Source: a virus. Taken from it: DNA of 24,139 nucleotides. The notes below the pieces were generated by a model. That model was not told the DNA's origin, did not search any database, and worked only from the letters and a program-made list of their open reading frames with translations. The stretch is taken from IMG/VR virus record IMGVR_UViG_3300045988_181603, positions 1-24,139 of that record, one strand, 5' to 3'. Of this stretch, positions 1 to 24,139 are shown piece by piece (within the stretch, counting starts at the first letter, position 1; each line of letters opens with the position of its first letter). The translations under genes were made by a program, and so were the position numbers.

Positions 1-119
1 AATCTCTCTAATTTCCTTGCAAACATTAAAAATGTGGGTAATTCCTCGCAGAGGGCTATGCCACAGGTTAAAAATTTTTCAAAAAATCTTTCGAGCATTG
101 AAAGTAATGCAAAAAAAGG
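1..119. repeat. Terminal overlap copy 1 (identical to 24021-24139)
   Basis: Direct comparison: aatctctctaatttccttgcaaacattaaaaatgtgggtaattcctcgcag... occurs at both ends. Confidence 0.95.
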
Positions 120-3100
120 AAGTTCGGGATTATCGAAGCTACTTTCCAATATCGAAAAAATGCTTGCACTAAAAATTTCTTTTTCAGGATTCAAAGATAT
201 GTTTGAAAAATCCTCTGAATTGCTGGAAGACTTCAACTATTTTGATCAGGCATTTAATCAGGTAGCAGAAAACGCAACTAAAACCTGGTCAGAAGCAGGT
301 TACAATTCTGCTGAGGAATACACAAACTCTTTTAGTAAAAAAGCCCGCGAACTAACTTCTAAAATGTCCGGATTCGATATTTCAGATACTGGCATCTTGT
401 CGACAAATAAAACTGGCAAGTCACTCGGCATGGACCCGTCACTACTTTTGAATGCTCAAGCTACATTTGCACAAATATCTTCCTCCATGGGAACAACTTC
501 TGAACAGGCGGCCAATTTGTCCGATGCATTGACCATGTTAGGGGCAGACCTCGCATCTCTCCGAAATGAAGATTTTAGCAAAGTTTATGATAATTTGACT
601 TCAGGTTTGACCGGCATGAGTAGAGCTGTCGATAAATACGGAATCAACATTCGAGTAGCTAACTTGCAGCAGGAAGCGGCAAACCTTGGAATACAAACAT
701 CTGTTTCCAACATGAGTCAGGCTGATAAGGTTCTGTTAAGGACCATCGTTATGCTGGAAAGTTCAAAAGGAGCATGGACGGATTTATCACGGACGATTTC
801 GCTCCCAGTAAACCAAATGCGTATATTCAAGAATAATTTGGCTATGATATCCCGATTGCTAGGAAACACCTTTCTTCCGATTGTAGCAAAGGCATTGCCA
901 TATATCAACGGACTTGCGATTGCTTTTCAGCGTCTCCTAATGGGAATTGGGAATCTGACAGGAGCAAATAAGCAGATCGGGCAAATGTACGGTGGTATCA
1001 CTAAAGGTTCAGATGTGCTTTCGGATGCTCTGGACGCTGTAGATGATACAGATTTATCCGGATTGAATGATACAACAGCTGATGCGGATGATAATTTAAA
1101 GAGTGCTGCTAAAAACGCCAAAAAGTTAAAACAGTTCCTTGCGTCCTATGACGAATTGGAGGTTATGAGCAAAAACGATGATTCATCTACAAGTCTTGGC
1201 TCAACGAAACTTAAAGTACCAGCTGTAGATACATCTGCATTAGACTCAAGCATTTTAAATGATAAATTAAACAGTTTACTTGGAGAATATCAAAAACAGT
1301 GGGATGCCGCCTACAATTCCATGGAAAATAAGGCCATGGCGTTCGCTAATAAAGTGCAGAGCGCTTTTGAAGCTTTAAAAACTGCTGCCGAGCCAACGAC
1401 TCAAGCATTGCAGAAATTATGGAATGAGGGTTTGAAACAGTTCGGAAATTTTACCTGGACATCCCTGAAAGATTTTTGGGAACATTTTCTAAAACCACTT
1501 GGGAAATGGACCTTGGGTAAAAAGGGACTGCCTCGGCTGATAAATGCTTTCAACAACTTCCTGACAAAGATAAAGTGGGGAAAAATCAATAAATCTCTGA
1601 GAAAGTTCTGGGATGCACTGGAACCACTGGCCGAAAATGTCGGTACCGGTATCCTCAACTTTTTCGACGATTTGTCGGAAAAAACAAGTGGATTAGTGAA
1701 CAAGCTTCCGGGTGGCATTGATAAGATAACAGAATTGATAAAGAAAATAAAACCCGAAACTGCGCAGAAGGTCGGATACGCTATCGGGCAGATTGCCACA
1801 TCCTTACTAATGTTCAAAGGATTAAAAAGCATCTCTGGAATTATAGGGAATTCTGGCATTGGTAAGTTCATATCTCAATTGGCCAAACATCCTCTTTTGA
1901 CAATAGCAGGTGGAATAACTGCCATTGTACTGGCCCTTGATAAGTTTGGAGTGATCGATATTGACTGGAGCGGAATCAGTCAGAGCTTTGAGAATCTAAA
2001 AGAACGTGTTGTAAATTTCGCCAAAAAAATTGATTGGAAGACCGTAAGCAATAACATTCAAGAAGGCATTAAAGCCGTTACTGACAAGATATTTGATTTT
2101 ATCGATAAGATTGACTGGAATGCGCTTTGGGAAGGCCTGACAAACACAATAAGCACAGTTTGGACAGGTATCAAAGACTTTGCCGGTTCTATTCACTGGG
2201 ACACAATCAAGGACGGATTAAGTAAGTTTGCTGAGGTATTGCCAGATTTGGCAGCAGGCTTCGGGCAGTTAAGCGCGGATATAATTAATAAATTGGCAGA
2301 TGCCTTTGATTGGTTGATGACTAAACTCAGCACGCTGGATCCAGATACTCTTGAAAAAATTGGATATGGCTTAGGTGTGATTTTCGCAGTCAAAATCGGT
2401 ACGGATTTAGCTGGTAAAATATTAGGTATTGCCAGCTCTTTCTCATCTTTAGGAGTTGCTCTCAAAGGGCTGAAATGGCTAATAAAAAGCGGCGAAGCTT
2501 TGGCGAGTGGTCTTGCTGCTGTTCTTGGTACGGTTGGCGGTGCAGCAGTGATTGGAGCCGGACTTGGTATTGCTGCATCTGAACAAACTGTTGATTCTAA
2601 GGGGAAAGAGCAGCAGTTTGAAGAACAGTCGAATAATTCAAGTTCAGCTGCAAGTCAATTATCTGCTACGTTGAAAGACCTTAATGAAAGAGGAATCATT
2701 ACATCCCAGACGTTCGATACGCTTTCTACGAAGCTTAATTCTTTTGTTGCTGGGACAAGTACAACGACAATATTTACCAGTATGAGAGACGCCATGATTG
2801 AAGCAGGTGTGTCGACAGATGAGCTGGCTGTATCAATCAATAATACAAACAGTGATCTGCAGTCATTCTACAACTTGGTAGCTCATGCGAGTGAAGGTGC
2901 CGGTACCGCAGATGGTCAGATAAAATCTTTTGCAGAAGCGATTAACACAATTAATCCGGATCCAATTATATCTAAGCTGTACACTTTACAGTCTACCGAA
3001 GAGCAGATCACATTTGCAAATCTGATTGTTGAGTCCTCAAATGCAATAGATCAGATGGGTGGCATCTGGGAAAATGGAAAACAGATTCTCGGCGAAAAAG

Positions 3101-4245
3101 CTATTGCGATTTATCAGGCAATTCAGGACGGATTAAAGCCAGATGAGAACGGATTCTACAATCTCGGAAATGGTCAAATGGTGCAATTTGGCAAGGCTAT
3201 TGATGATTATGATAAGACCCTCAAAGAAAAAGCCACATCAACCCTGACAGAGCCACTAAGATTAGGAATATCCGAAGTTCTTCCAGAATACAGCTCGTTT
3301 GGTGCAGACGCAAACGGATGGTTCATCACCGGACTGACAAGCATTGACCCAAGTACCGGCGTAAAGGTACAGGAAGCATTTAAAAGCGTCCTGGATAAGA
3401 TTGATACGACTTCGGCTGAGAGCATCGGAAAGACTACCGGTACGAATATGACAAGCGGAATAACAAAGGGAATGGAAGAAAATTCCCAAGCTGTCAAAGA
3501 TGCTACAAATAAGATGATTGACGATAATGTGAAAACTCCTGCTCAAGATTCTCTCGGCATTCACTCTCCGTCGAAGTGGTTTGAAAACTTGGCGAAATTT
3601 TGCGGTTCTGGGTTCGAGAATGGGCTTGACATTGGCTTTGATGGGGCTTTTACGTGGTTCGAAGGACTGCGAGCTAAAATTAACAATAGCATTGGCTCTC
3701 TTCACAGTGTTGGATGGAACGCCATCATTGGAATGAATAACGGTATGGTCGAGGCGGCAACTCAGCATCTGTACAAGAACGCTCAGGCAATTGCTGAGAA
3801 TATTGTAAATAAATTCCGCACATTTCTCAAAATAAATAGTCCATCACGTGTTATGGCAGAGATTGGTGGTTTTACTGTTGAAGGTATGATTGCTGGTATA
3901 CAATCCAAGATTCCTCGGATGGAAAGTACAATTCAAGATATCAGCAATGAAATTAAAAGGATGCAAACACCTCCCGCTGAATTAATTCCTCAAAATTATT
4001 TTTCTCAAAAACAAAGATTTGACAGCCAAAATCAAATAGATATGAGTAGCTTTATGGATACTGTTGAAAGAGAAGTTATGGCAATCAGCAGTAATGTGTT
4101 TAATAACAATGAATATCTCGGACAAGCAGTCAGAAATAGTCTTAACGGTATGGCAATCTATGCGGACGGACACTTGATTGGATATCTCCAAGAGGAAGAC
4201 CGACAATACAGGAACAGATCTGGCTACGGACTGTTCGAAGGGTAA
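1..4245 (+). CDS. Tail tape measure protein, remainder. The track's GTG start at 34 is internal; the true start is at 23790.
   Basis: Very long helical protein. It has a Gly/Ala-rich hydrophobic central segment (GYGLGVIF...AVLGTVGGAAVIGAGLGIAA) and periodic I/F-D-W repeats. Two C-terminal xHSPS/NSPS motifs (GIHSPSKWF, KINSPSRVM) are typical of siphovirus tape measure proteins. Confidence 0.85.
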   Translation, partial: NLSNFLANIKNVGNSSQRAMPQVKNFSKNLSSIESNAKKGSSGLSKLLSNIEKMLALKISFSGFKDMFEKSSELLEDFNYFDQAFNQVAENATKTWSEAGYNSAEEYTNSFSKKARELTSKMSGFDISDTGILSTNKTGKSLGMDPSLLLNAQATFAQISSSMGTTSEQAANLSDALTMLGADLASLRNEDFSKVYDNLTSGLTGMSRAVDKYGINIRVANLQQEAANLGIQTSVSNMSQADKVLLRTIVMLESSKGAWTDLSRTISLPVNQMRIFKNNLAMISRLLGNTFLPIVAKALPYINGLAIAFQRLLMGIGNLTGANKQIGQMYGGITKGSDVLSDALDAVDDTDLSGLNDTTADADDNLKSAAKNAKKLKQFLASYDELEVMSKNDDSSTSLGSTKLKVPAVDTSALDSSILNDKLNSLLGEYQKQWDAAYNSMENKAMAFANKVQSAFEALKTAAEPTTQALQKLWNEGLKQFGNFTWTSLKDFWEHFLKPLGKWTLGKKGLPRLINAFNNFLTKIKWGKINKSLRKFWDALEPLAENVGTGILNFFDDLSEKTSGLVNKLPGGIDKITELIKKIKPETAQKVGYAIGQIATSLLMFKGLKSISGIIGNSGIGKFISQLAKHPLLTIAGGITAIVLALDKFGVIDIDWSGISQSFENLKERVVNFAKKIDWKTVSNNIQEGIKAVTDKIFDFIDKIDWNALWEGLTNTISTVWTGIKDFAGSIHWDTIKDGLSKFAEVLPDLAAGFGQLSADIINKLADAFDWLMTKLSTLDPDTLEKIGYGLGVIFAVKIGTDLAGKILGIASSFSSLGVALKGLKWLIKSGEALASGLAAVLGTVGGAAVIGAGLGIAASEQTVDSKGKEQQFEEQSNNSSSAASQLSATLKDLNERGIITSQTFDTLSTKLNSFVAGTSTTTIFTSMRDAMIEAGVSTDELAVSINNTNSDLQSFYNLVAHASEGAGTADGQIKSFAEAINTINPDPIISKLYTLQSTEEQITFANLIVESSNAIDQMGGIWENGKQILGEKAIAIYQAIQDGLKPDENGFYNLGNGQMVQFGKAIDDYDKTLKEKATSTLTEPLRLGISEVLPEYSSFGADANGWFITGLTSIDPSTGVKVQEAFKSVLDKIDTTSAESIGKTTGTNMTSGITKGMEENSQAVKDATNKMIDDNVKTPAQDSLGIHSPSKWFENLAKFCGSGFENGLDIGFDGAFTWFEGLRAKINNSIGSLHSVGWNAIIGMNNGMVEAATQHLYKNAQAIAENIVNKFRTFLKINSPSRVMAEIGGFTVEGMIAGIQSKIPRMESTIQDISNEIKRMQTPPAELIPQNYFSQKQRFDSQNQIDMSSFMDTVEREVMAISSNVFNNNEYLGQAVRNSLNGMAIYADGHLIGYLQEEDRQYRNRSGYGLFEG

Positions 4246-4251
4246 TTCAAA

Positions 4252-4292
4252 AGAGCAGGCAAGCAGCAATGTTTGTCCTGCTCTATTTTTTT
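4252..4292 (+). terminator. Rho-independent terminator after the tape measure gene
   Basis: Stem agagcagg (4252-4259) / cctgctct (4277-4284), followed by a T-run. Confidence 0.75.
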
Positions 4293-4305
4293 ATTTTCCT
4301 GGCAC

Positions 4306-4334
4306 TGGCAATATGTAGAATTTTGTGCTATAAT
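4306..4334 (+). promoter_or_regulatory. Sigma-70-type promoter with extended -10
   Basis: TGGCAA - 17 bp - TATAAT (4329-4334), preceded by TGc. Confidence 0.55.
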
Positions 4335-4340
4335 ATAAAT

Positions 4341-4474
4341 GACAATTGAATACAGATAGACAATTAATATATGTAACTAAGAAGACGACTAAAACCGTAA
4401 GCAGACGGAAAGAAAAGGAACAAATAAAAGTTCTGAAAAATATCTGCAAGCGTGTTTTTGTCGTCTTTTTTTAT
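4341..4474 (+). ncRNA. Candidate leader or small RNA ending in a long imperfect hairpin plus U-tract
   Basis: aagacgacTaaaac (from 4382) pairs with gtttttgtcgtctt (to 4467). An inner gcaga/tctgc stem closes an A-rich ~35-nt loop, and a T-run follows. The overlapping 75-aa track ORF has a non-ATG start and no RBS. Confidence 0.4.
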
Positions 4475-4659
4475 TTCAAAAAAAATGGTTTTAGTCACTT
4501 TATTGGAGCTTTTGGAAGAAAAATAAAGTTCATACCTAATTATACTGAAACATACCAGGCGTCTATGCTATGATTCGGGCAACAGGAACGGGAACTATTT
4601 TTTTTGAAACCAAAAGTCAATAATCATTATTACTAAAAACTAAAAAAGGAGGGATTTTT

Positions 4660-4854
4660 GTGAAAAATATGGATATTCGACAGGAGATTGTTCAGAAGCG
4701 GCTTAGATCATATGAAGTAGCGGCTCAAATGCATATATCTGCGTCTAGTTTCTGCAGGTGGCTTCAGACAGATCTTACGCCAGAAAGAAAAGAAAGAATC
4801 CGAATCGCAATCGATGAATTATACCGGAAGAATTTGGAGGCATGTAGTGAGTGA
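4660..4854 (+). CDS. Small helix-turn-helix DNA-binding protein
   Basis: GTG start 6 nt after AGGAGGG. HTH-like segment LRSYEVAAQMHISASSFCRWL. First gene of the pri/rep-like operon. Confidence 0.6.
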   Translation: MKNMDIRQEIVQKRLRSYEVAAQMHISASSFCRWLQTDLTPERKERIRIAIDELYRKNLEACSE

Positions 4855-5425
4855 AATTTTTAAACAAGTTAACCAAGCATTGACCTGTCAGCAAGTAGCT
4901 GAGTGCCTTGGATTTACCGTAAATTCTAAAGGTTTCACGCACAGCCCAATTAATAAAGATGAAAAGACACCATCCTGCAAAATCTATCCCGGGAACCGTG
5001 GATTTTATGATTTTAGCTCTGCCACAGGCGGCGACTCTTTGAAGTTTGCCAGTCTTGTACTGGGCGTTGACAATTGGCAAGCTGCGCAATATTTAATCGG
5101 ATATTTTAATCTCAACATTGATACAAATGGCGATATCAGCAGGGCTGAGTTTGAAAAATTAAAGCGGCAACGCGAAGCCGATCAACTGCGGAAGGCAGTT
5201 GGGAAACAAAAATGGGTCGCTGAAATGGACAACCTGAAAGCTACCATTAGTATTTGTGAGAATCTACTGGTAAGTCCACGCGTTGAACCACTGTCTGACG
5301 TTTGGTGTATGGCAGTCAATCAAAGAAACAAGGCAATCGTCAAGGTAAACAAACTGGTAGGCGTTGAGACATTTGCAGCGGATTTGAGACTACCAGAAAG
5401 AAAAGGACAGAAGAAAGTGGGGTGA
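4847..5425 (+). CDS. Primase CHC2 zinc-finger-like domain protein (degenerate, no TOPRIM domain)
   Basis: GTG at 4847 lies 6 nt after TGGAGG and overlaps the upstream stop. DEKTPSCKIY...FYDFSSATGGDSLKF resembles the DnaG/P4 zinc-binding motif (CPFHxEKTPSF...CFGCGxxGD), but the Cys/His ligands are replaced. Confidence 0.5.
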   Translation: MSEIFKQVNQALTCQQVAECLGFTVNSKGFTHSPINKDEKTPSCKIYPGNRGFYDFSSATGGDSLKFASLVLGVDNWQAAQYLIGYFNLNIDTNGDISRAEFEKLKRQREADQLRKAVGKQKWVAEMDNLKATISICENLLVSPRVEPLSDVWCMAVNQRNKAIVKVNKLVGVETFAADLRLPERKGQKKVG

Positions 5426-6459
5426 TCGCATTGATTGAGAATAAAAAAGATTCGCTTCTGCTATCGTTGGATAGTGTTGAAGAAAAAGAAATCGAATGGC
5501 TTGTACCAGAATACTTACCCAGAGGGCAAATTTGCATCATGGCGGGGGACGGCGGCTCCGGAAAGACTACAATCTGGTGTAGTTTAGCGGCTGCTATAAG
5601 TTCTGGGACGAAGGTATTTTTTGAACGGACACCAGAGGAATTTGTTGAGAAAAAGCCACAAAAGGTACTTTTCTTCAGTTCTGAAGATTCCATTGAATAT
5701 GTGCTCAAAGCCAGATTACGAAAAGCTGGGGCGAATCTCAGTAATATATTTTCTGTTAATCTAAAAAATGAAAAGTTTTCAGAAATTAAATTTAATTCAC
5801 AGTTATTGCGCGATTTAATAGAGCAAGTACAGCCGGCTCTTGTAATCTTTGATCCGGTACAATCATTTATTCCGGATGGCGCGAATATGGCAAAGAGAAA
5901 CGAGATGAGATCTTGTTTAAACCACTTAATCGGCATTGGTGAACAGTATGGGACAACGTCTTTGATCGTCGTTCACACCAATAAGCGCACTGGAGCGTTC
6001 GGGCGAAAAAGAATATCGGATAGTTCGGATATTTGGGATATTGCGAGATCGGCGTTAGTCGTCGGGAACGTGTCAGGGAGCAATTTGCGCTATATGTCGC
6101 AGGAAAAATCAAACTACGGAGAATTAGCGCAGACAGCTTTGTTCAGCATAGATGATTCTGGCGCACACCTGGAAGAATATACAGACCGCCGAGACGCAGA
6201 CTTTGTTCGGGAGCAGGACTTCGAAGGCAGACAGGCACCGCAACGACAGGACGCTGAACAATTTATCAAGGATTTCCTGAGAGGCGGCAAAAAACCAACA
6301 TCAGAACTTGATGAAGCGGCACAAGCTGCAGGAATTAGTCGTTCAAGCCTGACAAGAGCTAAAACGAAGTTACGGAAGGATAATGTAATGAATGTGAAGT
6401 CCGAAGGTTTTGGCGGAAACAAAGTATTTTACAGCTACTTACTCGACCAGCGTTCATAG
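5422..6459 (+). CDS. RecA-fold AAA_25/RepA-like replicative helicase with a C-terminal winged-helix region
   Basis: Walker A GDGGSGKTT, Walker B-like LVIFDPV, SLIVVHTNK. C-terminal HTH-like AGISRSSLTRAKTKL. Start overlaps the upstream stop (GTGA). Confidence 0.75.
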   Translation: MIALIENKKDSLLLSLDSVEEKEIEWLVPEYLPRGQICIMAGDGGSGKTTIWCSLAAAISSGTKVFFERTPEEFVEKKPQKVLFFSSEDSIEYVLKARLRKAGANLSNIFSVNLKNEKFSEIKFNSQLLRDLIEQVQPALVIFDPVQSFIPDGANMAKRNEMRSCLNHLIGIGEQYGTTSLIVVHTNKRTGAFGRKRISDSSDIWDIARSALVVGNVSGSNLRYMSQEKSNYGELAQTALFSIDDSGAHLEEYTDRRDADFVREQDFEGRQAPQRQDAEQFIKDFLRGGKKPTSELDEAAQAAGISRSSLTRAKTKLRKDNVMNVKSEGFGGNKVFYSYLLDQRS

Positions 6460-6473
6460 AGGAAAATTTTAAA

Positions 6474-6666
6474 TGAGTGAGTAAGCTTGAAATCCTTTAT
6501 TTATAAGGGTTCCACTTACTCATCAATGTGAGTGAGTAAAGAGAAAGTGGAGTTACTTATTCACTCACCATGCGGAGTAAGCTAGAACCGCATAAACAGA
6601 GGGTTTGACGTTTATTCACTCACTTATCCGGTTTGTCAATGACATGGGAGAAGTAAGGAGTAAGCA
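6474..6666. repeat. Iteron-like cluster (GAGTGAGTAAG / GAGTAAG core in both orientations); candidate origin for the adjacent helicase
   Basis: Plus-strand copies at 6475-6485, 6530-6540, 6575-6582 and 6658-6665. Inverted copies at 6514-6522, 6556-6566 and 6612-6621. Confidence 0.55.
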
Positions 6667-6736
6667 ATACTGACCTGACAGAGAAAAACAGCAGGCTTTT
6701 TCCTTGTCAGGACTCACAACTTAGAAAGGAGACAAG

Positions 6737-6985
6737 ATGACCTCATTTAAACAGAGTACATATTGGAGCATCTGGGGCGATGCCTGCCGGATACATCAAA
6801 GATATTACGGAACCGCAGAATCAAATGACGCTGCATGGCAATCGCTTATTCAGGAATCTACCGCTTTTAGAAATAAATATAAAAATTCAGATTGTAGTGA
6901 ATTCGCAGAGCAGATGATTTTACTGATTTGTTCTGAGATAAATAAAAAATCGAAAGGAGGTAACACCGATGCCGAGAAGAAATAA
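6737..6985 (+). CDS. Hypothetical protein (82 aa)
   Basis: ATG 6 nt after AAAGGAG; no recognisable motif. Confidence 0.5.
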   Translation: MTSFKQSTYWSIWGDACRIHQRYYGTAESNDAAWQSLIQESTAFRNKYKNSDCSEFAEQMILLICSEINKKSKGGNTDAEKK

Positions 6986-7121
6986 CCGCCCGTCACCACC
7001 ATCCAGCAAGCACGCACTGGATCATTGGATGTCGTTCTGCAGACGGACGATTAAAGCAAATACCACCAATAAGAAAGACAACTGTAACAAACGATTAATT
7101 GATACTAAAAAAGGTAGGTGA
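6969..7121 (+). CDS. Possible small basic protein (50 aa), not in the ORF track
   Basis: ATG 9 nt after GGAGG. Arg/Lys-rich. The stop overlaps the RBS of the next gene. Confidence 0.3.
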   Translation: MPRRNNRPSPPSSKHALDHWMSFCRRTIKANTTNKKDNCNKRLIDTKKGR

Positions 7122-7126
7122 GTTAT

Positions 7127-7735
7127 ATGTCAAACGAATTAATCCGAAAGCGAGATGAGCATGGCGTTCGCATCGCAGGTGCATATTCCAAAAAATACTG
7201 CAAAGACAATGAAGAACTCGGTGATATGCCTGATTTATCGGCCATATTAGGCGTAGCCATTGAACAATTAAATGTCAGAAAAGCTGGCCGAATTCCAGAT
7301 TATGCAGATGATCCGCAGGGAATCGAAAGTTTTGTTTCTGCAACCCAGATGTATTTTGAATATATCACAGAAGCCAATCGCCAAAATGACGAGAAGCTGA
7401 TTCCAGATATAGAGGGGTGGTGTTTGTTCATCGGCGTAACTAAACAGACGGTCCTTAACTACGCCAAACGGAATAATACCTGGAAGGAATTGATTGATTA
7501 CATCAAAGAAAGCATACTCTCAGCAAAGAAACAGCTTGCTTTTCGTTTCAAGATTCCGCCTGTTGTCTATTTGAACGACGTGGCGAATAATCATGGTTAC
7601 CTCAATACAAACGAATTTAAGATAACTACATCTTCAGATTCTGGAATTAATGCTCCAACTCAGACAGCACAGCAGATTGCAGCCAAACACAGAACAGCTC
7701 TGGAGCTTCCGGAAATGGAGAAACCTGTTTTATAA
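7127..7735 (+). CDS. Terminase small subunit-like HTH protein, paralog 1
   Basis: Layout typical of Firmicutes siphophage TerS: MYFEYI...IPDIEGWCLFIGVTKQTVLNYAK...ILSAKKQL...VYLNDVANNHGY. ATG at 7127 follows AAGGTAGG. Confidence 0.55.
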   Translation: MSNELIRKRDEHGVRIAGAYSKKYCKDNEELGDMPDLSAILGVAIEQLNVRKAGRIPDYADDPQGIESFVSATQMYFEYITEANRQNDEKLIPDIEGWCLFIGVTKQTVLNYAKRNNTWKELIDYIKESILSAKKQLAFRFKIPPVVYLNDVANNHGYLNTNEFKITTSSDSGINAPTQTAQQIAAKHRTALELPEMEKPVL

Positions 7736-7742
7736 CGCCCTG

Positions 7743-7764
7743 CATTCGTCACAAATGACGAATG
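7743..7764 (+). promoter_or_regulatory. Perfect 9-bp hairpin between the two TerS-like genes
   Basis: cattcgtca-caaa-tgacgaatg, with only a weak downstream T-tract. Confidence 0.4.
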
Positions 7765-7825
7765 AATTTATAACTACAATGCATAAACTTGACATCCGAA
7801 AAAGTAACGAGAGGAGGCGATTATA

Positions 7826-8338
7826 ATGCCGAAAAATAATTATCCAAATGCTGAAATTGACCGTTTACCAGATGAATTTGTGGAAACTTCTATAAATTCT
7901 CTTCAGGAACTGGCAGCACTCGGGAAAATATCATGTAAACCAGAGCAAGATGAAGAATTTGAACAGAGAGTTTCCCAAATTATAGATTTCTGCAAGCGTA
8001 AGAAAATGAGACCAGGTATCGAAACTTTATGCGCTGGACTCGGAATAACCAGACAAACGTTGAATGACTGGGAAAAAGGAACCTTTGGAGTGTCTGAACG
8101 CAGAAAAGAATCCGTACGGCAAGTCAAACAATTGATATATGCTTTTCTTGAACAAGCTGGTATGTCTGGGAAAATTCATCCTACTACATATATCTGGCTG
8201 ACAAAAAACTGGCAAAAATATTCAGAAAATTCTCCGATTGATACAGAAATTGCATATACAAATAAACCAAAAGAAAGTCTGGAGCAGATTAAAGAGGAAT
8301 TCGGAGGATTGCTTCTCAACTCAGATCAGCAATATTGA
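7826..8338 (+). CDS. Terminase small subunit-like HTH protein, paralog 2
   Basis: IIDFCKRKKMRPGIETLCAGLGITRQTLNDWEKG...VKQLIYAFLEQAGMSGKIHPTTYIWLTKNW matches the TerS architecture. GGAGG RBS. Confidence 0.6.
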   Translation: MPKNNYPNAEIDRLPDEFVETSINSLQELAALGKISCKPEQDEEFEQRVSQIIDFCKRKKMRPGIETLCAGLGITRQTLNDWEKGTFGVSERRKESVRQVKQLIYAFLEQAGMSGKIHPTTYIWLTKNWQKYSENSPIDTEIAYTNKPKESLEQIKEEFGGLLLNSDQQY

Positions 8339-8413
8339 CAACTGCTGCCGCCTACGGCATTTCTAACGGTTAGAAAAATCAAAAAAATAGATAAAGAAAA
8401 GGAGATAAACACA

Positions 8414-8707
8414 ATGGAGAATAATAATTTATATAAAATAATCGGAATCGCCACATATACAGGAATCTCAAAAAGCACTAAGAAACCGTACACAATGAAA
8501 ACACTTGAGGTTGAATTCAATGAAACGCCGGCACAGGTCAAAACATTCTCGGACGCACCTGTTCAGATCGGGGATTATGCCAAAATCGGCTTGGGAATCA
8601 AAAAAACACTATATGGCACAGAACTGGTTCCATCAGTGGACGAAATCGTACCTGCTGCCAATGTGGAATCTCAGAAAGGAACAGGTGACGCAAATGACAG
8701 TAAATGA
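8414..8707 (+). CDS. Hypothetical protein (97 aa)
   Basis: AAGGAG RBS; no recognisable motif. Confidence 0.55.
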   Translation: MENNNLYKIIGIATYTGISKSTKKPYTMKTLEVEFNETPAQVKTFSDAPVQIGDYAKIGLGIKKTLYGTELVPSVDEIVPAANVESQKGTGDANDSK

Positions 8708-9044
8708 TGCAGTAAATAATTTATACGCTACATATTCAAAATATGGTGTAACTAAGGAATTTCTGCAGGAGATGATTGAGAATGGATTAAAGCGTGGATT
8801 CTCTGTTCGAGCTGCTTATAATGGCGTCCGGATGTGTCTTGGAAAAGAAACCAATGAAAGAGAGTATTTCACACTGGACGAGCTTCAAGAAATTACTGGA
8901 GAATCTCGTGAGGAGCTTGTCGCAAGAGCTGAGCAGATGAAGAACGAGCTTCGTGCAGCAGGCAAAAATCCGGATGAATACATCAAGGAGATTCCATCCG
9001 CAGGTCATAATATTTTATATTTCCCGAATGGATTAACATCATAA
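8694..9044 (+). CDS. Hypothetical protein (116 aa; start trimmed from the 8505 track ORF)
   Basis: ATG at 8694 overlaps the end of the upstream gene (operon-style coupling). The upstream part of the track ORF overlaps 8414..8707 out of frame. Confidence 0.5.
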   Translation: MTVNDAVNNLYATYSKYGVTKEFLQEMIENGLKRGFSVRAAYNGVRMCLGKETNEREYFTLDELQEITGESREELVARAEQMKNELRAAGKNPDEYIKEIPSAGHNILYFPNGLTS

Positions 9045-9049
9045 TTAAG

Positions 9050-9085
9050 TTGCTGATTACTATAGGATTGTGATACAATCACAAT
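9050..9085 (+). promoter_or_regulatory. Promoter with extended -10, overlapped by an 8-bp inverted-repeat operator
   Basis: TTGCTG - 18 bp - TGaTACAAT (9071-9079). Palindrome attgtgat-aca-atcacaat at 9067-9085. Confidence 0.55.
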
Positions 9086-9165
9086 AAGGAAAGTCAGAAC
9101 ACACAAAAGGCGGCCTGCCCTCTTCGGAGGGGTAACCCTCCAGACGAAAGAAAGGAGGGATGCCA

Positions 9166-9255
9166 ATGATTACATATTCTGAATTAATTCAGACAGGTAT
9201 CTTCATTGTCGGTCTCGTAGGATTGTGCTATACGATCTTCGGGAAAAGAAAATAG
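9166..9255 (+). CDS. Type I toxin candidate, Hol-Tox (putative holin-like toxin) family, 29 aa
   Basis: MITYSELIQTGIFIVGLVGLCYTIFGKRK: M-x-T-Y-S-[DE]-L N-terminus, one TM helix, basic tail. The GGAGGG SD (9154-9159) can be sequestered by CCCTCC (9136-9141). Confidence 0.55.
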   Translation: MITYSELIQTGIFIVGLVGLCYTIFGKRK

Positions 9256-9345
9256 CCGCCCACTACTGCAATAGTGAACGGCTGTTGATAAAACAGCTTA
9301 TTAAATTATTAGGGTAGGTCGCTGTGTGCTGGCTTTCCCTTTTGT
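9243..9345 (-). ncRNA. Candidate cis-antisense antitoxin sRNA overlapping the toxin 3' end
   Basis: Minus-strand promoter TTGATA (9380-9375) - 17 bp - TGgTATATT (-10 at 9357-9352). On the minus strand the hairpin agccg..cacta/tagtg..cggct is followed by ATTTTCTTTT. Confidence 0.35.
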
Positions 9346-9430
9346 ATCTTTAATATACCATCTTTATACCCGTATATCAAGTCCAATTACGCTATTTTAG
9401 AATGTTTTAGGATGTTTTAGCGCGTTTTCG

Positions 9431-10006
9431 TTAGTCACATTTCTTATTTCTCATTGACCTGATCAGCGTTGATTTACTGATTCCTGTCATCTGTACCACC
9501 TCTTTGTATGAATGGTCTAACAATAGGTCTAGCGCATGGTCTAGCTGTTTTTGATTATATTTCTTTGGTCTACCCTCTACAAAATCTGGGTTTTGTCTGG
9601 CAATTGCCTTACCAGCTTGACAGCGTTCAATAATCTGGTTTCGTTCAAGTTCTGCGACTGCTAAGAGAGTGGTTATGAAAAATTGTCCCATAGCTGTATC
9701 TTCCAGTAATCCGACATTAAGAACATGGACAGAGCATTTCTTTTGAAATAAATCCTTTACTATCTTGATTCCTTCCTCTGTGTTTCGTGCTAACCTGTCC
9801 AGCTTATTCACCACCAGCATATCTTTTTCTTTCATTTTCTGGATTACATCATTAAATACTGGTCTATCCGTAGTGGTTCCGGTATATGCTTCTTTATAAA
9901 TCTGAGCATCATTATACCTTGAGAGTATTTCCTGTTCTTGAGCTTGCAAACTATTACCGTCTTTAGCCTGCCCTTTTGTCGATACACGACAATATCCGAA
10001 TATCAT
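9431..10006 (-). CDS. Small serine recombinase (resolvase/invertase family)
   Basis: N-terminal GYCRVSTKGQ catalytic motif, LVVNKLDRLARN, C-terminal HTH (GISKSTLIR). 191 aa. Confidence 0.92.
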   Translation of the reverse strand: MIFGYCRVSTKGQAKDGNSLQAQEQEILSRYNDAQIYKEAYTGTTTDRPVFNDVIQKMKEKDMLVVNKLDRLARNTEEGIKIVKDLFQKKCSVHVLNVGLLEDTAMGQFFITTLLAVAELERNQIIERCQAGKAIARQNPDFVEGRPKKYNQKQLDHALDLLLDHSYKEVVQMTGISKSTLIRSMRNKKCD

Positions 10007-10027
10007 TGCTATTTTCCCCTTTCGTTA

Positions 10028-10150
10028 GTGACACTAAGTTATGACACCGTTTTATGCCTTGATTTTACATCTGTTGGTTTTTGGTGTCAATACTTTAAAG
10101 TTTTGATTCTTTTGAGTTGAACCACAATTTATATTATTATCTGTCAATTA
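10028..10150. promoter_or_regulatory. res-like repeat cluster plus the recombinase promoter
   Basis: TGACAC at 10028-10034 and 10042-10048; inverted GGTGTCA at 10083-10089; TGTCAAT(A/T)AC at 10085-10094 and 10142-10151. Minus-strand promoter TTGACA (10090-10085) - 17 bp - TAAAAT (10067-10062) overlaps one repeat. Confidence 0.5.
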
Positions 10151-10183
10151 CTCTGTTAGGGATTCTTCAGAAAATACATTCAA

Positions 10184-10216
10184 AAAGGAGCTACCTTCGG
10201 CATAGGTAACTCCTTT
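10184..10216 (-). terminator. Terminator for the RHH gene (minus strand)
   Basis: 12-bp stem with one mismatch (aaaggagctacc / ggtaactccttt). A T-run follows on the minus strand. Confidence 0.65.
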
Positions 10217-10282
10217 GAATGAAAATAGAAAAAGCATAATGATATTCGATTGCATTTATTATATCACATATAGAACAGTGTT

Positions 10283-10726
10283 TCAATCCTCTTCTTTTAT
10301 CTTAATGCCATATTTATTAAGAATCTCTTCAATCTCCTCTCGAGCTATCTTTCTTTGATCTTCTACGGATTCCTCTTTAAAACGCAGACCGATGCTATAT
10401 TTTCCTCGTGAATCAGCAATCTTGGAGAGCTGACTTATAATATGCTTAGGTTCTCTAAGATATTTTTCTAATTCTTCTTGCAAATCTAAGTTCCAGTTTG
10501 CTGGCTTATTCAGATTTAACTCCATTTCTTCCGTATACATATTTTTATTTACTGAATTTCTAACATAGCTATTTAATGATTGTTTTGCTTCTTCTGCTGC
10601 TGCCCTGATAACATCTTTTTGCCCTTTTGGCACTCTGATACGAATATCCTCAACAGATTCCTTTAAATATTTTTTCGCGGCTTTTGCTTGAGCCTCCGTA
10701 TATCGACTTTTCTTTTCTTCTGACAT
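10283..10726 (-). CDS. Ribbon-helix-helix (Arc/CopG-like) DNA-binding protein with an acidic C-terminal domain
   Basis: ATG at 10726 lies 5 nt after AGAGGGGG. IRIRVPKGQKDVIRAAAEEAKQSLNSYVRNSV is RHH-like. The longer track ORF start has no RBS. Confidence 0.6.
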   Translation of the reverse strand: MSEEKKSRYTEAQAKAAKKYLKESVEDIRIRVPKGQKDVIRAAAEEAKQSLNSYVRNSVNKNMYTEEMELNLNKPANWNLDLQEELEKYLREPKHIISQLSKIADSRGKYSIGLRFKEESVEDQRKIAREEIEEILNKYGIKIKEED

Positions 10727-10797
10727 ATATGCCCCCTCTTTCACTGTAATAAAAGGCAGTGTGATAATAAAAGACACTTTCCCCACCTTACTTAAAA

Positions 10798-10917
10798 GTA
10801 TATCATATGTAAATATATGTGTCCATAGAAAAATACACAAAAAAGTGTGTCTATGGGTACATATATTTTGTATATAACGTCAATAGACATTTCTATGTGC
10901 CCATAGTACAATATAAT
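10798..10917. promoter_or_regulatory. Divergent promoter region with CCATAG/CTATGG operator repeats
   Basis: Minus strand: TGGACA - 17 bp - TGaTATACT (10825-10798). Plus strand: TAGACA (10884-10889) - 17 bp - TACAAT (10907-10912). Repeats at 10821-10828, 10849-10860 and 10893-10909. Confidence 0.55.
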
Positions 10918-11084
10918 CAGTTCAAGGGAACAAGATAAAACAGAATCAAGTGAAGAGTGAAAATGAAGTGATCGTAAGATGTACCAGAGACACTCACATA
11001 ACATCGGGCAAGGGTAAGCAAAGATACAGAGTTATCGAGATTGGTTTAAGACCTGCCGGGACTGATTCAGAAAGGAGCATATAA

Positions 11085-11411
11085 ATGAAGAAATACAATT
11101 TATCAAAGATTATGTTGAAAGCCTGGAAGATTTACCGCAAGACAAAAGGCATCAATTTTGCTGAAGCACTTCATAGAGCTTGGTTATCTGCTAAGGCAGA
11201 AGAAATCAATGCAAAGAGAATCGAAACTGCAAAACAGGCAGCAGGAGTCACCGAGCAGGTTAATACCTTTGCTAAATGGAAAGAAGCCGGCTACAAAGTG
11301 ATTCACGGAAGCAAAGCACTATTTGGTGCCGTCCTGATCTGGGGAAGCCGGGGAGACGGAGCTGAATATAAAGCAAGTTTCTTCGGCAAGTCGCAGATAG
11401 AACCTATTTAA
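11085..11411 (+). CDS. Small protein with weak ArdC-N/DUF1738-like ssDNA-binding signature
   Basis: AAAGGAG RBS. NTFAKWKEAGYKVIHGSKALF resembles the F-x-x-W-K-x-x-G-x-x-V-x-K-G-x-K segment of ArdC N-domains. The similarity is short. Confidence 0.4.
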   Translation: MKKYNLSKIMLKAWKIYRKTKGINFAEALHRAWLSAKAEEINAKRIETAKQAAGVTEQVNTFAKWKEAGYKVIHGSKALFGAVLIWGSRGDGAEYKASFFGKSQIEPI

Positions 11412-11530
11412 TAAGAAAGCCCTTACCAGACTGGTCCTCTGATAGGGGCAAGTAACCCGACAATCACGCAAAATCGAGGGGTTGTAGGAATTATACCATA
11501 CCTGTCCCCTCCATAACAAGGAGAATTGAC

Positions 11531-11701
11531 ATGAAACACCACACATTAATGACTTATGATCAGTGGCAGCACCGTTTCAAAACAACACTTAAAAGAACCA
11601 TCAAACGAAAAGTTATCCAGGCATTGCAGTTATTGGTCCTTGCAATCATTATTTCAATGCCAATCTGGATGCTGATGGACTGGATTCTGTTCGGATATTG
11701 A
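11531..11701 (+). CDS. Small membrane protein (56 aa), not in the ORF track
   Basis: ATG 7 nt after AAGGAG. Basic N-terminus followed by a hydrophobic helix (ALQLLVLAIIISMPIWMLMDWILFGY). Confidence 0.45.
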   Translation: MKHHTLMTYDQWQHRFKTTLKRTIKRKVIQALQLLVLAIIISMPIWMLMDWILFGY

Positions 11702-11716
11702 TGAGGAGATGTGAAA

Positions 11717-11884
11717 ATGCAGGATAAAAAAGTGATAAATACATTTGCAATTACAACCAAGCAGGGAGTAATCCGCAATATCAACCACAGTACTATCATG
11801 CAGCCGAAAACACAATTCAGCGGTAATCCTATGAATTGGTTTGATGATAACAAACTTTTAAAGAAAAAGAAAATGGAGGGCTAA
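11717..11884 (+). CDS. Small hypothetical protein (55 aa), not in the ORF track
   Basis: ATG 8 nt after AGGAG. Its stop abuts the RBS of the next gene. Confidence 0.4.
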   Translation: MQDKKVINTFAITTKQGVIRNINHSTIMQPKTQFSGNPMNWFDDNKLLKKKKMEG

Positions 11885-11889
11885 GAAAC

Positions 11890-12570
11890 ATGGAATTTGC
11901 CAAAATTTACGATGCTAAAATCAACGAGGAACTGAAAAAATATGAAAAGTTGCAGTGGGAAATGTACTATCGGACACTGCTTCCGGAGCGTATGCAGCAG
12001 TTTGAACAGGAATATATCGGAAATTCCAAAGACAAAGAACAGGCAATGAAACAGCATAAAGCGGAATTAATGGCGAAACACGCTGGCAGAATCCAGAGAT
12101 TACTTAATCAGAAGCGCGAGAGACTGACTGTTGAATGCCTGGGAGAGCTCATTGACCGCCTTGAAACTGCACAGTATGAAGCAGATCAGAAAGATAATGA
12201 ATTTAATCCGGAAGATTATGAAGAACTTCCGGTAGATGAACAGCGAGATTCTTCTTGTGAGGATGAAGCACCGACGCTCGCATCCGAAATAATTGCAGAT
12301 CAGGACGCCGAGATTAAAAAGCTCAAAGAAGAACTGCTGAAAGCCAGAAATGACGCAAAGGCTTTTGAAGAGGACTGGCAGTATGTTCTTGATCAACGTG
12401 AACTGCTGAGAGCACAATTGGACATCATCACCTTCACATTGAAATTTTATGACTTTGGGTGCTTGGAAAATGTTCAAAATGTCGTACGAGCCATGTACGA
12501 ACTGCAGCCACCGAAAGAAGAGGGTGAACAGGAGGGTGAACAGGAGGGAGAACATAATGAAAAGGTGTGA
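11890..12570 (+). CDS. Acidic coiled-coil protein (226 aa)
   Basis: GGAGGG RBS. Glu/Asp-rich heptad-like sequence with a C-terminal EGEQEGEQEGE repeat. Confidence 0.6.
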   Translation: MEFAKIYDAKINEELKKYEKLQWEMYYRTLLPERMQQFEQEYIGNSKDKEQAMKQHKAELMAKHAGRIQRLLNQKRERLTVECLGELIDRLETAQYEADQKDNEFNPEDYEELPVDEQRDSSCEDEAPTLASEIIADQDAEIKKLKEELLKARNDAKAFEEDWQYVLDQRELLRAQLDIITFTLKFYDFGCLENVQNVVRAMYELQPPKEEGEQEGEQEGEHNEKV

Positions 12571-12850
12571 CTTGACTCAGGTTCCTTGTAGAGAAGCTAT
12601 TGCAGAAGTTATTAAAGAGAACAAGAATAGATATTTCTTACAGAGAACATATGAAGTAGCGAAAATTCTTCTGGAAGGAAGCAGAGAATCGACGTTGCAG
12701 AAAATGTCCGAAGAAGACAGAGGCAGATTTTTTCTGATATGGAATATTTTAAGCTTAAATAATGGTGAGGATATTAGAAGAATACTCAGCTTATCAAATT
12801 ACTTAATAATTAAGGGACAGAAAGAAACAGTCAACCAGAGAAATGCGTAA
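12557..12850 (+). CDS. Hypothetical protein (97 aa; start trimmed)
   Basis: ATG at 12557 lies 7 nt after GGAGGGA and overlaps the upstream stop region. Confidence 0.5.
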   Translation: MKRCDLTQVPCREAIAEVIKENKNRYFLQRTYEVAKILLEGSRESTLQKMSEEDRGRFFLIWNILSLNNGEDIRRILSLSNYLIIKGQKETVNQRNA

Positions 12851-12907
12851 AAAGAGCATAAAAAAGAAAGGGCGGAAGATAATTCCGTCCCTTAATAAAG
12901 GAGATAC

Positions 12908-13696
12908 ATGAACGAATTACAGGTTTTTAATTCAAAAGAGTTTGGGGATATCCGAACAACAGAAATTGACGGTAAACCGTATTTTGTGGCGAATGATGTA
13001 GCGAGAGCACTGGGATATAAAAGACCAGCAGACGCAGTTACGGCACATTGTAAGGGGTCGGTAAAACACCGATACCTTACCGATGGAGGAGAGCAGGAAT
13101 TAAAAGTTATCCCAGAGGGTGATATATACCGCCTTACCGTTCGCAGTAAACTCCCGTCGGCAGAAAAATTCGAGAAGTGGGTATTTGACGAAGTTATTCC
13201 ATCTATTCACCAATATGGAGCATATATGACTGAACAGACTATTGAGAAAGCACTTGCTTCTCCGGACTTCTTAATTCAACTGGCAACTAAGCTGAAAGAT
13301 GAACAGACAAGACGTAAAGAAGCCGAAGCGGAAATCAGAGTGAAAGACCAGATTATTGGAGAACTCAAGCCAAAAGCCGATTACTACGATGAAATCTTGA
13401 AGAATCCGGGACTTGTAACCATCACCCAGATTGCCAAAGATTATGGGATGTCAGGTAAGAAGATGAACAGAATTCTTCATGAACTGGGAATTCAGTATAA
13501 ACAGAGTGAGCAATGGCTTTTATACAGTGACTACCATTGTCTCGGATATACTCAATCTGAAGTTACTGATATTATCAGATCTGATGGAACTCCAGACGTA
13601 AAACTTCTTACTAAGTGGACCATGAAAGGCCGCCTCTTTCTTTATAATAAGCTGAAAGAAAAAGGTATTATTCCGGTAATTGAGCAGGGAAATTAA
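12908..13696 (+). CDS. Phage antirepressor (Bro-N domain + KilA-C/ANT domain)
   Basis: N-terminus LQVFNSKEFGDIRTTEIDGKPYFVANDVARALGY...EKFEKWVFDEVIPSI is Bro-N. C-terminus GLVTITQIAKDYGMSGKKMNRILHELGIQY is KilAC-type. Confidence 0.85.
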   Translation: MNELQVFNSKEFGDIRTTEIDGKPYFVANDVARALGYKRPADAVTAHCKGSVKHRYLTDGGEQELKVIPEGDIYRLTVRSKLPSAEKFEKWVFDEVIPSIHQYGAYMTEQTIEKALASPDFLIQLATKLKDEQTRRKEAEAEIRVKDQIIGELKPKADYYDEILKNPGLVTITQIAKDYGMSGKKMNRILHELGIQYKQSEQWLLYSDYHCLGYTQSEVTDIIRSDGTPDVKLLTKWTMKGRLFLYNKLKEKGIIPVIEQGN

Positions 13697-13768
13697 TTCA
13701 AGGCGCCATGGTGCTACATATTGTTGTATGTTATAATATTTATATATAAATTCAAAGGAGGGCACGTT

Positions 13769-14044
13769 ATGACTGAGCAGGAAATGCAGGCAAAAATTGA
13801 GAAAGATCTGGAGGAATTCGAACAGGAACAGTGGCGTAAATTCGAAGAAGAGGACTTAGCAGAAAAATATGAGAAGTTCACTGAAAAGTTTGCCGACAAT
13901 CCGGACATTGACCAGCAGGAAATTGATGATCAGTGGAAAGAGGAAAAAGAAGAACTGGAAGCAGATTTTAAAGATGATCTGAAAGATCTCCTCAAGGAAG
14001 AGGAAGAACGATTGATTGAGTACTATTCAGATGATTTAGATTAA
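13769..14044 (+). CDS. Highly acidic small protein (91 aa)
   Basis: ATG 7 nt after AAGGAGGG. Very rich in Asp and Glu by inspection. Confidence 0.55.
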   Translation: MTEQEMQAKIEKDLEEFEQEQWRKFEEEDLAEKYEKFTEKFADNPDIDQQEIDDQWKEEKEELEADFKDDLKDLLKEEEERLIEYYSDDLD

Positions 14045-14052
14045 AATATCGG

Positions 14053-14090
14053 GCGGTATATGGATGATTCTGTATACCGCTTTTCCTTTA
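14053..14090 (+). terminator. Rho-independent terminator ending the 11085-14044 operon
   Basis: gcggtata / tataccgc stem followed by TTTTCCTTT. Confidence 0.7.
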
Positions 14091-14100
14091 ATATTACAGG

Positions 14101-14197
14101 TATCTATCTAAAGCTAGACCGTTATATCTATGTATAAATAGATATTTTTATAGATTAATATATCTTGCCACATACCACAAATCCGTGTAAGATATGT
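14101..14197. repeat. Upstream centromere-like (parC/parS) repeats and the parA promoter
   Basis: ATAGATAT/ATATCTAT motifs at 14101-14109, 14124-14133, 14138-14145, 14150-14165 and 14189-14197. AGCTAGACC at 14112-14120. TTGCCA - 17 bp - TAAGAT promoter at 14165-14193. Confidence 0.55.
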
Positions 14198-14218
14198 ATC
14201 AGAAAATAGGAGGGCAAA

Positions 14219-14989
14219 ATGATGAAAACTATTGTATTGGCAAACCAAAAGGGCGGATGTGCGAAGACTTCCACGACTCACGCTCTGGGTATCGGCTTGG
14301 CAAACCGAGGCTATAAAGTATTGCTGGCAGATCTGGACGCACAGTGCAACTTATGTGATTACTGCGGAGTTGATACGGAGAATGCATCCGCTACACTGTA
14401 CAATGTATTCCATGGACAGGCCACCATCCAGGATGCAATTGTAAATATTCGATTAGGGGTTGACCTATTGTTAGGCGATCTATTATTCACCAAAGCAGAT
14501 TCCGAATTCGTGCAAATCGGTAGAGAAACCATGCTCAAGAAAACTCTGGGAACTATACAGGACCGCTATGACTACTGCATTATAGATACTGCTCCAAGTC
14601 TTGGAATCTTATTGGCCAATGCGTTAGCTGCTGCCGATGGCGTAATCATTCCCCTTACAGCAAGTAGATTCTCCCTCAAGGGTATGAACCAGCTTTCACG
14701 ATTTATCGACGAAATCAGAGAAGACAGAAACCCAACCCTTAAAATTAATGGAGTGTTGCTGACTCGTTTTAATAAGCGAACTGTTCTCAACCGGTTATTA
14801 TTAGATGAGGTGCAGCAGTCTGCAGAACAACTCGGGACCAAGCTTTATAAGACGACTATACGACAATCTATCGTGATGGATGAGTCTCAGGTTATGCAGG
14901 AAGATATCTATTCTCAGAACAGCAGCATTGCAGAAGACTATAACAATTTCGTAGACGAATTCTTGGAGGATGAACATGGCGATAAATAA
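14219..14989 (+). CDS. parA: ParA/Soj-type partition ATPase (alternative start ATG 14222)
   Basis: Deviant Walker A NQKGGCAKTSTT, LLADLDAQCNL, IIDTAPSLG. Confidence 0.92.
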   Translation: MMKTIVLANQKGGCAKTSTTHALGIGLANRGYKVLLADLDAQCNLCDYCGVDTENASATLYNVFHGQATIQDAIVNIRLGVDLLLGDLLFTKADSEFVQIGRETMLKKTLGTIQDRYDYCIIDTAPSLGILLANALAAADGVIIPLTASRFSLKGMNQLSRFIDEIREDRNPTLKINGVLLTRFNKRTVLNRLLLDEVQQSAEQLGTKLYKTTIRQSIVMDESQVMQEDIYSQNSSIAEDYNNFVDEFLEDEHGDK

Positions 14990-15359
14990 GAATGCGTTGC
15001 AGGCGAAGTTACAATCAGATCGTGAGAATCGTGCGCATATTCCAGAGCAGAATACAGAATCTAAAATGAAACAAGTCCTCTCAGCTACCAGCACAGTACC
15101 TCAGCCAAAGCAGAAAAAGAAACCAAAGAAAGAAACACATAAGACATTCACAACATGGGTAGAAAAACAGAAGCTAGCCGAATGGAAAGCATATATTGCA
15201 ACAAAGAACATTAAGTCTGAAGACCTGGCATTATATGCTATTCAGCATTGGATTGATCAGGTTGCACCAATTACGCCAGAAGAACAAGAAGATTATCACA
15301 GAAATTTAGAACATGAGTTGGCAGATATTGATAAGGATGCACGGTTGAAAAAGAAATAG
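14976..15359 (+). CDS. Small centromere-binding protein, ParG-like RHH (type Ib partner)
   Basis: ATG 6 nt after GGAGG, overlapping the parA stop. Basic disordered N-terminus, then KTFTTWVEKQKLAEWKAYIATKNIKSEDLALYAIQHWI (strand-helix-helix pattern). Confidence 0.55.
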   Translation: MAINKNALQAKLQSDRENRAHIPEQNTESKMKQVLSATSTVPQPKQKKKPKKETHKTFTTWVEKQKLAEWKAYIATKNIKSEDLALYAIQHWIDQVAPITPEEQEDYHRNLEHELADIDKDARLKKK

Positions 15360-15410
15360 ATATATGTATTGATTGTTTAATCTATCTTTTAATAGATATA
15401 TAGCTAGACC
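15356..15410. repeat. Downstream copy of the centromere-like repeats
   Basis: ATAGATATAT at 15356-15365 and 15392-15401; ATCTATC at 15380-15386; AGCTAGACC at 15402-15410, in the same orientation as 14112-14120. Confidence 0.5.
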
Positions 15411-15423
15411 TTAATGATTATAA

Positions 15424-15462
15424 GGGTTTCCATACTGTTTCATGCGTGGAAATCCTTTCTTT
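15424..15462 (+). terminator. Terminator after the par operon
   Basis: ggtttcca / tggaaatcc stem followed by TTTCTTT. Confidence 0.55.
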
Positions 15463-15476
15463 ATGTCCGAATAAAA

Positions 15477-15603
15477 CATGCCCTGGGGGTCTGTACAGAA
15501 AGAGGGGGGCCCGCCGAATAACCCGCGCAATTTTTTCCGAGAAACAAAAAGGCCCCTCTTACACCTATGTCTCAAATTTCCCGCGGAAAAATAAAAAGGG
15601 CAT
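15477..15603. other. GC-rich island with nested inverted repeats (function unknown)
   Basis: Outer ATGCCCT (15478-15484) / AGGGCAT (15597-15603). Inner agaggggggcc (15501-15511) / ggcccctct (15551-15559). Duplicated CCGAATAA and CCCGCG words. Confidence 0.4.
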
Positions 15604-15832
15604 CTGTATCACTCTAAAACGACTCAAATTTCCATTTTGCATCATTCAGTGATAAAATATGCCAACATGGTATAAAAATTGATTTTAAGGGCAAATACGG
15701 CGTTTCTACGTGGATATGAGAAGTGATTCCCGTTTTGGGAATGTGGTTTGAAGTTTGAATGATGAAAGTATATCTGCCCTCACTATTTGTTAGATCAGGT
15801 TCATCAATATGACAAAATCTCAAAAATAATTA

Positions 15833-15861
15833 TTGAAACTATATTTATAAAGATTTATAAT
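15833..15861 (+). promoter_or_regulatory. Near-consensus promoter
   Basis: TTGAAA - 17 bp - TATAAT. Confidence 0.7.
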
Positions 15862-15890
15862 AAAAATATCAGAAGAAAGGAGCTGGCAGT

Positions 15891-16697
15891 ATGACACGAG
15901 AAGCATTACAAGAACAAAATAAGCAACTTCTTCAGGAACTGAAAGAAGCCAGAGCGCAGATTCAGCGGCTACAACAGATGGTTGAGAAATTAAATGATGC
16001 AACTGATGAAGCCTATCTCAAATCAAGATATTATGAAGCTGATCAGGCCTGCATGAAGTATTTAAAGAATCAAGTAGAAACATTAAAGAGCCAGCTTTCA
16101 AATAGCCAGGAAAAGAACCGGAAAGCAAATGAAGAAATCAAGCTGCTGAATTTAGAGAGGGATTCTGCCATTGAAAACATGGCATACGCTCAAGACATAC
16201 GAAGCGACGCTTACAAAGATTCATGGCACTACAAGACGTTAACCCATGAACTTGAAGTTGCTCATAGTGATTGTAGACGGTTAAAATTTGCGAATAAACA
16301 GCTTCAAGAAAGCAATGAAGTCCTTCAGCAAAAGGTTGAGGACTTGAAATACAGTGTTGAGGAACGGCATAAAGAAACAATAGAAGCGTACAAGTCTATG
16401 TCTGAAATGCGTGATAAGCACGAGAAAGAACTTTCAAAGTCACAGCGGAAAATCTGGAAACTGGAAGACGAGAATAAAAAGTTTCAGGAACGTTCGGAAA
16501 ATTTGAAGAATCCGTTTAGAGCCGGCAGGAAGAAGAACAATGATAAACAGAAAGAAAAGTATAAGATGTTCAGTAACCTTGTCAGAGCGGGAATCTCCAT
16601 GGAGAACATCATGGAAACTATGCAGATTAGTCGCAGTACTTATTTCAGATTTTTGAAAAGACATAAAGAAGATTGTATGAATAATAGCAGTAAATAA
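15891..16697 (+). CDS. Coiled-coil protein with a C-terminal resolvase-type (HTH_7-like) helix-turn-helix
   Basis: AAAGGAG RBS. About 200 aa of heptad-rich sequence, then GRKKNNDKQKEKYKMFSNLVRAGISMENIMETMQISRSTYFRFLKR. Confidence 0.6.
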   Translation: MTREALQEQNKQLLQELKEARAQIQRLQQMVEKLNDATDEAYLKSRYYEADQACMKYLKNQVETLKSQLSNSQEKNRKANEEIKLLNLERDSAIENMAYAQDIRSDAYKDSWHYKTLTHELEVAHSDCRRLKFANKQLQESNEVLQQKVEDLKYSVEERHKETIEAYKSMSEMRDKHEKELSKSQRKIWKLEDENKKFQERSENLKNPFRAGRKKNNDKQKEKYKMFSNLVRAGISMENIMETMQISRSTYFRFLKRHKEDCMNNSSK

Positions 16698-16708
16698 ATT
16701 CGATGAAG

Positions 16709-16738
16709 CCTCGGTCAGTTTGACTGGGGTTTTATTTT
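16709..16738 (+). terminator. Rho-independent terminator
   Basis: cctcggtca / tgactgggg stem (two G-U pairs on the plus strand) followed by TTTTATTTT. Confidence 0.65.
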
Positions 16739-16850
16739 AATCTGAAATAGAAGATGCGTTTTCATACGTGTATATATTATATACGTTTATATCGTTTAAC
16801 GTTTAGGGGGCCTTGAAACCCTTGATTTTACTGGATTTTTGAGACATAAA

Positions 16851-16975
16851 AACGAGAAATATACAGTAATAAACGAGAAATATACAGTTTAAAAACGAGA
16901 TTTATACAGTTTGCAGAGAGAAAGCCATAATTTTAAAAACGAGAAAAACACAGTTTAAAACGAGAATTTTTACTT
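16851..16975 (+). repeat. Replication iterons (AACGAGAAATATACAGT, 4 good copies plus 1 degenerate) at 21-22 bp phasing
   Basis: Copies at 16851-16867, 16872-16888, 16894-16910, 16938-16954 and 16959-16975. An AT-rich tract lies at 16745-16800. All sit directly upstream of the rep gene. Confidence 0.85.
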
Positions 16976-17031
16976 GAACTTTATCGTTTTAAATGATATG
17001 ATTTATTCATCATTTGTATGGGGGATTTTAT

Positions 17032-17955
17032 ATGGATTTAGCAGAGCATATCTGGAGCACGGATGAAAATAATGAATTGAAAAAACGAGAGATAGACACT
17101 CGTGAATCTGTCCGGACTGTTACATCAAATCAATTTATAACAGCCTGTGGGTTGGAAAATATAAGCCTAAAGGCAAGGAAACTTCTATATGTAGCAATTG
17201 GCCAGTGCAGAGTAACGGATACAGAATTTTATGAGTATTCTCTTTCTGTTAGGGATTTTGCCGCATTGATGGATGTGGACCCCAGTAATGTTTACAGAGA
17301 GGGAGAGTCAATTGCGGATGAACTTTCTAAGGGGTTTATAAAAATCAAACCGGAAAGCAGCACTGTTAAATTCAAGAATTATCCGTTATTCGCGGAATGC
17401 TATATGGACAATGCTAATATCGTTTTTGCTTTAAATAAGCGAATGACCGATTATTTTCTCATGATAAAGGGGAGCTTTACACAGCCATTACTGGCAGATT
17501 TCTTAAAAATGAAAAGTCCTTACAGCATGGCAATTTGGCATCTTATGCAACGAGAGATGAACAGTCAGAAGCCAGGATTAACTCAGACAATAGCTTTTCA
17601 ATTAAGTTTGCAGGAGATACGAGAAGTTACCGGCACTCAGAAGAAATTTGAACGTTTAAGCGATATTAAAAGATATGTGTTGGATAAAGCAATTAGAGAA
17701 ATCGAAGAGAATTGTGGCGTTGTGATCACATACACAAATATCAAGAGAGGTAGAACTGTGACGGGATTTCAGTTTGAGGCAGTATCTGAATTTCATGTAG
17801 ATCCATCTAAAATTAAGCAGTCTACCAGAAATAAAGTAAATGTGAGAAAAACACAGCCGATGATAGAACCCCCAAATAGCGTAAAAAAATCTGCAAATAA
17901 AAATGAAGTACCTGGACAGGAAAGCATATTTGATATTTTGGAAAAATTGCAGTAG
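17032..17955 (+). CDS. rep: Rep_3 (RepB-like) theta-replication initiator protein
   Basis: VTSNQFITACGLENISLKARKLLYVAIGQ..., YSMAIWHLMQ..., LSLQEIREVTG...RLSDIKRYVLDKAIREIEENCGVVITYTNIKRGRTVTGFQFE match the Rep_3 pattern. Iterons lie upstream. A TGaTATGAT -10 lies near 16994. Confidence 0.85.
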   Translation: MDLAEHIWSTDENNELKKREIDTRESVRTVTSNQFITACGLENISLKARKLLYVAIGQCRVTDTEFYEYSLSVRDFAALMDVDPSNVYREGESIADELSKGFIKIKPESSTVKFKNYPLFAECYMDNANIVFALNKRMTDYFLMIKGSFTQPLLADFLKMKSPYSMAIWHLMQREMNSQKPGLTQTIAFQLSLQEIREVTGTQKKFERLSDIKRYVLDKAIREIEENCGVVITYTNIKRGRTVTGFQFEAVSEFHVDPSKIKQSTRNKVNVRKTQPMIEPPNSVKKSANKNEVPGQESIFDILEKLQ

Positions 17956-17967
17956 GAAGGTATGGAT

Positions 17968-18069
17968 ATGACGGAAAAACAAAGAATCATGATTCAAGAA
18001 CTGGAAGATTTTATGTCCTGTTATAAGGGGCTTTATGACTTAATAGATACCTTGATGGATAGATGGTAA
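17968..18069 (+). CDS. Possible small protein (33 aa), not in the ORF track
   Basis: ATG 7 nt after AGGAAGG, immediately after the rep stop. Confidence 0.3.
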   Translation: MTEKQRIMIQELEDFMSCYKGLYDLIDTLMDRW

Positions 18070-18178
18070 AAATAATATTACATTATTTACTAGATTATGA
18101 TAGAGTAAATTTATAATATACAGATTATAGTCTGATAATGATCAAATATCTATCCATACAGAAAAGAGGAGAAGGATA

Positions 18179-19162
18179 ATGGATTTATCTACAATAGAAA
18201 AGGAAATTCAAACTGTTATTGAAGCAGATAAAGCATCATGGATAAGAATTTATCAGTTGATGTCAGAGGTAGAATCAGAGAAATTATATGAGAATACTTA
18301 TAGCTCCTATACTCAATGGGTAAATAAAATTGCTGAGAACATGCATATTCATGTATCACTGTTATGGCGCAGAAAAAAAGCAGGAGCTTTTTATAGTGAA
18401 TATTTAAAGCGAATGGAAGCCAGAGGAAAGAAAGTTTCTTTTGATGATATTGAGAGAGTATCACCAGACAATTTAGTTCTGGCAGAGAGAATTGCTGGTA
18501 ATAATACTGCAATTGCGGATCAGCTGATTGAGAAAATACAGCAAGGAGAACTTAAGCGAAAAGACTTATCAAGCGCATTGGCAGCAGCTAAACGTTGTCG
18601 AGCTGAAAAAGGTATTCCTGATCCAGTTAATGGGTATGATAAGCAGAAGCTCCAAGAGCAGAAAGAAACAGACGAAGCAATCAAACCTGATCAGAAAAAA
18701 ATTACTGCAATGGATATTATGGCAGCTCTTGAGATATACCGGCATTGGATAGGAGAGCCTATTGAGAAGCAGGGACGGGTACCAAAATATAAAGTATTTG
18801 GAGAATTTGCTGTTGATTCTCCGGGAACACGAAATGCCAGGAGAATTGACGCTTTAGTTGCAGAAACAATTACTGCAAAATATCCCAGACAAATAAAATT
18901 GCATGGAATTGAGATAAAAGTATCTCGATCAGATTTAGAACATGATGATAAAATGGCAGAATATACCCAGTATGTTGACTGCTTCTGGATTGCAATACCA
19001 CCGCATCTTGTGGATGATGCTAAGGACCTGGCAATGCCTTGTTGGGGAATTTTATCTGTTGACGAAGAAAAACTGGAAGTAGTTCGAAATGCTTCTAACA
19101 ATGCGGAATATGGCATATTCAGAGATGTTGCGCTGTCAGAAATCATATATAAATTAATGTAG
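18179..19162 (+). CDS. Two-domain protein: N-terminal helical/DNA-binding-like region + C-terminal MmcB-like PD-(D/E)xK nuclease fold
   Basis: RRIDALVAE...LHGIEIKVSRSDLEHDDKMAEYTQYVDCFWIAIP resembles the D...E-x-K core and K-x-x-Y segment of the MmcB/DUF1052 family. Confidence 0.5.
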   Translation: MDLSTIEKEIQTVIEADKASWIRIYQLMSEVESEKLYENTYSSYTQWVNKIAENMHIHVSLLWRRKKAGAFYSEYLKRMEARGKKVSFDDIERVSPDNLVLAERIAGNNTAIADQLIEKIQQGELKRKDLSSALAAAKRCRAEKGIPDPVNGYDKQKLQEQKETDEAIKPDQKKITAMDIMAALEIYRHWIGEPIEKQGRVPKYKVFGEFAVDSPGTRNARRIDALVAETITAKYPRQIKLHGIEIKVSRSDLEHDDKMAEYTQYVDCFWIAIPPHLVDDAKDLAMPCWGILSVDEEKLEVVRNASNNAEYGIFRDVALSEIIYKLM

Positions 19163-19435
19163 AATTTCTATTTTACTAGATAATGTTCTAGTAAAAGGCT
19201 GTAAGGGGAGCATCTCGGAAAAGTAAGGAAATACGGCTGTAAGAGCGGTGTACCTTCGGGTACGATCGTGTCAAAAATGAAAAAAAATGACATTAGTATA
19301 CTGTTGAAAATATGAGAAATTATGATATTATAAAGTCAAGATGCAGTAGCTCATGGTTGATAGCATAGAACAATATATTATAAGATATTACAGAACTTCC
19401 GTTAAATAAAAATTATTATTTTGGAGGTAATGTAT

Positions 19436-19702
19436 ATGTACAGCTTAACAACATTAAGAAAAAGAGCCTATGAGGCTGGTTATAGAATCGAGAAAGGATT
19501 TCAGCATTATATGTATAACGGTGCTGTTTGCAGAGATTGCAACGGGGATGCGTATACGGGATATAATGTGTGGGATTTATCGAATAATCAACTTGTATGG
19601 GGAAGTGGTTGCTATGATGGTAATTATGATCACTTATGTACATTGGAAGATGTTGAAGAGTTTTTAAAAGAAGCATATGAGAGAGCCGGGTTGACCTGGT
19701 AA
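19436..19702 (+). CDS. Hypothetical Cys/Tyr-rich small protein (88 aa)
   Basis: ATG 8 nt after GGAGG; no recognised motif. Confidence 0.5.
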   Translation: MYSLTTLRKRAYEAGYRIEKGFQHYMYNGAVCRDCNGDAYTGYNVWDLSNNQLVWGSGCYDGNYDHLCTLEDVEEFLKEAYERAGLTW

Positions 19703-19730
19703 TTTTCTCACTACCATGAAAAGACTGCAG

Positions 19731-19778
19731 AAAACAGGAATTATCTTTTAACGGGGATATTTCCTGTTTTTTTGTTTT
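19731..19778 (+). terminator. Rho-independent terminator
   Basis: aaaacaggaa / ttcctgtttt stem followed by TTTGTTTT. Confidence 0.65.
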
Positions 19779-19800
19779 AAAAGACGCCAAAAGTTGTATA

Positions 19801-19829
19801 TTGATTTCAAATTTAACATATGCTATAAT
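19801..19829 (+). promoter_or_regulatory. Strong promoter of the antitoxin-like sRNA
   Basis: TTGATT - 17 bp - TGcTATAAT. Confidence 0.65.
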
Positions 19830-19835
19830 GCCAAT

Positions 19836-19904
19836 AGGCAAAAACGATGTGAGTATCCATGTTGGTACTCGAAAAGCCCCGGAGGTACGAACTCCGGGGC
19901 TTTT
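19836..19904 (+). ncRNA. Candidate type I antitoxin sRNA (RNA II-like, ~68 nt)
   Basis: Runs from the promoter above to the intrinsic terminator. It carries AAAAACGATGTGA and TCCATGTTGG, which also occur at 20014-20040 and are therefore complementary to the minus-strand toxin mRNA start region. Confidence 0.55.
19872..19904. terminator. Bidirectional intrinsic terminator shared by the convergent sRNA and toxin mRNA
   Basis: AAAA-gccccggag-gtacgaa-ctccggggc-TTTT. Confidence 0.75.
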
Positions 19905-19949
19905 CTATTCCGTTTAGGCAGGGTGGCTTGTTCCCTAGGCTGGCTACCT

Positions 19950-20036
19950 TTACTTATCTCCATCCAACCATTTGCAAATGTAGTAGGCAACTACACTCGC
20001 CAAAATAGAGAGTAAAAACGATGTGAATAACTCCAT
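19950..20036 (-). CDS. Type I toxin candidate, Fst/Ldr-like, 28 aa, not in the ORF track
   Basis: MELFTSFLLSILASVVAYYICKWLDGDK: one TM helix plus a charged tail. GGGGGTGA SD 7 nt upstream. Minus-strand TGaTATAAT -10 at 20093-20085. Confidence 0.6.
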   Translation of the reverse strand: MELFTSFLLSILASVVAYYICKWLDGDK

Positions 20037-20261
20037 GTTGGACTCACCCCCTCTCTGCACCTGTCTAGGGGCGGTAGCTCAACCATTATATCATAATTTG
20101 TTCTGTAAAACATTTCTTTTTTATTTCCCCAAAATCGAATTCGAATTCACTTTTTTAGTTCCTGACAGTGAAATGAGCAATCATTCATCCTCTATCAGGA
20201 CTTTTTTATTTTCGGAGTTTTTTATCATTATGTAATTGTCAAAGAAAAACGACAGGAGCTT

Positions 20262-20585
20262 GTTGGAAAAAAGAAAACTGCCGCCACCCGAAGAGGGAAA
20301 AGGGCAGAGTCAGCAACTGATCAGAGGCGTTTCACGTTAGCCGCCTATCCATTGGATAAATGAACGTGAGCAATTCCGGAGCTGATACCGGAAAGACTTG
20401 CAGGAAGTCTATAGAAATATCGCTTTATACGAGTTTTTTGAACGTATAAAGGGATATGTGCCAGAATTCCGGTCGATCTGGTTCCTGAGACGAGGCCGAA
20501 ACATGAACCATAACATGAGCAGCAGGGGATGTCGTGAAACGTGACGCCCCCCCCTAAAGTGCTAAAAATGTGGGTATGCTTAGCC
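20262..20585 (-). ncRNA. Candidate structured ncRNA of unknown class (strand tentative)
   Basis: At least 6 perfect local hairpins: 20349-20361, 20374-20393, 20395-20409, 20423-20451, 20461-20481 and 20480-20509. A 9-bp long-range pairing joins 20328-20336 and 20534-20542. Minus-strand TTGTGT - 16 bp - TGaTACTAT promoter at 20619-20592. Terminator-like hairpin plus T-run ending near 20265. No RBS-preceded ORF. Confidence 0.35.
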
Positions 20586-20634
20586 TTAAGAATAGTATCA
20601 CTAATTAATTTTGACACAATGGGAGGGAGAACGG

Positions 20635-21486
20635 ATGGGACACAAAAATAAAAAATCATTAATCCGGCAGACTCAGGAAAGGCTGGATAGTATGCTTGCG
20701 ATTGGTCAGAGCAAATACGAGGACAAAAAATTAGATCTTACAGAGAGAAAAATATATAGCTGGAATACCTATCGGAGCTATCTGCAACAATGCTGCCAGT
20801 TCGTCCGGTATTGCAGAGACAATCATCATTGTAAGAATCTGGCAGACTGCCGACAGTACGTGGGAGAATGGATGGAGAGCCGGAAGGACCTTTCAGCATA
20901 TACTCAGAAGCTGTCTGCAAGTGCACTCTGTAAGCTATATGGCGAATCCCTGGAAGAACTAGAGATAACCACCAAACGAGCCGCCAGAAGCGAAATAACA
21001 CGCTCCAGAGGGACAGCGAAAAGGGATGCACATTTCTCAGAACAGAAAAACGCTGATTTTGTCGAATTTTGCCGCTCAACCGGTTTACGACGGTCAGAAA
21101 TAACAAAGCTCCGCGGAGATCAGCTCATTGAGAGGGATGGCGAACATTATATCTGTATCACTGGAAAGGGAGGAAGGTACCGGGAAGCTCCTGTATGTGG
21201 CAATGTGGAGCTTGTGATCAGAAAGATGCAGGCAGCAGGGACAGGGAAAGTATGGAAAAAAGTGCCGTCAAATGCTGATATTCATTCATATCGGGCGGAT
21301 TATGCGACAAGGATATATTCCAGTCATGCCCGACCAATTGAAGAGATTCTGCAGAAAGAGCGGTATATTTGCCGGAAAGATAAAGCAGGGATTGTGTACG
21401 ATAAGGTTGCCATGTTAGAAGCATCAAAAGCACTTGGACATAACAGGATCAGTGTTGTGGGGGAGCATTATCTCCGGATAGAGTAA
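20635..21486 (+). CDS. Tyrosine recombinase (phage integrase / Xer-like family)
   Basis: GLRRSE (Arg I), GKGGRYR (Lys), IHSYRADYAT (His-x-x-Arg), LGHNR, GEHYL (Tyr nucleophile). ATG 6 nt after GGGAGGGA. Confidence 0.9.
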   Translation: MGHKNKKSLIRQTQERLDSMLAIGQSKYEDKKLDLTERKIYSWNTYRSYLQQCCQFVRYCRDNHHCKNLADCRQYVGEWMESRKDLSAYTQKLSASALCKLYGESLEELEITTKRAARSEITRSRGTAKRDAHFSEQKNADFVEFCRSTGLRRSEITKLRGDQLIERDGEHYICITGKGGRYREAPVCGNVELVIRKMQAAGTGKVWKKVPSNADIHSYRADYATRIYSSHARPIEEILQKERYICRKDKAGIVYDKVAMLEASKALGHNRISVVGEHYLRIE

Positions 21487-21506
21487 AATCTTGACGATGA
21501 TAAAAA

Positions 21507-21540
21507 ACCCCTGCTTACTCGCAATTGAGAAAACAGGGGT
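21507..21540. terminator. Bidirectional terminator between convergent genes
   Basis: acccctg / caggggt stem flanked by an A-run and a T-rich tract. Confidence 0.55.
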
Positions 21541-21547
21541 GATATTT

Positions 21548-22663
21548 TTAATTTCTTTCTATGTATTTTGGCATAAAGTATGCAGAATTGTGACCGTCCC
21601 ACTTATTAACAGCATAATTTATAATTTTGCCATAAAGAGTTATATATGTTCCCGGTGCGAAATCGCTTCCGCTATATCCTGTGTTCAAAGAATACAAAAT
21701 ACCCAGATCTTTACTACTGCCGTAACTGTCAGTGTCTTTAGAATAAATTCCAACCATGCTTATTGTTTTGTCAAGATTGTATTTTTGTATTAATTCCATG
21801 ACTTGCGCATCATAATATTTTTTAGAATTAATTACACCAGAATCTTCTATGTACAATTTGACTTTTACATACTCGCCTTCAAGGTTAATGTCAGAAAACG
21901 CAATATCTTCATACCACATTTCTTTGCACCTTGACTTAAAATCCTGTTCTGATAATTCAACTCCTTCAATAATTTTTCCGGACTCATTTGAATAATCTTG
22001 TTTGCCTTGTTCAAATAATTGAGCCGGTTCACCACCAGTAGCAGATATATTAGAGTTGTCCAATTGGACTTCCCCGAGAGATATTCCATTAACAAGCCCT
22101 GTAACTGTCATATAATCACCCTCGGACAAATCTGAACGCGGTTCGAGAAGAGTCACATAGAATTTTCCGGCAGCATCATTGTCAATCTCGACAATATCTT
22201 CGCTTGCATAACTGATAGGGGCAGATATGGTAACATATTGATTGTTATATTCCTCGTAGTTATCAAACAGCTTTAGAGCTGGAAGAACAGTGGAATCTTC
22301 TATTGAAACTGGTTGTGGCACTGGGGTAGAAGTCGGCTCAGGGATAGGAGTATCTGTGATTTTTACATCTGAGGTTTCGGATGCCTTAGAACTAGAATCA
22401 GAATTATTCGTTCCAAAATGTCGCCCTGTCATAGCTACCACAACTATAATGATTATTACATATGATAAGCACCCAAGGTTTTGAGACTGAGCACCTTGAA
22501 CCTTTTGAGCTTTTTGAGCTTTACGGGCTTTTTTTAATTCCTTCTTATCCCTTCTTTCCTGTATAATTTCTGATGCACTTCTAAAAGGATGCCCGCAATA
22601 GGGACATACATCAGCGTGCCGGCTTATCTTGCGTTTGCAATCCGGGCATTTCATCAATCCCAT
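21548..22663 (-). CDS. Zinc-ribbon, single-pass membrane protein with a Pro/Thr linker and large extracytoplasmic domain
   Basis: CPDCKRKISRHADVCPYCGH zinc ribbon, Lys-rich segment, TM helix YVIIIIVVVAMTG, PIPEPTSTPVPQP linker. Strong GAAGGAGG RBS. Confidence 0.75.
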   Translation of the reverse strand: MGLMKCPDCKRKISRHADVCPYCGHPFRSASEIIQERRDKKELKKARKAQKAQKVQGAQSQNLGCLSYVIIIIVVVAMTGRHFGTNNSDSSSKASETSDVKITDTPIPEPTSTPVPQPVSIEDSTVLPALKLFDNYEEYNNQYVTISAPISYASEDIVEIDNDAAGKFYVTLLEPRSDLSEGDYMTVTGLVNGISLGEVQLDNSNISATGGEPAQLFEQGKQDYSNESGKIIEGVELSEQDFKSRCKEMWYEDIAFSDINLEGEYVKVKLYIEDSGVINSKKYYDAQVMELIQKYNLDKTISMVGIYSKDTDSYGSSKDLGILYSLNTGYSGSDFAPGTYITLYGKIINYAVNKWDGHNSAYFMPKYIERN

Positions 22664-22745
22664 TTTCTTTTTCCTCCTTCGTAAGAATTTGATATTTTTA
22701 CTATATCATTTTTTTTAGTATTATAAAATGTAAATTTACTTCTAT

Positions 22746-23040
22746 TTTCCTATGAAATCATACTGAATCATACATTAAAATGTTGTATAATATAAAATGT
22801 CAAAGTTGATACCAAATGATACTGAATGATACCTAAATATTTGATATAATGTATTATGTAAAAAGTTGAACCCAAATGAACCCTCGGAATTTGATATAAT
22901 ATATATGTATAAATGTATTTTTCTAACTTCCTATGAAAAAAGTATGGAATAGTATGATACAAAACTGCTATGATTATAATATAAAATATGACACTAGAAA
23001 CCACTGAAAAACACTTTGGTTTTTGATATAATAAATAAAT
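22746..23040 (+). repeat. Array of five degenerate ~50-70 bp units, each ending in a TTGATATAAT-type extended -10 box
   Basis: -10 boxes at 22786-22791, 22845-22850, 22895-22900, 22975-22980 and 23027-23032. Each is preceded by a unit-specific duplicated word: ATCATAC x2, GATAC(C) x3, GAACCC x2, GTATGxA x2, GAAAxCACT x2. Confidence 0.6.
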
Positions 23041-23053
23041 CAAAAGATATTTA

Positions 23054-23082
23054 AGCATCTGCAAATGAGCAGGTGCTTTTTT
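23054..23082 (+). terminator. Plus-strand intrinsic terminator directly after the promoter-like array
   Basis: agcatctgc / gcaggtgct stem. Its U-G pair is valid only on the plus strand. TTTTTT follows. Confidence 0.65.
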
Positions 23083-23117
23083 ATTATCATAAAATATTTA
23101 ATTTAAGAAAGGAGAAT

Positions 23118-23288
23118 ATGATGGTATTCGATGTAATCAAATTATTAACAACAGTTTTTTTAGCCCTGGTAGGAGGATATTTTTGCGTGAATGCCTGGAA
23201 CGAACGTGACGATTCAAATAACTTGATGGGAAATACGATTTGTGGTTTATTCATGATCCTGTCATTGGTTTGTATCTGGTATAAATAG
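23118..23288 (+). CDS. Small two-TM membrane protein (56 aa; alternative start 23121)
   Basis: AGGAG RBS. VIKLLTTVFLALVGGYFCV and ICGLFMILSLVCIWY hydrophobic helices. Confidence 0.5.
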   Translation: MMVFDVIKLLTTVFLALVGGYFCVNAWNERDDSNNLMGNTICGLFMILSLVCIWYK

Positions 23289-23300
23289 GAGGGCTGAAAA

Positions 23301-23711
23301 ATGTTGAGAAAAAAGAAATTTTCGTTGAATAAAAGAAGCGAGCATATTGTTTCCTGCGATTTTCGGAAGATTCCGGACTACATATACAATAATGCCGGTA
23401 TCAAGCGAGAAGAAATAATACAGTTTCCTCTGGTGCGCATGGAAGGGCAAAATAAATTACTGATAAATGAGAATGACCCAGATTGGGAAGTTCTCTCAAT
23501 GTATTTATCTGCTCTGGATACACTTCCTGATCAGATTCTCATGGATTTGTATGGACTTTATGATAAAGAGTGCAAAGGAGTTACACTTCAAACTGTAAGA
23601 GGTTGTTCAGATACAGAAACTGCACGAAATATTATCTATATCGTTCTCCCAGAAATCTTATGGTGTCATGGTAATGTAACAATCAAAGGGAAAATTTTCC
23701 CAGATAAATAG
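23301..23711 (+). CDS. Hypothetical protein (136 aa)
   Basis: ATG 7 nt after AGGAGGG; no recognised motif. Confidence 0.55.
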   Translation: MLRKKKFSLNKRSEHIVSCDFRKIPDYIYNNAGIKREEIIQFPLVRMEGQNKLLINENDPDWEVLSMYLSALDTLPDQILMDLYGLYDKECKGVTLQTVRGCSDTETARNIIYIVLPEILWCHGNVTIKGKIFPDK

Positions 23712-23726
23712 AGCAACGGCAATCAT

Positions 23727-23761
23727 AAGACGTCTGTCAATATGGCAGGCGTCTTTTTTTG
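23727..23761 (+). terminator. Intrinsic terminator immediately upstream of the tape measure gene
   Basis: aagacgtctg / caggcgtctt stem (one U-G pair on the plus strand) followed by TTTTTTT. Confidence 0.7.
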
Positions 23762-23789
23762 TACTCGGATTCCATAGAAAGGAGTAAAC

Positions 23790-24139
23790 ATGGCAGATAA
23801 TACAATTGACAGTCTTTCCATTGAAATTAGTAGTAATGCTTCCGGAGCTTCTCGCTCAATCACTAATTTGTGTAACAGACTTGAACGGTTAGATAGAACA
23901 ACATTTTCTGGAATAAAAAATTTAAAACGGTATTCCCGACAAATGAACGAGCTTAACGAAGCTGCACGAAAATTAAATAGTGTCAAGTTCAACAACAAGC
24001 TCTTTAATTTAAAGACTCCCAATCTCTCTAATTTCCTTGCAAACATTAAAAATGTGGGTAATTCCTCGCAGAGGGCTATGCCACAGGTTAAAAATTTTTC
24101 AAAAAATCTTTCGAGCATTGAAAGTAATGCAAAAAAAGG
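23790..24139 (+). CDS. Tail tape measure protein, 5' part (continues at position 1 across the circular junction)
   Basis: ATG at 23790 lies 6 nt after AAAGGAG. The frame is open to the window end and is in frame with the 34..4245 track ORF after subtracting 24020. Full protein = 77 + 1414 = 1491 aa. Confidence 0.8.
   Translation, partial: MADNTIDSLSIEISSNASGASRSITNLCNRLERLDRTTFSGIKNLKRYSRQMNELNEAARKLNSVKFNNKLFNLKTPNLSNFLANIKNVGNSSQRAMPQVKNFSKNLSSIESNAKK
24021..24139. repeat. Terminal overlap copy 2 (identical to 1-119)
   Basis: Same as above. Consistent with an assembler k-mer overlap on a circular contig. Confidence 0.95.

Follow-up and report, generated by a model that had tools for sequence, protein, structure and literature searches.

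The satellite P4, whose helper is phage P2, can persist as a plasmid, and its antirepressor epsilon derepresses the helper prophage, while its late genes are cross-activated by the late regulators of the helper and its genome has about one third of the length of the helper genome. More recently (2025-2026), satellite-plasmids named PISP and cf-PISP have been proposed in Vibrio, namely in V. crassostreae (Nat Commun 2026;17:4870, PMC13230959), and no relatives outside Vibrio were found in that study (PMC13230959). As for satellites encoding a tape measure protein (TMP), the TMP of PLE is incorporated into chimeric tails made otherwise of helper parts (PMC12987554), and EPIPs of Mycolicibacterium are satellites carrying a small terminase (TerS) as well as a TMP, with particle tails of altered length (bioRxiv Dec 2025, PMC12822802). 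In the light of these three reports, one premise of the original prediction for the element described here, the novelty of a stably partitioned plasmid satellite with a TMP, is outdated.

The window, i.e., the whole stretch of DNA analyzed (24,139 nt), ends with the same bases with which it begins, and this terminal direct repeat corresponds to a circle of 24,020 bp (Table 1). The element recurs as 22-24 kb contigs with the same gene order in hundreds of gut assemblies from varied projects and assemblers, and independent assemblies yielded contigs of 22.6-24.1 kb with differing break points, indicative of circular permutation. Exact copies of the Rep protein turned up in 521 collection blocks and those of the ANT protein in 672; ParA was present on at least 974 contigs and the exact ANT protein on at least 414. 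The longest contigs carrying the element are almost all of 22-24 kb, and the largest ones, of 47.6 and 53 kb, have about twice the unit length, whereas chromosomal genes in the same collection lie on megabase-size contigs; moreover, no chromosomal copy of the element backbone was seen among the recurrent contigs examined. Although the window is a single metagenomic contig, its explanation as an assembly artefact or chimera is refuted in practice and deserves practically no credence, since the gene order is repeated in many independent assemblies on circularly permuted contigs of 22-24 kb; the check on whether the contig is a fragment of a larger phage also came out negative. The exact sequence of ParA is that of WP_287649955.1, a RefSeq protein of Blautia sp., and a relative of TerS1 (90% cluster) is a RefSeq 'Blautia sp.' protein; judging from these proteins, Blautia (Lachnospiraceae) is the host of the element, which GenBank and IMG/VR entries file under 'Bacteriophage sp.'.

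From the point of view of gene content, the terminal repeat and the HMM profiles confirm the hybrid that had been predicted, with a plasmid backbone and satellite-type genes on one circle. The initiator, the rep-adjacent direct iterons and the autonomous extrachromosomal circle are the features of a Rep_3 theta-replicating plasmid, and the proposed ParA, serine resolvase and Bro-N/KilAC antirepressor were all recovered by profile matches, as was, more weakly, the tyrosine recombinase. In these HMM searches the 127-aa partner of ParA had no family match, the predicted RHH fold included. Two type I toxin-antitoxin loci are plausible as candidates only, from Fst-like hydrophobic peptides (the second at 19950-20060, minus strand) and weak sRNA matches; the second locus also adjoins TMP in an integrated island (L150, see below). 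The 139-aa Arc/RHH-like protein could be a regulator of the element. As anticipated, no HMM match to capsid, protease, portal, large terminase (TerL), tail tube, lysis, relaxase or T4SS was obtained for any ORF tested; TMP is thus the sole structural gene found, whereas a phage-plasmid is defined by a complete virion set (capsid, portal, TerL, tail and lysis genes) combined with plasmid functions.

Table 1. Features of the element, with positions in the 24,139-nt window.
Feature	Position	Strand	Evidence or remark
Terminal direct repeat	1..119	.	Copy of 24021-24139; assembly signature of 24,020-bp circle
TMP gene, 1491 aa, wraps circle	23790..24020 + 1..4245	+	PHROG TMP families
5' TMP part in the window	23790..24139	+	Resumes at base 120, since 1-119 duplicates 24021-24139
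Promoter-like site CTGGCA-18-TGnTATAAT	4305..4334	+	Heads shared leader cassette
Leader, long hairpin ending in U-run (terminator-like)	4382..4480	+	Predicted fold, z = -5.15
64-aa protein	4660..4854	+	phrog_17740; first gene after leader
pri-like protein, CHC2 (DnaG-type) zinc ribbon	4814..5425	+	Zn_ribbon_DnaG 1e-4; homologues in integrated islands
AAA_25 (RepA/DnaB-like) replicative helicase	5422..6459	+	4e-27; 66% identical to island L144 helicase
Candidate satellite-type origin, GAGTGAGTAA iterons x4	6475..6621	.	Two per orientation; immediately 3' of helicase gene
82-aa conserved satellite-core protein	6737..6985	+	Homologues in islands L140 and L150
TerS1, P22-gp3-like small terminase, C-terminal tail A (..QTAQQIAAKHRTALELPEMEKPVL)	7127..7735	+	GP3_package, phrog_606, fold
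TerS2, paralogous small-terminase-like protein, C-terminal tail B (..KESLEQIKEEFGGLL..)	7826..8338	+	GP3_package, phrog_606
97-aa conserved satellite-core protein	8414..8707	+	Conservation
Candidate type I toxin, 31-aa hydrophobic Fst-like peptide, basic tail	9160..9255	+	Weak antisense sRNA-like match 9252-9373
Serine resolvase/invertase	9431..10006	-	Resolvase 8.5e-33
139-aa protein	10283..10702	-	Weak Arc/RHH-like match; divergent from downstream operon; homologue in island L150
108-aa conserved protein	11085..11411	+	68% identical to protein of integrated island L140
Bro-N/KilAC antirepressor	12908..13696	+	Bro-N 4e-21, ANT 1e-33
Candidate centromere, ATAGAT-rich repeats with AGCTAGACC, upstream of parA	14100..14165	.	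Sequence only
ParA partition ATPase	14219..14989	+	AAA_31, 4e-48
127-aa ParA partner, candidate ParB/centromere-binding protein	14976..15359	+	Position and conservation
Candidate centromere, second ATAGAT-rich repeat set	15354-15410	.	Sequence only
268-aa coiled-coil protein, C-terminal HTH	15891..16697	+	
Rep_3 iterons, ~22 bp x5.5	16847..16966	.	End 66 bp upstream of rep
Rep_3 replication initiator	17032..17955	+	Rep3_N 1.9e-21, Rep3_C 2.4e-15 (WH1 and WH2 domains)
327-aa protein, MmcB-like/PD-(D/E)XK C-terminal domain	18179..19162	+	HMM match
Candidate type I toxin-antitoxin locus, peptide ..MELFTSFLLSILASVVAYYICKWLDGDK	19861..20078	-	Weak SpF66 sRNA match
Small tyrosine recombinase, XerC-like	20635..21486	+	Weak: Phage_integrase 1.4e-5; XerC-like 3e-9
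371-aa zinc-ribbon membrane protein	21548..22663	-	Conserved beside TMP block
Repeated TTGATATAAT promoter-like boxes	22786-23032		
Terminator-like hairpin	23053..23078	+	Just upstream of 55-aa gene, downstream of TTGATATAAT boxes
55-aa protein, predicted hydrophobic (membrane-like) stretch	23121..23288	+	Conserved with TMP
136-aa protein	23301..23711	+	Always directly upstream of TMP, in plasmids and islands
Terminator-like hairpin	23727..23755	+	Between 136-aa gene and TMP start

A family of candidate helpers with homologous TMP and TerS was identified in the same host genus; it consists of temperate siphophages of about 75-78 kb. In these phages the TMP homologues occupy canonical tail modules (chaperone-like genes, TMP, DUF6711 and a Big_3/LRR receptor-binding protein), and a prophage with the replication module of the family is integrated beside genes encoding proteins that match those of Blautia obeum exactly. 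The homologues common to the element and the phages (TMP, TerS, ANT and resolvase) might suggest that the element is what remains of a decayed phage-plasmid or arose from the 77-kb phage by deletion. Since these genes are only 27-65% identical, a recent deletion is an unlikely origin; furthermore, Rep_3, ParA, the ParA partner and the tyrosine recombinase had no homologue in the sampled phage loci, the phage integrates and relies on DnaD/DnaC-type replication, and the element, conserved in hundreds of assemblies, has an intact 4.5-kb ORF under purifying selection, so that this derivation is highly improbable. The pri, helicase, TerS, 136-aa protein and TMP modules also recur in integrated PICI-like islands of Blautia and Schaedlerella, which carry integrases, repressors and excisionase-like genes and whose identity to the element is 30-32% for pri, 66% for AAA_25, 56% for TerS, 24-76% for TMP and 36-51% for the 136-aa protein; in one integrated relative the TMP block is present and TerS is absent. 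Three of the islands (L140, L144 and L150) show the integrase and the site-specific chromosomal location typical of PICIs, whereas the only comparable enzyme of the element is the small XerC-like recombinase. The element shares two features with satellite-plasmids, being an episome with replication and partition genes whose hallmark genes are homologous to those of integrated satellites; the capsid or capsid-morphogenesis genes by which PISP and cf-PISP are defined were not found on it.

Two other features by which PICIs are defined are present on the circle. The first is a pri-rep module whose helicase gene is followed by an iteron origin: the predicted helicase and adjoining iterons were found, the pri-like assignment being the weaker one, and the count of GAGTGAGTAA iterons was reached by 0 of 100 shuffles, while in relatives the iteron sequence co-varies with the helicase type. 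The second is TerS without TerL, represented here by two genes with sub-threshold scores. In fact, the pair reached 28.0 and 20.1 bits with Pfam GP3_package, below the curated cut-off of 29.4, and 3e-7 and 3e-8 with phrog_606 'terminase small subunit'; PF16677 was detected on nearly all TerS homologues, and the five best PDB fold matches of the TerS1 model were all to the P22 small terminase 3P9A (probability 0.95-0.99, E ~0.1). These profile and fold matches agree with the predicted small-terminase-like proteins, and the check on whether they are generic HTH regulators came out negative. In the phages, the TerS-like gene lies directly 3' of a leader terminator and a ribosome-binding site, 6-10 kb upstream of TerL, and no other TerS candidate precedes TerL. 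Over its last 25-37 aa, TerS1 has 68-85% identity to the tail of this gene product, and TerS2 ends in an alternative tail also found on the phage TerS-like gene. Tail A is found alongside TerLs that share only ~39% identity, and tail type and TerL type do not correspond one-to-one; because of this mismatch and of the distance from TerL, the partner of the TerS tail may not be TerL. One database source labels a homologue of TerS2 as 'XRE family regulator' and the homologue in the phage as 'bacterial regulatory protein'.

The replication/packaging operon of the element is preceded by a cassette of ~160 bp (promoter-like site, leader and terminator-like hairpin) in which positions 4324-4479 have 81-84% nucleotide identity to the region that immediately precedes the TerS-like gene at dozens of phage loci; a wider search found the cassette in 91 of the loci examined, phage and plasmid variants pooled. 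The leader had no Rfam family match and its alignment contains almost no covariation; its architecture suggests a regulatory role. This copy of a phage late leader is hardly expected in an ordinary cryptic plasmid, whose GP3-like proteins would be transcription regulators, whose large protein would be a non-virion one (e.g., of the cell envelope) and whose phage likeness would be due to gene flow only. Such a plasmid could account for the TerS HMM scores below the curated thresholds, for the regulator names just mentioned and for the position of the phage TerS-like gene, which is not beside TerL; it is nonetheless quite improbable, given the small-terminase fold matches of TerS1, the canonical tail modules occupied by the phage TMP homologues and the modules common to integrase-bearing islands of PICI architecture.

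The long ORF of 1491 aa is a TMP, as had been predicted, on the basis of matches to phrog_28918 (1e-118), phrog_1535 'tape measure' (8e-33) and several C-terminal TMP PHROGs; no Pfam TMP match was obtained. Along its whole length, its product is 47-65% identical to the TMP encoded by the tail modules of ~74-79 kb phage contigs, with a mosaic pattern reaching 95% in 100-aa windows, and is ~120-490 residues shorter than the TMP of the helpers. Between plasmid variants its dN/dS is 0.08-0.11, a sign of purifying selection; the full length, the conservation of both ends and this ratio suggest a working structural protein. The 136-aa protein has no detectable similarity to phage tail assembly chaperones or PDB sequences, no ORF of the element resembles a baseplate hub, and neither a tail assembly chaperone, a capsid-size determinant, a pac site nor a capsid-remodelling gene was identified in the element. 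The last two results would fit a defence or interference plasmid that is not transduced and whose TerS-like proteins and TMP are only decoys against phage packaging and tail assembly: helper-matched TerS tails and a divergent TMP are equally able to disturb phage assembly, and assembly-interference functions are carried by satellites and PICIs (PMC11364771, PMC12987554). We regard this possibility as unlikely, since the PICI-type replication module is complete, has an origin of its own, lies behind the phage late leader and would be required for amplification and packaging but not for a decoy, the TMP is conserved as described above, the modules are also present in integrated satellite-like islands and the element gave no PADLOC defence family match.

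From sequence comparisons, we consider a phage-inducible satellite-plasmid, with Blautia as host and the ~75-78 kb temperate siphophages as helpers, to be the probable nature of the element. The predicted maintained plasmid doubling as a helper-dependent satellite is supported because a candidate helper family, matched TerS tails, a shared leader, island homologues and purifying selection on TMP have all been found. Since it has its own plasmid-maintenance genes and parts from a ~77-kb Blautia phage, the element most likely rides in the particles of that phage, and we infer both encapsidation and helper dependence, the links with the phages (the shared leader, the TerS tails and TMP) being indirect. 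In the quiescent state, Rep_3 would replicate the circle, ParA and its partner would partition it and the recombinases would keep it monomeric, with a possible contribution of the toxin-antitoxin loci to stability. Like epsilon of P4 acting on P2, the Bro-N/KilAC antirepressor may lift the repression of a resident helper prophage. In the late phase of the helper, a factor reading through the phage cassette upstream of TerS would also read through the copy in the element, switching on pri, helicase, TerS1 and TerS2; the terminator-like hairpins before the 55-aa gene and directly before TMP may respond to the same read-through signal. The helicase would then amplify the element from the second origin, and TerS1 and TerS2, which keep the C-terminal tails A and B of both helper lineages on different DNA-binding bodies, would recruit the helper TerL to the DNA of the element, about one third of the helper genome in length, so that headfuls of plasmid concatemer are packaged. 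Finally, the TMP of the element would be built into helper-derived tails, giving chimeric tails as in PLE.

A broader and more tentative proposal is that this is a prevalent satellite-plasmid of the human gut, the first outside Vibrio and the first Gram-positive one, which senses its helper via a copied late leader/terminator cassette, hedges between two helper lineages with two TerS tail mimics and supplies only a TMP to helper tails, with alleles swapped between otherwise identical plasmids. Within this proposal, the TMP may enable injection by satellite particles into those helper lysogens by which the helper's own TMP is excluded; alternatively, the TMP and the adjacent small membrane proteins may block helper tail assembly in an Rta-like manner. 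If the element is indeed a satellite-plasmid, this lifestyle, hitherto proposed for marine Vibrio alone, would also occur in Lachnospiraceae, a family dominant among the bacteria of the human gut. The likely partners (Blautia obeum-group hosts, the 77-kb temperate siphophage family and the 24-kb plasmid) would form a tractable system for studying the recognition of helper terminases by satellites via short C-terminal tails, the way in which satellites exploit the late-gene control of the helper and the reason why they carry a tape measure of their own. In virome bookkeeping, such circles would count neither as phages nor as ordinary plasmids, and they could transduce cargo such as toxin-antitoxin and defence modules among gut strains.

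Each of the known systems matches the element in part. P4 has in common with it the plasmid state, the antirepressor, the cross-activation by helper late regulators (proposed for the element) and the size of about one third of the helper genome, but depends on the helper cos site instead of TerS, remodels capsids with Sid, has an integrase and no TMP and is unrelated in sequence. The SaPI/PICI satellites share the pri-rep module, the iteron origin immediately following the helicase, TerS without TerL and the absence of capsid, lysis and (TMP aside) tail genes, whereas the element is non-chromosomal, has no attachment-site integrase, measures 24 kb instead of ~10-15 kb and combines a TMP and two TerS genes with an entire plasmid backbone. 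PLE, like the element, encodes a TMP homologous to that of the helper but different in length; however, it is integrated, parasitizes a lytic myovirus and encodes a tail assembly chaperone and a baseplate hub, not found in the plasmid described here, and its TMP is ~20% identical to the helper's, versus 47-65% for the element. EPIPs likewise encode TerS and TMP, but have actinobacterial hosts, head-tail connector and scaffold/capsid-related genes and a serine integrase, with neither antirepressors nor a reported plasmid backbone. PISP and cf-PISP are Gammaproteobacterial, measure 11-16 kb and have genes related to the capsid (capsid, protease and portal) as their defining feature, whereas the element, of 24 kb and without a capsid gene, belongs to a Gram-positive host of the gut Clostridia and has a TMP, two TerS paralogues and an antirepressor. 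Nevertheless, PISP and cf-PISP are, like the element, circular episomes with parA, repA and satellite hallmark genes and without a classical integrase, cf-PISP having in addition a small tyrosine recombinase, and for them, too, vertical inheritance as plasmids and horizontal spread in helper-derived particles have been proposed from gene content.

Bases 1-119 of the window are identical to bases 24021-24139, as seen by comparing its two ends, and the contig therefore closes into a circle of 24,020 bp, in which the predicted long open reading frame of 1491 aa is indeed present, running across the junction (23790..24020 joined to 1..4245). GC content ranges from 33 to 43% and almost every gene lies on the same strand. 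The rival explanation that the circle is an assembly artefact is very unlikely in view of its recurrence. Of the blocks in the assembly collection, 521 list the exact sequence of the Rep protein and 672 that of the antirepressor, and the longest contigs carrying them are nearly all 22-24 kb, with varied breakpoints on one circular map, the largest (47.6 kb and 53 kb) amounting to about two unit lengths. The exact ParA sequence is found on at least 974 contigs and corresponds to RefSeq WP_287649955.1 of 'Blautia sp.', and a 90%-cluster relative of TerS1, the first of two small-terminase-like paralogues, is WP_287649976.1, also of 'Blautia sp.'. This host assignment is based on exact-protein look-ups and not on the scan of a genome collection, which in one run gave two MAG matches only. 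The 24-kb circle is a genuine extrachromosomal element that recurs in Blautia, and its copies in GenBank and IMG/VR are labelled 'Bacteriophage sp.' or UViG. A near-identity DNA search of PLSDB and INPHARED found no annotated relative; an 82-bp match to a plasmid and a TMP (tape measure protein) fragment of 4 kb from 'Bacteriophage sp.' were all that it yielded. In the 53,019-bp contig of one plasmid variant (L009) the TMP gene is present at either end of a 20.7-kb stretch, so that the tandem assembly exceeds two unit lengths; it may reflect a true concatemer or dimer, or else an assembler walking round the circle.

Pfam and PHROG profile searches on about 30 ORFs gave strong matches to Rep3_N and Rep3_C, ParA (AAA_31), a serine resolvase, a Bro-N and KilAC antirepressor and an AAA_25 helicase, confirming the Rep_3 initiator with its iterons, the ParA, the resolvase and the antirepressor of the original prediction. 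The tyrosine recombinase and the pri-like gene were recovered as a small XerC-like recombinase and a DnaG-type zinc ribbon, respectively, although both matches are among the weaker ones, along with those to an MmcB-like nuclease domain and a zinc-ribbon membrane protein. Two type I TA loci are plausible from the sequence, as Fst-like hydrophobic peptides adjoin weak sRNA matches; the region of the second shares 82.6% identity over 82 bp with a Ligilactobacillus salivarius plasmid, and its counterpart also adjoins the TMP in an integrated island (L150). No ORF matches a Pfam or PHROG family of capsid, portal, TerL, tail tube, lysis, relaxase or T4SS proteins, and the claimed absence of virion, lysis and conjugation genes of these kinds thus holds; neither the TMP nor TerS1, TerS2 or the ParA partner falls into an NCBIfam family. 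A conjugative or mobilisable plasmid was rejected, given the lack of a relaxase or T4SS match and an ArdC-N match at E = 0.009 only. Variants with the same backbone exchange accessory modules (a LytTR regulator, SocA/Panacea, YoeB-Phd, IS110), and differ further in a D5_N primase that replaces AAA_25, in the number of TerS genes (one or two) and even in Rep_3, which can be lost. A cryptic plasmid with co-opted genes is an unlikely rival reading, against which the tape measure, terminase and leader evidence speaks. A plasmid acting by interference only is another improbable one; PADLOC gave no credible defence match for ten proteins without known function. Superinfection exclusion is one possible role of the 371-aa zinc-ribbon membrane protein, which is kept beside the TMP block in plasmids and in island L150 (36% identity).

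Features of the element and of the compared loci (window coordinates unless a locus is named)
Feature	Location	Strand	Remarks
Promoter-leader-terminator cassette, ~160 bp	4305-4480		counterparts L101:9299-9488, L054:9530-9719, L052:9298-9488 (phages)
g4660 (64 aa)	4660..4854
pri-like gene	4814..5425
AAA_25 helicase	5422..6459
Second iteron cluster GAGTGAGTAA	6475-6621	both	two copies per orientation, directly after helicase gene; also in L012
Post-helicase iterons GGGGTAGTAA	L144:9476-9700		island
Post-helicase iterons ACCATTGATA	L009:4235-4481		plasmid variant
Post-helicase iterons TGTGCAATT	L150:18418-18623; L010:3816-4002		L150 is an island
TerS1	7127..7735	+
TerS2	7826..8338	+
Tail A	C-terminus of phage TerS-like alleles and TerS1		in the phages ..QTAQQIAxKHRxALELPEMEKPxL
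Tail B	C-terminus of phage TerS-like alleles and TerS2		in the phages ..KPxESLEQIKEEFGGLL..
Fst-like hydrophobic peptide	9160-9255	+	adjoins weak sRNA match RsaJ, 27 bits
Rep_3 iterons	16847-16966		~22 bp x5.5
ATAGAT-rich repeats	either side of parAB		seen in the sequence
Fst-like hydrophobic peptide	19861-20078	-	adjoins weak SpF66 match, 28.7 bits (gathering score 42)
Zinc-ribbon membrane protein, 371 aa	21548-22663	-	TcaA-like N-terminus; beside TMP block
Terminator-like hairpin	23053-23078		just 5' of 55-aa gene
55-aa protein	23121..23288	+
136-aa protein	23301..23711	+	directly 5' of TMP
Terminator-like hairpin	23727-23755		between 136-aa gene and TMP start
Islands L140/L141	Ca. Blautia faecipullorum, beside ffh-rpsP		xis-like gene, pri, D5_N primase, TerS (56%), repressor, integrase
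Islands L144-L147	Schaedlerella / 'Ruminococcus sp.'		repressor, cro-like gene, pri, AAA_25 (66%), TerS (56%); 138-aa homologue of 136-aa protein (36%), 1818-aa TMP-like protein (24%)
Islands L150/L151	Blautia luti-like, between rpmB and asp23		Zn-ribbon protein, 55-aa and 136-aa proteins, TMP (76%), then pri, D5_N primase, integrase; no TerS

The identification of the long ORF as a TMP is carried by PHROG matches (phrog_28918, 1e-118; phrog_1535 'tail length tape measure protein', 8e-33; several further TMP PHROGs for the C-terminal 200 residues), although no Pfam TMP domain is present. The conserved regions are the N-terminal 640 and the C-terminal 230 residues, and identity to phage alleles is mosaic, reaching 95% in 100-aa windows. 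In two plasmid variants known from IMG/VR fragments (L018 and L019), TerS1 and TerS2 are 100% identical whereas the TMP alleles are only 62-68% identical, so that the TMP looks like a swappable cassette. Full-length TMP homologues on phage contigs would be compatible with the rival explanation of a phage remnant; between close variants, however, the TMP has a dN/dS of 0.08-0.11 and is therefore functional and not a relic, and since none of the phage loci sampled has a homologue of the backbone genes, a deletion derivative of a phage is ruled out. For the 136-aa protein, a role as tail assembly chaperone gained no support (hhalign probability against phage chaperones 0.1); its close homologues numbered only four, its profile matched nothing among PDB sequences, and its AlphaFold model (pLDDT 38) is unusable.

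The full-length TMP homologues (47-65% identical, 1607-1988 aa; for example 'Siphoviridae sp. ctv0N24 minor tail protein') reside on contigs of about 74-79 kb, in a siphovirus tail module made up of chaperone-like genes, TMP, DUF6711, a 1444-1524-aa Big_3/LRR protein and a CHAP lysin, with a holin and a DGR-type reverse transcriptase nearby. The same contigs encode a 202-aa homologue of the element's TerS-like genes, one allele of which matches GP3_package at 26.4 bits. The phage TerL (phrog_38, 1e-50) is found 6-10 kb downstream, across a variable or hypervariable region of that length, and since the genes immediately before TerL are LemA-like, the 202-aa gene is the sole TerS candidate in these phages. 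A prophage with the replication module of this family is integrated in a 185-kb contig, and its flanks (glutamate dehydrogenase, citrate synthase, aminotransferase) are identical to Blautia obeum proteins; element and phage therefore have the host genus in common. In the candidate helpers L017, L020, L052 and L153-L155 a Hint-interrupted DNA methylase is present, and the recombinase beside the replication genes is of the tyrosine or large serine type.

The two TerS-like genes of the element match phrog_606 'terminase small subunit' (3e-7 for TerS1, 3e-8 for TerS2) and PF16677 is present on almost all TerS1 database homologues, although both fall under the 29.4-bit cut-off of Pfam GP3_package (28.0 and 20.1 bits). 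A TerS1 structure model from 24 homologues (pLDDT 68, with a confident core at residues 60-160) has as its five best PDB matches the P22 small terminase gp3 (3P9A), with probabilities of 0.95-0.99 and TM-scores of 0.53-0.58 on the target, but E of about 0.1; a sequence search of PDB chains found nothing for TerS1 or TerS2. The phage gene carries two alternative C-terminal tails, A and B, joined to differing protein bodies. TerS1 ends in tail A (68-85% identity over 25-37 aa, the remainder at most 33%) and TerS2 in tail B. The satellite TerS family has a conserved central domain and a swappable tail, which in the TerS1 model is predicted as a separate helix after a disordered linker. In P22 gp3 the TerL-binding segment is the C-terminal tail. 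Most cases of tail B are accompanied by a single TerL type, but three or more types go with tail A, some sharing only about 39% identity. Tail type thus tracks TerL type only partly, so that a simple specificity code linking the two was rejected and TerL is only a candidate partner of the tail. A divergent plasmid relative of 19.8 kb (L032, IMGVR_UViG_3300029234_000025), with ParA 84%, recombinase 84% and Rep 51% identical to the element, has a single TerS with tail A and a TMP-like protein of 1172 aa, merely 21% identical, and may be adapted to another helper.

At the nucleotide level, element and phages are most alike (81-84% identity) in window 4324-4479, within a cassette that in dozens of 77-kb phages lies directly 5' of the TerS-like gene and in the element stands at the head of the g4660-pri-helicase-ori-TerS1-TerS2 operon. 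The cassette joins a promoter-like site to a leader folding as a long hairpin with a terminal U-run (MFE -33.6 kcal/mol, z = -5.15), and occurs in 43 distinct versions among 91 loci, the plasmid variants resembling differing phage variants. Covariation is minimal (compensatory pairs 1/18); the sequences are too similar, so that the leader structure is predicted from folding energy alone; no Rfam family matches it. We infer a likeness to an antitermination-controlled promoter-leader-terminator unit such as lambda pR'-tR'. Four repeated TTGATATAAT promoter-like boxes lie 5' of the 55-aa, 136-aa and TMP genes (window 22786-23078), and three terminator-like sites were found where 0.5 were expected.

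Homologues of the element's genes reside in chromosomal islands of PICI architecture, one of which (L150/L151, contigs of 88.8 kb and 64 kb) spans about 16 kb and is integrated in a chromosome of Blautia-like type. The count of the second iteron cluster was reached in 0 of 100 shuffles. Inverted iteron arrays are found 3' of the helicase or primase gene in plasmid variants and islands, and their sequence varies with the helicase type, as expected for a replicase-specific origin.

The best-supported reading, which we hold to be reasonably probable, is that of a phage-inducible satellite-plasmid; the steps beyond gene content, homology and shared sequence are those that we infer. The element would be maintained by Rep_3, ParA and the recombinases; the copied late leader would switch it on and the PICI-type replicon would amplify it; the two tail-mimicking TerS proteins would recruit the helper's TerL for packaging, and helper tails built with the element's own shorter TMP would serve delivery. 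Like P4 epsilon, the antirepressor may bring about the induction of helper prophages resident in the host. The size ratio of element to helper (24 kb to about 77 kb) is near one third, as in SaPI/80alpha and P4/P2; since no gene for capsid size turned up in the element, headful packaging of multimers is equally possible.

The claim that satellites never carry a TMP no longer holds, since PLEs, whose genes include those for a TMP, a chaperone and a hub, form chimeric tails, with putative tmp genes mentioned in further satellites (PMC12987554), and Mycolicibacterium EPIPs also encode a TMP (PMC12822802). Episomal 'satellite-plasmids' with parA and repA (PISP/cf-PISP) have been proposed for Vibrio crassostreae in a study that found none of their relatives beyond the genus Vibrio (PMC13230959), and our literature searches found no gut or Lachnospiraceae equivalents. 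Chromosomal integration defines PICIs and capsid genes define PISP/cf-PISP, whereas the element is extrachromosomal and has no capsid genes; it also has neither the chaperone nor the hub of PLEs, and is therefore a member of none of these groups. The element would work like PICI, PISP and PLE systems, yet belongs to none of them singly: it is distinctive in being Gram-positive, gut-associated, very prevalent and plasmid-borne, in having the TMP as its sole virion gene, and in combining dual helper-matched TerS tails with a copied helper leader.

Follow-up and report, generated by a model that had tools for sequence, protein, structure and literature searches.

Organisation of the element

The window analysed, the whole stretch of 24,139 nt, begins and ends with the same sequence: bases 1–119 are identical to bases 24021–24139, and the molecule is therefore a circle of 24,020 bp. 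The following features were located.

23790–24139, plus strand: 5′ part of the gene for the tape measure protein (TMP), ATG at 23790; the last 119 nt (24021–24139) repeat 1–119 because the contig is circular
1–4245, plus strand: remainder of the TMP gene, stop codon 4243–4245, 1491 aa in all
4252–4296, plus strand: terminator T3, directly 3′ of the TMP stop codon, kept in plasmid-like relatives
4814–6459, plus strand: replication module, with a CHC2 zinc-ribbon, DnaG-like protein resembling primases (4814–5425) and an AAA_25 helicase-like protein (5422–6459)
6470–6626, no strand assigned: probable primase/helicase origin, inverted arrays of TGAGTGAGTAA repeats
7118–7735, plus strand: TerS-like protein 1, C-terminal tail ...QTAQQIAAKHRTALELPEMEKPVL almost identical to the type A tail of phage TerS
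7826–8338, plus strand: TerS-like protein 2, tail motif ...ESLEQIKEEFGGLL almost identical to the type B tail of phage TerS
12908–13696, plus strand: BRO-N/KilAC antirepressor (Ant)
14219–17955, plus strand: plasmid maintenance block, with ParA (14219–14989), iterons (16847–16966) and a Rep_3 initiator (17014–17955)
21548–22663, minus strand: zinc-ribbon membrane protein, divergent from the TMP operon, position kept in the island relative
22744–23040, plus strand: late-promoter-like array of five tandem units, about 700–1000 nt upstream of the TMP
23053–23085, plus strand: terminator T1, promoter-proximal, AGCAYC...GGTGCT stem base plus T6
23121–23288, plus strand: 55-aa protein, opening gene of the TMP operon, two hydrophobic segments
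23301–23711, plus strand: 136-aa protein, predicted novel fold
23715–23761, plus strand: terminator T2 (47-nt block), 13-bp stem at 23727–23755, T7 ending at 23761

The plasmid part is of the Rep_3 theta type, with matches to Rep3_N (77.3 bits), Rep3_C (56.9 bits) and AAA_31/ParA (164 bits), and four iterons of 21–22 bp upstream of the Rep_3 gene. The maintenance block also encodes a 129-aa ParA partner and a coiled-coil/HTH protein. A resolvase is encoded by the element as well. The helicase-like protein matched AAA_25 with 95 bits.

When the remaining 34 ORFs were scanned against Pfam and PHROG, none was recognised as a gene for a capsid, portal, TerL, tail tube, chaperone or baseplate protein, and no ORF of the element matched a baseplate hub protein; the TMP thus stands without other virion genes, as the initial annotation had it. 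Lack of capsid, portal, TerL and tail-tube genes among the scanned ORFs is a trait of PICI-like satellites, as is an own primase/helicase module with origin repeats. The integrase and att-flanked insertion of such satellites were absent, with just a weak tyrosine-recombinase-like ORF present.

An integrated relative (L001) was found in Blautia, where 23-bp direct repeats span 16,130 bp containing an integrase and a D5_N primase; the att sequence of this island does not occur in the present element. A related plasmid-like element of 19.8 kb carries another TMP allele in the same slot (1172 aa, phrog_1535 4e-154). The triad of 55-aa gene, 136-aa gene and TMP recurs, with differing TMP alleles, both on integrative islands and on plasmid-like elements with other backbones.

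The tape measure protein

The TMP ORF spans the junction of the circle and takes up 18.6% of the element, in line with an earlier estimate of about 19 percent. It is preceded by an AAAGGAG ribosome-binding site (23779–23785). The initial annotation had named the product a TMP from its letters and had proposed a family search as a check. PHROG TMP families were matched (phrog_28918, 1e-118; phrog_1535, tape measure, 7.6e-33; and seven more), and in Pfam alone no family exceeded the cut-offs. The protein is also 60–65% identical to TMPs of 1610–1612 aa in the tail modules of abundant gut siphophages of 75–80 kb, so that the call was right. The phage homologues sit between small pre-TMP genes and a gene for a DUF6711 protein; a tail-module context of chaperone genes or a distal tail protein, which holds for them, is absent around the TMP of the element. 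The signs on which the call had been based were all recovered: I/F-D-W repeats (nt 1960, 2029, 2110 and 2305), a duplicated motif (HSPSK at nt 3562, NSPSR at nt 3835) and a Gly/Ala-rich hydrophobic core (nt 2377–2431 and 2497–2578). Hydrophobic segments lie at residues 704–731, 870–888 and 910–937.

The TMP gene is a mosaic. About 130 N-terminal residues are satellite-specific, with nucleotide identity to a phage TMP gene of about 45–55% at the N-terminus, whereas residues 1105–1204 reach 91–92% (78% at third codon positions). About 160–490 N-terminal residues present in phage TMPs are missing from the satellite TMP. In the central region (residues 700–900), sharply different alleles with about 30% identity are shuffled among satellites and phages. 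Satellites and phages share a common TMP gene pool by recombination.

The element might be a normal plasmid, or else a phage-plasmid in decay, with an acquired phage fragment, the TMP being a functionless relic. Its plasmid backbone is indeed complete (Rep_3, ParA, resolvase, iterons), and no close matches were found in plasmid or phage reference sets. However, the ORF is intact in many samples (1435–1491 aa), and purifying selection was seen in every relative examined, with dN/dS of 0.08–0.2 for the majority of pairs; comparisons with the mosaic L023 allele gave values up to 0.48. Together with the recurrence of the triad on other backbones with different alleles, and with a regulatory region more strongly conserved than the adjoining genes, this largely refutes the relic and leaves that explanation very improbable. 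Judged from its sequence, the TMP is a real, maintained tail protein.

The TMP operon and its terminators

The TMP is the third gene of its operon, after the 55-aa and 136-aa genes. The structure of the 136-aa protein was modelled with a pLDDT of 91.7; no fold match was found in PDB or BFVD, and no profile relation to phage pre-TMP proteins. A tail assembly chaperone is thus not recognisable beside the TMP. About 30 distant homologues of the 136-aa protein were found (29–40% identity). In all three whose context was examined, the gene lies between genes of about 53 aa and of 1092–1499 aa, on elements that also hold TerS-like and primase genes. Distant relatives have a gene of 53–59 aa in the position of the 55-aa gene, and in the related elements examined the gene directly downstream of the 136-aa relative is always TMP-sized.

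A good intrinsic terminator had been noted at 23727–23761, and T2, whose predicted fold has an energy of −18.4 kcal/mol, bears this out. The 47-nt block differs by just two changes in the Blautia island relative, against about 50% identity of the flanking proteins. The 28-nt gap between T2 and the TMP ATG contains no sigma-70-like match. The statement in the initial annotation that the TMP has no promoter of its own therefore holds for this spacer and fails for the operon, which is headed by the promoter array at 22744–23040.

The late-promoter-like array

Each of the five units consists of 5-mer direct repeats at 10-nt spacing, followed after about 9 nt by TGnTATAAT. The strict repeat/box architecture occurs three times within 130 nt, compared with 0.07 times per shuffled genome. 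Three units correspond to operator classes of the phages: U1 to class D, U2 to class B and U5 to class A, with z-scores relative to shuffles of 15.5, 12.9 and 11.8, respectively. Among the sampled phages there is no counterpart of U3 or U4. In the phages the gene order is TerL, LtrB/DUF1492, repeats with −10 box and terminator, and the SPP1-type portal gene, which places a late promoter with a promoter-proximal terminator between the regulator and portal genes. T1 shares its position and stem base with the hairpin after this promoter. The candidate helper phages also have a terminator with a 16-bp stem some 25 nt ahead of the start codon of their TMP gene, and further terminators inside the late operon, from which we infer antitermination in the phages.

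One class of the phage regulator scored 24.2 bits against DUF1492 (cut-off 21.5) and the other classes fell below the cut-off; similarity to Phage_antitermQ was weak and not significant (E 0.02–0.04). Lambda Q acts at PR′-tR′, a terminator close behind the promoter. The phage late promoter described here is likewise closely followed by a terminator, and the LtrB/DUF1492 systems of Gram-positive phages share with lambda Q a regulator gene directly upstream of the late operon and cognate sites at the promoter. Unlike lambda Q, DUF1492 (LtrB) proteins, which were shown experimentally to activate their cognate late promoters, are documented only as activators and not as antiterminators (PMC3753634). 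The element itself encodes no regulator of the LtrB type. Since the operon is headed by late-promoter copies with a terminator, and the phages carry a terminator before their own TMP, helper-dependent read-through of T1 and T2 is the best-supported reading of TMP expression, which agrees with the helper-supplied read-through suggested initially.

TerS-like proteins and packaging

The family scores of the two TerS-like proteins are weak, at 28.0 and 20.1 bits for GP3_package, both under the cut-off of 29.4; against phrog_606 they reached 3e-7 and 3e-8. In the phages, roughly 8 kb separate the TerS-like gene from TerL. The tail type of the phage TerS covaries with the N-terminal type of TerL at 86/86 loci (59 + 27) with no mixed case, a pattern that could partly come from shared ancestry.

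These proteins also bear on the proposal that the TMP is mainly a weapon of interference, poisoning or mis-sizing phage tails in the late phase as an abortive defence of the host population rather than serving the element's own transfer. Mimicry of late promoters would time the TMP to phage morphogenesis, a TMP lacking its N-terminal residues would therefore give shorter tails, and interference with tail assembly is a known strategy of satellites and defence systems (PMC11364771, PMC12987554). We nevertheless regard this as unlikely. The presence of a pair of TerS-like proteins whose tails are of the helper type, and of an inducible replication module of its own, suggests packaging and transfer, and ongoing recombination with helper TMPs keeps the TMP compatible with helper tail parts, not defective. 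Moreover, interference and use in own particles can coexist, and the satellite PLE11 does both.

Proposed mechanism

The element is probably a complete 24.0-kb plasmid-like phage satellite of gut bacteria, with its link to a helper read from sequence. It combines an own TMP, copies of the late-gene switches of several helper phages and two packaging adaptors, and therefore probably both rebuilds and rides helper particles. The likely helpers are the abundant temperate siphophages of 75–80 kb of gut Lachnospiraceae; one phage gene copy was named in a Roseburia MAG, and the integrated relative is in Blautia. Overall, a helper-triggered satellite that makes its own TMP, chimeric tails and redirected packaging appears to be the best explanation and a fairly likely one.

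At rest, the element would be kept as a Rep_3/ParA plasmid. In the late phase of the helper, a regulator of the LtrB/DUF1492 type would recognise one of the five late-promoter copies, RNA polymerase would pass T1 and T2 in a termination-resistant state, as the helper's own late operon requires, and the three products of the operon (the 55-aa and 136-aa proteins and the TMP) would be produced in this phase only. The satellite TMP and helper-made tail parts would then form chimeric tails. By binding to the TerL of the helper, the two TerS-like proteins would bring satellite DNA into the heads, which would be of full size and probably filled with multimers (3×24.0 kb = 72 kb). Ant is a possible inducer of a resident helper prophage. 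The satellite may benefit because its TMP evades an inhibitor that the satellite itself makes against the helper TMP, because it evades exclusion directed at TMPs, or because tail length is altered.

A role in entry has also been considered, in which the variant TMP in helper tails lets satellite DNA into cells where a resident prophage, or surface or membrane proteins, would stop helper-type TMPs (superinfection exclusion), and the zinc-ribbon protein would be the matching exclusion factor. TMP-directed exclusion proteins exist in phages of lactic acid bacteria, Ltp of phage TP-J34 being one. The central TMP region with its shuffled alleles is hydrophobic and channel-forming, and the zinc-ribbon membrane protein adjoins the operon in a conserved position. 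Its outer domain is shared with a prophage: the C-terminal 256 aa show 90% identity to the product of a gene located where a candidate helper prophage contig ends. However, this protein has no homology to known exclusion proteins, and we consider such a role quite unlikely. It would still require incorporation into helper tails and therefore refines the helper-triggered satellite explanation instead of replacing it.

A broader proposal is made only tentatively and is somewhat doubtful. The element would be a multi-helper satellite assembled from exchangeable adaptors, whose five different promoter mimics sense several helper lineages and whose TerS tails dock both TerL types; the triad, with its small membrane protein, would be an undescribed tail-hijacking module widespread in gut Firmicutes, with the 136-aa protein blocking the helper TMP or steering the satellite TMP into helper tails.

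Comparison with known systems

Like SaPIs and PICIs, the element is small, lacks structural genes apart from the TMP, and has a primase/helicase with an iteron origin; an own TerS capturing the helper TerL is here predicted from sequence, and the integrated relative has an integrase and att repeats. It differs from them in having a pair of TerS paralogues, one for each of the two tail types of helper TerS, a plasmid backbone in place of the integrase, no capsid-size genes, and a TMP. Satellite P4 of phage P2 is plasmid-capable, its late promoters answer to the helper activator Ogr, and it is able to derepress the helper. It lacks a tail gene and uses a single type of promoter, whereas five different helper-type promoter units in tandem and terminators are present here.

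In the PLEs of Vibrio cholerae (PLE11, PLE1 and PLE4), a satellite TMP replaces that of the helper in virions and gives shorter, chimeric tails that otherwise consist of helper parts (PMC12987554, Nature 2026). Replacement of the helper TMP, one of the roles suggested in the initial annotation, has thus been demonstrated by experiment in these satellites. By analogy, the TMP of the element would replace the helper TMP among otherwise helper-made tail parts. The PLEs sit as integrated islands in a Gram-negative host and have a lytic myovirus as helper, in contrast to a plasmid-like element with a predicted temperate siphophage helper. The PLE TMP is about 20% identical to that of the helper and has a recognisable chaperone beside it, in many cases with a baseplate hub as well. 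Here identity is 50–65% with recombination, neither companion is recognisable, and the TMP is instead partnered by a membrane protein of 55 aa and by the 136-aa protein with its novel predicted fold.

The EPIPs of Mycolicibacterium aichiense are also satellites with a TMP and a reported change in tail length (PMC12822802, preprint 2025). They differ in carrying a head-tail adaptor, stopper, scaffold, capsid-related genes and a serine integrase, and their tails are longer than those of the helper (PMC12822802); the TMP is the sole virion gene of the present element.

Satellite-encoded TMPs were first shown only in 2025–26, in Vibrio and Mycolicibacterium. The satellite family and its regulatory design appear not to have been described previously, and the family would extend satellite TMPs to abundant phages of human-gut Lachnospiraceae and to a plasmid-borne satellite. 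Its promoter units can be matched one-to-one with helper regulators, its terminators mirror the helper's own, and the docking partners of the two packaging adaptors are predictable from sequence. The tail module is compact, with three genes and one product of unknown fold. A gene of about 55 aa, a gene of about 136 aa and a TMP gene, found along with genes for TerS-like proteins and a primase, form a search signature that could find such satellites among contigs now filed as "viral" or "plasmid".

Circular element and TMP gene

Positions 1-119 of the window are exactly repeated at 24021-24139, and the record is therefore that of a circular molecule with a true length of 24,020 bp. The length of the overlap is consistent with an assembler k-mer. 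The ORF for the tape measure protein (TMP) starts at an ATG at 23790, preceded by the ribosome-binding site AAAGGAG, crosses the junction and stops at 4243-4245, encoding 1491 aa and occupying 18.6% of the element. The features on which the initial annotation based its TMP call were all recovered: I/F-D-W repeats (IDW/FDW at nt 1960, 2029, 2110 and 2305), a duplicated SPS motif (HSPSK at nt 3562, NSPSR at nt 3835) and a hydrophobic Gly/Ala-rich core (stretches at nt 2377-2431 and 2497-2578).

A Pfam search with the TMP returned no family above the cut-offs. Among the PHROGs it matched phrog_28918 (1e-118) and phrog_1535, "tail length tape measure protein" (8e-33), and seven further TMP families matched its C-terminal 200-300 residues. 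Together with homologues located in phage tail modules, these matches make the identification as a tape measure protein sound, and no competing non-virion family was found. Its description as an orphan also held, since among the other 34 ORFs none was identified by Pfam or PHROG as a capsid, portal, large terminase, tail tube, chaperone or baseplate gene.

Relatives in satellites and in 75-80 kb phages

A homologue search covering 5.8 billion proteins returned two groups. The first, with at least 73% identity and 1435-1491 aa, is found on contigs of ~23-25 kb, which come from several human-gut samples and have the synteny of the window. The second, with 46-64% identity and 1607-1983 aa (some named "minor tail protein, Siphoviridae sp."), is found on contigs of 74-80 kb belonging to temperate gut siphophages, the candidate helpers. 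In these phages the TMP gene lies in the tail module, preceded by three small genes (164, 161 and 126 aa) and followed by genes for a DUF6711 protein, a 1444-1515-aa Big_3/LRR protein and a CHAP lysin. Tblastn of reference phages gave partial and distant TMP matches only, and the GTDB representative genomes gave two distant ones only (a Clostridia MAG and a Lachnospiraceae MAG). Nothing useful was found when plasmid and phage reference collections were searched for near-identical DNA.

One relative of the satellite, L001, is a chromosomal island between rpmB and an Asp23 gene. The genes on either side of it match Blautia proteins exactly, and its flanks correspond to Ruminococcus sp. AF41-9. 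It is bounded by 23-bp direct repeats (TCGTCCAAAAGAGGTTATAATAC) at 7593-7615 and 23723-23745, 16,130 bp apart, and encodes a tyrosine integrase and a D5_N primase. Its TMP is 76% identical to that of the window; the genes common to both (24-76% identity) are those for the zinc-ribbon, 55-aa, 136-aa, TMP and primase-like proteins and four small genes. A 19.8-kb plasmid-like relative (L026), with a ParA 83% identical to that of the window, has another TMP allele in the corresponding slot (160-3678, 1172 aa, phrog_1535 4e-154), preceded by two terminator hairpins. The TMP ORF is intact in all relatives, with dN/dS of 0.08-0.2 in most pairs and 0.28-0.48 in pairs involving the mosaic allele of the plasmid-like relative L023.

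Satellite and phage TMPs differ mainly at the N-terminus, where identity over the first 100-200 residues is only 43-49% and the phage proteins have 161 or 491 extra residues. At the nucleotide level, identity to the phage gene is ~45-55% in this part (third codon positions ~30%), against 91-92% over residues 1105-1204 (third positions 78%); residues 1101-1200 are 97% identical to the phage TMP P0024 at the protein level. This contrast along the gene indicates recent gene conversion between satellite and phage TMP genes, and hence a common cellular gene pool.

The phage TMPs fall into length classes of ~1610-1658 and ~1935-1983 aa (P0024, P0026, P0054, P0075, P0080), separated by a 330-aa insertion near the N-terminus, and helper tails are therefore expected in two lengths. 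A TMP residue accounts for ~1.5 angstrom of tail, which predicts tails of ~224 nm with the satellite TMP versus ~242 or 290 nm for the phages.

The TMP operon and its late-promoter-like array

The operon in which the TMP comes third has the following elements.

Features of the TMP operon
22744-23040: five tandem promoter-like units (U1-U5), upstream of the operon
23053-23085: terminator T1, 3' of the last array unit
23121-23288: 55-aa two-segment membrane protein, operon gene 1
23301-23711: 136-aa protein, operon gene 2, before the TMP
4252-4296: terminator T3, 3' of the TMP

The terminator reported before the TMP (T2) was found as a 13-bp stem at 23727-23755 with a T7 run and a folding energy of -18.4 kcal/mol. 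The statement that the TMP has no promoter of its own applies to the 28-nt gap between T2 and the ATG, where no promoter-like match was seen; at the level of the operon it is superseded by the array at 22744-23040. In each unit of this array a 5-mer recurs at 10-nt spacing and is followed, after ~9 nt, by a TGnTATAAT box. The strict architecture occurs three times within 130 nt, versus 0.07 in shuffled genomes, and the number of units varies among relatives. A seemingly conserved minus-strand ORF of 98 aa in tblastn (22768-23064) was dismissed as an artefact of the AT-rich array on the opposite strand.

The same architecture occurs in the phages once only, between a regulator gene and the portal gene, in the order TerL (large terminase), ~140-aa regulator, repeats, -10 box, hairpin with T6, ribosome-binding site and SPP1-type portal (93 bits). 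The regulator has a sigma-70 region-4-like C-terminus and in one class reaches the DUF1492 cut-off (24.2 bits vs 21.5). DUF1492 comprises the LtrB late activators, experimentally specific for their cognate late promoters (PMC3753634). The phages have four or more operator classes, and the recognition helix of the regulator varies by class. U1 matches operator class D (z-score 15.5), U2 class B (12.9) and U5 class A (11.8); U3 and U4 have no counterpart among the sampled phages. Scans of the window ORFs found no Ltr-like regulator.

Another late-promoter-like unit, the sixth, precedes the replication and packaging genes at 4530-4574; it is made up of CATAC, TATAC and CATAC at 10-nt spacing, followed by TGCTATGAT. 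It lies within an insertion specific to the window and is missing from the plasmid-like relatives L018, L021 and L023.

Terminators and proposed read-through

T1 and all the hairpins that follow the phage late promoter have a common stem base, AGCAYC...GGTGCT, followed by T6. The 47-nt block containing T2 is the same in every plasmid-like relative except L005 (one change). In the Blautia island, whose flanking 136-aa protein and TMP N-terminus are only ~50% identical, it shows two changes; constraint on this block is therefore stronger than on the surrounding genes. Other lineages of the family have one or two different terminator hairpins at this position. An exact-pattern scan of IMG/VR retrieved the T2 hairpin from satellites only, and a phage-shared hairpin was rejected.

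In the phages, a hairpin with a 16-bp stem and T7 lies ~25 nt upstream of the phage TMP start, and more strong coding-strand hairpins are found inside the late operon. With promoter-proximal and internal terminators, this operon would need a termination-resistant polymerase. Both features, a promoter-proximal terminator and one before the TMP, are present in the satellite operon, and because this layout is copied from the phages, the best-supported reading is that read-through of T1 and T2 would be supplied by the helper. The initial annotation had suggested such read-through, and the layout, which mirrors that of the phage late operon, speaks for it. The documented role of LtrB proteins is activation, and the regulator shows no significant similarity to Q antiterminators (E 0.02-0.04).

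The 136-aa protein

About 30 diverse homologues (25-42% identity) of the 136-aa protein were found. In all three contexts checked, it has a 53-59-aa gene on one side and a 1092-1499-aa gene on the other, on elements that also carry TerS-like (small terminase) and primase genes. A structure model from four close sequences was useless (pLDDT 38); with 29 sequences the model was confident (pLDDT 91.7). This model has no match in the PDB or in BFVD, a viral structure library, and the protein has no profile relation to phage pre-TMP proteins. A role as chaperone was therefore rejected: judged by model and profiles, the protein is not a recognisable chaperone.

Replication, packaging and other genes

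Features outside the TMP operon
6470-6626: inverted arrays of TGAGTGAGTAA repeats with 70-nt arms, just 3' of the helicase-like gene
7118-7735 and 7826-8338: two TerS-like proteins, a weak family match by Pfam
12908-13696: BRO-N/KilAC antirepressor (Ant)
14219-14989: ParA (164 bits)
16847-16966: four iterons of 21-22 bp (TAAAAACGAGAAATATACAGT), directly 5' of the Rep_3 gene
17014-17955: Rep_3 initiator (Pfam, 77 and 57 bits)
21548-22663, minus strand: zinc-ribbon membrane protein

The window also encodes a serine resolvase, which is part of the plasmid backbone, an Arc-like protein, and CHC2 zinc-ribbon primase-like and AAA_25 helicase-like proteins, which form a PICI-like module. By their arrangement, the iterons and Rep_3 constitute a predicted classic theta-plasmid origin. 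The arrays at 6470-6626 probably form a second origin, of PICI-like type, which would give the element two replication systems. The replication genes are preceded by a conserved TG-extended -10 promoter (4305-4334) and, after it, a structured stretch of ~130 nt with a T-run end at ~4460-4480; this region (4305-4480) is a candidate leader, attenuator or small RNA.

Phage-encoded relatives of the Ant have 33-36% identity to it. In satellite P4, epsilon induces prophage P2, and by analogy the Ant of the window could act as inducer of a helper prophage in the same cell. For the zinc-ribbon membrane protein, identity among most satellite relatives is only 36-39%. A 476-aa gene (L143:16179-17376, minus strand), located next to the lysis end of a contig from a candidate helper prophage, matches the C-terminal 256 aa of this protein at 90% identity; a surface or exclusion gene common to both is a possible interpretation.

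Rfam and tRNA scans of the window gave nothing at threshold. A sub-threshold match to the Streptococcus sRNA SpF66 (19861-20078, minus strand; 28.7 bits vs a cut-off of 42) and a perfect 14-bp hairpin (19871-19905) lie in the same ~1.2-kb stretch without convincing ORFs; positions 19937-20018 are an 83% match to an unannotated stretch of a Ligilactobacillus salivarius megaplasmid.

TerS tails and TerL types

Over most of their length the TerS-like proteins of the window have only 25-33% identity to those of the phages. The C-termini of both are near-identical to two phage tail types: protein 1 ends in ...QTAQQIAAKHRTALELPEMEKPVL, compared with ...QTAQQIADKHRAALELPEMEKPEL in phage type A, and protein 2 has ...ESLEQIKEEFGGLL..., compared with ...ESLEQIKEEFGGLLTGE in type B. 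The phage TerL is nearly invariant outside its first ~92 residues, which come in two types. (This 578-aa ORF was considered as a portal, which was rejected: it has the Walker A motif VPPGCGKST and is named terminase in the sources.) TerS tail type and TerL N-terminal type covary in 86 of 86 phage loci by raw locus count, kinship ignored (59 A/A, 27 B/B, none mixed). The two genes are ~8 kb apart, with TerS upstream (L027-L133; e.g. L046:9461-10108 and 18255-19991), and between them lie accessory genes (Arc-like, invertase, Ant, LemA or RtcB). Promoter classes reassort across both TerS/TerL types. The simplest reading is that the TerS tail would dock on the TerL N-terminus and that the satellite holds one adaptor per helper type, which would be the SaPI/PICI packaging strategy, doubled.

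Proposed packaging and comparison with known satellites

From these sequence relations we infer functional links between the satellite and the phages. Satellite DNA would be packaged as multimers in normal helper heads, which would explain the lack of capsid-size genes. The arithmetic (3 x 24.0 kb = 72 kb, 4 x 19.8 kb = 79 kb and 5 x 16.1 kb = 81 kb, for phage genomes of 75-80 kb) is no more than suggestive.

Full-text searching of the literature brought up no description of this satellite family. In Vibrio PLEs, the PLE TMP replaces that of ICP1 in virions and tails are shortened; putative tmp genes also occur in PLE-like elements and some cf-PICIs (PMC12987554), and satellite TMPs have been reported for the mycobacterial EPIPs (PMC12822802). 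Unlike PLEs and EPIPs, the family described here has a plasmid backbone, a promoter array and a double TerS, lacks a recognisable chaperone and hub, has a temperate siphophage as its candidate helper, and carries a TMP that is closely related to the helper TMP and apparently recombines with it.

Follow-up and report, generated by a model that had tools for sequence, protein, structure and literature searches.

Plasmid RSF1010 divides its replication among three proteins: RepA is a helicase only, RepC recognises the origin, and RepB' primes. In SaPI modules, pri lies upstream of rep and the origin directly downstream of it, with opposed iterons on each side of the origin and a winged helix at the C terminus of Rep (PMC9371898). 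In pRN1, too, the minimal replicon, consisting of orf56 and orf904, depends on sequence located 3' of the helicase gene (PMC4234260). The pCD630-family plasmids of C. difficile, which have a modular backbone with integrase and resolvase, contain no classical Rep, and CHC2 and a helicase are found in their proposed replication protein (bioRxiv 10.1101/198473).

Here we report on a virus-derived sequence, IMGVR_UViG_3300045988_181603, the whole 24,139-nt stretch of which (one strand) is hereafter designated the window. The carrier is a circular gut-bacterial element of ~24 kb, namely a ParA-partitioned, satellite-like plasmid that also has a Rep_3/iteron replicon. We consider it likely that the segment at ~4545–6666 functions as an autonomous replicon, of the type 'self-loading initiator-helicase plus downstream origin'.

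Organization of the module

The module contains three overlapping ORFs at 4660–6459, all intact, which encode a helix-turn-helix (HTH) protein, a protein containing only a DnaG-type zinc-binding domain (ZBD), and an AAA_25 helicase. Neighbouring ORFs overlap by 8 nt (HTH/ZBD) and 4 nt (ZBD/helicase), and the helicase gene is followed by a repeat field, an 82-aa ORF, and two TerS-like genes. An earlier note on this DNA had proposed a three-gene operon encoding a RepA/AAA_25 helicase with a C-terminal winged helix, together with a dense field of words in both orientations within 15 bp of the operon. These proposals proved correct: the ORFs are present (4660–4854, 4847–5425, and 5422–6459), the AAA_25 match reaches 95 bits, a winged helix is predicted by AF2, and the first word of the field (6474–6666) begins 14 nt past the helicase stop codon. 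The first gene (4660–4854, plus strand) encodes a 64-aa HTH protein, which matched phrog_17740 (E = 1e-12) and, weakly, HTH_23 (E = 0.011), and is probably a regulator of the module. The element has genes for a tape-measure (TMP) homologue and a Bro-N/KilAC antirepressor, and its gene content includes no capsid, portal, or large terminase.

A stem-loop (CCTGACAG...CTTGTCAGG; 6674–6711, plus strand), found as an inverted repeat, precedes the 82-aa ORF and the TerS genes; it lies just beyond the exchanged cassette described below, in the backbone common to the window and its relative L001; in L039, L041, and L043 its stem is kept and its loop is variable. A scan of 4200–7200 for promoters and terminators gave sites no more numerous than in shuffled sequence, the candidate promoter at 4545–4574 being a consensus match only. 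No matches were obtained by blastn of 4400–7100 against phage and plasmid collections, and all relatives are metagenomic or MAG contigs, the source metagenomes including ERZ15609753, ERZ28574478, and SRR17790871. Rfam at gathering thresholds gave no matches for the window and L032, and PADLOC and NCBIfam gave nothing beyond DnaG zinc-binding-domain and KaiC-like similarity.

AAA_25 helicase with a predicted winged helix

The third gene (5422–6459, plus strand), the GTG start of which overlaps the ZBD stop codon (GTGA), encodes a 345-aa helicase that matched AAA_25 with an E-value of 4e-27 and 95.4 bits (cut-off 27). Its Walker A motif GDGGSGKT (G42-x-G-G-x-G-K48-T49) and Walker B residue D144 show no variation among 25 homologues. 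When the profile of the helicase was searched against PDB sequences, only weak RadA matches were returned. By Foldseek, the RecA-type fold matched those of RadA, RecA, and RSF1010 RepA with target-normalised TM-scores of 0.67–0.69 (probability 1.00 for RepA), and DnaB was also among the matches. The fold similarity to RepA, RadA, and DnaB suggests that the protein may form a hexamer and unwind DNA. Moreover, some homologues (P0083 and P0098) are fused to Prim-Pol plus PriCT_1, indicating a replicative role, and the helicase itself is found 100% identical in at least 44 contigs. The C-terminal part, residues 273–340 (encoded by 6238–6441, plus strand), was predicted by AF2 to form a winged helix with three helices (273–286, 293–302, and 307–319) and a beta-hairpin (323–328/335–340) at pLDDT 82–92; this is the predicted reader of the iterons.

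Iteron field downstream of the helicase gene

The proposed origin (6474–6666) consists of TGAGTGAGTAAG/GAGTAAG words in both orientations. With up to two mismatches, the 12-mer TGAGTGAGTAAG occurs at 6474(+) and 6529(+), constituting the left arm, and again at 6556(−) and 6611(−), constituting the right arm, with a spacing of 55 bp within each arm; short GAGTAAG words are located at 6515(−), 6575(+), 6651(+), and 6658(+). The field, directly downstream of the rep ORF, contains at least two iterons on each side, those of one side opposed to those of the other, forms as a whole an imperfect 70-nt inverted repeat, and has a folding z of −4.4 as single-stranded DNA. Four of the six exact GAGTAAG copies on the 24-kb circle fall within the 277-nt spacer (0.07 expected), as do 10 of the 56 copies with one mismatch (0.65 expected). 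Over the whole element, at least four copies of a 7-mer per 300 nt were found only in the iteron field, in the Rep_3 iterons, and in one further window; the last, at 17951–18250 just downstream of the Rep_3 gene, contains ATGGATA four times.

Inside the proposed origin, a small conserved hairpin (TGCGG-12 nt-CCGCA, then TAAA; 6571–6592, plus strand) occupies the same place as in the origins of L052, L014, and L035, its changes being partly compensatory. The field has no clear AT-rich unwinding element, the GC content of 30-nt windows over 6460–6670 being 0.30–0.50 (~0.40 for the element) and that of the centre (6540–6560) 0.37–0.43. GC skew, which mostly tracks gene orientation, gave no origin signature at ~6.5 kb.

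Exchange of the helicase together with its repeats

The module was compared with its relatives in a set of ~55 related loci. Identity between the window and L001 is 97.6% over 4596–5371 and 92.5% from 6662 onward, versus no similarity over 5372–6661, which covers the last 18 ZBD codons, the helicase gene, and the repeat field, with a right-hand breakpoint at 6661/6662. Both L001 and L002 have an HTH protein and TerS1/TerS2 100% identical, and a ZBD protein 92% identical, to those of the window, and carry a different AAA_25 helicase with different repeats (CCGTTGATTA/ATTGATA). The helicase and repeats (5372–6661) have thus been swapped as one cassette between otherwise near-identical elements. 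In six loci with an identical helicase (L038–L043, 100%), the iteron field is almost invariant, and identity to the window is 45–55% for the HTH protein, 56–58% for the ZBD protein, and 46–49% for the 82-aa ORF; in L043, the TerS also differs from that of the window while the repeats are identical. As judged from these comparisons, the repeats co-segregate with the helicase only, and not with the HTH, ZBD, 82-aa, or TerS genes. The HTH protein was also considered as the repeat binder and was ruled out by the same loci, being invariant where the repeats differ (L001) and divergent where they are identical (L038–L043).

Among homologous helicases (62–79% identical), the origin scaffold can be aligned, whereas the recognition helix and the full set of iteron copies vary jointly. 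Thus, the iteron TGAGTGARTAAG is accompanied by the recognition helix GISRSSLxRAKTKLR in the window and L052, TGAGGGARTAAA by GISSATLSRAKTSLR in L014, TGGGGTARTAAG by GISKNTLNRAKTALR in L035, and TGAGCAAGCAA by GITVSTLRRAKEELR in L015. For reference, the origin words of L014 and L035 are TGAGGGAGTAA and TGGGGTAGTAA, respectively, and the recognition-helix segment of the window is GISRSSLTRAKTKLR, with GISSATLSRAKTSLR as its L014 counterpart. Residues around the invariant R312-A313-K314 differ where the iterons differ and are near-identical (one T/A substitution) where the iterons match. This co-variation, seen in five loci with a winged helix that is itself an AF2 prediction, supports the view that the helicase and the iterons would be a cognate pair constituting one exchangeable specificity unit.

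A locus-specific 7-mer was present in 4–12 copies just after the helicase gene in 8 of the 19 relatives tested, a count reached by no background window; for 4 more of the 19, the window included, at most 7 background windows reached the count. The helicases behind the 7-mer-bearing loci belong to four unrelated classes, namely, AAA_25, D5_N/SF3, DUF927+HTH_56, and VapE. The exact-7-mer statistic was not significant where the iterons are degenerate (clusters 1 and 2, L001, and L015); the repeats there are visible only by repeat search. The same gene-then-repeats layout is also found in distant loci with other downstream genes.

ZBD-only protein without zinc ligands

The second gene (4847–5425, plus strand) has a GTG start at 4847, preceded by GGAGG and in agreement with the N-termini of 17 homologues, and encodes a 192-aa homologue of the DnaG ZBD. 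Its match to Pfam Zn_ribbon_DnaG (E = 1e-4, 22.5 bits) is just under the gathering score of 24.9. A profile of the family matched the DnaG zinc-binding domains 2au3 (E = 5.8e-6) and 1d0q, and Foldseek ranked the same two structures top for the AF2 model (pLDDT 78.5), with a probability of 1.00 and a TM-score normalised to 1d0q of 0.60. The family profile and Foldseek together place a zinc-ribbon zinc-binding-domain fold in the protein. When it was aligned to 2au3 and 1d0q, however, the CHC2 zinc ligands (C-x-H ... C-x2-C) were absent: the ligand positions C, H, C, and C are occupied by S33, N36, D55, and S57, of which S33, D55, and S57 are invariant across the family alignment. Distant stand-alone relatives retain CPFH...CFGC. 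Neither a TOPRIM nor an AEP domain was detected by Pfam, PHROGs, or NCBIfam. The C-terminal half is a helical hairpin (AF2 helices 99–142 and 151–171), which gave no informative Foldseek match and is unlike the helicase-binding domain of DnaG. The earlier description of a DnaG/CHC2-like, TOPRIM-less 192-aa protein with substituted ligands is therefore borne out by Pfam, profile, Foldseek, and AF2, both the zinc-finger resemblance and the ligand loss surviving profile and structure alignment.

The ZBD-only family is large and uncharacterised: clustering at 50% identity gives ~4,000 clusters, the median length is ~185 aa for the top 150 representatives, and the CHC2 motif is mostly intact, as in the L027 protein; one sub-clade has lost the zinc ligands. 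In dozens of loci, the ZBD gene is directly upstream of, and translationally coupled to, a helicase gene of one of the four unrelated classes named above, of which DUF927+HTH_56 is of the Cch/SaPI-Rep type. One ZBD protein (92% identical) was found beside two unrelated AAA_25 helicases (the window vs L001/L002), which argues against a tight helicase-specific contact. Co-variation of the ZBD C-terminal tail with the helicase type was considered as evidence of contact and rejected, because the tail overlaps the helicase RBS and start codon inside the recombination cassette, so that linkage suffices to explain it.

Rep_3 replicon and 14-kb relatives

The Rep_3 replicon (16849–17955, plus strand) begins with direct iterons at 16849–16966, detected by TRF as ~5.5 direct copies of the 21-bp AAAACGAGAAATATACAGTTT, followed by the initiator gene at 17032–17955, its start being taken as 17032 as in public gene calls. 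Both Rep3_N (E = 1.9e-21, 77.3 bits) and Rep3_C (E = 2.4e-15, 56.9 bits) scored above their cut-offs, and with both domains and upstream ~21-bp direct iterons the segment is a classical Rep_3 iteron replicon. Exact copies of the Rep_3 protein are found in 521 collection blocks. Rep_3 and the ZBD-helicase module co-reside across relatives in which Rep_3 is just 51% identical and the helicase belongs to three classes, suggesting non-redundant roles. In Schaedlerella, the module-TerS-TMP order recurs in an integrated relative.

The circular elements L032 (14.6 kb) and L052 (14.2 kb) contain ParA and the helicase module, and no Rep_3 or other recognisable initiator was found in either. Elements of this 14-kb class never occur in contigs of >20 kb. 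L032 has two ORF-free stretches of ~1.2 kb each, possible hiding places for an unrecognised origin, so that the absence of another replicon there is not proven. By inference, the helicase module alone would be sufficient as a replicon in the 14-kb sisters. The module is the family-wide one, Rep_3 being an addition seen only in the 20–24-kb class, so that the label 'second', given to the module in the earlier note, is arguable. The underlying claim of a separate replication module beside Rep_3 is supported by the cassette exchange, the linkage, the co-variation, and the 14-kb sisters.

Discussion

We propose that the three genes are expressed from one transcript as a translationally coupled operon, and that the AAA_25 helicase may act as a self-loading initiator-helicase. 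Its C-terminal winged helix would recognise the opposed TGAGTGAGTAAG/GAGTAAG words flanking the field, whereupon the helicase would assemble there, probably as one hexamer per arm, melt the DNA, and then serve as the replicative helicase. The ZBD-only protein would be an accessory replication factor derived from a DnaG-type primase, which keeps only the template- and partner-contacting zinc-ribbon fold, now devoid of metal ligands, and has gained a helical hairpin. Its most likely role would be to link a foreign helicase, in which the N-terminal primase-docking domain of the DnaB type is missing, with the host primase for priming.

The repeats might instead be a pac site or an operator for TerS, the 82-aa protein, or the HTH protein, with the helicase employed otherwise. 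The position of the field between the helicase and packaging genes would suit this explanation, and arrays of small-terminase binding sites are known from other phages. Yet TerS1, TerS2, and HTH remain 100% identical in L001 despite the different repeats, and the repeats remain identical where the 82-aa ORF, the HTH protein, and the L043 TerS differ; these linkage data exclude each of the three as the repeat binder. Since the iterons also co-vary with the winged helix of the helicase, and the gene-then-repeats layout is kept in distant loci with other downstream genes, we rejected both the pac-site and operator readings as very improbable. Still harder to uphold is the idea that Rep_3, once acquired, made an ancestral replicon redundant, and that the module is what remains of it, decaying or inactive. 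The loss of zinc ligands and the presence of a second complete replicon on the element could be taken in its favour, but all three ORFs are intact, the identical helicase recurs in at least 44 contigs with invariant catalytic motifs, and cassettes are actively exchanged with matched iterons kept in each. Even the substituted positions S33, D55, and S57 are invariant, which indicates selection. On this conservation and on the linkage, a remnant was rejected as extremely unlikely.

Rep_3 might provide low-copy maintenance while the helicase module stays silent until a helper phage or other signal induces it to amplify the element for packaging by its own TerS. The module stands directly upstream of the 82-aa ORF and the two TerS-like genes, as in the PICI order; the integrated Schaedlerella relative has the module-TerS-TMP order of the element; the TMP homologue and antirepressor occur without capsid, portal, or large terminase; and Rep_3 and the module are kept together despite the divergence of both. 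Against this, in the circular 14-kb class, which has ParA and no Rep_3, the module must also serve maintenance unless a replicon has escaped notice; moreover, no helper phage, inducer, or repressor link was identified, and the sequence bears no sign of conditional expression, the promoter scan being at chance level. We therefore regard this division of labour as possible, while leaning against it. A broader version, in which ZBD-only proteins would be widespread, undescribed primase adaptors lending the host primase catalytic domain in trans to a mobile-element helicase, alongside phage-triggered amplification of the cassette beside Rep_3 maintenance, appears doubtful. The ZBDs would then be catalytically empty DnaG descendants mimicking the natural ZBD-RPD cross-talk, the clade of the window doing so without zinc. 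The ZBD-only protein might also act outside replication, as a regulator or as a factor directed against helper or host (for instance, a decoy for their primase or helicase), and be hitch-hiking in the operon. Its loss of zinc ligands, lack of a catalytic domain, and pairing with unrelated helicases would fit; its PADLOC match (E = 4.6e-8) to the DnaG-like DRT accessory protein, showing that ZBD modules serve defence systems too, would fit as well. A role outside replication is nevertheless unlikely in view of the conserved coupling directly upstream of four replicative-helicase classes in dozens of loci, the mostly intact CHC2 motif of the large family, and the fusion of a CHC2 domain to a putative replication helicase in pCD630-type plasmids (bioRxiv 10.1101/198473).

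If the segment is indeed a self-loading initiator-helicase replicon, the design of an initiator-helicase with an adjacent origin, represented by SaPIs, SCCmec-like elements, P4, and pRN1, would extend to a RecA-fold AAA_25 protein with a winged helix. The naturally matched helicase/iteron specificities (TGAGTGA, TGAGGGA, TGGGGTA, and TGAGCAA) could be used to map a recognition code. The analysis also draws attention to stand-alone DnaG ZBDs without TOPRIM, an uncharacterised and large family that accompanies four helicase classes in clostridial mobile elements, making the priming of such replicons a testable question. The carrier, whose exact Rep_3 is present in >500 assembly blocks, brings together packaging genes of a satellite-like kind and the partition and replication genes of a plasmid. 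It is plausible that its two replicons serve separate modes, one of maintenance and one of amplification, and knowledge of which origin is used under which condition would reveal how such gut elements persist and spread.

Comparison with known systems

The helicase of the window has the ATPase core fold and Pfam AAA_25 in common with RSF1010 RepA (PDB 1G8Y, 1NLF, and 1OLO), but differs in its fused winged helix and gene-adjacent iterons, so that one protein appears to act both as initiator and as helicase. Residues ~20–90 of the ZBD-only protein have the same fold as the DnaG ZBD (1D0Q and 2AU3) and a recognisable sequence, including the EKTPS and GGD motifs, whereas all four ligands are replaced (S, N, D, and S) and the protein stands alone with a helical hairpin, having neither the TOPRIM RNA-polymerase domain nor the DnaB-binding C-terminal domain. 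In the pCD630 family, CHC2 forms a single protein with a superfamily 2 (DEAD/DEAH) helicase, in contrast to the window, where a separate ligand-less ZBD protein lies by an AAA_25 helicase and a Rep_3 replicon is also present. With pRN1 and phage P4 alpha, the module shares a small regulator and a primase/helicase gene in an operon, with origin sequence (essential there, proposed here) 3' of the helicase gene; there, however, one polypeptide carries both an SF3 helicase and an active primase domain.

The likeness to SaPIs and PICIs put forward in the earlier note stands for the gene-then-iterons architecture but not for the helicase superfamily or a catalytic primase. Rep of these islands is an SF3 or MCM-like AAA+ protein, whereas that of the window is a RecA-fold AAA_25 protein; the 'pri' position is taken by the 192-aa ZBD-only protein, devoid of zinc ligands and of a catalytic primase domain; iteron length is 7–12 nt rather than 5–6 nt, with no clear AT-rich centre; and, unlike an integrated island, the element is a circular plasmid with ParA and Rep_3. 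Some relatives nevertheless carry a D5_N/SF3 or DUF927+HTH_56 protein at the helicase position, the latter, of the Cch/SaPI-Rep type, in L008, L023, and L027. As in SaPI1, SaPIbov1, and SaPI5, a regulator, a primase-derived gene, and an initiator-helicase are followed by an origin (proposed, in the window) directly 3' and by terS genes, short opposed iterons lie on both sides, and a C-terminal winged helix of the helicase (predicted, in the window) is the presumed reader. In both, elements can exchange helicases of types that show no sequence relationship, each type accompanied by its own origin.

Three-gene operon and the ZBD-only protein family

The module begins with three overlapping ORFs, 4660–4854, 4847–5425 and 5422–6459 (overlaps of 8 nt and 4 nt), the first of which encodes a small HTH protein. 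The second product, a 192-aa homologue of the DnaG zinc-binding domain (ZBD protein), matched Pfam Zn_ribbon_DnaG slightly under threshold, and a profile built from 18 family members matched the DnaG zinc-binding domains of Aquifex (2au3; E 5.8e-6) and Bacillus (1d0q), which were likewise the top Foldseek matches of its AF2 model. In the profile and structure alignments, the zinc-ligand positions are occupied by S33, N36, D55 and S57; S33, D55 and S57 are invariant across the family. The TOPRIM domain is absent from the protein, the remainder of which is modeled as a long helical hairpin. Thus, the CHC2-like motif with all ligands substituted and TOPRIM missing, proposed in the earlier note, persists in both kinds of alignment. 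The third product is an AAA_25 protein (95 bits) with invariant Walker motifs and a RecA/RadA/RSF1010-RepA-like fold, in which AF2 predicts three helices and a β-hairpin, that is, a putative winged helix, at residues 273–340. ORFs, domain matches and AF2 models therefore bear out the operon described earlier, of HTH protein, ZBD protein and AAA_25 helicase with a C-terminal winged helix.

A ZBD profile search over 1.84 billion representatives retrieved 4054 clusters at E ≤1e-3 (687 at E ≤1e-10). Among the best 150 representatives, the median is 185 aa and only four are longer than 300 aa; about 60 keep CPFH...CFGC and about 28 show the ligand-less S...D pattern, a split showing that zinc-site loss is derived and confined to one sub-clade of a stand-alone, TOPRIM-less family.

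Repeat field and its surroundings

The repeat field (6474–6666) starts 14 nt downstream of the helicase stop codon, and its words occur in both orientations, as had been noticed earlier, at densities above expectation. The whole circle contains six exact GAGTAAG copies, four of them within the 277-nt spacer (0.07 expected), and the 12-mer TGAGTGAGTAAG occurs twice per strand with 55-bp spacing. A 7-mer reaches four or more copies within 300 nt only here, in the Rep_3 iterons and at 17951–18250.

Within the putative origin, a hairpin at 6571–6592 (TGCGG-12 nt-CCGCA, then TAAA) has an equivalent position in the origins of the related loci L052, L014 and L035, where its stem differs in a partly compensatory way; a role as a signal for priming or loading is possible. 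A second stem-loop (6674–6711, CCTGACAG...CTTGTCAGG), whose stem is kept and loop variable among relatives, lies immediately beyond the exchanged helicase–repeat cassette, ahead of an 82-aa ORF and the small-terminase-like (TerS) genes, and may serve to regulate the packaging operon. The 82-aa ORF (6737–6985) has no family match; it keeps its position between origin and TerS genes in nearly all relatives (28–49% identity), varying independently of helicase and TerS.

Co-segregation of the repeats with the helicase gene

All 62 close homologues of the ZBD protein are metagenomic, and their contigs cluster at about 14.4 kb and 24 kb. For comparison, 58 related loci were fetched. One of them, L001, is 97.6% identical to the window up to 5371 and 92.5% from 6662 on, with no similarity between. 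The unshared block takes in the last 18 ZBD codons and the entire helicase gene, and beyond these it covers exactly the repeat field; in its place, L001 encodes an AAA_25 protein of 358 aa that is unrelated, and CCGTTGATTA/ATTGATA words come after its gene. In L001 and L002, the HTH and TerS proteins are identical to those of the window and the ZBD protein 92% identical, and the repeats differ. In L038–L043, the helicase is 100% identical and the repeat field almost invariant, with the HTH (45–55%), ZBD (56–58%) and 82-aa (46–49%) proteins diverged; L043 has a different TerS. Judged from these sequence comparisons, helicase and repeats are a single exchangeable unit, the repeats co-segregating with the helicase only. 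The co-segregation rules out the HTH, ZBD, 82-aa and TerS proteins as repeat binders, thereby excluding pac-site and operator readings of the field. In the 24-kb family, Rep_3 is constant and at least three helicase/origin cassettes circulate.

Moreover, among helicases 62–79% identical to that of the window, the origins are alignable, yet every iteron copy changes in concert. The iteron is TGAGTGARTAAG in the window and L052 (recognition helix GISRSSLxRAKTKLR), TGAGGGARTAAA in L014 (GISSATLSRAKTSLR), TGGGGTARTAAG in L035 (GISKNTLNRAKTALR) and TGAGCAAGCAA in L015 (GITVSTLRRAKEELR). Iterons thus co-vary with the predicted winged helix.

Occurrence of the module at other loci

ZBD-only proteins sit 5′ of four unrelated helicase classes: AAA_25, D5_N/DUF5906/Pox_D5 (SF3), DUF927+HTH_56 (Cch/SaPI-Rep type) and VapE-like. 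Directly 3′ of most of these helicase genes lie 4–12 copies of a locus-specific 7–9-mer. The observed count was unreached by any background window in 8 of 19 loci tested, and reached by at most 7 in 4 further loci; repeat search found the same inverted-cluster arrangement in degenerate-iteron loci. An integrated relative on the Schaedlerella arabinosiphila chromosome (L035; AQFU02000003.1, 3647881–3660906) has the same order, namely a 348-aa ORF (minus strand), DUF6462 HTH, 169-aa ligand-less ZBD protein, AAA_25 helicase (66% identical), iterons, GP3_package TerS and a 1709-aa TMP-like protein, indicating that the module also occurs in chromosomal islands. Distant relatives occur in MAGs and isolates of Hungatella, Petralouisia, Mediterraneibacter, Schaedlerella and other Lachnospiraceae and Clostridia. 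In L017 (Lachnospiraceae), the helicase gene (2744–4081) is matched by two tblastn pieces about 300 nt apart (2744–3550 and 3857–4081), with an apparent insertion ahead of the part encoding the winged helix.

Carrier element and probable replicon function

The first and last 119 nt of the window are identical, so that it represents a complete, closed circle of some 24,020 bp. Encoded on it are, besides the three-gene module, a 1403-aa tape-measure homologue (matching PHROG TMP families at E 1e-31 and weaker), the 82-aa ORF, two TerS proteins, a serine resolvase, a Bro-N/KilAC antirepressor, ParA, a weak tyrosine-recombinase match and the Rep_3 initiator, with 21-bp direct iterons (about 5.5 copies, 16849–16966) upstream of its gene; capsid, portal, large terminase and tail tube genes are absent from the whole element. 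This gene content resembles that of a phage satellite carried on a plasmid and equipped with its own tape measure. The identical Rep_3 protein in 521 assembly-collection blocks, on contigs of at most 20–50 kb, marks the element as extrachromosomal and very common in the gut. Between the Rep_3 gene and a 327-aa ORF (weak MmcB-like and PHROG 'DNA repair' matches), ATGGATA/TATCCAT occurs four times (17951–18250). Of two overlapping ORFs, gene calls in relatives have the plus-strand one (93 aa, 19421–19702; 88 aa in L032 and L052), and the minus-strand one (141 aa, 19416–19841) is probably spurious; DNA conservation at this place is 88%.

We infer that the module is a working replicon. The relative L032, whose ends overlap by 141 nt, forms a closed circle of 14.6 kb. 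It encodes ParA, recombinase, HTH-ZBD-AAA_25-repeats-TerS and resolvase, and no Rep_3 or other recognisable initiator was found on it; the 14.2-kb L052, with a 79% identical helicase and identical iterons, also lacks Rep_3. Such small (about 14-kb) sister elements were never found in contigs >20 kb and look like plasmids relying on the helicase module. L032 also has two stretches of about 1.2 kb that lack ORFs (2985–4212 and 4711–5897; relatively GC-rich by eye, neither with an Rfam match), which leave this argument short of proof; they may be large non-coding RNAs, or an origin that went unrecognised. The window segments 9085–9367 and 19318–19776 are 80–88% identical to parts of these stretches. 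Rep_3 and a ZBD-helicase module also co-reside in relatives (L056/L003, L057/L007 and L058/L006) with only 51% identical Rep_3 and helicases of other classes, arguing that the two-replicon state is evolutionarily stable rather than accidental. The two-mode operation suggested earlier, plasmid maintenance and a separate amplification mode, is a plausible hypothesis.

By a mechanism like that described for SaPI Reps (PMC9371898), the winged helix would read the oppositely oriented iterons, and helicase hexamers would load on either side of the field and open the duplex. The helicase has no DnaB-type N-terminal domain, so that host primase would lack its normal docking site. Speculatively, the ZBD-only protein may be an accessory factor tying helicase or template to priming. 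It could alternatively be a decoy or regulator; because it always adjoins such helicases and is usually translationally coupled to them, the accessory role is the best explanation.

Comparison with known systems

The earlier likening to the SaPI/PICI pri-rep-ori arrangement stands for the gene order and the reading as a separate module, and some relatives have true SaPI-Rep/Cch-type helicases. It fails in that, unlike the SaPI module, that of the window has a different helicase superfamily, no catalytic Pri protein and no AT-rich centre. By analogy, it would work like the SaPI module without belonging to that group through homology. Its main value comes from the accessory family of ZBD-only proteins, from the naturally occurring series of iterons and recognition helices, and from how prevalent the carrier element is. 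Structurally, the ATPase comes closest to RSF1010 RepA, itself not an initiator; pCD630-family plasmids and pRN1 are further precedents for replicons that centre on a helicase and have a CHC2 domain or an origin located downstream.

Follow-up and report, generated by a model that had tools for sequence, protein, structure and literature searches.

The putative toxin gene and its convergent small RNA

The window, i.e. the whole stretch of 24,139 nucleotides analysed here, is a complete circular plasmid of approximately 24 kb from the gut and encodes Rep3, ParA, a resolvase and a tyrosine recombinase. This plasmid is common in the human gut, and a protein identical to its ParA was found in more than 1,600 assembly blocks of a public collection. 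When the whole window was compared with plasmids by megablast, the sole match was 82 bp of the putative toxin ORF described below, in L. salivarius; a phage collection searched with the window DNA gave no match. The module that contains this ORF lies ~1.9 kb from the Rep3 gene, with two ORFs and a terminator-like hairpin in between. An independent metagenome assembly carries an identical copy, and variants diverged by ~8% retain the module. Its features are as follows.

19950..20036, minus strand: putative toxin ORF, 28 aa, MELFTSFLLSILASVVAYYICKWLDGDK, preceded by a Shine-Dalgarno sequence (SD); from the ORF list and homologous peptides
20046..20051, minus strand: SD, GGGGGU, 9-10 nt upstream of the ATG
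20085..20093, minus strand: toxin promoter, extended -10 element TGaTATAAT, without a good -35 element
19868..20079, minus strand: predicted toxin mRNA (RNA I analogue), ~212 nt, from its fold and the SpF66 match
19801..19829, plus strand: sRNA promoter, -35 element TTGATT (19801-06), 17-nt spacer and TGcTATAAT (19821-29); 10/12 matches plus the TG
19836..19908, plus strand: predicted antitoxin sRNA (RNA II analogue), ~70 nt, with a 5' tail antisense to the toxin start, followed by the terminator hairpin
19871..19905, both strands: bidirectional terminator, a perfect 14-bp inverted repeat whose arms GAAAAGCCCCGGAG/CTCCGGGGCTTTTC enclose a 7-nt loop
19840..19865, plus strand: sRNA copies of the direct repeats, AAAAACGATGTGA (19840-52) and TCCATGTTGG (19856-65)
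20014..20041, minus strand: mRNA copies of the direct repeats, over codons 2-7 (20014-26) and the start codon (20032-41)
20073..20078, minus strand: mRNA 5' end GCUACC, 5' strand of an 'upstream helix' analogue, from the MFE fold and covariation
19943..19948, minus strand: GGUAGC just past the stop codon, 3' partner of GCUACC in the long-range helix closing the ORF
20067..20072, minus strand: anti-SD GCCCCU, which co-varies with the SD type
20057..20061, minus strand: GGUGC, within the anti-SD/SD hairpin loop, a second, local partner for the 5' end of the mRNA
19938..19969, minus strand: helix between the Trp-Leu-Asp codons, GGUUGG (19969-64), and CCAGCC in the 3'-UTR (19943-38)
19920..19936, minus strand: small 3'-UTR hairpin AGGG...CCCU, from covariation

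An earlier note, made from the letters of this DNA, had described a minus-strand ORF for a 28-aa hydrophobic peptide with its own TGaTATAAT promoter at 20093-20085. Both are present: the ORF runs from 20036 to 19950 with an SD upstream, and TGnTATAAT is invariant in the alignment of seven plasmid homologues (7/7), where homology ends just past the element. As it lacks a good -35 element, this promoter is missed by a simple promoter scan. A 36-aa version of the ORF with a GTG start (20060) was discarded: no SD precedes it, and the starts of the family align on the downstream codon. The predicted mRNA folds with -79.3 kcal/mol (z = -4.0). A strong terminator directly follows the ORF, and no downstream gene is found on the same strand.

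The strong plus-strand promoter that had been placed at 19801-19829 was confirmed as TTGATT-17-TGcTATAAT. Its -10 element, like that of the toxin promoter, is conserved in 7/7 of the aligned plasmids. Of 79 loci of the family, 48 have a perfect TATAAT and 55 a TG extension, and in these 79 loci the element usually stops 10 nt ahead of the repeat start. If the sRNA starts where its -10 element implies and stops at the terminator, it would be ~70 nt long, close to the ~68 nt proposed for a convergent RNA. The sRNA folds with -36.4 kcal/mol (z = -6.4). Both transcripts would end, as had also been suggested, at a common A4-stem-T4 terminator, whose arms (19871-19884 and 19892-19905) form a 14-bp stem between A4 and T4 flanks that stops short of the ORF; the U-tracts are only 4 nt long.

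The repeat AAAAACGATGTGA lies where the earlier note had put it, but the second copy of TCCATGTTGG occupies 20032-41 and not 20031-40, one base off. Each repeat occurs just twice in the 24-kb window, with 0.08 and 0.02 matches expected by chance. Since the 5' tail of the sRNA is a direct-repeat copy of the toxin start region, the two RNAs can form a duplex of ~30 bp. The prediction gave 30 bp with a 2-nt bulge and -41.8 kcal/mol (z = -7.8 versus shuffled sRNA tails), and the proposed complementarity of the sRNA to the start codon and codons 2-7 was thereby reproduced. A kissing loop, in which the anti-start codon sits in the hairpin loop of the sRNA, can be drawn for the window and its close relatives, but was rejected as a family feature because it was seen in only ~30 of 67 loci.

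Conservation and covariation across the family

The module (19817-20095, ~280-290 bp) is 74-81% identical across otherwise unrelated plasmids, and homology stops at the two -10 boxes. The plasmid carriers are Waltera, C. perfringens, M. gnavus, Butyricicoccus, L. salivarius and one uncultured source. Six plasmids and at least 120 genome contigs, the latter counted by their AY[YC]ICKWLD ORF, carry the module without annotation. These contigs come from Clostridia and Negativicutes (gut Lachnospiraceae, Oscillospiraceae, Erysipelotrichaceae and Negativicutes). The cassette is also found on many Lactobacillales plasmids, including pSpnP1 of S. pneumoniae, and relatives occur on cryptic plasmids of 2.4-9 kb. 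Some copies lie amid ordinary chromosomal or housekeeping genes; therefore, the role of the family must extend beyond plasmid addiction. An exact look-up of eight family peptides in a collection of 15 billion proteins found none of them, and gene callers do not call such peptides. A literature search for the motif ICKWLD found no mention of it.

The homologous peptides comprise 82 distinct sequences of 25-37 aa, 43% of them with a TTG or GTG start, and the SD lies 5-9 nt from the start in 87 of 89 loci. Entropy at the three codon positions, taken outside the search pattern, was 1.02, 0.38 and 1.33, with turnover of synonymous codons. This codon periodicity shows that the peptide is selected as a protein.

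The sequence of the repeat varies from locus to locus. In 89 of 112 loci, the start region is matched best by the sRNA copy from the same locus, with a median match score of 34 within a locus and 14 across loci; the other 23 show no clear repeat. The repeat spans the start codon in 73 of 79 loci and covers a median of 21 nt in the ORF and 8 nt upstream. In silico, the complementarity between sRNA and mRNA is under selection. As the arrangement recurs with co-varying repeats in ~90 independent loci, it is far beyond chance.

The intramolecular helices of the mRNA were likewise shown in silico to be under selection: all tested helices together contained 355 compensatory cells versus 127 in shuffles, and 0/500 shuffles reached 355. 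In the single-sequence MFE fold of the window mRNA, GCUACC at the 5' end (20078-73) pairs with GGUAGC (19948-43). Across the family, pairing of this 5'-3' helix was -6 kcal/mol or lower in 88% of loci with their own partner versus 35% across loci (0/5000 permutations). SD and anti-SD types go together, GGGGG with CCCC (38:1) and GGAGG with CUCC (22:1). Their helix is 81% paired, and its pair 42:73 is CG in 49 and UA in 12 sequences. The idea that CCCCU in the leader pairs with AGGGG of the SD was borne out by this covariation, whereas the CCCCU:AGGGG hairpin is absent from the single-sequence MFE fold of the window mRNA. The same 5' hexamer has two mutually exclusive co-varying partners, one local, within the anti-SD/SD hairpin loop, and the other past the stop codon. 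Pairing with the former, GGUGC, was found in 83% and gave 41 double-change cells versus 18 in shuffles (0/500 reached 41); its pair 34:61 is GC in 33 and AU in 23 sequences.

The helix formed by the Trp-Leu-Asp codons is 96% paired, and the third position of the Leu codon co-varies with its partner (GC 40, AU 20, UA 15, CG 7). In the small 3'-UTR hairpin, compensatory changes were seen in 4/4 pairs; it is 71% paired and missing from some lineages. Across 88 sequences, pairing in the terminator helices is 88-94%, and compensatory changes are numerous. The terminator loop of the window, GUUCGUA, contains UUCG, which fits the YUNR U-turn, but only 13 of 101 family loops have YUNR, and U-turn initiation was rejected as a conserved feature of the family. 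Such a U-turn is not universal among par-family loci either (PMC7472228).

Relation to known type I systems

In par-type loci, the sRNA gene lies 3' of the ORF and does not extend into it, and the two RNAs interact outside their overlap (PMC7472228, PMC8594479). Like Fst/RNA II of par(pAD1), the window locus has convergent promoters, a shared bidirectional terminator and an sRNA that does not overlap the ORF (PMC7472228). As predicted for the window locus too, oppositely transcribed direct repeats mask the initiation region, the SD lies in an intramolecular hairpin (5'-SL) and the extreme 5' end in a helix (5'-UH). Both are plasmid-borne, with a known or predicted mRNA of ~210-230 nt, a small sRNA and a hydrophobic peptide of ~30 aa that shares the Trp position and the charged tail. 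The likeness to the RNA I/RNA II and DRa/DRb logic of pAD1 par that the earlier note had drawn held feature by feature for the architecture, mostly with covariation from ~90 loci behind it. At the RNA level, all par hallmarks can be recognized in the sequence, except for a conserved U-turn.

There are differences as well. The repeats of the window are nearly contiguous and would form one ~30-bp duplex with a 2-nt bulge that reaches 21 nt into the ORF, whereas those of par(pAD1) are two separated blocks, DRa and DRb, over the SD and the start. The window family also differs from par(pAD1) in that the U-turn is not conserved and the 5' end has a second, local co-varying partner. Its hosts are gut Clostridia and Negativicutes, while that of par(pAD1) is Enterococcus faecalis. 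In its GUG start codon, on the other hand, Fst of pAD1 resembles the family members with TTG or GTG starts (PMC7472228).

The window peptide is predicted to be a single-helix membrane peptide. The family consensus is SFxLSVxASVVAYYICKWLD, with a conserved Trp where the TM segment ends and a charged tail (at least two charged residues in 76 of 82 peptides). W23 is invariant in the family, where it is part of the search pattern, but relatives recovered independently by tblastn have it too. PepA1, in a sequence validated by its own Pfam match, likewise has Trp at position 23. The proline of the PXXXG motif is absent from all 82 peptides, which have S/A-xxx-S/G/N at -13 and -9 from the Trp instead; in Fst(pAD1), this proline is essential for toxicity (PMC7472228).

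A comparison with Fst-family HMMs, as the earlier note had suggested, gave a negative result: 0/62 family members matched Pfam Fst_toxin (PF13955) at E <= 10, and the controls Fst(pAD1) and PepA1 reached 22.8 and 24.3 bits, both under the gathering score of 36. When the family profile was aligned with Fst and PepA1 by hhalign, the probability was 85% (E 6e-6) with Trp-Leu aligned; the template of two sequences and the shortness of TM peptides limit the power of this comparison. Searches with the peptide and the 62-member alignment found no relative in the PDB and no family above threshold in Pfam and NCBIfam. As there is neither a match to the Fst HMM nor a PXXXG proline, the term 'Fst-like' is supported for the architecture and only moderately for homology of the peptide to Fst and PepA1.

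Another close parallel is Lpt/RNA II of Lactobacillus rhamnosus plasmids, with a 29-aa peptide, a 74-nt sRNA and a single 24-nt complementarity across the start codon (PMC5608710). Both systems are plasmid-borne, have a UH and an SL predicted in the mRNA and were once unannotated, and Lpt was found only by sensitive comparison. Lpt is linked to Fst by HHpred with E = 2e-17 (PMC5608710), whereas the window family reaches only 85% by hhalign. RACE and toxicity data exist for Lpt (PMC5608710). In tblastn searches with the window peptide, no L. rhamnosus or L. casei plasmids were found, indicating that Lpt and the window family are different subfamilies.

In Rfam, the toxin mRNA strand matched SpF66 (RF02442) at 19861-20078, over model positions 1-239, with 28.7 bits (E = 1.4e-4), below the gathering threshold of 42 bits. 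The SpF66 consensus encodes MSLILELVLTIIADVIAGIILYFVCKWLDGKE, which has CKWLDG in common with the window family and aligned with the family profile at 97.6% in hhalign, a strong link. In its TM segment it departs from the window family and comes closer to Fst (Pfam Fst_toxin E = 0.025). Rfam lists SpF66 as a Streptococcus sRNA and not as a toxin mRNA; it is probably the latter, and the entry would need to be corrected. A literature search for 'SpF66' returned malaria-vaccine papers only. The RNA II antitoxin family of Rfam, fstAT, was not among the Rfam matches at E <= 10 in 19300-20700. 'Ldr/Fst-like' ORFs of C. bolteae and C. asparagiforme are said to have been described by Fozo in 2010.

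The type I toxins of C. difficile are also small hydrophobic peptides with convergent antisense RNAs on mobile elements of Clostridia (PMC5961336, PMC6563280). Their NCBIfam model NF047374 (CD_typeI_toxin) gave 20.8 bits with the window peptide (cutoff 60) and weak matches to 55 of 62 family members, in the N-terminal TM part (best E = 1e-4). Unlike the window family, these toxins have 50-53 aa and Lys-rich tails. The predicted 5'-3' helix and the alternative partner of the 5' end recall hok/sok and AapA1/IsoA1, in which long-range 5'-3' pairing silences the full-length mRNA and alternative metastable 5' hairpins form (PMC6733600). In those systems, however, antisense RNA and toxin mRNA overlap in the 5' leader or within the ORF, the hosts are Gram-negative and the peptides unrelated; 3' processing is not indicated for the window locus.

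Proposed function and alternative readings

Taken with its plasmid context, the locus is very likely a type I toxin-antitoxin module of the par(pAD1) type, and it is real and probably functional as such. The ~212-nt minus-strand mRNA would encode the 28-aa membrane peptide and silence itself twice, by pairing of its 5' end with the segment just past the stop codon and by pairing of the upstream CCCC(U) with the SD. The convergent ~70-nt sRNA, made from its strong promoter and ended at the common terminator, would cover the start codon and codons 2-7 in a duplex and prevent ribosomes from binding. If the locus works like par(pAD1), the labile sRNA would no longer be replenished after plasmid loss; the stable mRNA would then be translated, and the peptide would damage the membrane, resulting in post-segregational killing. 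Transcription, relative RNA stability, toxicity and plasmid stabilization are what we infer for this locus.

A non-toxic small membrane protein under antisense control, e.g. a modulator of a membrane protein or an immunity-like peptide, could use the same RNA logic without killing or addiction. The peptide does lack the proline essential in Fst (PMC7472228), no toxin HMM matched above threshold, and some members lie between chromosomal housekeeping genes. We consider this improbable nonetheless, since translation would be silenced at three levels, by the 5'-3' helix, by the anti-SD and by the sRNA over the start codon, and weak start codons are frequent, all of which marks a product whose synthesis has to be prevented. 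The cassette also makes up a large share of cryptic plasmids of 2.4-7 kb, profile comparison links its peptide moderately to Fst and PepA1, and chromosomal par homologues are known too (PMC7472228).

Control of replication or copy number, with the sRNA as countertranscript and the ORF as leader peptide for plasmid replication, is suggested by the location on a plasmid, with the Rep3 gene ~1.9 kb away. Copy control typically uses short convergent antisense RNAs, and Rfam gave a weak match to ctRNA_pND324 near the module at 19700-19782. This match is at chance level (22.6 bits, E = 1.8) and outside the module, and the ORF ends in a strong terminator with no further gene on its strand, while two ORFs and a terminator-like hairpin separate the locus from rep. 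The same cassette also occurs with unrelated replicon types and on chromosomes. A countertranscript was rejected on this context and is very improbable. Still less credible is a decayed relic or a chance arrangement of repeats, hairpin and ORF. Degenerate relatives do exist, such as the E. faecium copy L128, which has a fused ORF and no repeat, and the 23 of 112 loci without a clear repeat. In the window copy, however, all elements are intact, the identical copy and the ~8%-diverged variants keep the module, and family-wide covariation and codon periodicity exclude chance.

With a Hol-Tox locus, the earlier note had counted two post-segregational killing candidates on this element. The Hol-Tox ORF (9160-9255) scored 17.8 bits against a Pfam cutoff of 23.3, i.e. 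below threshold.

As a par-type toxin-antitoxin locus, the module offers no new principle and is otherwise a textbook relative of pAD1 par (Fst). It is a compact, recognizable cassette, previously unannotated and now defined, which could serve as a stabilization or counter-selection tool for gut anaerobes. The ~90 natural cognate sRNA/mRNA pairs are a covariation set for antisense specificity.

Beyond this, it is conceivable, if rather doubtful, that the AYYICKWLD peptides are a distinct toxin lineage with a two-state switch at the mRNA 5' end, and that the hypervariable repeats act as an orthogonality code without cross-protection. The switch would then be a co-transcriptional metastable mechanism like that of hok or AapA1, or a pseudoknot; no description of such a two-state 5' switch for par-type loci was found in the reviews consulted. 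The repeat code would let many cassettes coexist in one gut community or cell. The hypervariable repeat pair falls on the least-constrained N-terminal codons of the peptide.

Layout of the cassette and its plasmid

An Fst/par(pAD1)-like type I toxin-antitoxin locus had been proposed in the window by an earlier note, and its observation was confirmed. When both strands of the region were examined, we found the predicted minus-strand frame for a 28-aa peptide, its TGaTATAAT promoter, the strong convergent sRNA promoter and the common terminator.

Parts of the locus
20036-19950, minus: toxin ORF, ATG to TAA, product MELFTSFLLSILASVVAYYICKWLDGDK
9-10 nt 5' of the toxin ATG, minus: SD sequence GGGGGU
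20093-20085, minus: toxin -10 box TGaTATAAT, without a usable -35
19801-19829, plus: sRNA promoter TTGATT-17-TGcTATAAT, from the promoter scan
19871-19884 and 19892-19905, between both promoters: terminator, perfect 14-bp inverted repeat with A4/T4 flanks
19840-19852 and 20014-20026: direct repeat AAAAACGATGTGA, from the repeat search
19856-19865 and 20032-20041: direct repeat TCCATGTTGG, from the repeat search

The consensus promoter scan did not return the toxin promoter, because it has no usable -35. Both pairs of direct repeats had been described before; the second copy of TCCATGTTGG lies one base away from the position then assigned to it (20031-20040). Each repeat occurs at just these two sites in the window, with chance expectations of 0.08 (AAAAACGATGTGA) and 0.02 (TCCATGTTGG). 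The complementarity claimed between the sRNA and the start codon plus codons 2-7 was reproduced as a predicted 30-bp duplex of the sRNA 5' tail with the mRNA, with a 2-nt bulge (-41.8 kcal/mol, z = -7.8); it starts 8-9 nt ahead of the AUG and reaches codon 7. The folds of the predicted 212-nt mRNA and ~73-nt sRNA were more stable than those of shuffled sequences (z = -4.0 and z = -6.4, respectively).

Downstream of a 93-aa ORF (19421-19702), the plus strand has a 15-bp inverted repeat with a trailing T-run (19731-19770). This hairpin is terminator-like and would shield the sRNA promoter from transcription arriving from upstream. On the other side, an AT-rich spacer (20094-20260) between the toxin promoter and a tyrosine-recombinase gene (20611-21486) contains three direct repeats of ~17 nt at 20115, 20149 and 20200, and, at 20131-20154, the palindrome AAAATCGAATTCGAATTCACTTTT. 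The spacer may serve as a resolution site or as a target of a recombinase.

The window has a direct terminal overlap of 119 bp and is therefore a complete circular plasmid (~24,020 bp, 38.8% GC). It encodes Rep3, ParA, a serine resolvase, the tyrosine recombinase, an antirepressor, a primase-like protein and an AAA_25 protein. An identical ParA (14219-14989) was found in 1,625 blocks of a public assembly collection, mostly on contigs of 22-24 kb, and at least one of the four ParA records listed is labelled as human-gut metagenome; the plasmid seems to be highly prevalent in the gut. All four listed contigs carry the module, one in identical form and three about 8% diverged, and none of the four has a gene call at the toxin position. 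The window's only other SD-preceded hydrophobic mini-ORF, MPMITYSELIQTGIFIVGLVGLCYTIFGKRK (9160-9255, plus), matched Pfam Hol_Tox over its full length, below threshold (17.8 bits vs 23.3, E = 0.003).

Distribution on plasmids and chromosomes

Six plasmids that are otherwise unrelated contain a copy of 19817-20095 (blastn against plasmids, 74-81% identity): those of Waltera intestinalis (5.6 kb), C. perfringens (225 kb), an uncultured source (pRGI00522, 3.7 kb), M. gnavus (6.9 kb), Butyricicoccus and L. salivarius. None of the six copies coincides with an annotated feature. The two -10 boxes mark the limits of homology among these copies. The module is a conserved, mobile cassette.

Scanning one genome per species with the peptide motif AY[YC]ICKWLD, back-translated to a DNA pattern, returned at least 120 loci. 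Among the matches listed were Lachnospiraceae, Oscillospiraceae, Faecalibacterium, Erysipelotrichaceae and, from the Negativicutes, Veillonella, Dialister, Megasphaera, Megamonas and Selenomonas. Weaker [HY]YICKWLD relatives were detected by tblastn with the peptide in 271 plasmid records, chiefly from Enterococcus (207) and Streptococcus (36). Four of the five relatives inspected share the layout, with direct repeats of their own: E. hirae pHDC14-2.74K (L127), S. pneumoniae pSpnP1 (L129), S. pluranimalium pSP28 (L130) and an Aerococcus tenax plasmid (L131). Each has the same arrangement of promoter, anti-SD, SD, ORF, AGCC and terminator, and the mini-ORF is unannotated. In E. faecium pSU8419_1 (L128), the HYICKWLD ORF continues for 44 codons, a terminator lies upstream and no cognate direct repeat was found (score 14); this looks like a decayed copy.

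On large chromosomal contigs, ordinary genes flank the cassette. For the copies on Dialister, Lachnospiraceae and Veillonella contigs of 0.2-2.5 Mb (L066, L024, L072, L123), the neighbours include a periplasmic binding protein, YitT, a methyltransferase, DUF308 and a LysR regulator, with no mobile-element genes directly beside them. These copies parallel the known chromosomal par homologues (PMC7472228).

Selection on the peptide and on RNA pairing

The family recovered comprises 82 distinct peptides, 25-37 aa long (mode 28), and every one is preceded by an SD at 5-9 nt. ATG is the start codon in 51 cases, TTG in 27 and GTG in 11. A short charged tail follows the consensus MxxxxSFxLSVxASVVAYYICKWLD. 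Conserved residues are encoded by several synonymous codons, and entropy at the three codon positions, over 11 codons outside the search pattern, was 1.02, 0.38 and 1.33. These patterns indicate that the toxin ORF is a protein-coding gene.

For 112 distinct modules, the sRNA side, taken as the sequence preceding the terminator, was aligned with the toxin start regions of all loci. The median alignment score was 34 with the same locus and 14 across loci (cross-locus 99th percentile, 24), and the best partner of the sRNA was its own start region in 89 of 112 loci. Since the repeat sequences are otherwise unrelated among loci, the two copies evolve in concert. The repeat has a median length of 29 nt (21 nt within the ORF, 8 nt upstream), and 73 of 79 loci have the start codon inside it. 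About 10 nt separate the end of the sRNA -10 box from the repeat, and therefore the antisense element forms the extreme 5' end of the sRNA.

Alignment of 89 mRNA-strand sequences yielded an RNAalifold consensus with the terminator, a hairpin within the ORF and a helix in which the Trp-Leu codons pair with CCAGCC of the 3' UTR. In this last helix (19938-19969, minus), the synonymous third base of the KWLD Leu codon changes together with its 3'-UTR partner (GC 40, AU 20, UA 15-16, CG 7), indicating that RNA structure constrains codon choice within the toxin ORF. Over these helices the named structure was 87.6% paired, compared with 74.7% in shuffles, and contained 355 compensatory cells compared with 127, a value reached by 0 of 500 shuffles. 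The CCCCU:AGGGG pairing suggested earlier is absent from the single-sequence MFE fold, but it is supported because the anti-SD changes along with the type of SD: GGGGG occurs with CCCC 38:1, and GGAGG with CUCC 22:1.

The 5' end of the window mRNA, GCUACC, pairs with GGUAGC directly past the stop codon (19943-19948, minus). Pairing of -6 kcal/mol or stronger was found for 88% of own-locus and 35% of cross-locus combinations, a result reached by 0 of 5000 permutations. The 5' hexamer has a second co-varying partner, the local GGUGC (20061-20057), and the two pairings are mutually exclusive; this double pairing may reflect a metastable co-transcriptional hairpin or a pseudoknot. At the sequence level, these comparisons establish the elements and the selection on them.

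Relation to par and Fst

The par(pAD1) logic proposed for the RNAs was borne out at the sequence level: convergent promoters, a bidirectional terminator, direct repeats, a hairpin sequestering the SD (5'-SL) and a helix of the extreme mRNA 5' end (5'-UH) are all present. The U-turn motif occurs in the window terminator loop, as UUCG, and in only 13 of 101 family loops; U-turns are not universal among par loci (PMC7472228). In size and layout, Lpt/RNA II of Lactobacillus plasmids (PMC5608710) is the closest described analogue.

By analogy, the par(pAD1) model (PMC7472228) is best supported, and we file the locus as one that would work like par. A stable toxin mRNA would be held inert by the 5'-end helix and the anti-SD hairpin, while the convergent sRNA, transcribed from the stronger promoter, would pair with the initiation region via the repeats. 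The complementary terminator could offer a further pairing site. Upon plasmid loss the sRNA supply would end and the peptide would be made. Transcription, a stability difference, toxicity and addiction are what we infer from this analogy. That the locus is a real, unannotated type I toxin-antitoxin cassette, of a type already known, is well supported. In principle such a cassette is no surprise; what makes it moderately interesting is how widely it occurs in gut anaerobes, how much natural covariation it offers and that its mRNA 5' end has two pairing partners.

Fst peptide features found in the family are a TM segment, the Trp (itself within the search pattern) and a charged tail. In contrast, the Fst PXXXG motif is replaced by S-xxx-S/G/N at identical spacing from the Trp. 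The comparison with Fst-family HMMs suggested earlier was negative: Pfam Fst_toxin matched 0 of 62 family members, with the controls Fst (22.8 bits) and PepA1 (24.3 bits) also below the gathering score. The locus is outside Fst_toxin as currently modelled. The family profile scored 85% in hhalign against a two-sequence template of Fst plus PepA1. According to PMC6563280, Fozo et al. 2010 reported Ldr/Fst-like ORFs from C. bolteae and C. asparagiforme. We class the locus as probably a divergent branch within the Fst/Ldr superfamily.

Rfam SpF66 (RF02442), listed as a Streptococcus sRNA, matched the mRNA over its full length (19861-20078, minus), below threshold. An SD, an AUG and a 32-codon ORF can be read in its consensus; this ORF is homologous to the toxin family and encodes MSLILELVLTIIADVIAGIILYFVCKWLDGKE. 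This peptide matched the family profile (97.6%, hhalign) and marginally hit Fst_toxin (E = 0.025), and therefore bridges the two. Rather than a non-coding RNA, SpF66 probably represents the mRNA of a type I toxin.

Follow-up and report, generated by a model that had tools for sequence, protein, structure and literature searches.

The Recombinase Gene and Its Replicons

The window, that is, the whole stretch of 24,139 nt that was analysed, comes from a viral record (IMGVR_UViG_3300045988_181603) and assembles as a circle with a 119-nt terminal direct repeat. A tyrosine recombinase of 283 aa, which is distantly Xer/IntI-like, is encoded on the plus strand at 20635–21486, and its ATG follows a Shine–Dalgarno sequence, GGGAGGGAG, read from the sequence (20621–20637 together with the start codon, plus strand). 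The catalytic residues R, K, H-x-x-R, H, and Y are invariant in an alignment of 15 homologues, and the N-terminus MGHKNKKS is conserved in homologues. Family scans of the protein yielded weak matches only. The NCBIfam integron-integrase model gave a score of 28 against a cut-off of 265, and among solved structures the protein profile matched IntI4 best, though weakly (E 0.0013) and over query residues 35–189 only. A tblastn search of the recombinase against phages gave no match. In total, 2843 recombinase homologues were found, many of them from human and animal gut metagenomes. Homologues reside on small non-mobilizable plasmids, where they adjoin rep genes and iterons; the family is carried by small cryptic plasmids and by phage-plasmids of ~24 kb from Oscillospiraceae and related bacteria, one of them being the plasmid of a Flavonifractor plautii strain with the label VE303-08.

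The Non-Coding Module

Upstream of the recombinase gene lies a non-coding leader (20205–20634, plus strand), whose extent was set by homology boundaries and by the alignment of the window clade. The GC content rises toward the recombinase from 0.345 (20100–20299) to 0.465 (20300–20499), as pointed out in the initial annotation, which had also described the hairpin-dense part of this region as non-coding. Indeed, no ORF is conserved, and indels among close relatives break every frame; they fall in the loop of the palindrome P0 described below (11 to 22 nt), in a C-run (5 to 10 C), and in an A-run. The 104-aa ORF on the minus strand, already regarded as spurious, is likewise broken in close relatives, and a small ORF in 20236–20340 was rejected on the same grounds. 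The Rfam search that had been proposed for this region found no Rfam 15 family at the gathering score in the window or in 40 related loci, and nothing relevant within 20262–20620 at E ≤ 10. A blastn search of the region against PLSDB and INPHARED gave no match. Both strands fold better than dinucleotide shuffles, with z-scores of −2.9 (plus) and −3.6 (minus).

Homology to unrelated or differently related contigs begins at 20192–20203 and ends at 21471–21486, so sharply that the module edges can be placed at P0 (or at ~20200 in the window) and at the recombinase stop codon. In comparison with one close relative (L116), the identity of the module is 84%, whereas that of the flanks is 92–94%. No conserved right-end site was found beyond the recombinase stop codon. 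Judging from these boundaries, 20205–20634 and the recombinase gene are inherited together as a single unit. More than 100 homologous recombinases, located on Clostridia plasmids, on phage-plasmids, or in MAGs, are preceded by related modules, in which hairpins of variable length are inserted at fixed positions; the metagenome part of this survey took in 80 loci. The proposal of a conserved, uncatalogued, structured non-coding element tied to the recombinase is thereby supported. Comparative analysis indicates that the hairpin-dense stretch is genuine and conserved, and that it comprises a hairpin-forming DNA palindrome, P0, and a previously undescribed plus-strand structured RNA.

Hairpins of the Window Clade

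All of the stems listed in the initial annotation are present in the sequence, mostly at the positions given there, with shifts of 1–3 nt for three of them: tatcc/ggata lies at 20346–20350/20354–20358, cgtgaaacg at 20533–20541, and tcacgtt/aacgtga at 20332–20338/20363–20369. In an alignment of 13 relatives of the window clade, the local hairpins tatcc/ggata, ttccgg/ccggaa, gactt/aagtc, ctttatacg/cgtataaag, ccaga/tctgg, and tcacgtt/aacgtga are retained. Their cells are paired in 93% of cases, as opposed to 32–48% when the partners are slid, and both sides have changed in 9 pairs compared with 4.3 in shuffles (a number reached in 2 of 500). Two of the listed pairings found no support. The 9-bp long-range pairing thought to enclose the region (20328–36/20533–41) scores barely above shuffles and competes with two conserved local hairpins, and its two adjacent central pairs are broken in 3 of the 13 sequences, comprising all of the window's subclade, while the partner stays constant. 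The pairing ggttc/gaacc takes up half of the conserved P1 hairpin (see below), and its 5′ half is deleted in two relatives, L001 and L002.

The individual hairpins, all given here on the plus strand, differ in how far they are kept. H1 (20278–20307), CUGCC/GGCAG with inner CCC/GGG, contains one compensatory change from G-C to A-U and plus-strand U·G wobbles in 6 cells. H3 (20332–20369), UCACGUU/AACGUGA around UAUCC/GGAUA (20346–20358), is conserved in the clade with plus-strand G·U changes, and in L001/L002 a different sequence builds an equivalent helix. The hairpin UUCCGG/CCGGAA (20374–20393) has a CCGG/CCGG core that is invariant in all 13 sequences, including L001/L002; as this core never varies, it offers little evidence for or against pairing. 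The hairpin GACUU/AAGUC (20395–20409) shows compensatory changes and a stem extension in L114–L116, and its place is taken in L001 by a different hairpin (CUAUAG/CUAUAG). The hairpin CCAGA/UCUGG (20461–20481) is specific to the window clade; it is invariant in 11 sequences but deleted in L001/L002, and would therefore be dispensable. From these alignments, most of the stems named in the initial annotation are clade-specific decoration, and the family-defining elements are P0, P1 with its box, and a second box, GCUUAGCYUUAAC. In that annotation P0 had been listed just as a 9-bp stem, and P1 and the two boxes had not been singled out. P0 and P1 are the elements that are conserved far outside the window's clade, according to the family-wide comparison.

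The Palindrome P0

P0 (20417–20457, plus strand) is an imperfect palindrome, ATATC-G-CTTTATACG/11-nt loop/CGTATAAAG-G-GATAT, the base of which reads TCGCTTTA ... TAAAGGGA in the window. Its 15-bp imperfect stem extends the 9-bp helix ctttatacg/cgtataaag. In the window clade, the arms of P0 are invariant and the loop varies (11–22 nt). The window P0 is a variant of a family-wide element with the canonical form ACGGTTA-[covarying hairpin, 18–70 nt]-TAAACGG, and a divergent one, to which the canonical covariance model gives only 13.9 bits (E 0.72). For the canonical form, pairing amounts to 88.5% versus 74.6% in shuffles, and both sides have changed in 9 pairs. The P0 model matched 63 of the 100 loci scanned at E < 1e-3, always on the plus strand, and no second plus-strand match at this threshold occurred in any of them; covariance-model scans found no further significant copy of P0 or P1 in the window or in the loci. 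Wobbles in P0 comprise 16 G·T versus 2 A·C. Across lineages the tip of 18–70 nt is always self-complementary. In the short forms, inverted arms of 15–19 bp flank a centre of 4–7 bp, and in many lineages 20–70 nt separate the conserved arms. Conserved mismatches break up the stem, namely G·G in the window and otherwise A·G, G·A, and, at inner position 2, another G·A. L115 and the F. plautii plasmid lack them, and the distal stem is A/T-rich. A palindrome on a Streptococcus suis plasmid has TTTATACG..GAACGTATAAA in common with P0.

Regarding the partner of P0, the distribution of the palindrome points to the recombinase. P0 accompanies the recombinase family across the Rep_3, replication initiation factor, and RepL types of replicon, and both are also found in phage-plasmids with iterons kilobases distant. 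In a scan of viral sequences for the P0 flanks, 4 of 5 true hairpins sit 250–500 nt upstream of a recombinase. One locus (L231), which carries a true P0 beside iterons with no recombinase within 11.5 kb, suggests that P0 could belong to replication instead. In such a case, P0 would be either a structural insulator ahead of a promoter or a replication element, namely a lagging-strand-template hairpin of the single-strand initiation or primosome-assembly type. The A/T-rich distal stem, the strand and orientation specificity of P0, and a distance of 350–600 nt between P0 and iterons in L157, pRGI00233, L168, and L231 would suit this explanation, whereas the association with the recombinase family across Rep types and in phage-plasmids, together with module boundaries that bind P0 to the recombinase gene, makes it quite unlikely. 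A telomere-resolvase (protelomerase) reading was rejected because the assembly is circular; in addition, P0 is internal with a non-palindromic centre, and the enzyme has 283 aa. Telomere resolvases are large enzymes of more than 440 aa, and they go with linear replicons that end at a tel palindrome with a perfectly palindromic centre. In L011 and L022, one cargo gene each is inserted beside P0.

P1, Conserved Boxes, and a Predicted Pseudoknot

P1 (20502–20517, plus strand) is a hairpin, CAUG-AACCAUAA-CAUG, with an invariant loop and a covarying stem. It was evaluated with 33 distinct sequences, which were picked by the loop motif and the box only. Within this set, 88.4% of the P1 cells are paired versus 47.5% in shuffles, and the covariation score is 1.015 versus 0.233 (reached in 0 of 500 shuffles; slid controls ≤ 0.31). 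Between P1 and the box, the variable hairpin P2 (20525–20551, plus strand), GGGG-A-UGUCGUG AAA CGUGACG-CCCC, has three plus-strand wobble pairs and compensatory changes within the clade. An unrelated sequence in L001 nevertheless forms a hairpin at the same position, which is occupied elsewhere by short covarying hairpins or by none, depending on the lineage.

The conserved box AAAAAUGUGGGUAUG (20565–20578, plus strand) is kept in homologues down to 42% protein identity, and its UGUGG (20569–20573) can pair with CCAUA of the P1 loop (20508–20512) to give a pseudoknot. RNAalifold selects this loop:box pairing, which covaries across four classes, i.e., CCAU:GUGG, ACAU:GUGU (F. plautii plasmid), GCC:GGC, and ACC:GGU; the predicted pseudoknot is based on about three independent changes. 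The second box GCUUAGCCUUAAG (20578–20590, plus strand; family consensus GCUUAGCUUUAAC) comes after the first and ahead of the ribosome-binding site, with variable hairpins inserted between the two boxes in some lineages. Its conservation spans the classes and extends to the F. plautii plasmid and to the RNA that stands alone in pRGI00233. Readings of the box TGTGGGTAT as a sigma-54 site or a DnaA box were rejected by inspection of spacing and mismatches, and the class-2 boxes differ. Pairing of the P1 loop with the start codon was also discarded, being unsupported in class 2.

The P1+box covariance model, with which 524 kb were searched, matches only directly upstream of recombinase homologues, and always in the sense strand. 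An independent scan of IMG/VR for loop and box gave 75 matches, of which a single one has the stem, and this is the sole match that adjoins a recombinase. The IMG/VR pattern scans returned mostly chance matches without stems and were used as negative controls.

Covariation would also be expected of inverted protein-binding sites. The whole region may be pictured as a recombination complex of double-stranded DNA, made up of accessory sites and a res/cer-like core, in which the apparent RNA structure is a by-product of inverted repeats that bind protein. Its location directly upstream of the recombinase gene agrees with this picture, as recombination sites such as Tn4430 IRS, difSL, and loxP adjoin their recombinase genes, and so do the inverted arms and narrow centres of the short P0 forms. 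On the other hand, the P1 arms are just 4–7 bp long and unlike between close relatives while the loop is invariant, and the distances between elements, into which hairpins are inserted, vary between 10 and more than 60 bp. P0 centres can be as long as 70 bp, the wobble pairs favour one strand, and relatives have P1 and the box deep within transcription units. A purely duplex complex is hence distinctly unlikely.

Strand and Transcription

The initial annotation had favoured an RNA of ~320 nt from the minus strand while leaving the orientation unsettled. Such a transcript, antisense to the recombinase leader, would run from a TGATACTAT promoter (20597–20592) to a hairpin plus U-run at 20307–20265. 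Plasmid antisense (countertranscript) control RNAs likewise have their promoter and terminator opposite the leader that they regulate. The extended −10 is promoter-like, H1 read on the minus strand is the terminator-like hairpin of that annotation and is joined to a U-run, the clade keeps the A-run that precedes H1, and the fold score of the minus strand (z −3.6) is the lower of the two. However, the wobbles in P0 and P1, when read on the plus strand, comprise 23 G·T/T·G versus 4 A·C, and there are more plus-strand wobbles in P2, H1, and H3. On the minus strand such wobble pairs, those of H1 and P2 included, would be A·C mismatches. In 4 of the 13 relatives, the minus-strand −10 has lost its TG or its last T, the promoter scan does not report the site, and model matches are always in the recombinase sense strand. 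Homologous modules display plus-strand promoters and, in pRGI00233, a plus-strand terminator. The structured RNA can therefore be assigned to the plus strand by comparative criteria, and a minus-strand RNA is very improbable.

In ten loci with long leaders and in pRGI00233, a sigma-70 promoter scoring 9–12/12 begins 1–6 nt past P0 (10–12/12 in 9 of the 10 long-leader loci), and P1 and the box sit 250–700 nt downstream of these promoters. In type-E loci, P0 lies between two terminators. These positions suggest that P0 acts as DNA and that the rest of the module acts as RNA. In the window clade, the conserved leader encloses P0 and places ~215 nt of conserved hairpins ahead of it, so that P0 may be transcribed there. 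The plasmid pBAS2, in which a related palindrome follows closely on a promoter, likewise counts against this division. No sigma-70 promoter was found in the window leader at the scan threshold, nor was a convincing plus-strand promoter; the candidates, TTTTCG-16-TGTAAT (20209–20236) and an extended −10, TGACACAAT (20612–20620), are weak and inconsistently conserved.

The P1/box RNA of pRGI00233 has its own promoter and an intrinsic terminator, giving an RNA of ~375 nt (z −4.0). In both pRGI00233 and L157, the order is P0, promoter, an RNA of ~350–375 nt, and then iterons and rep rather than the recombinase; the RNA of L157 is followed by a hairpin with U-runs, which is weaker than the terminator of pRGI00233. 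The RNA itself might thus be a functional ncRNA, involved in plasmid replication or copy control near an iteron origin, or serving as a recombinase cofactor or decoy at P0. The boxes are kept in such stand-alone RNAs with no ribosome-binding site downstream, which argues against a purely translational role. Two hairpin loops of the class-2 RNAs, GAGUAAUCUUUUUGAAA and AGUAACCUUUGUGAA, are similar to the 3′ arm of P0, GAGTAAAC, and complement its 5′ arm, GGTTACTC, and the recombinase of pBAS2, a distant relative, has been reported as necessary for autonomous replication (PMC5779722). By contrast, the RNA of the window and most loci continues into the recombinase ribosome-binding site without a terminator, the iterons of the window are 3.5 kb away, and P3-type loops are missing from the window. 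Moreover, the likeness between the loops and P0 concerns invariant sequences, which places it beyond covariation testing. An autonomous ncRNA function is fairly unlikely on balance.

A Proposed Two-Part Maintenance Module

Our preferred explanation, held with a confidence just short of an even balance, is that the module is the cis-acting half of a two-part maintenance module, with the recombinase as the other half. The cis-acting half would comprise the DNA site P0 and the plus-strand structured RNA, so that the recombination-site-like element and the structured RNA, offered in the initial annotation as alternatives, appear side by side. P0 would act as DNA, its sense strand forming a hairpin in which the base and, in the canonical form, the mismatches are conserved while the tip is free to vary. 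It may be the recognition and crossover site of the recombinase, presumably recognised as an extruded or single-stranded hairpin, and would likely serve multimer resolution of the plasmid or phage-plasmid, possibly doubling as an operator of the adjacent promoter. The intact catalytic residues, the small-plasmid context, and the reported role of the pBAS2 homologue argue for such a maintenance or resolution role.

The rest of the module would be a structured RNA transcribed from the plus strand, the core of which is a putative H-type pseudoknot, formed by pairing of the P1 loop AACCAUAA with UGUGG of the box past an A-rich linker and followed by GCUUAGCYUUAAC. In the window, this RNA would be a 5′ leader of ~130 to 390 nt of the recombinase mRNA, and it may control how well the recombinase is translated or how stable the mRNA is; both the C-run of P2 and the pyrimidine box could pair with the Shine–Dalgarno sequence. 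In small plasmids, the same RNA would be a separate gene. The RNA would be either a leader or a stand-alone ncRNA. The comparative data show that the elements are conserved, covary, and are linked to the recombinase, and they give the strand and, in relatives, the positions of promoters and of the terminator; recombinase binding to P0, the hairpin form of P0, and the task of the RNA are inferred from them.

A non-coding partner of this large gut-plasmid recombinase family has not been described before. If P0 is a hairpin substrate, structure-specific recombination would extend past integrons and CTX-type phages, and compact, sequence-flexible recombination sites could be derived from it. If the RNA is functional, it would represent a new and testable class of plasmid-borne RNA, built from two boxes, a pseudoknot, and a hairpin whose loop is invariant. 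Even in the plainest case, with a regulatory leader next to a resolution site, the maintenance module shared by a widespread gut plasmid group would be defined, and vector builders would have a defined element worth keeping.

Comparison with Known Systems

Integron attC sites are folded single-stranded recombination substrates of IntI, in which extrahelical bases and an unpaired central spacer mark the strand (PMC2727003). The module resembles this system in that the partner belongs to the tyrosine recombinases of simple Xer/IntI-like type and P0 is an imperfect palindrome with conservation limited to the stem base. The interruptions of the P0 stem may tell the strands apart and selection is strand-specific; the terminal structure ranges from a few nucleotides to a long stem, so that P0 shares with attC both a variable tip and strand-specific folding. 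Unlike attC, P0 lacks the R″/R′ boxes RYYYAAC/GTTRRRY at the hairpin base; its 5′ arm carries GTT and its 3′ arm AAC, the reversed polarity, and its stem is broken by mismatches (A·G, G·A, G·G) instead of extrahelical bases. There is one P0 per replicon, in contrast to the integron array of cassettes, each ending in an attC, beside the integrase gene and attI; no cassettes were seen apart from the two suggestive insertions in L011 and L022, and the hosts of the P0 module are plasmids and phages of Clostridia. The additional domain specific to IntI was not recognisable in the recombinase from the profile match. It would be a bold proposal, and a distinctly improbable one, that P0 is the folded-hairpin site of a second, independent attC-like system, with the structured RNA guiding, scaffolding, or titrating the enzyme and coupling recombination to replication; conserved RNA loops would then mimic or pair with the P0 arms.

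Tn4430 TnpI/IRS, XerS/difSL, XerH/difH, and P1 Cre/loxP represent gene-adjacent resolution sites of single tyrosine recombinases, which are duplexes of fixed geometry. Like these, P0 lies near the gene of a small recombinase, its replicon needs to have multimers resolved, it overlaps or abuts a promoter region, and its short forms have a centre of ~6 bp. In general, P0 does not have the 11–13-bp arms and the fixed 6–8-bp centre of an Xer/dif- or lox-type core, which the short forms do fit, and it differs in tolerating a self-complementary insert of 18–70 nt between the arms. A separation of 18–70 bp is tolerated by no ordinary double-stranded core site. To our knowledge, none of these four systems has a conserved structured RNA attached.

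The bridge RNA (seekRNA) of IS110/IS1111 elements is a structured ncRNA of a few hundred nt directly upstream of the recombinase gene (PMC11208160), and the module is similar in that a structured RNA and a recombinase are inherited as one unit. The IS110 enzyme, however, is a DEDD/serine-type (RuvC-like) recombinase, in contrast to the tyrosine recombinase with R, K, HxxR, H, and Y found here. Bridge RNA loops are variable and match target and donor DNA, whereas the loops of the present RNA are its most conserved parts and invariant across unrelated contexts, and the module has no transposon ends.

The preQ1-I and SAM-II riboswitches and some translational operators are leaders with an H-type pseudoknot and an A-rich tail. 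The P1/box RNA shares with them a hairpin loop that pairs downstream past an A-rich linker, tens of nt before the ribosome-binding site. It differs from these leaders in having no sequence or model match to them and in being also present in RNAs that precede no gene.

A further parallel is offered by pBAS2/pATHE02 of Caldicellulosiruptor bescii, a small plasmid whose recombinase Cbes2777 is a distant homologue (32% identity) and is regarded as an Xer-like multimer resolvase (PMC5779722). The P1/box model has no match there, the arms of the pBAS2 palindrome are in the opposite order, and the palindrome is located just downstream of a promoter. As in the present module, a long non-coding region upstream of the recombinase gene contains a palindrome akin to P0, GTAAACCGC-GGTA-GCGGGTTAC, whose duplex is interrupted by G·A in the same way.

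Genetic context and sampling of homologous loci

The non-coding region in front of the tyrosine recombinase gene belongs to a module that is real, widespread and uncatalogued, and its function is suggested here by sequence comparison. The first 119 nt of the window (1-119) are an exact copy of the last 119 nt (24021-24139), and this terminal direct repeat shows the window to be a circular assembly of ~24.0 kb. It looks like a phage-plasmid of about 24 kb, carrying a tape-measure gene (34-4245), a Rep_3 initiator (17014-17955), 21-22-bp iterons (16847-16966), ParA and an antirepressor. The recombinase (20635-21486, plus strand; 283 aa) gives weak, Xer/IntI-like family matches, and the catalytic residues (R, K, HxxR, H and Y) are the same in all 15 aligned homologues. 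An Fst-like toxin locus lies at about 19860-20100, with a type I toxin ORF on the minus strand (19950-20060), a bidirectional terminator (19871-19905), the direct repeat AAAAACGATGTGA(G/A)TA at 19840 and 20014, and a match to the SpF66 sRNA below threshold (28.7 bits; gathering score, 42). A 59-nt tandem repeat (22755-22879; 2.1 copies, 79% matches) is found downstream of a zinc-ribbon gene. In many homologous loci (L-numbers), a conserved gene of ~230-260 aa without family assignment directly follows the recombinase (L030 1233-1964; L157 3083-3787; L193 3554-4309; L196 5034-5810); it is absent from the window.

The protein collection contains 2843 homologues of the recombinase, and ~130 loci were gathered from genomes, IMG/VR, metagenomes and PLSDB. 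The 140 nt 5′ of each recombinase start codon were printed and compared, from which emerged a hairpin with a conserved loop (P1) followed by a box, and an imperfect palindrome (P0). Covariance models were built from P1 plus box (R1) and from P0 (R2). The window clade comprises 13 sequences of 80-96% protein identity.

The P1 hairpin and its boxes

P1 (20502-20517 in the window) is shared by almost all homologues, including those of only 42% protein identity. It has an unchanging 8-nt loop, AACCAUAA, on a 4-7-bp stem that varies by lineage. It is followed by an A-rich linker, the box UGUGGGU(AUG) (20565-20578) and a second box, GCUUAGCUUUAAC (20578-20590), which lies 25-40 nt upstream of the ribosome-binding site. 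Among 33 distinct sequences selected solely by the loop motif and a downstream GTGGGT, 88.4% of stem cells are paired versus 47.5% in shuffled sequences, and the covariation score is 1.015 versus 0.233 (reached in 0 of 500 shuffles; slid controls, maximum 0.31). In the window clade, RNAalifold pairs the loop CCAUA (20508-20512) with UGUGG (20569-20573). Loop and box co-vary between classes: class 1 has CCAU:GUGG, the two tandem P1-box copies carried by the F. plautii plasmid each have ACAU:GUGU, and class 2 has GCC:GGC and ACC:GGU. Since these amount to only about three independent events, a loop:box pseudoknot is suggestive, short of proven.

Tandem duplication of P1 and box is seen in two unrelated lineages (L009 2819-2988; L010; L196 3777-3851). 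Class-2 RNAs have an extra hairpin, P3, whose stem covaries and whose 17-nt loop, GAGUAAUCUUUUUGAAA, is conserved, and also a second, similar motif, AGUAACCUUUGUGAA (L157 470-500; L193 2740-2700, minus strand; L144 705-735; L196 3575-3640). Both motifs are similar to the 3′ arm of P0 and could base-pair with its 5′ arm, to which they are complementary; the window has neither.

The local hairpins of the window clade are 93% paired (13 sequences), with compensatory changes in nine pairs versus 4.3 expected; in L001 and L002, several are replaced by unrelated sequence that again folds at the same places. The initial annotation of a structured non-coding region at the recombinase is upheld in substance, and its strand, extent and detail are corrected. 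All the stems it listed are present, three of them 1-3 nt from the stated coordinates; GC increases from 0.345 to 0.465, and folding exceeds that of shuffled sequence on either strand (z -2.9 plus, -3.6 minus). Indels in close relatives break every reading frame, and an Rfam check returned zero family matches. The proposed enclosing 9-bp long-range helix is broken in 3 of 13 aligned sequences, all of the window's own subclade, and is indistinguishable from shuffles; the ggttc/gaacc stem is incompatible with P1, and L001 lacks the 5′ half of this stem through a deletion. Among relatives of 80-96% protein identity, P2, the variable hairpin between P1 and box, has in its 3′ strand a C-run of 5 to 10 C (window 20547-20554), and an A-run (20267-20272) is likewise variable, which could reflect homopolymer slippage or assembly noise.

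The P0 palindrome

Upstream of P1 lies P0, with the form ACGGTTA-[self-complementary insert, 18-70 nt]-TAAACGG. In a set selected solely by these conserved flanks, pairing is 88.5% versus 74.6% in shuffled sequences, and in 9 pairs both partners have changed (matched by 8 of 500 shuffles). The window has a divergent variant (20417-20457; ATATCGCTTTATACG...CGTATAAAGGGATAT), the core of which, TTTATACG..GAACGTATAAA, recurs in small plasmids of Streptococcus suis with a recombinase of only 37% identity; the palindrome there is TTTATACG..GGTA..GAACGTATAAA (L194 1171-1235). In pATHE02/pBAS2 (L195 516-590), the palindrome GTAAACCGC-GGTA-GCGGGTTAC is located directly 3′ of a TTGACA-17-TATGAT promoter; the centre GCGGTAGC is common to the pBAS2 and S. 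suis palindromes.

Several loci differ around P0. In L011 (1808-2830), a cargo gene of ~200 aa (1956-2566) and a terminator stand between a canonical P0 (1812-1847) and the leader of the recombinase, followed by a hybrid hairpin, AAGGTTATCCGTG..CACGGATAGGC (2788-2830); the cargo, bounded by GGTTATC direct repeats, looks cassette-like. Relative to L016 (2740), L022 (1978-2742) contains a 766-nt insert with a 123-aa minus-strand ORF, placed exactly between the terminator of the upstream gene and P0 and ending in ACGGTAAT, 8 nt 5′ of the ACGGTTAT of P0. A 1.7-kb segment 5′ of P0 is inverted between the related contigs L012 (264-1976) and L024 (1721-6), which may be recombinase-mediated or merely mosaic.

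Linkage to the recombinase

An R1 search of 524 kb placed matches just 5′ of recombinase genes, with no copy elsewhere. Of 75 matches in a blind IMG/VR scan for loop and box, 74 had neither stem nor recombinase, and the sole stemmed match lies 71 nt from a recombinase homologue. Of 100 loci scanned with R2, 63 contained P0 at E<1e-3, and none had a second plus-strand match at that threshold. Pairwise, otherwise unrelated contigs are homologous from within ~10 nt of the P0 5′ edge to the recombinase stop codon. In the window clade, the unit starts at 20192-20203 and ends at 21471-21486; between the window and L116 it is 84% identical and its flanks 92-94%. This unit is evidently exchanged as one block.

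When IMG/VR was scanned blind for the P0 flanks, 55 sites matched; 5 form a full hairpin, and 4 of these have a recombinase 250-500 nt downstream. The fifth, L231 (IMGVR_UViG_3300037400_006691), adjoins iterons, and no recombinase homologue was found in its 11.5-kb contig; on its minus strand (5688-6110), a true P0 is immediately followed by a TTGATT-17-TAGAAT promoter. P0 as a replication hairpin instead of a recombinase site would suit this contig, a reading that is considered unlikely.

Strand and transcription

On the plus strand, the non-Watson-Crick positions in P0 and P1 are G·T in 23 cases and A·C in 4, and additional plus-strand wobbles occur in P2 and in two hairpins of the window clade, H1 (20278-20307) and H3 (20332-20369). 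Significant R1 and R2 matches are confined to the sense strand of the recombinase. Therefore, the folded strand is the plus strand, which contradicts the minus-strand RNA of the initial annotation; an antisense RNA, for all the lower folding z of that strand, is very improbable.

In ten long-leader loci, a sigma-70 promoter starts 1-6 nt 3′ of P0, scoring 10-12/12 in nine and 9/12 in the tenth (background, at least 9/12 in 10% per scan window). In pRGI00233, a 5.5-kb rat-gut plasmid, a 12/12 promoter directly 3′ of P0 precedes a ~375-nt RNA (fold z -4.0) that holds P1, the box and GCUUAGCUUGAAC, followed by an intrinsic terminator and then iterons and rep. The 4.4-kb circular plasmid L157 has the order P0, promoter, RNA, iterons, rep, recombinase, orf234. 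Because of this promoter placement in relatives, pRGI00233 and L157, P1 and box are predicted to be transcribed, as an RNA that can be a separate gene. Such an arrangement would also fit an RNA with an autonomous function in replication or recombination, which is considered rather doubtful.

P0 lies outside the predicted transcript in the long-leader relatives, and is flanked by two terminators in type-E loci. Because of this location and the strand-biased wobbles, we read P0 as a putative element of DNA that depends on folding of its sense strand. Its placement is not uniform: it is embedded in a conserved leader in the window clade, and in pBAS2 the related palindrome is downstream of the promoter, unlike in the long-leader loci. 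Every observed position is near or within a predicted active transcription unit, and supercoiling or strand opening near active transcription would be expected to help the sense strand to extrude as a hairpin.

Possible function and comparison with known systems

The recombinase family occurs on small non-mobilizable plasmids beside replication genes, and the pBAS2 homologue has been treated as a plasmid multimer resolvase and is reported to be needed for autonomous replication (PMC5779722). In the composite model that we tentatively prefer, P0 would be the site of the recombinase, recognised in hairpin form, and the RNA would be a leader or ncRNA controlling recombinase expression; on inspection, the Shine-Dalgarno sequence could pair with the pyrimidine box and the P2 C-run. 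Recognition as a hairpin is proposed because the insert between the conserved arms can have any length yet is self-complementary, which no form other than a hairpin would explain. A purely double-stranded recombination complex is considered improbable.

As an imperfect palindrome with base-only conservation, interruptions that may mark the strand and a variable tip, P0 resembles integron attC sites (PMC2727003), but it differs from that group in its consensus and in its lack of arrays, and its stem is interrupted by mismatches instead of extrahelical bases. The gene-adjacent resolution sites IRS, difSL and loxP are alike in position and unlike in geometry. Literature searches found no described RNA partner for a tyrosine recombinase. 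The bridge RNAs of IS110 are likewise encoded beside a recombinase, but that enzyme is of another class, and their loops are variable, whereas the corresponding parts here are conserved.
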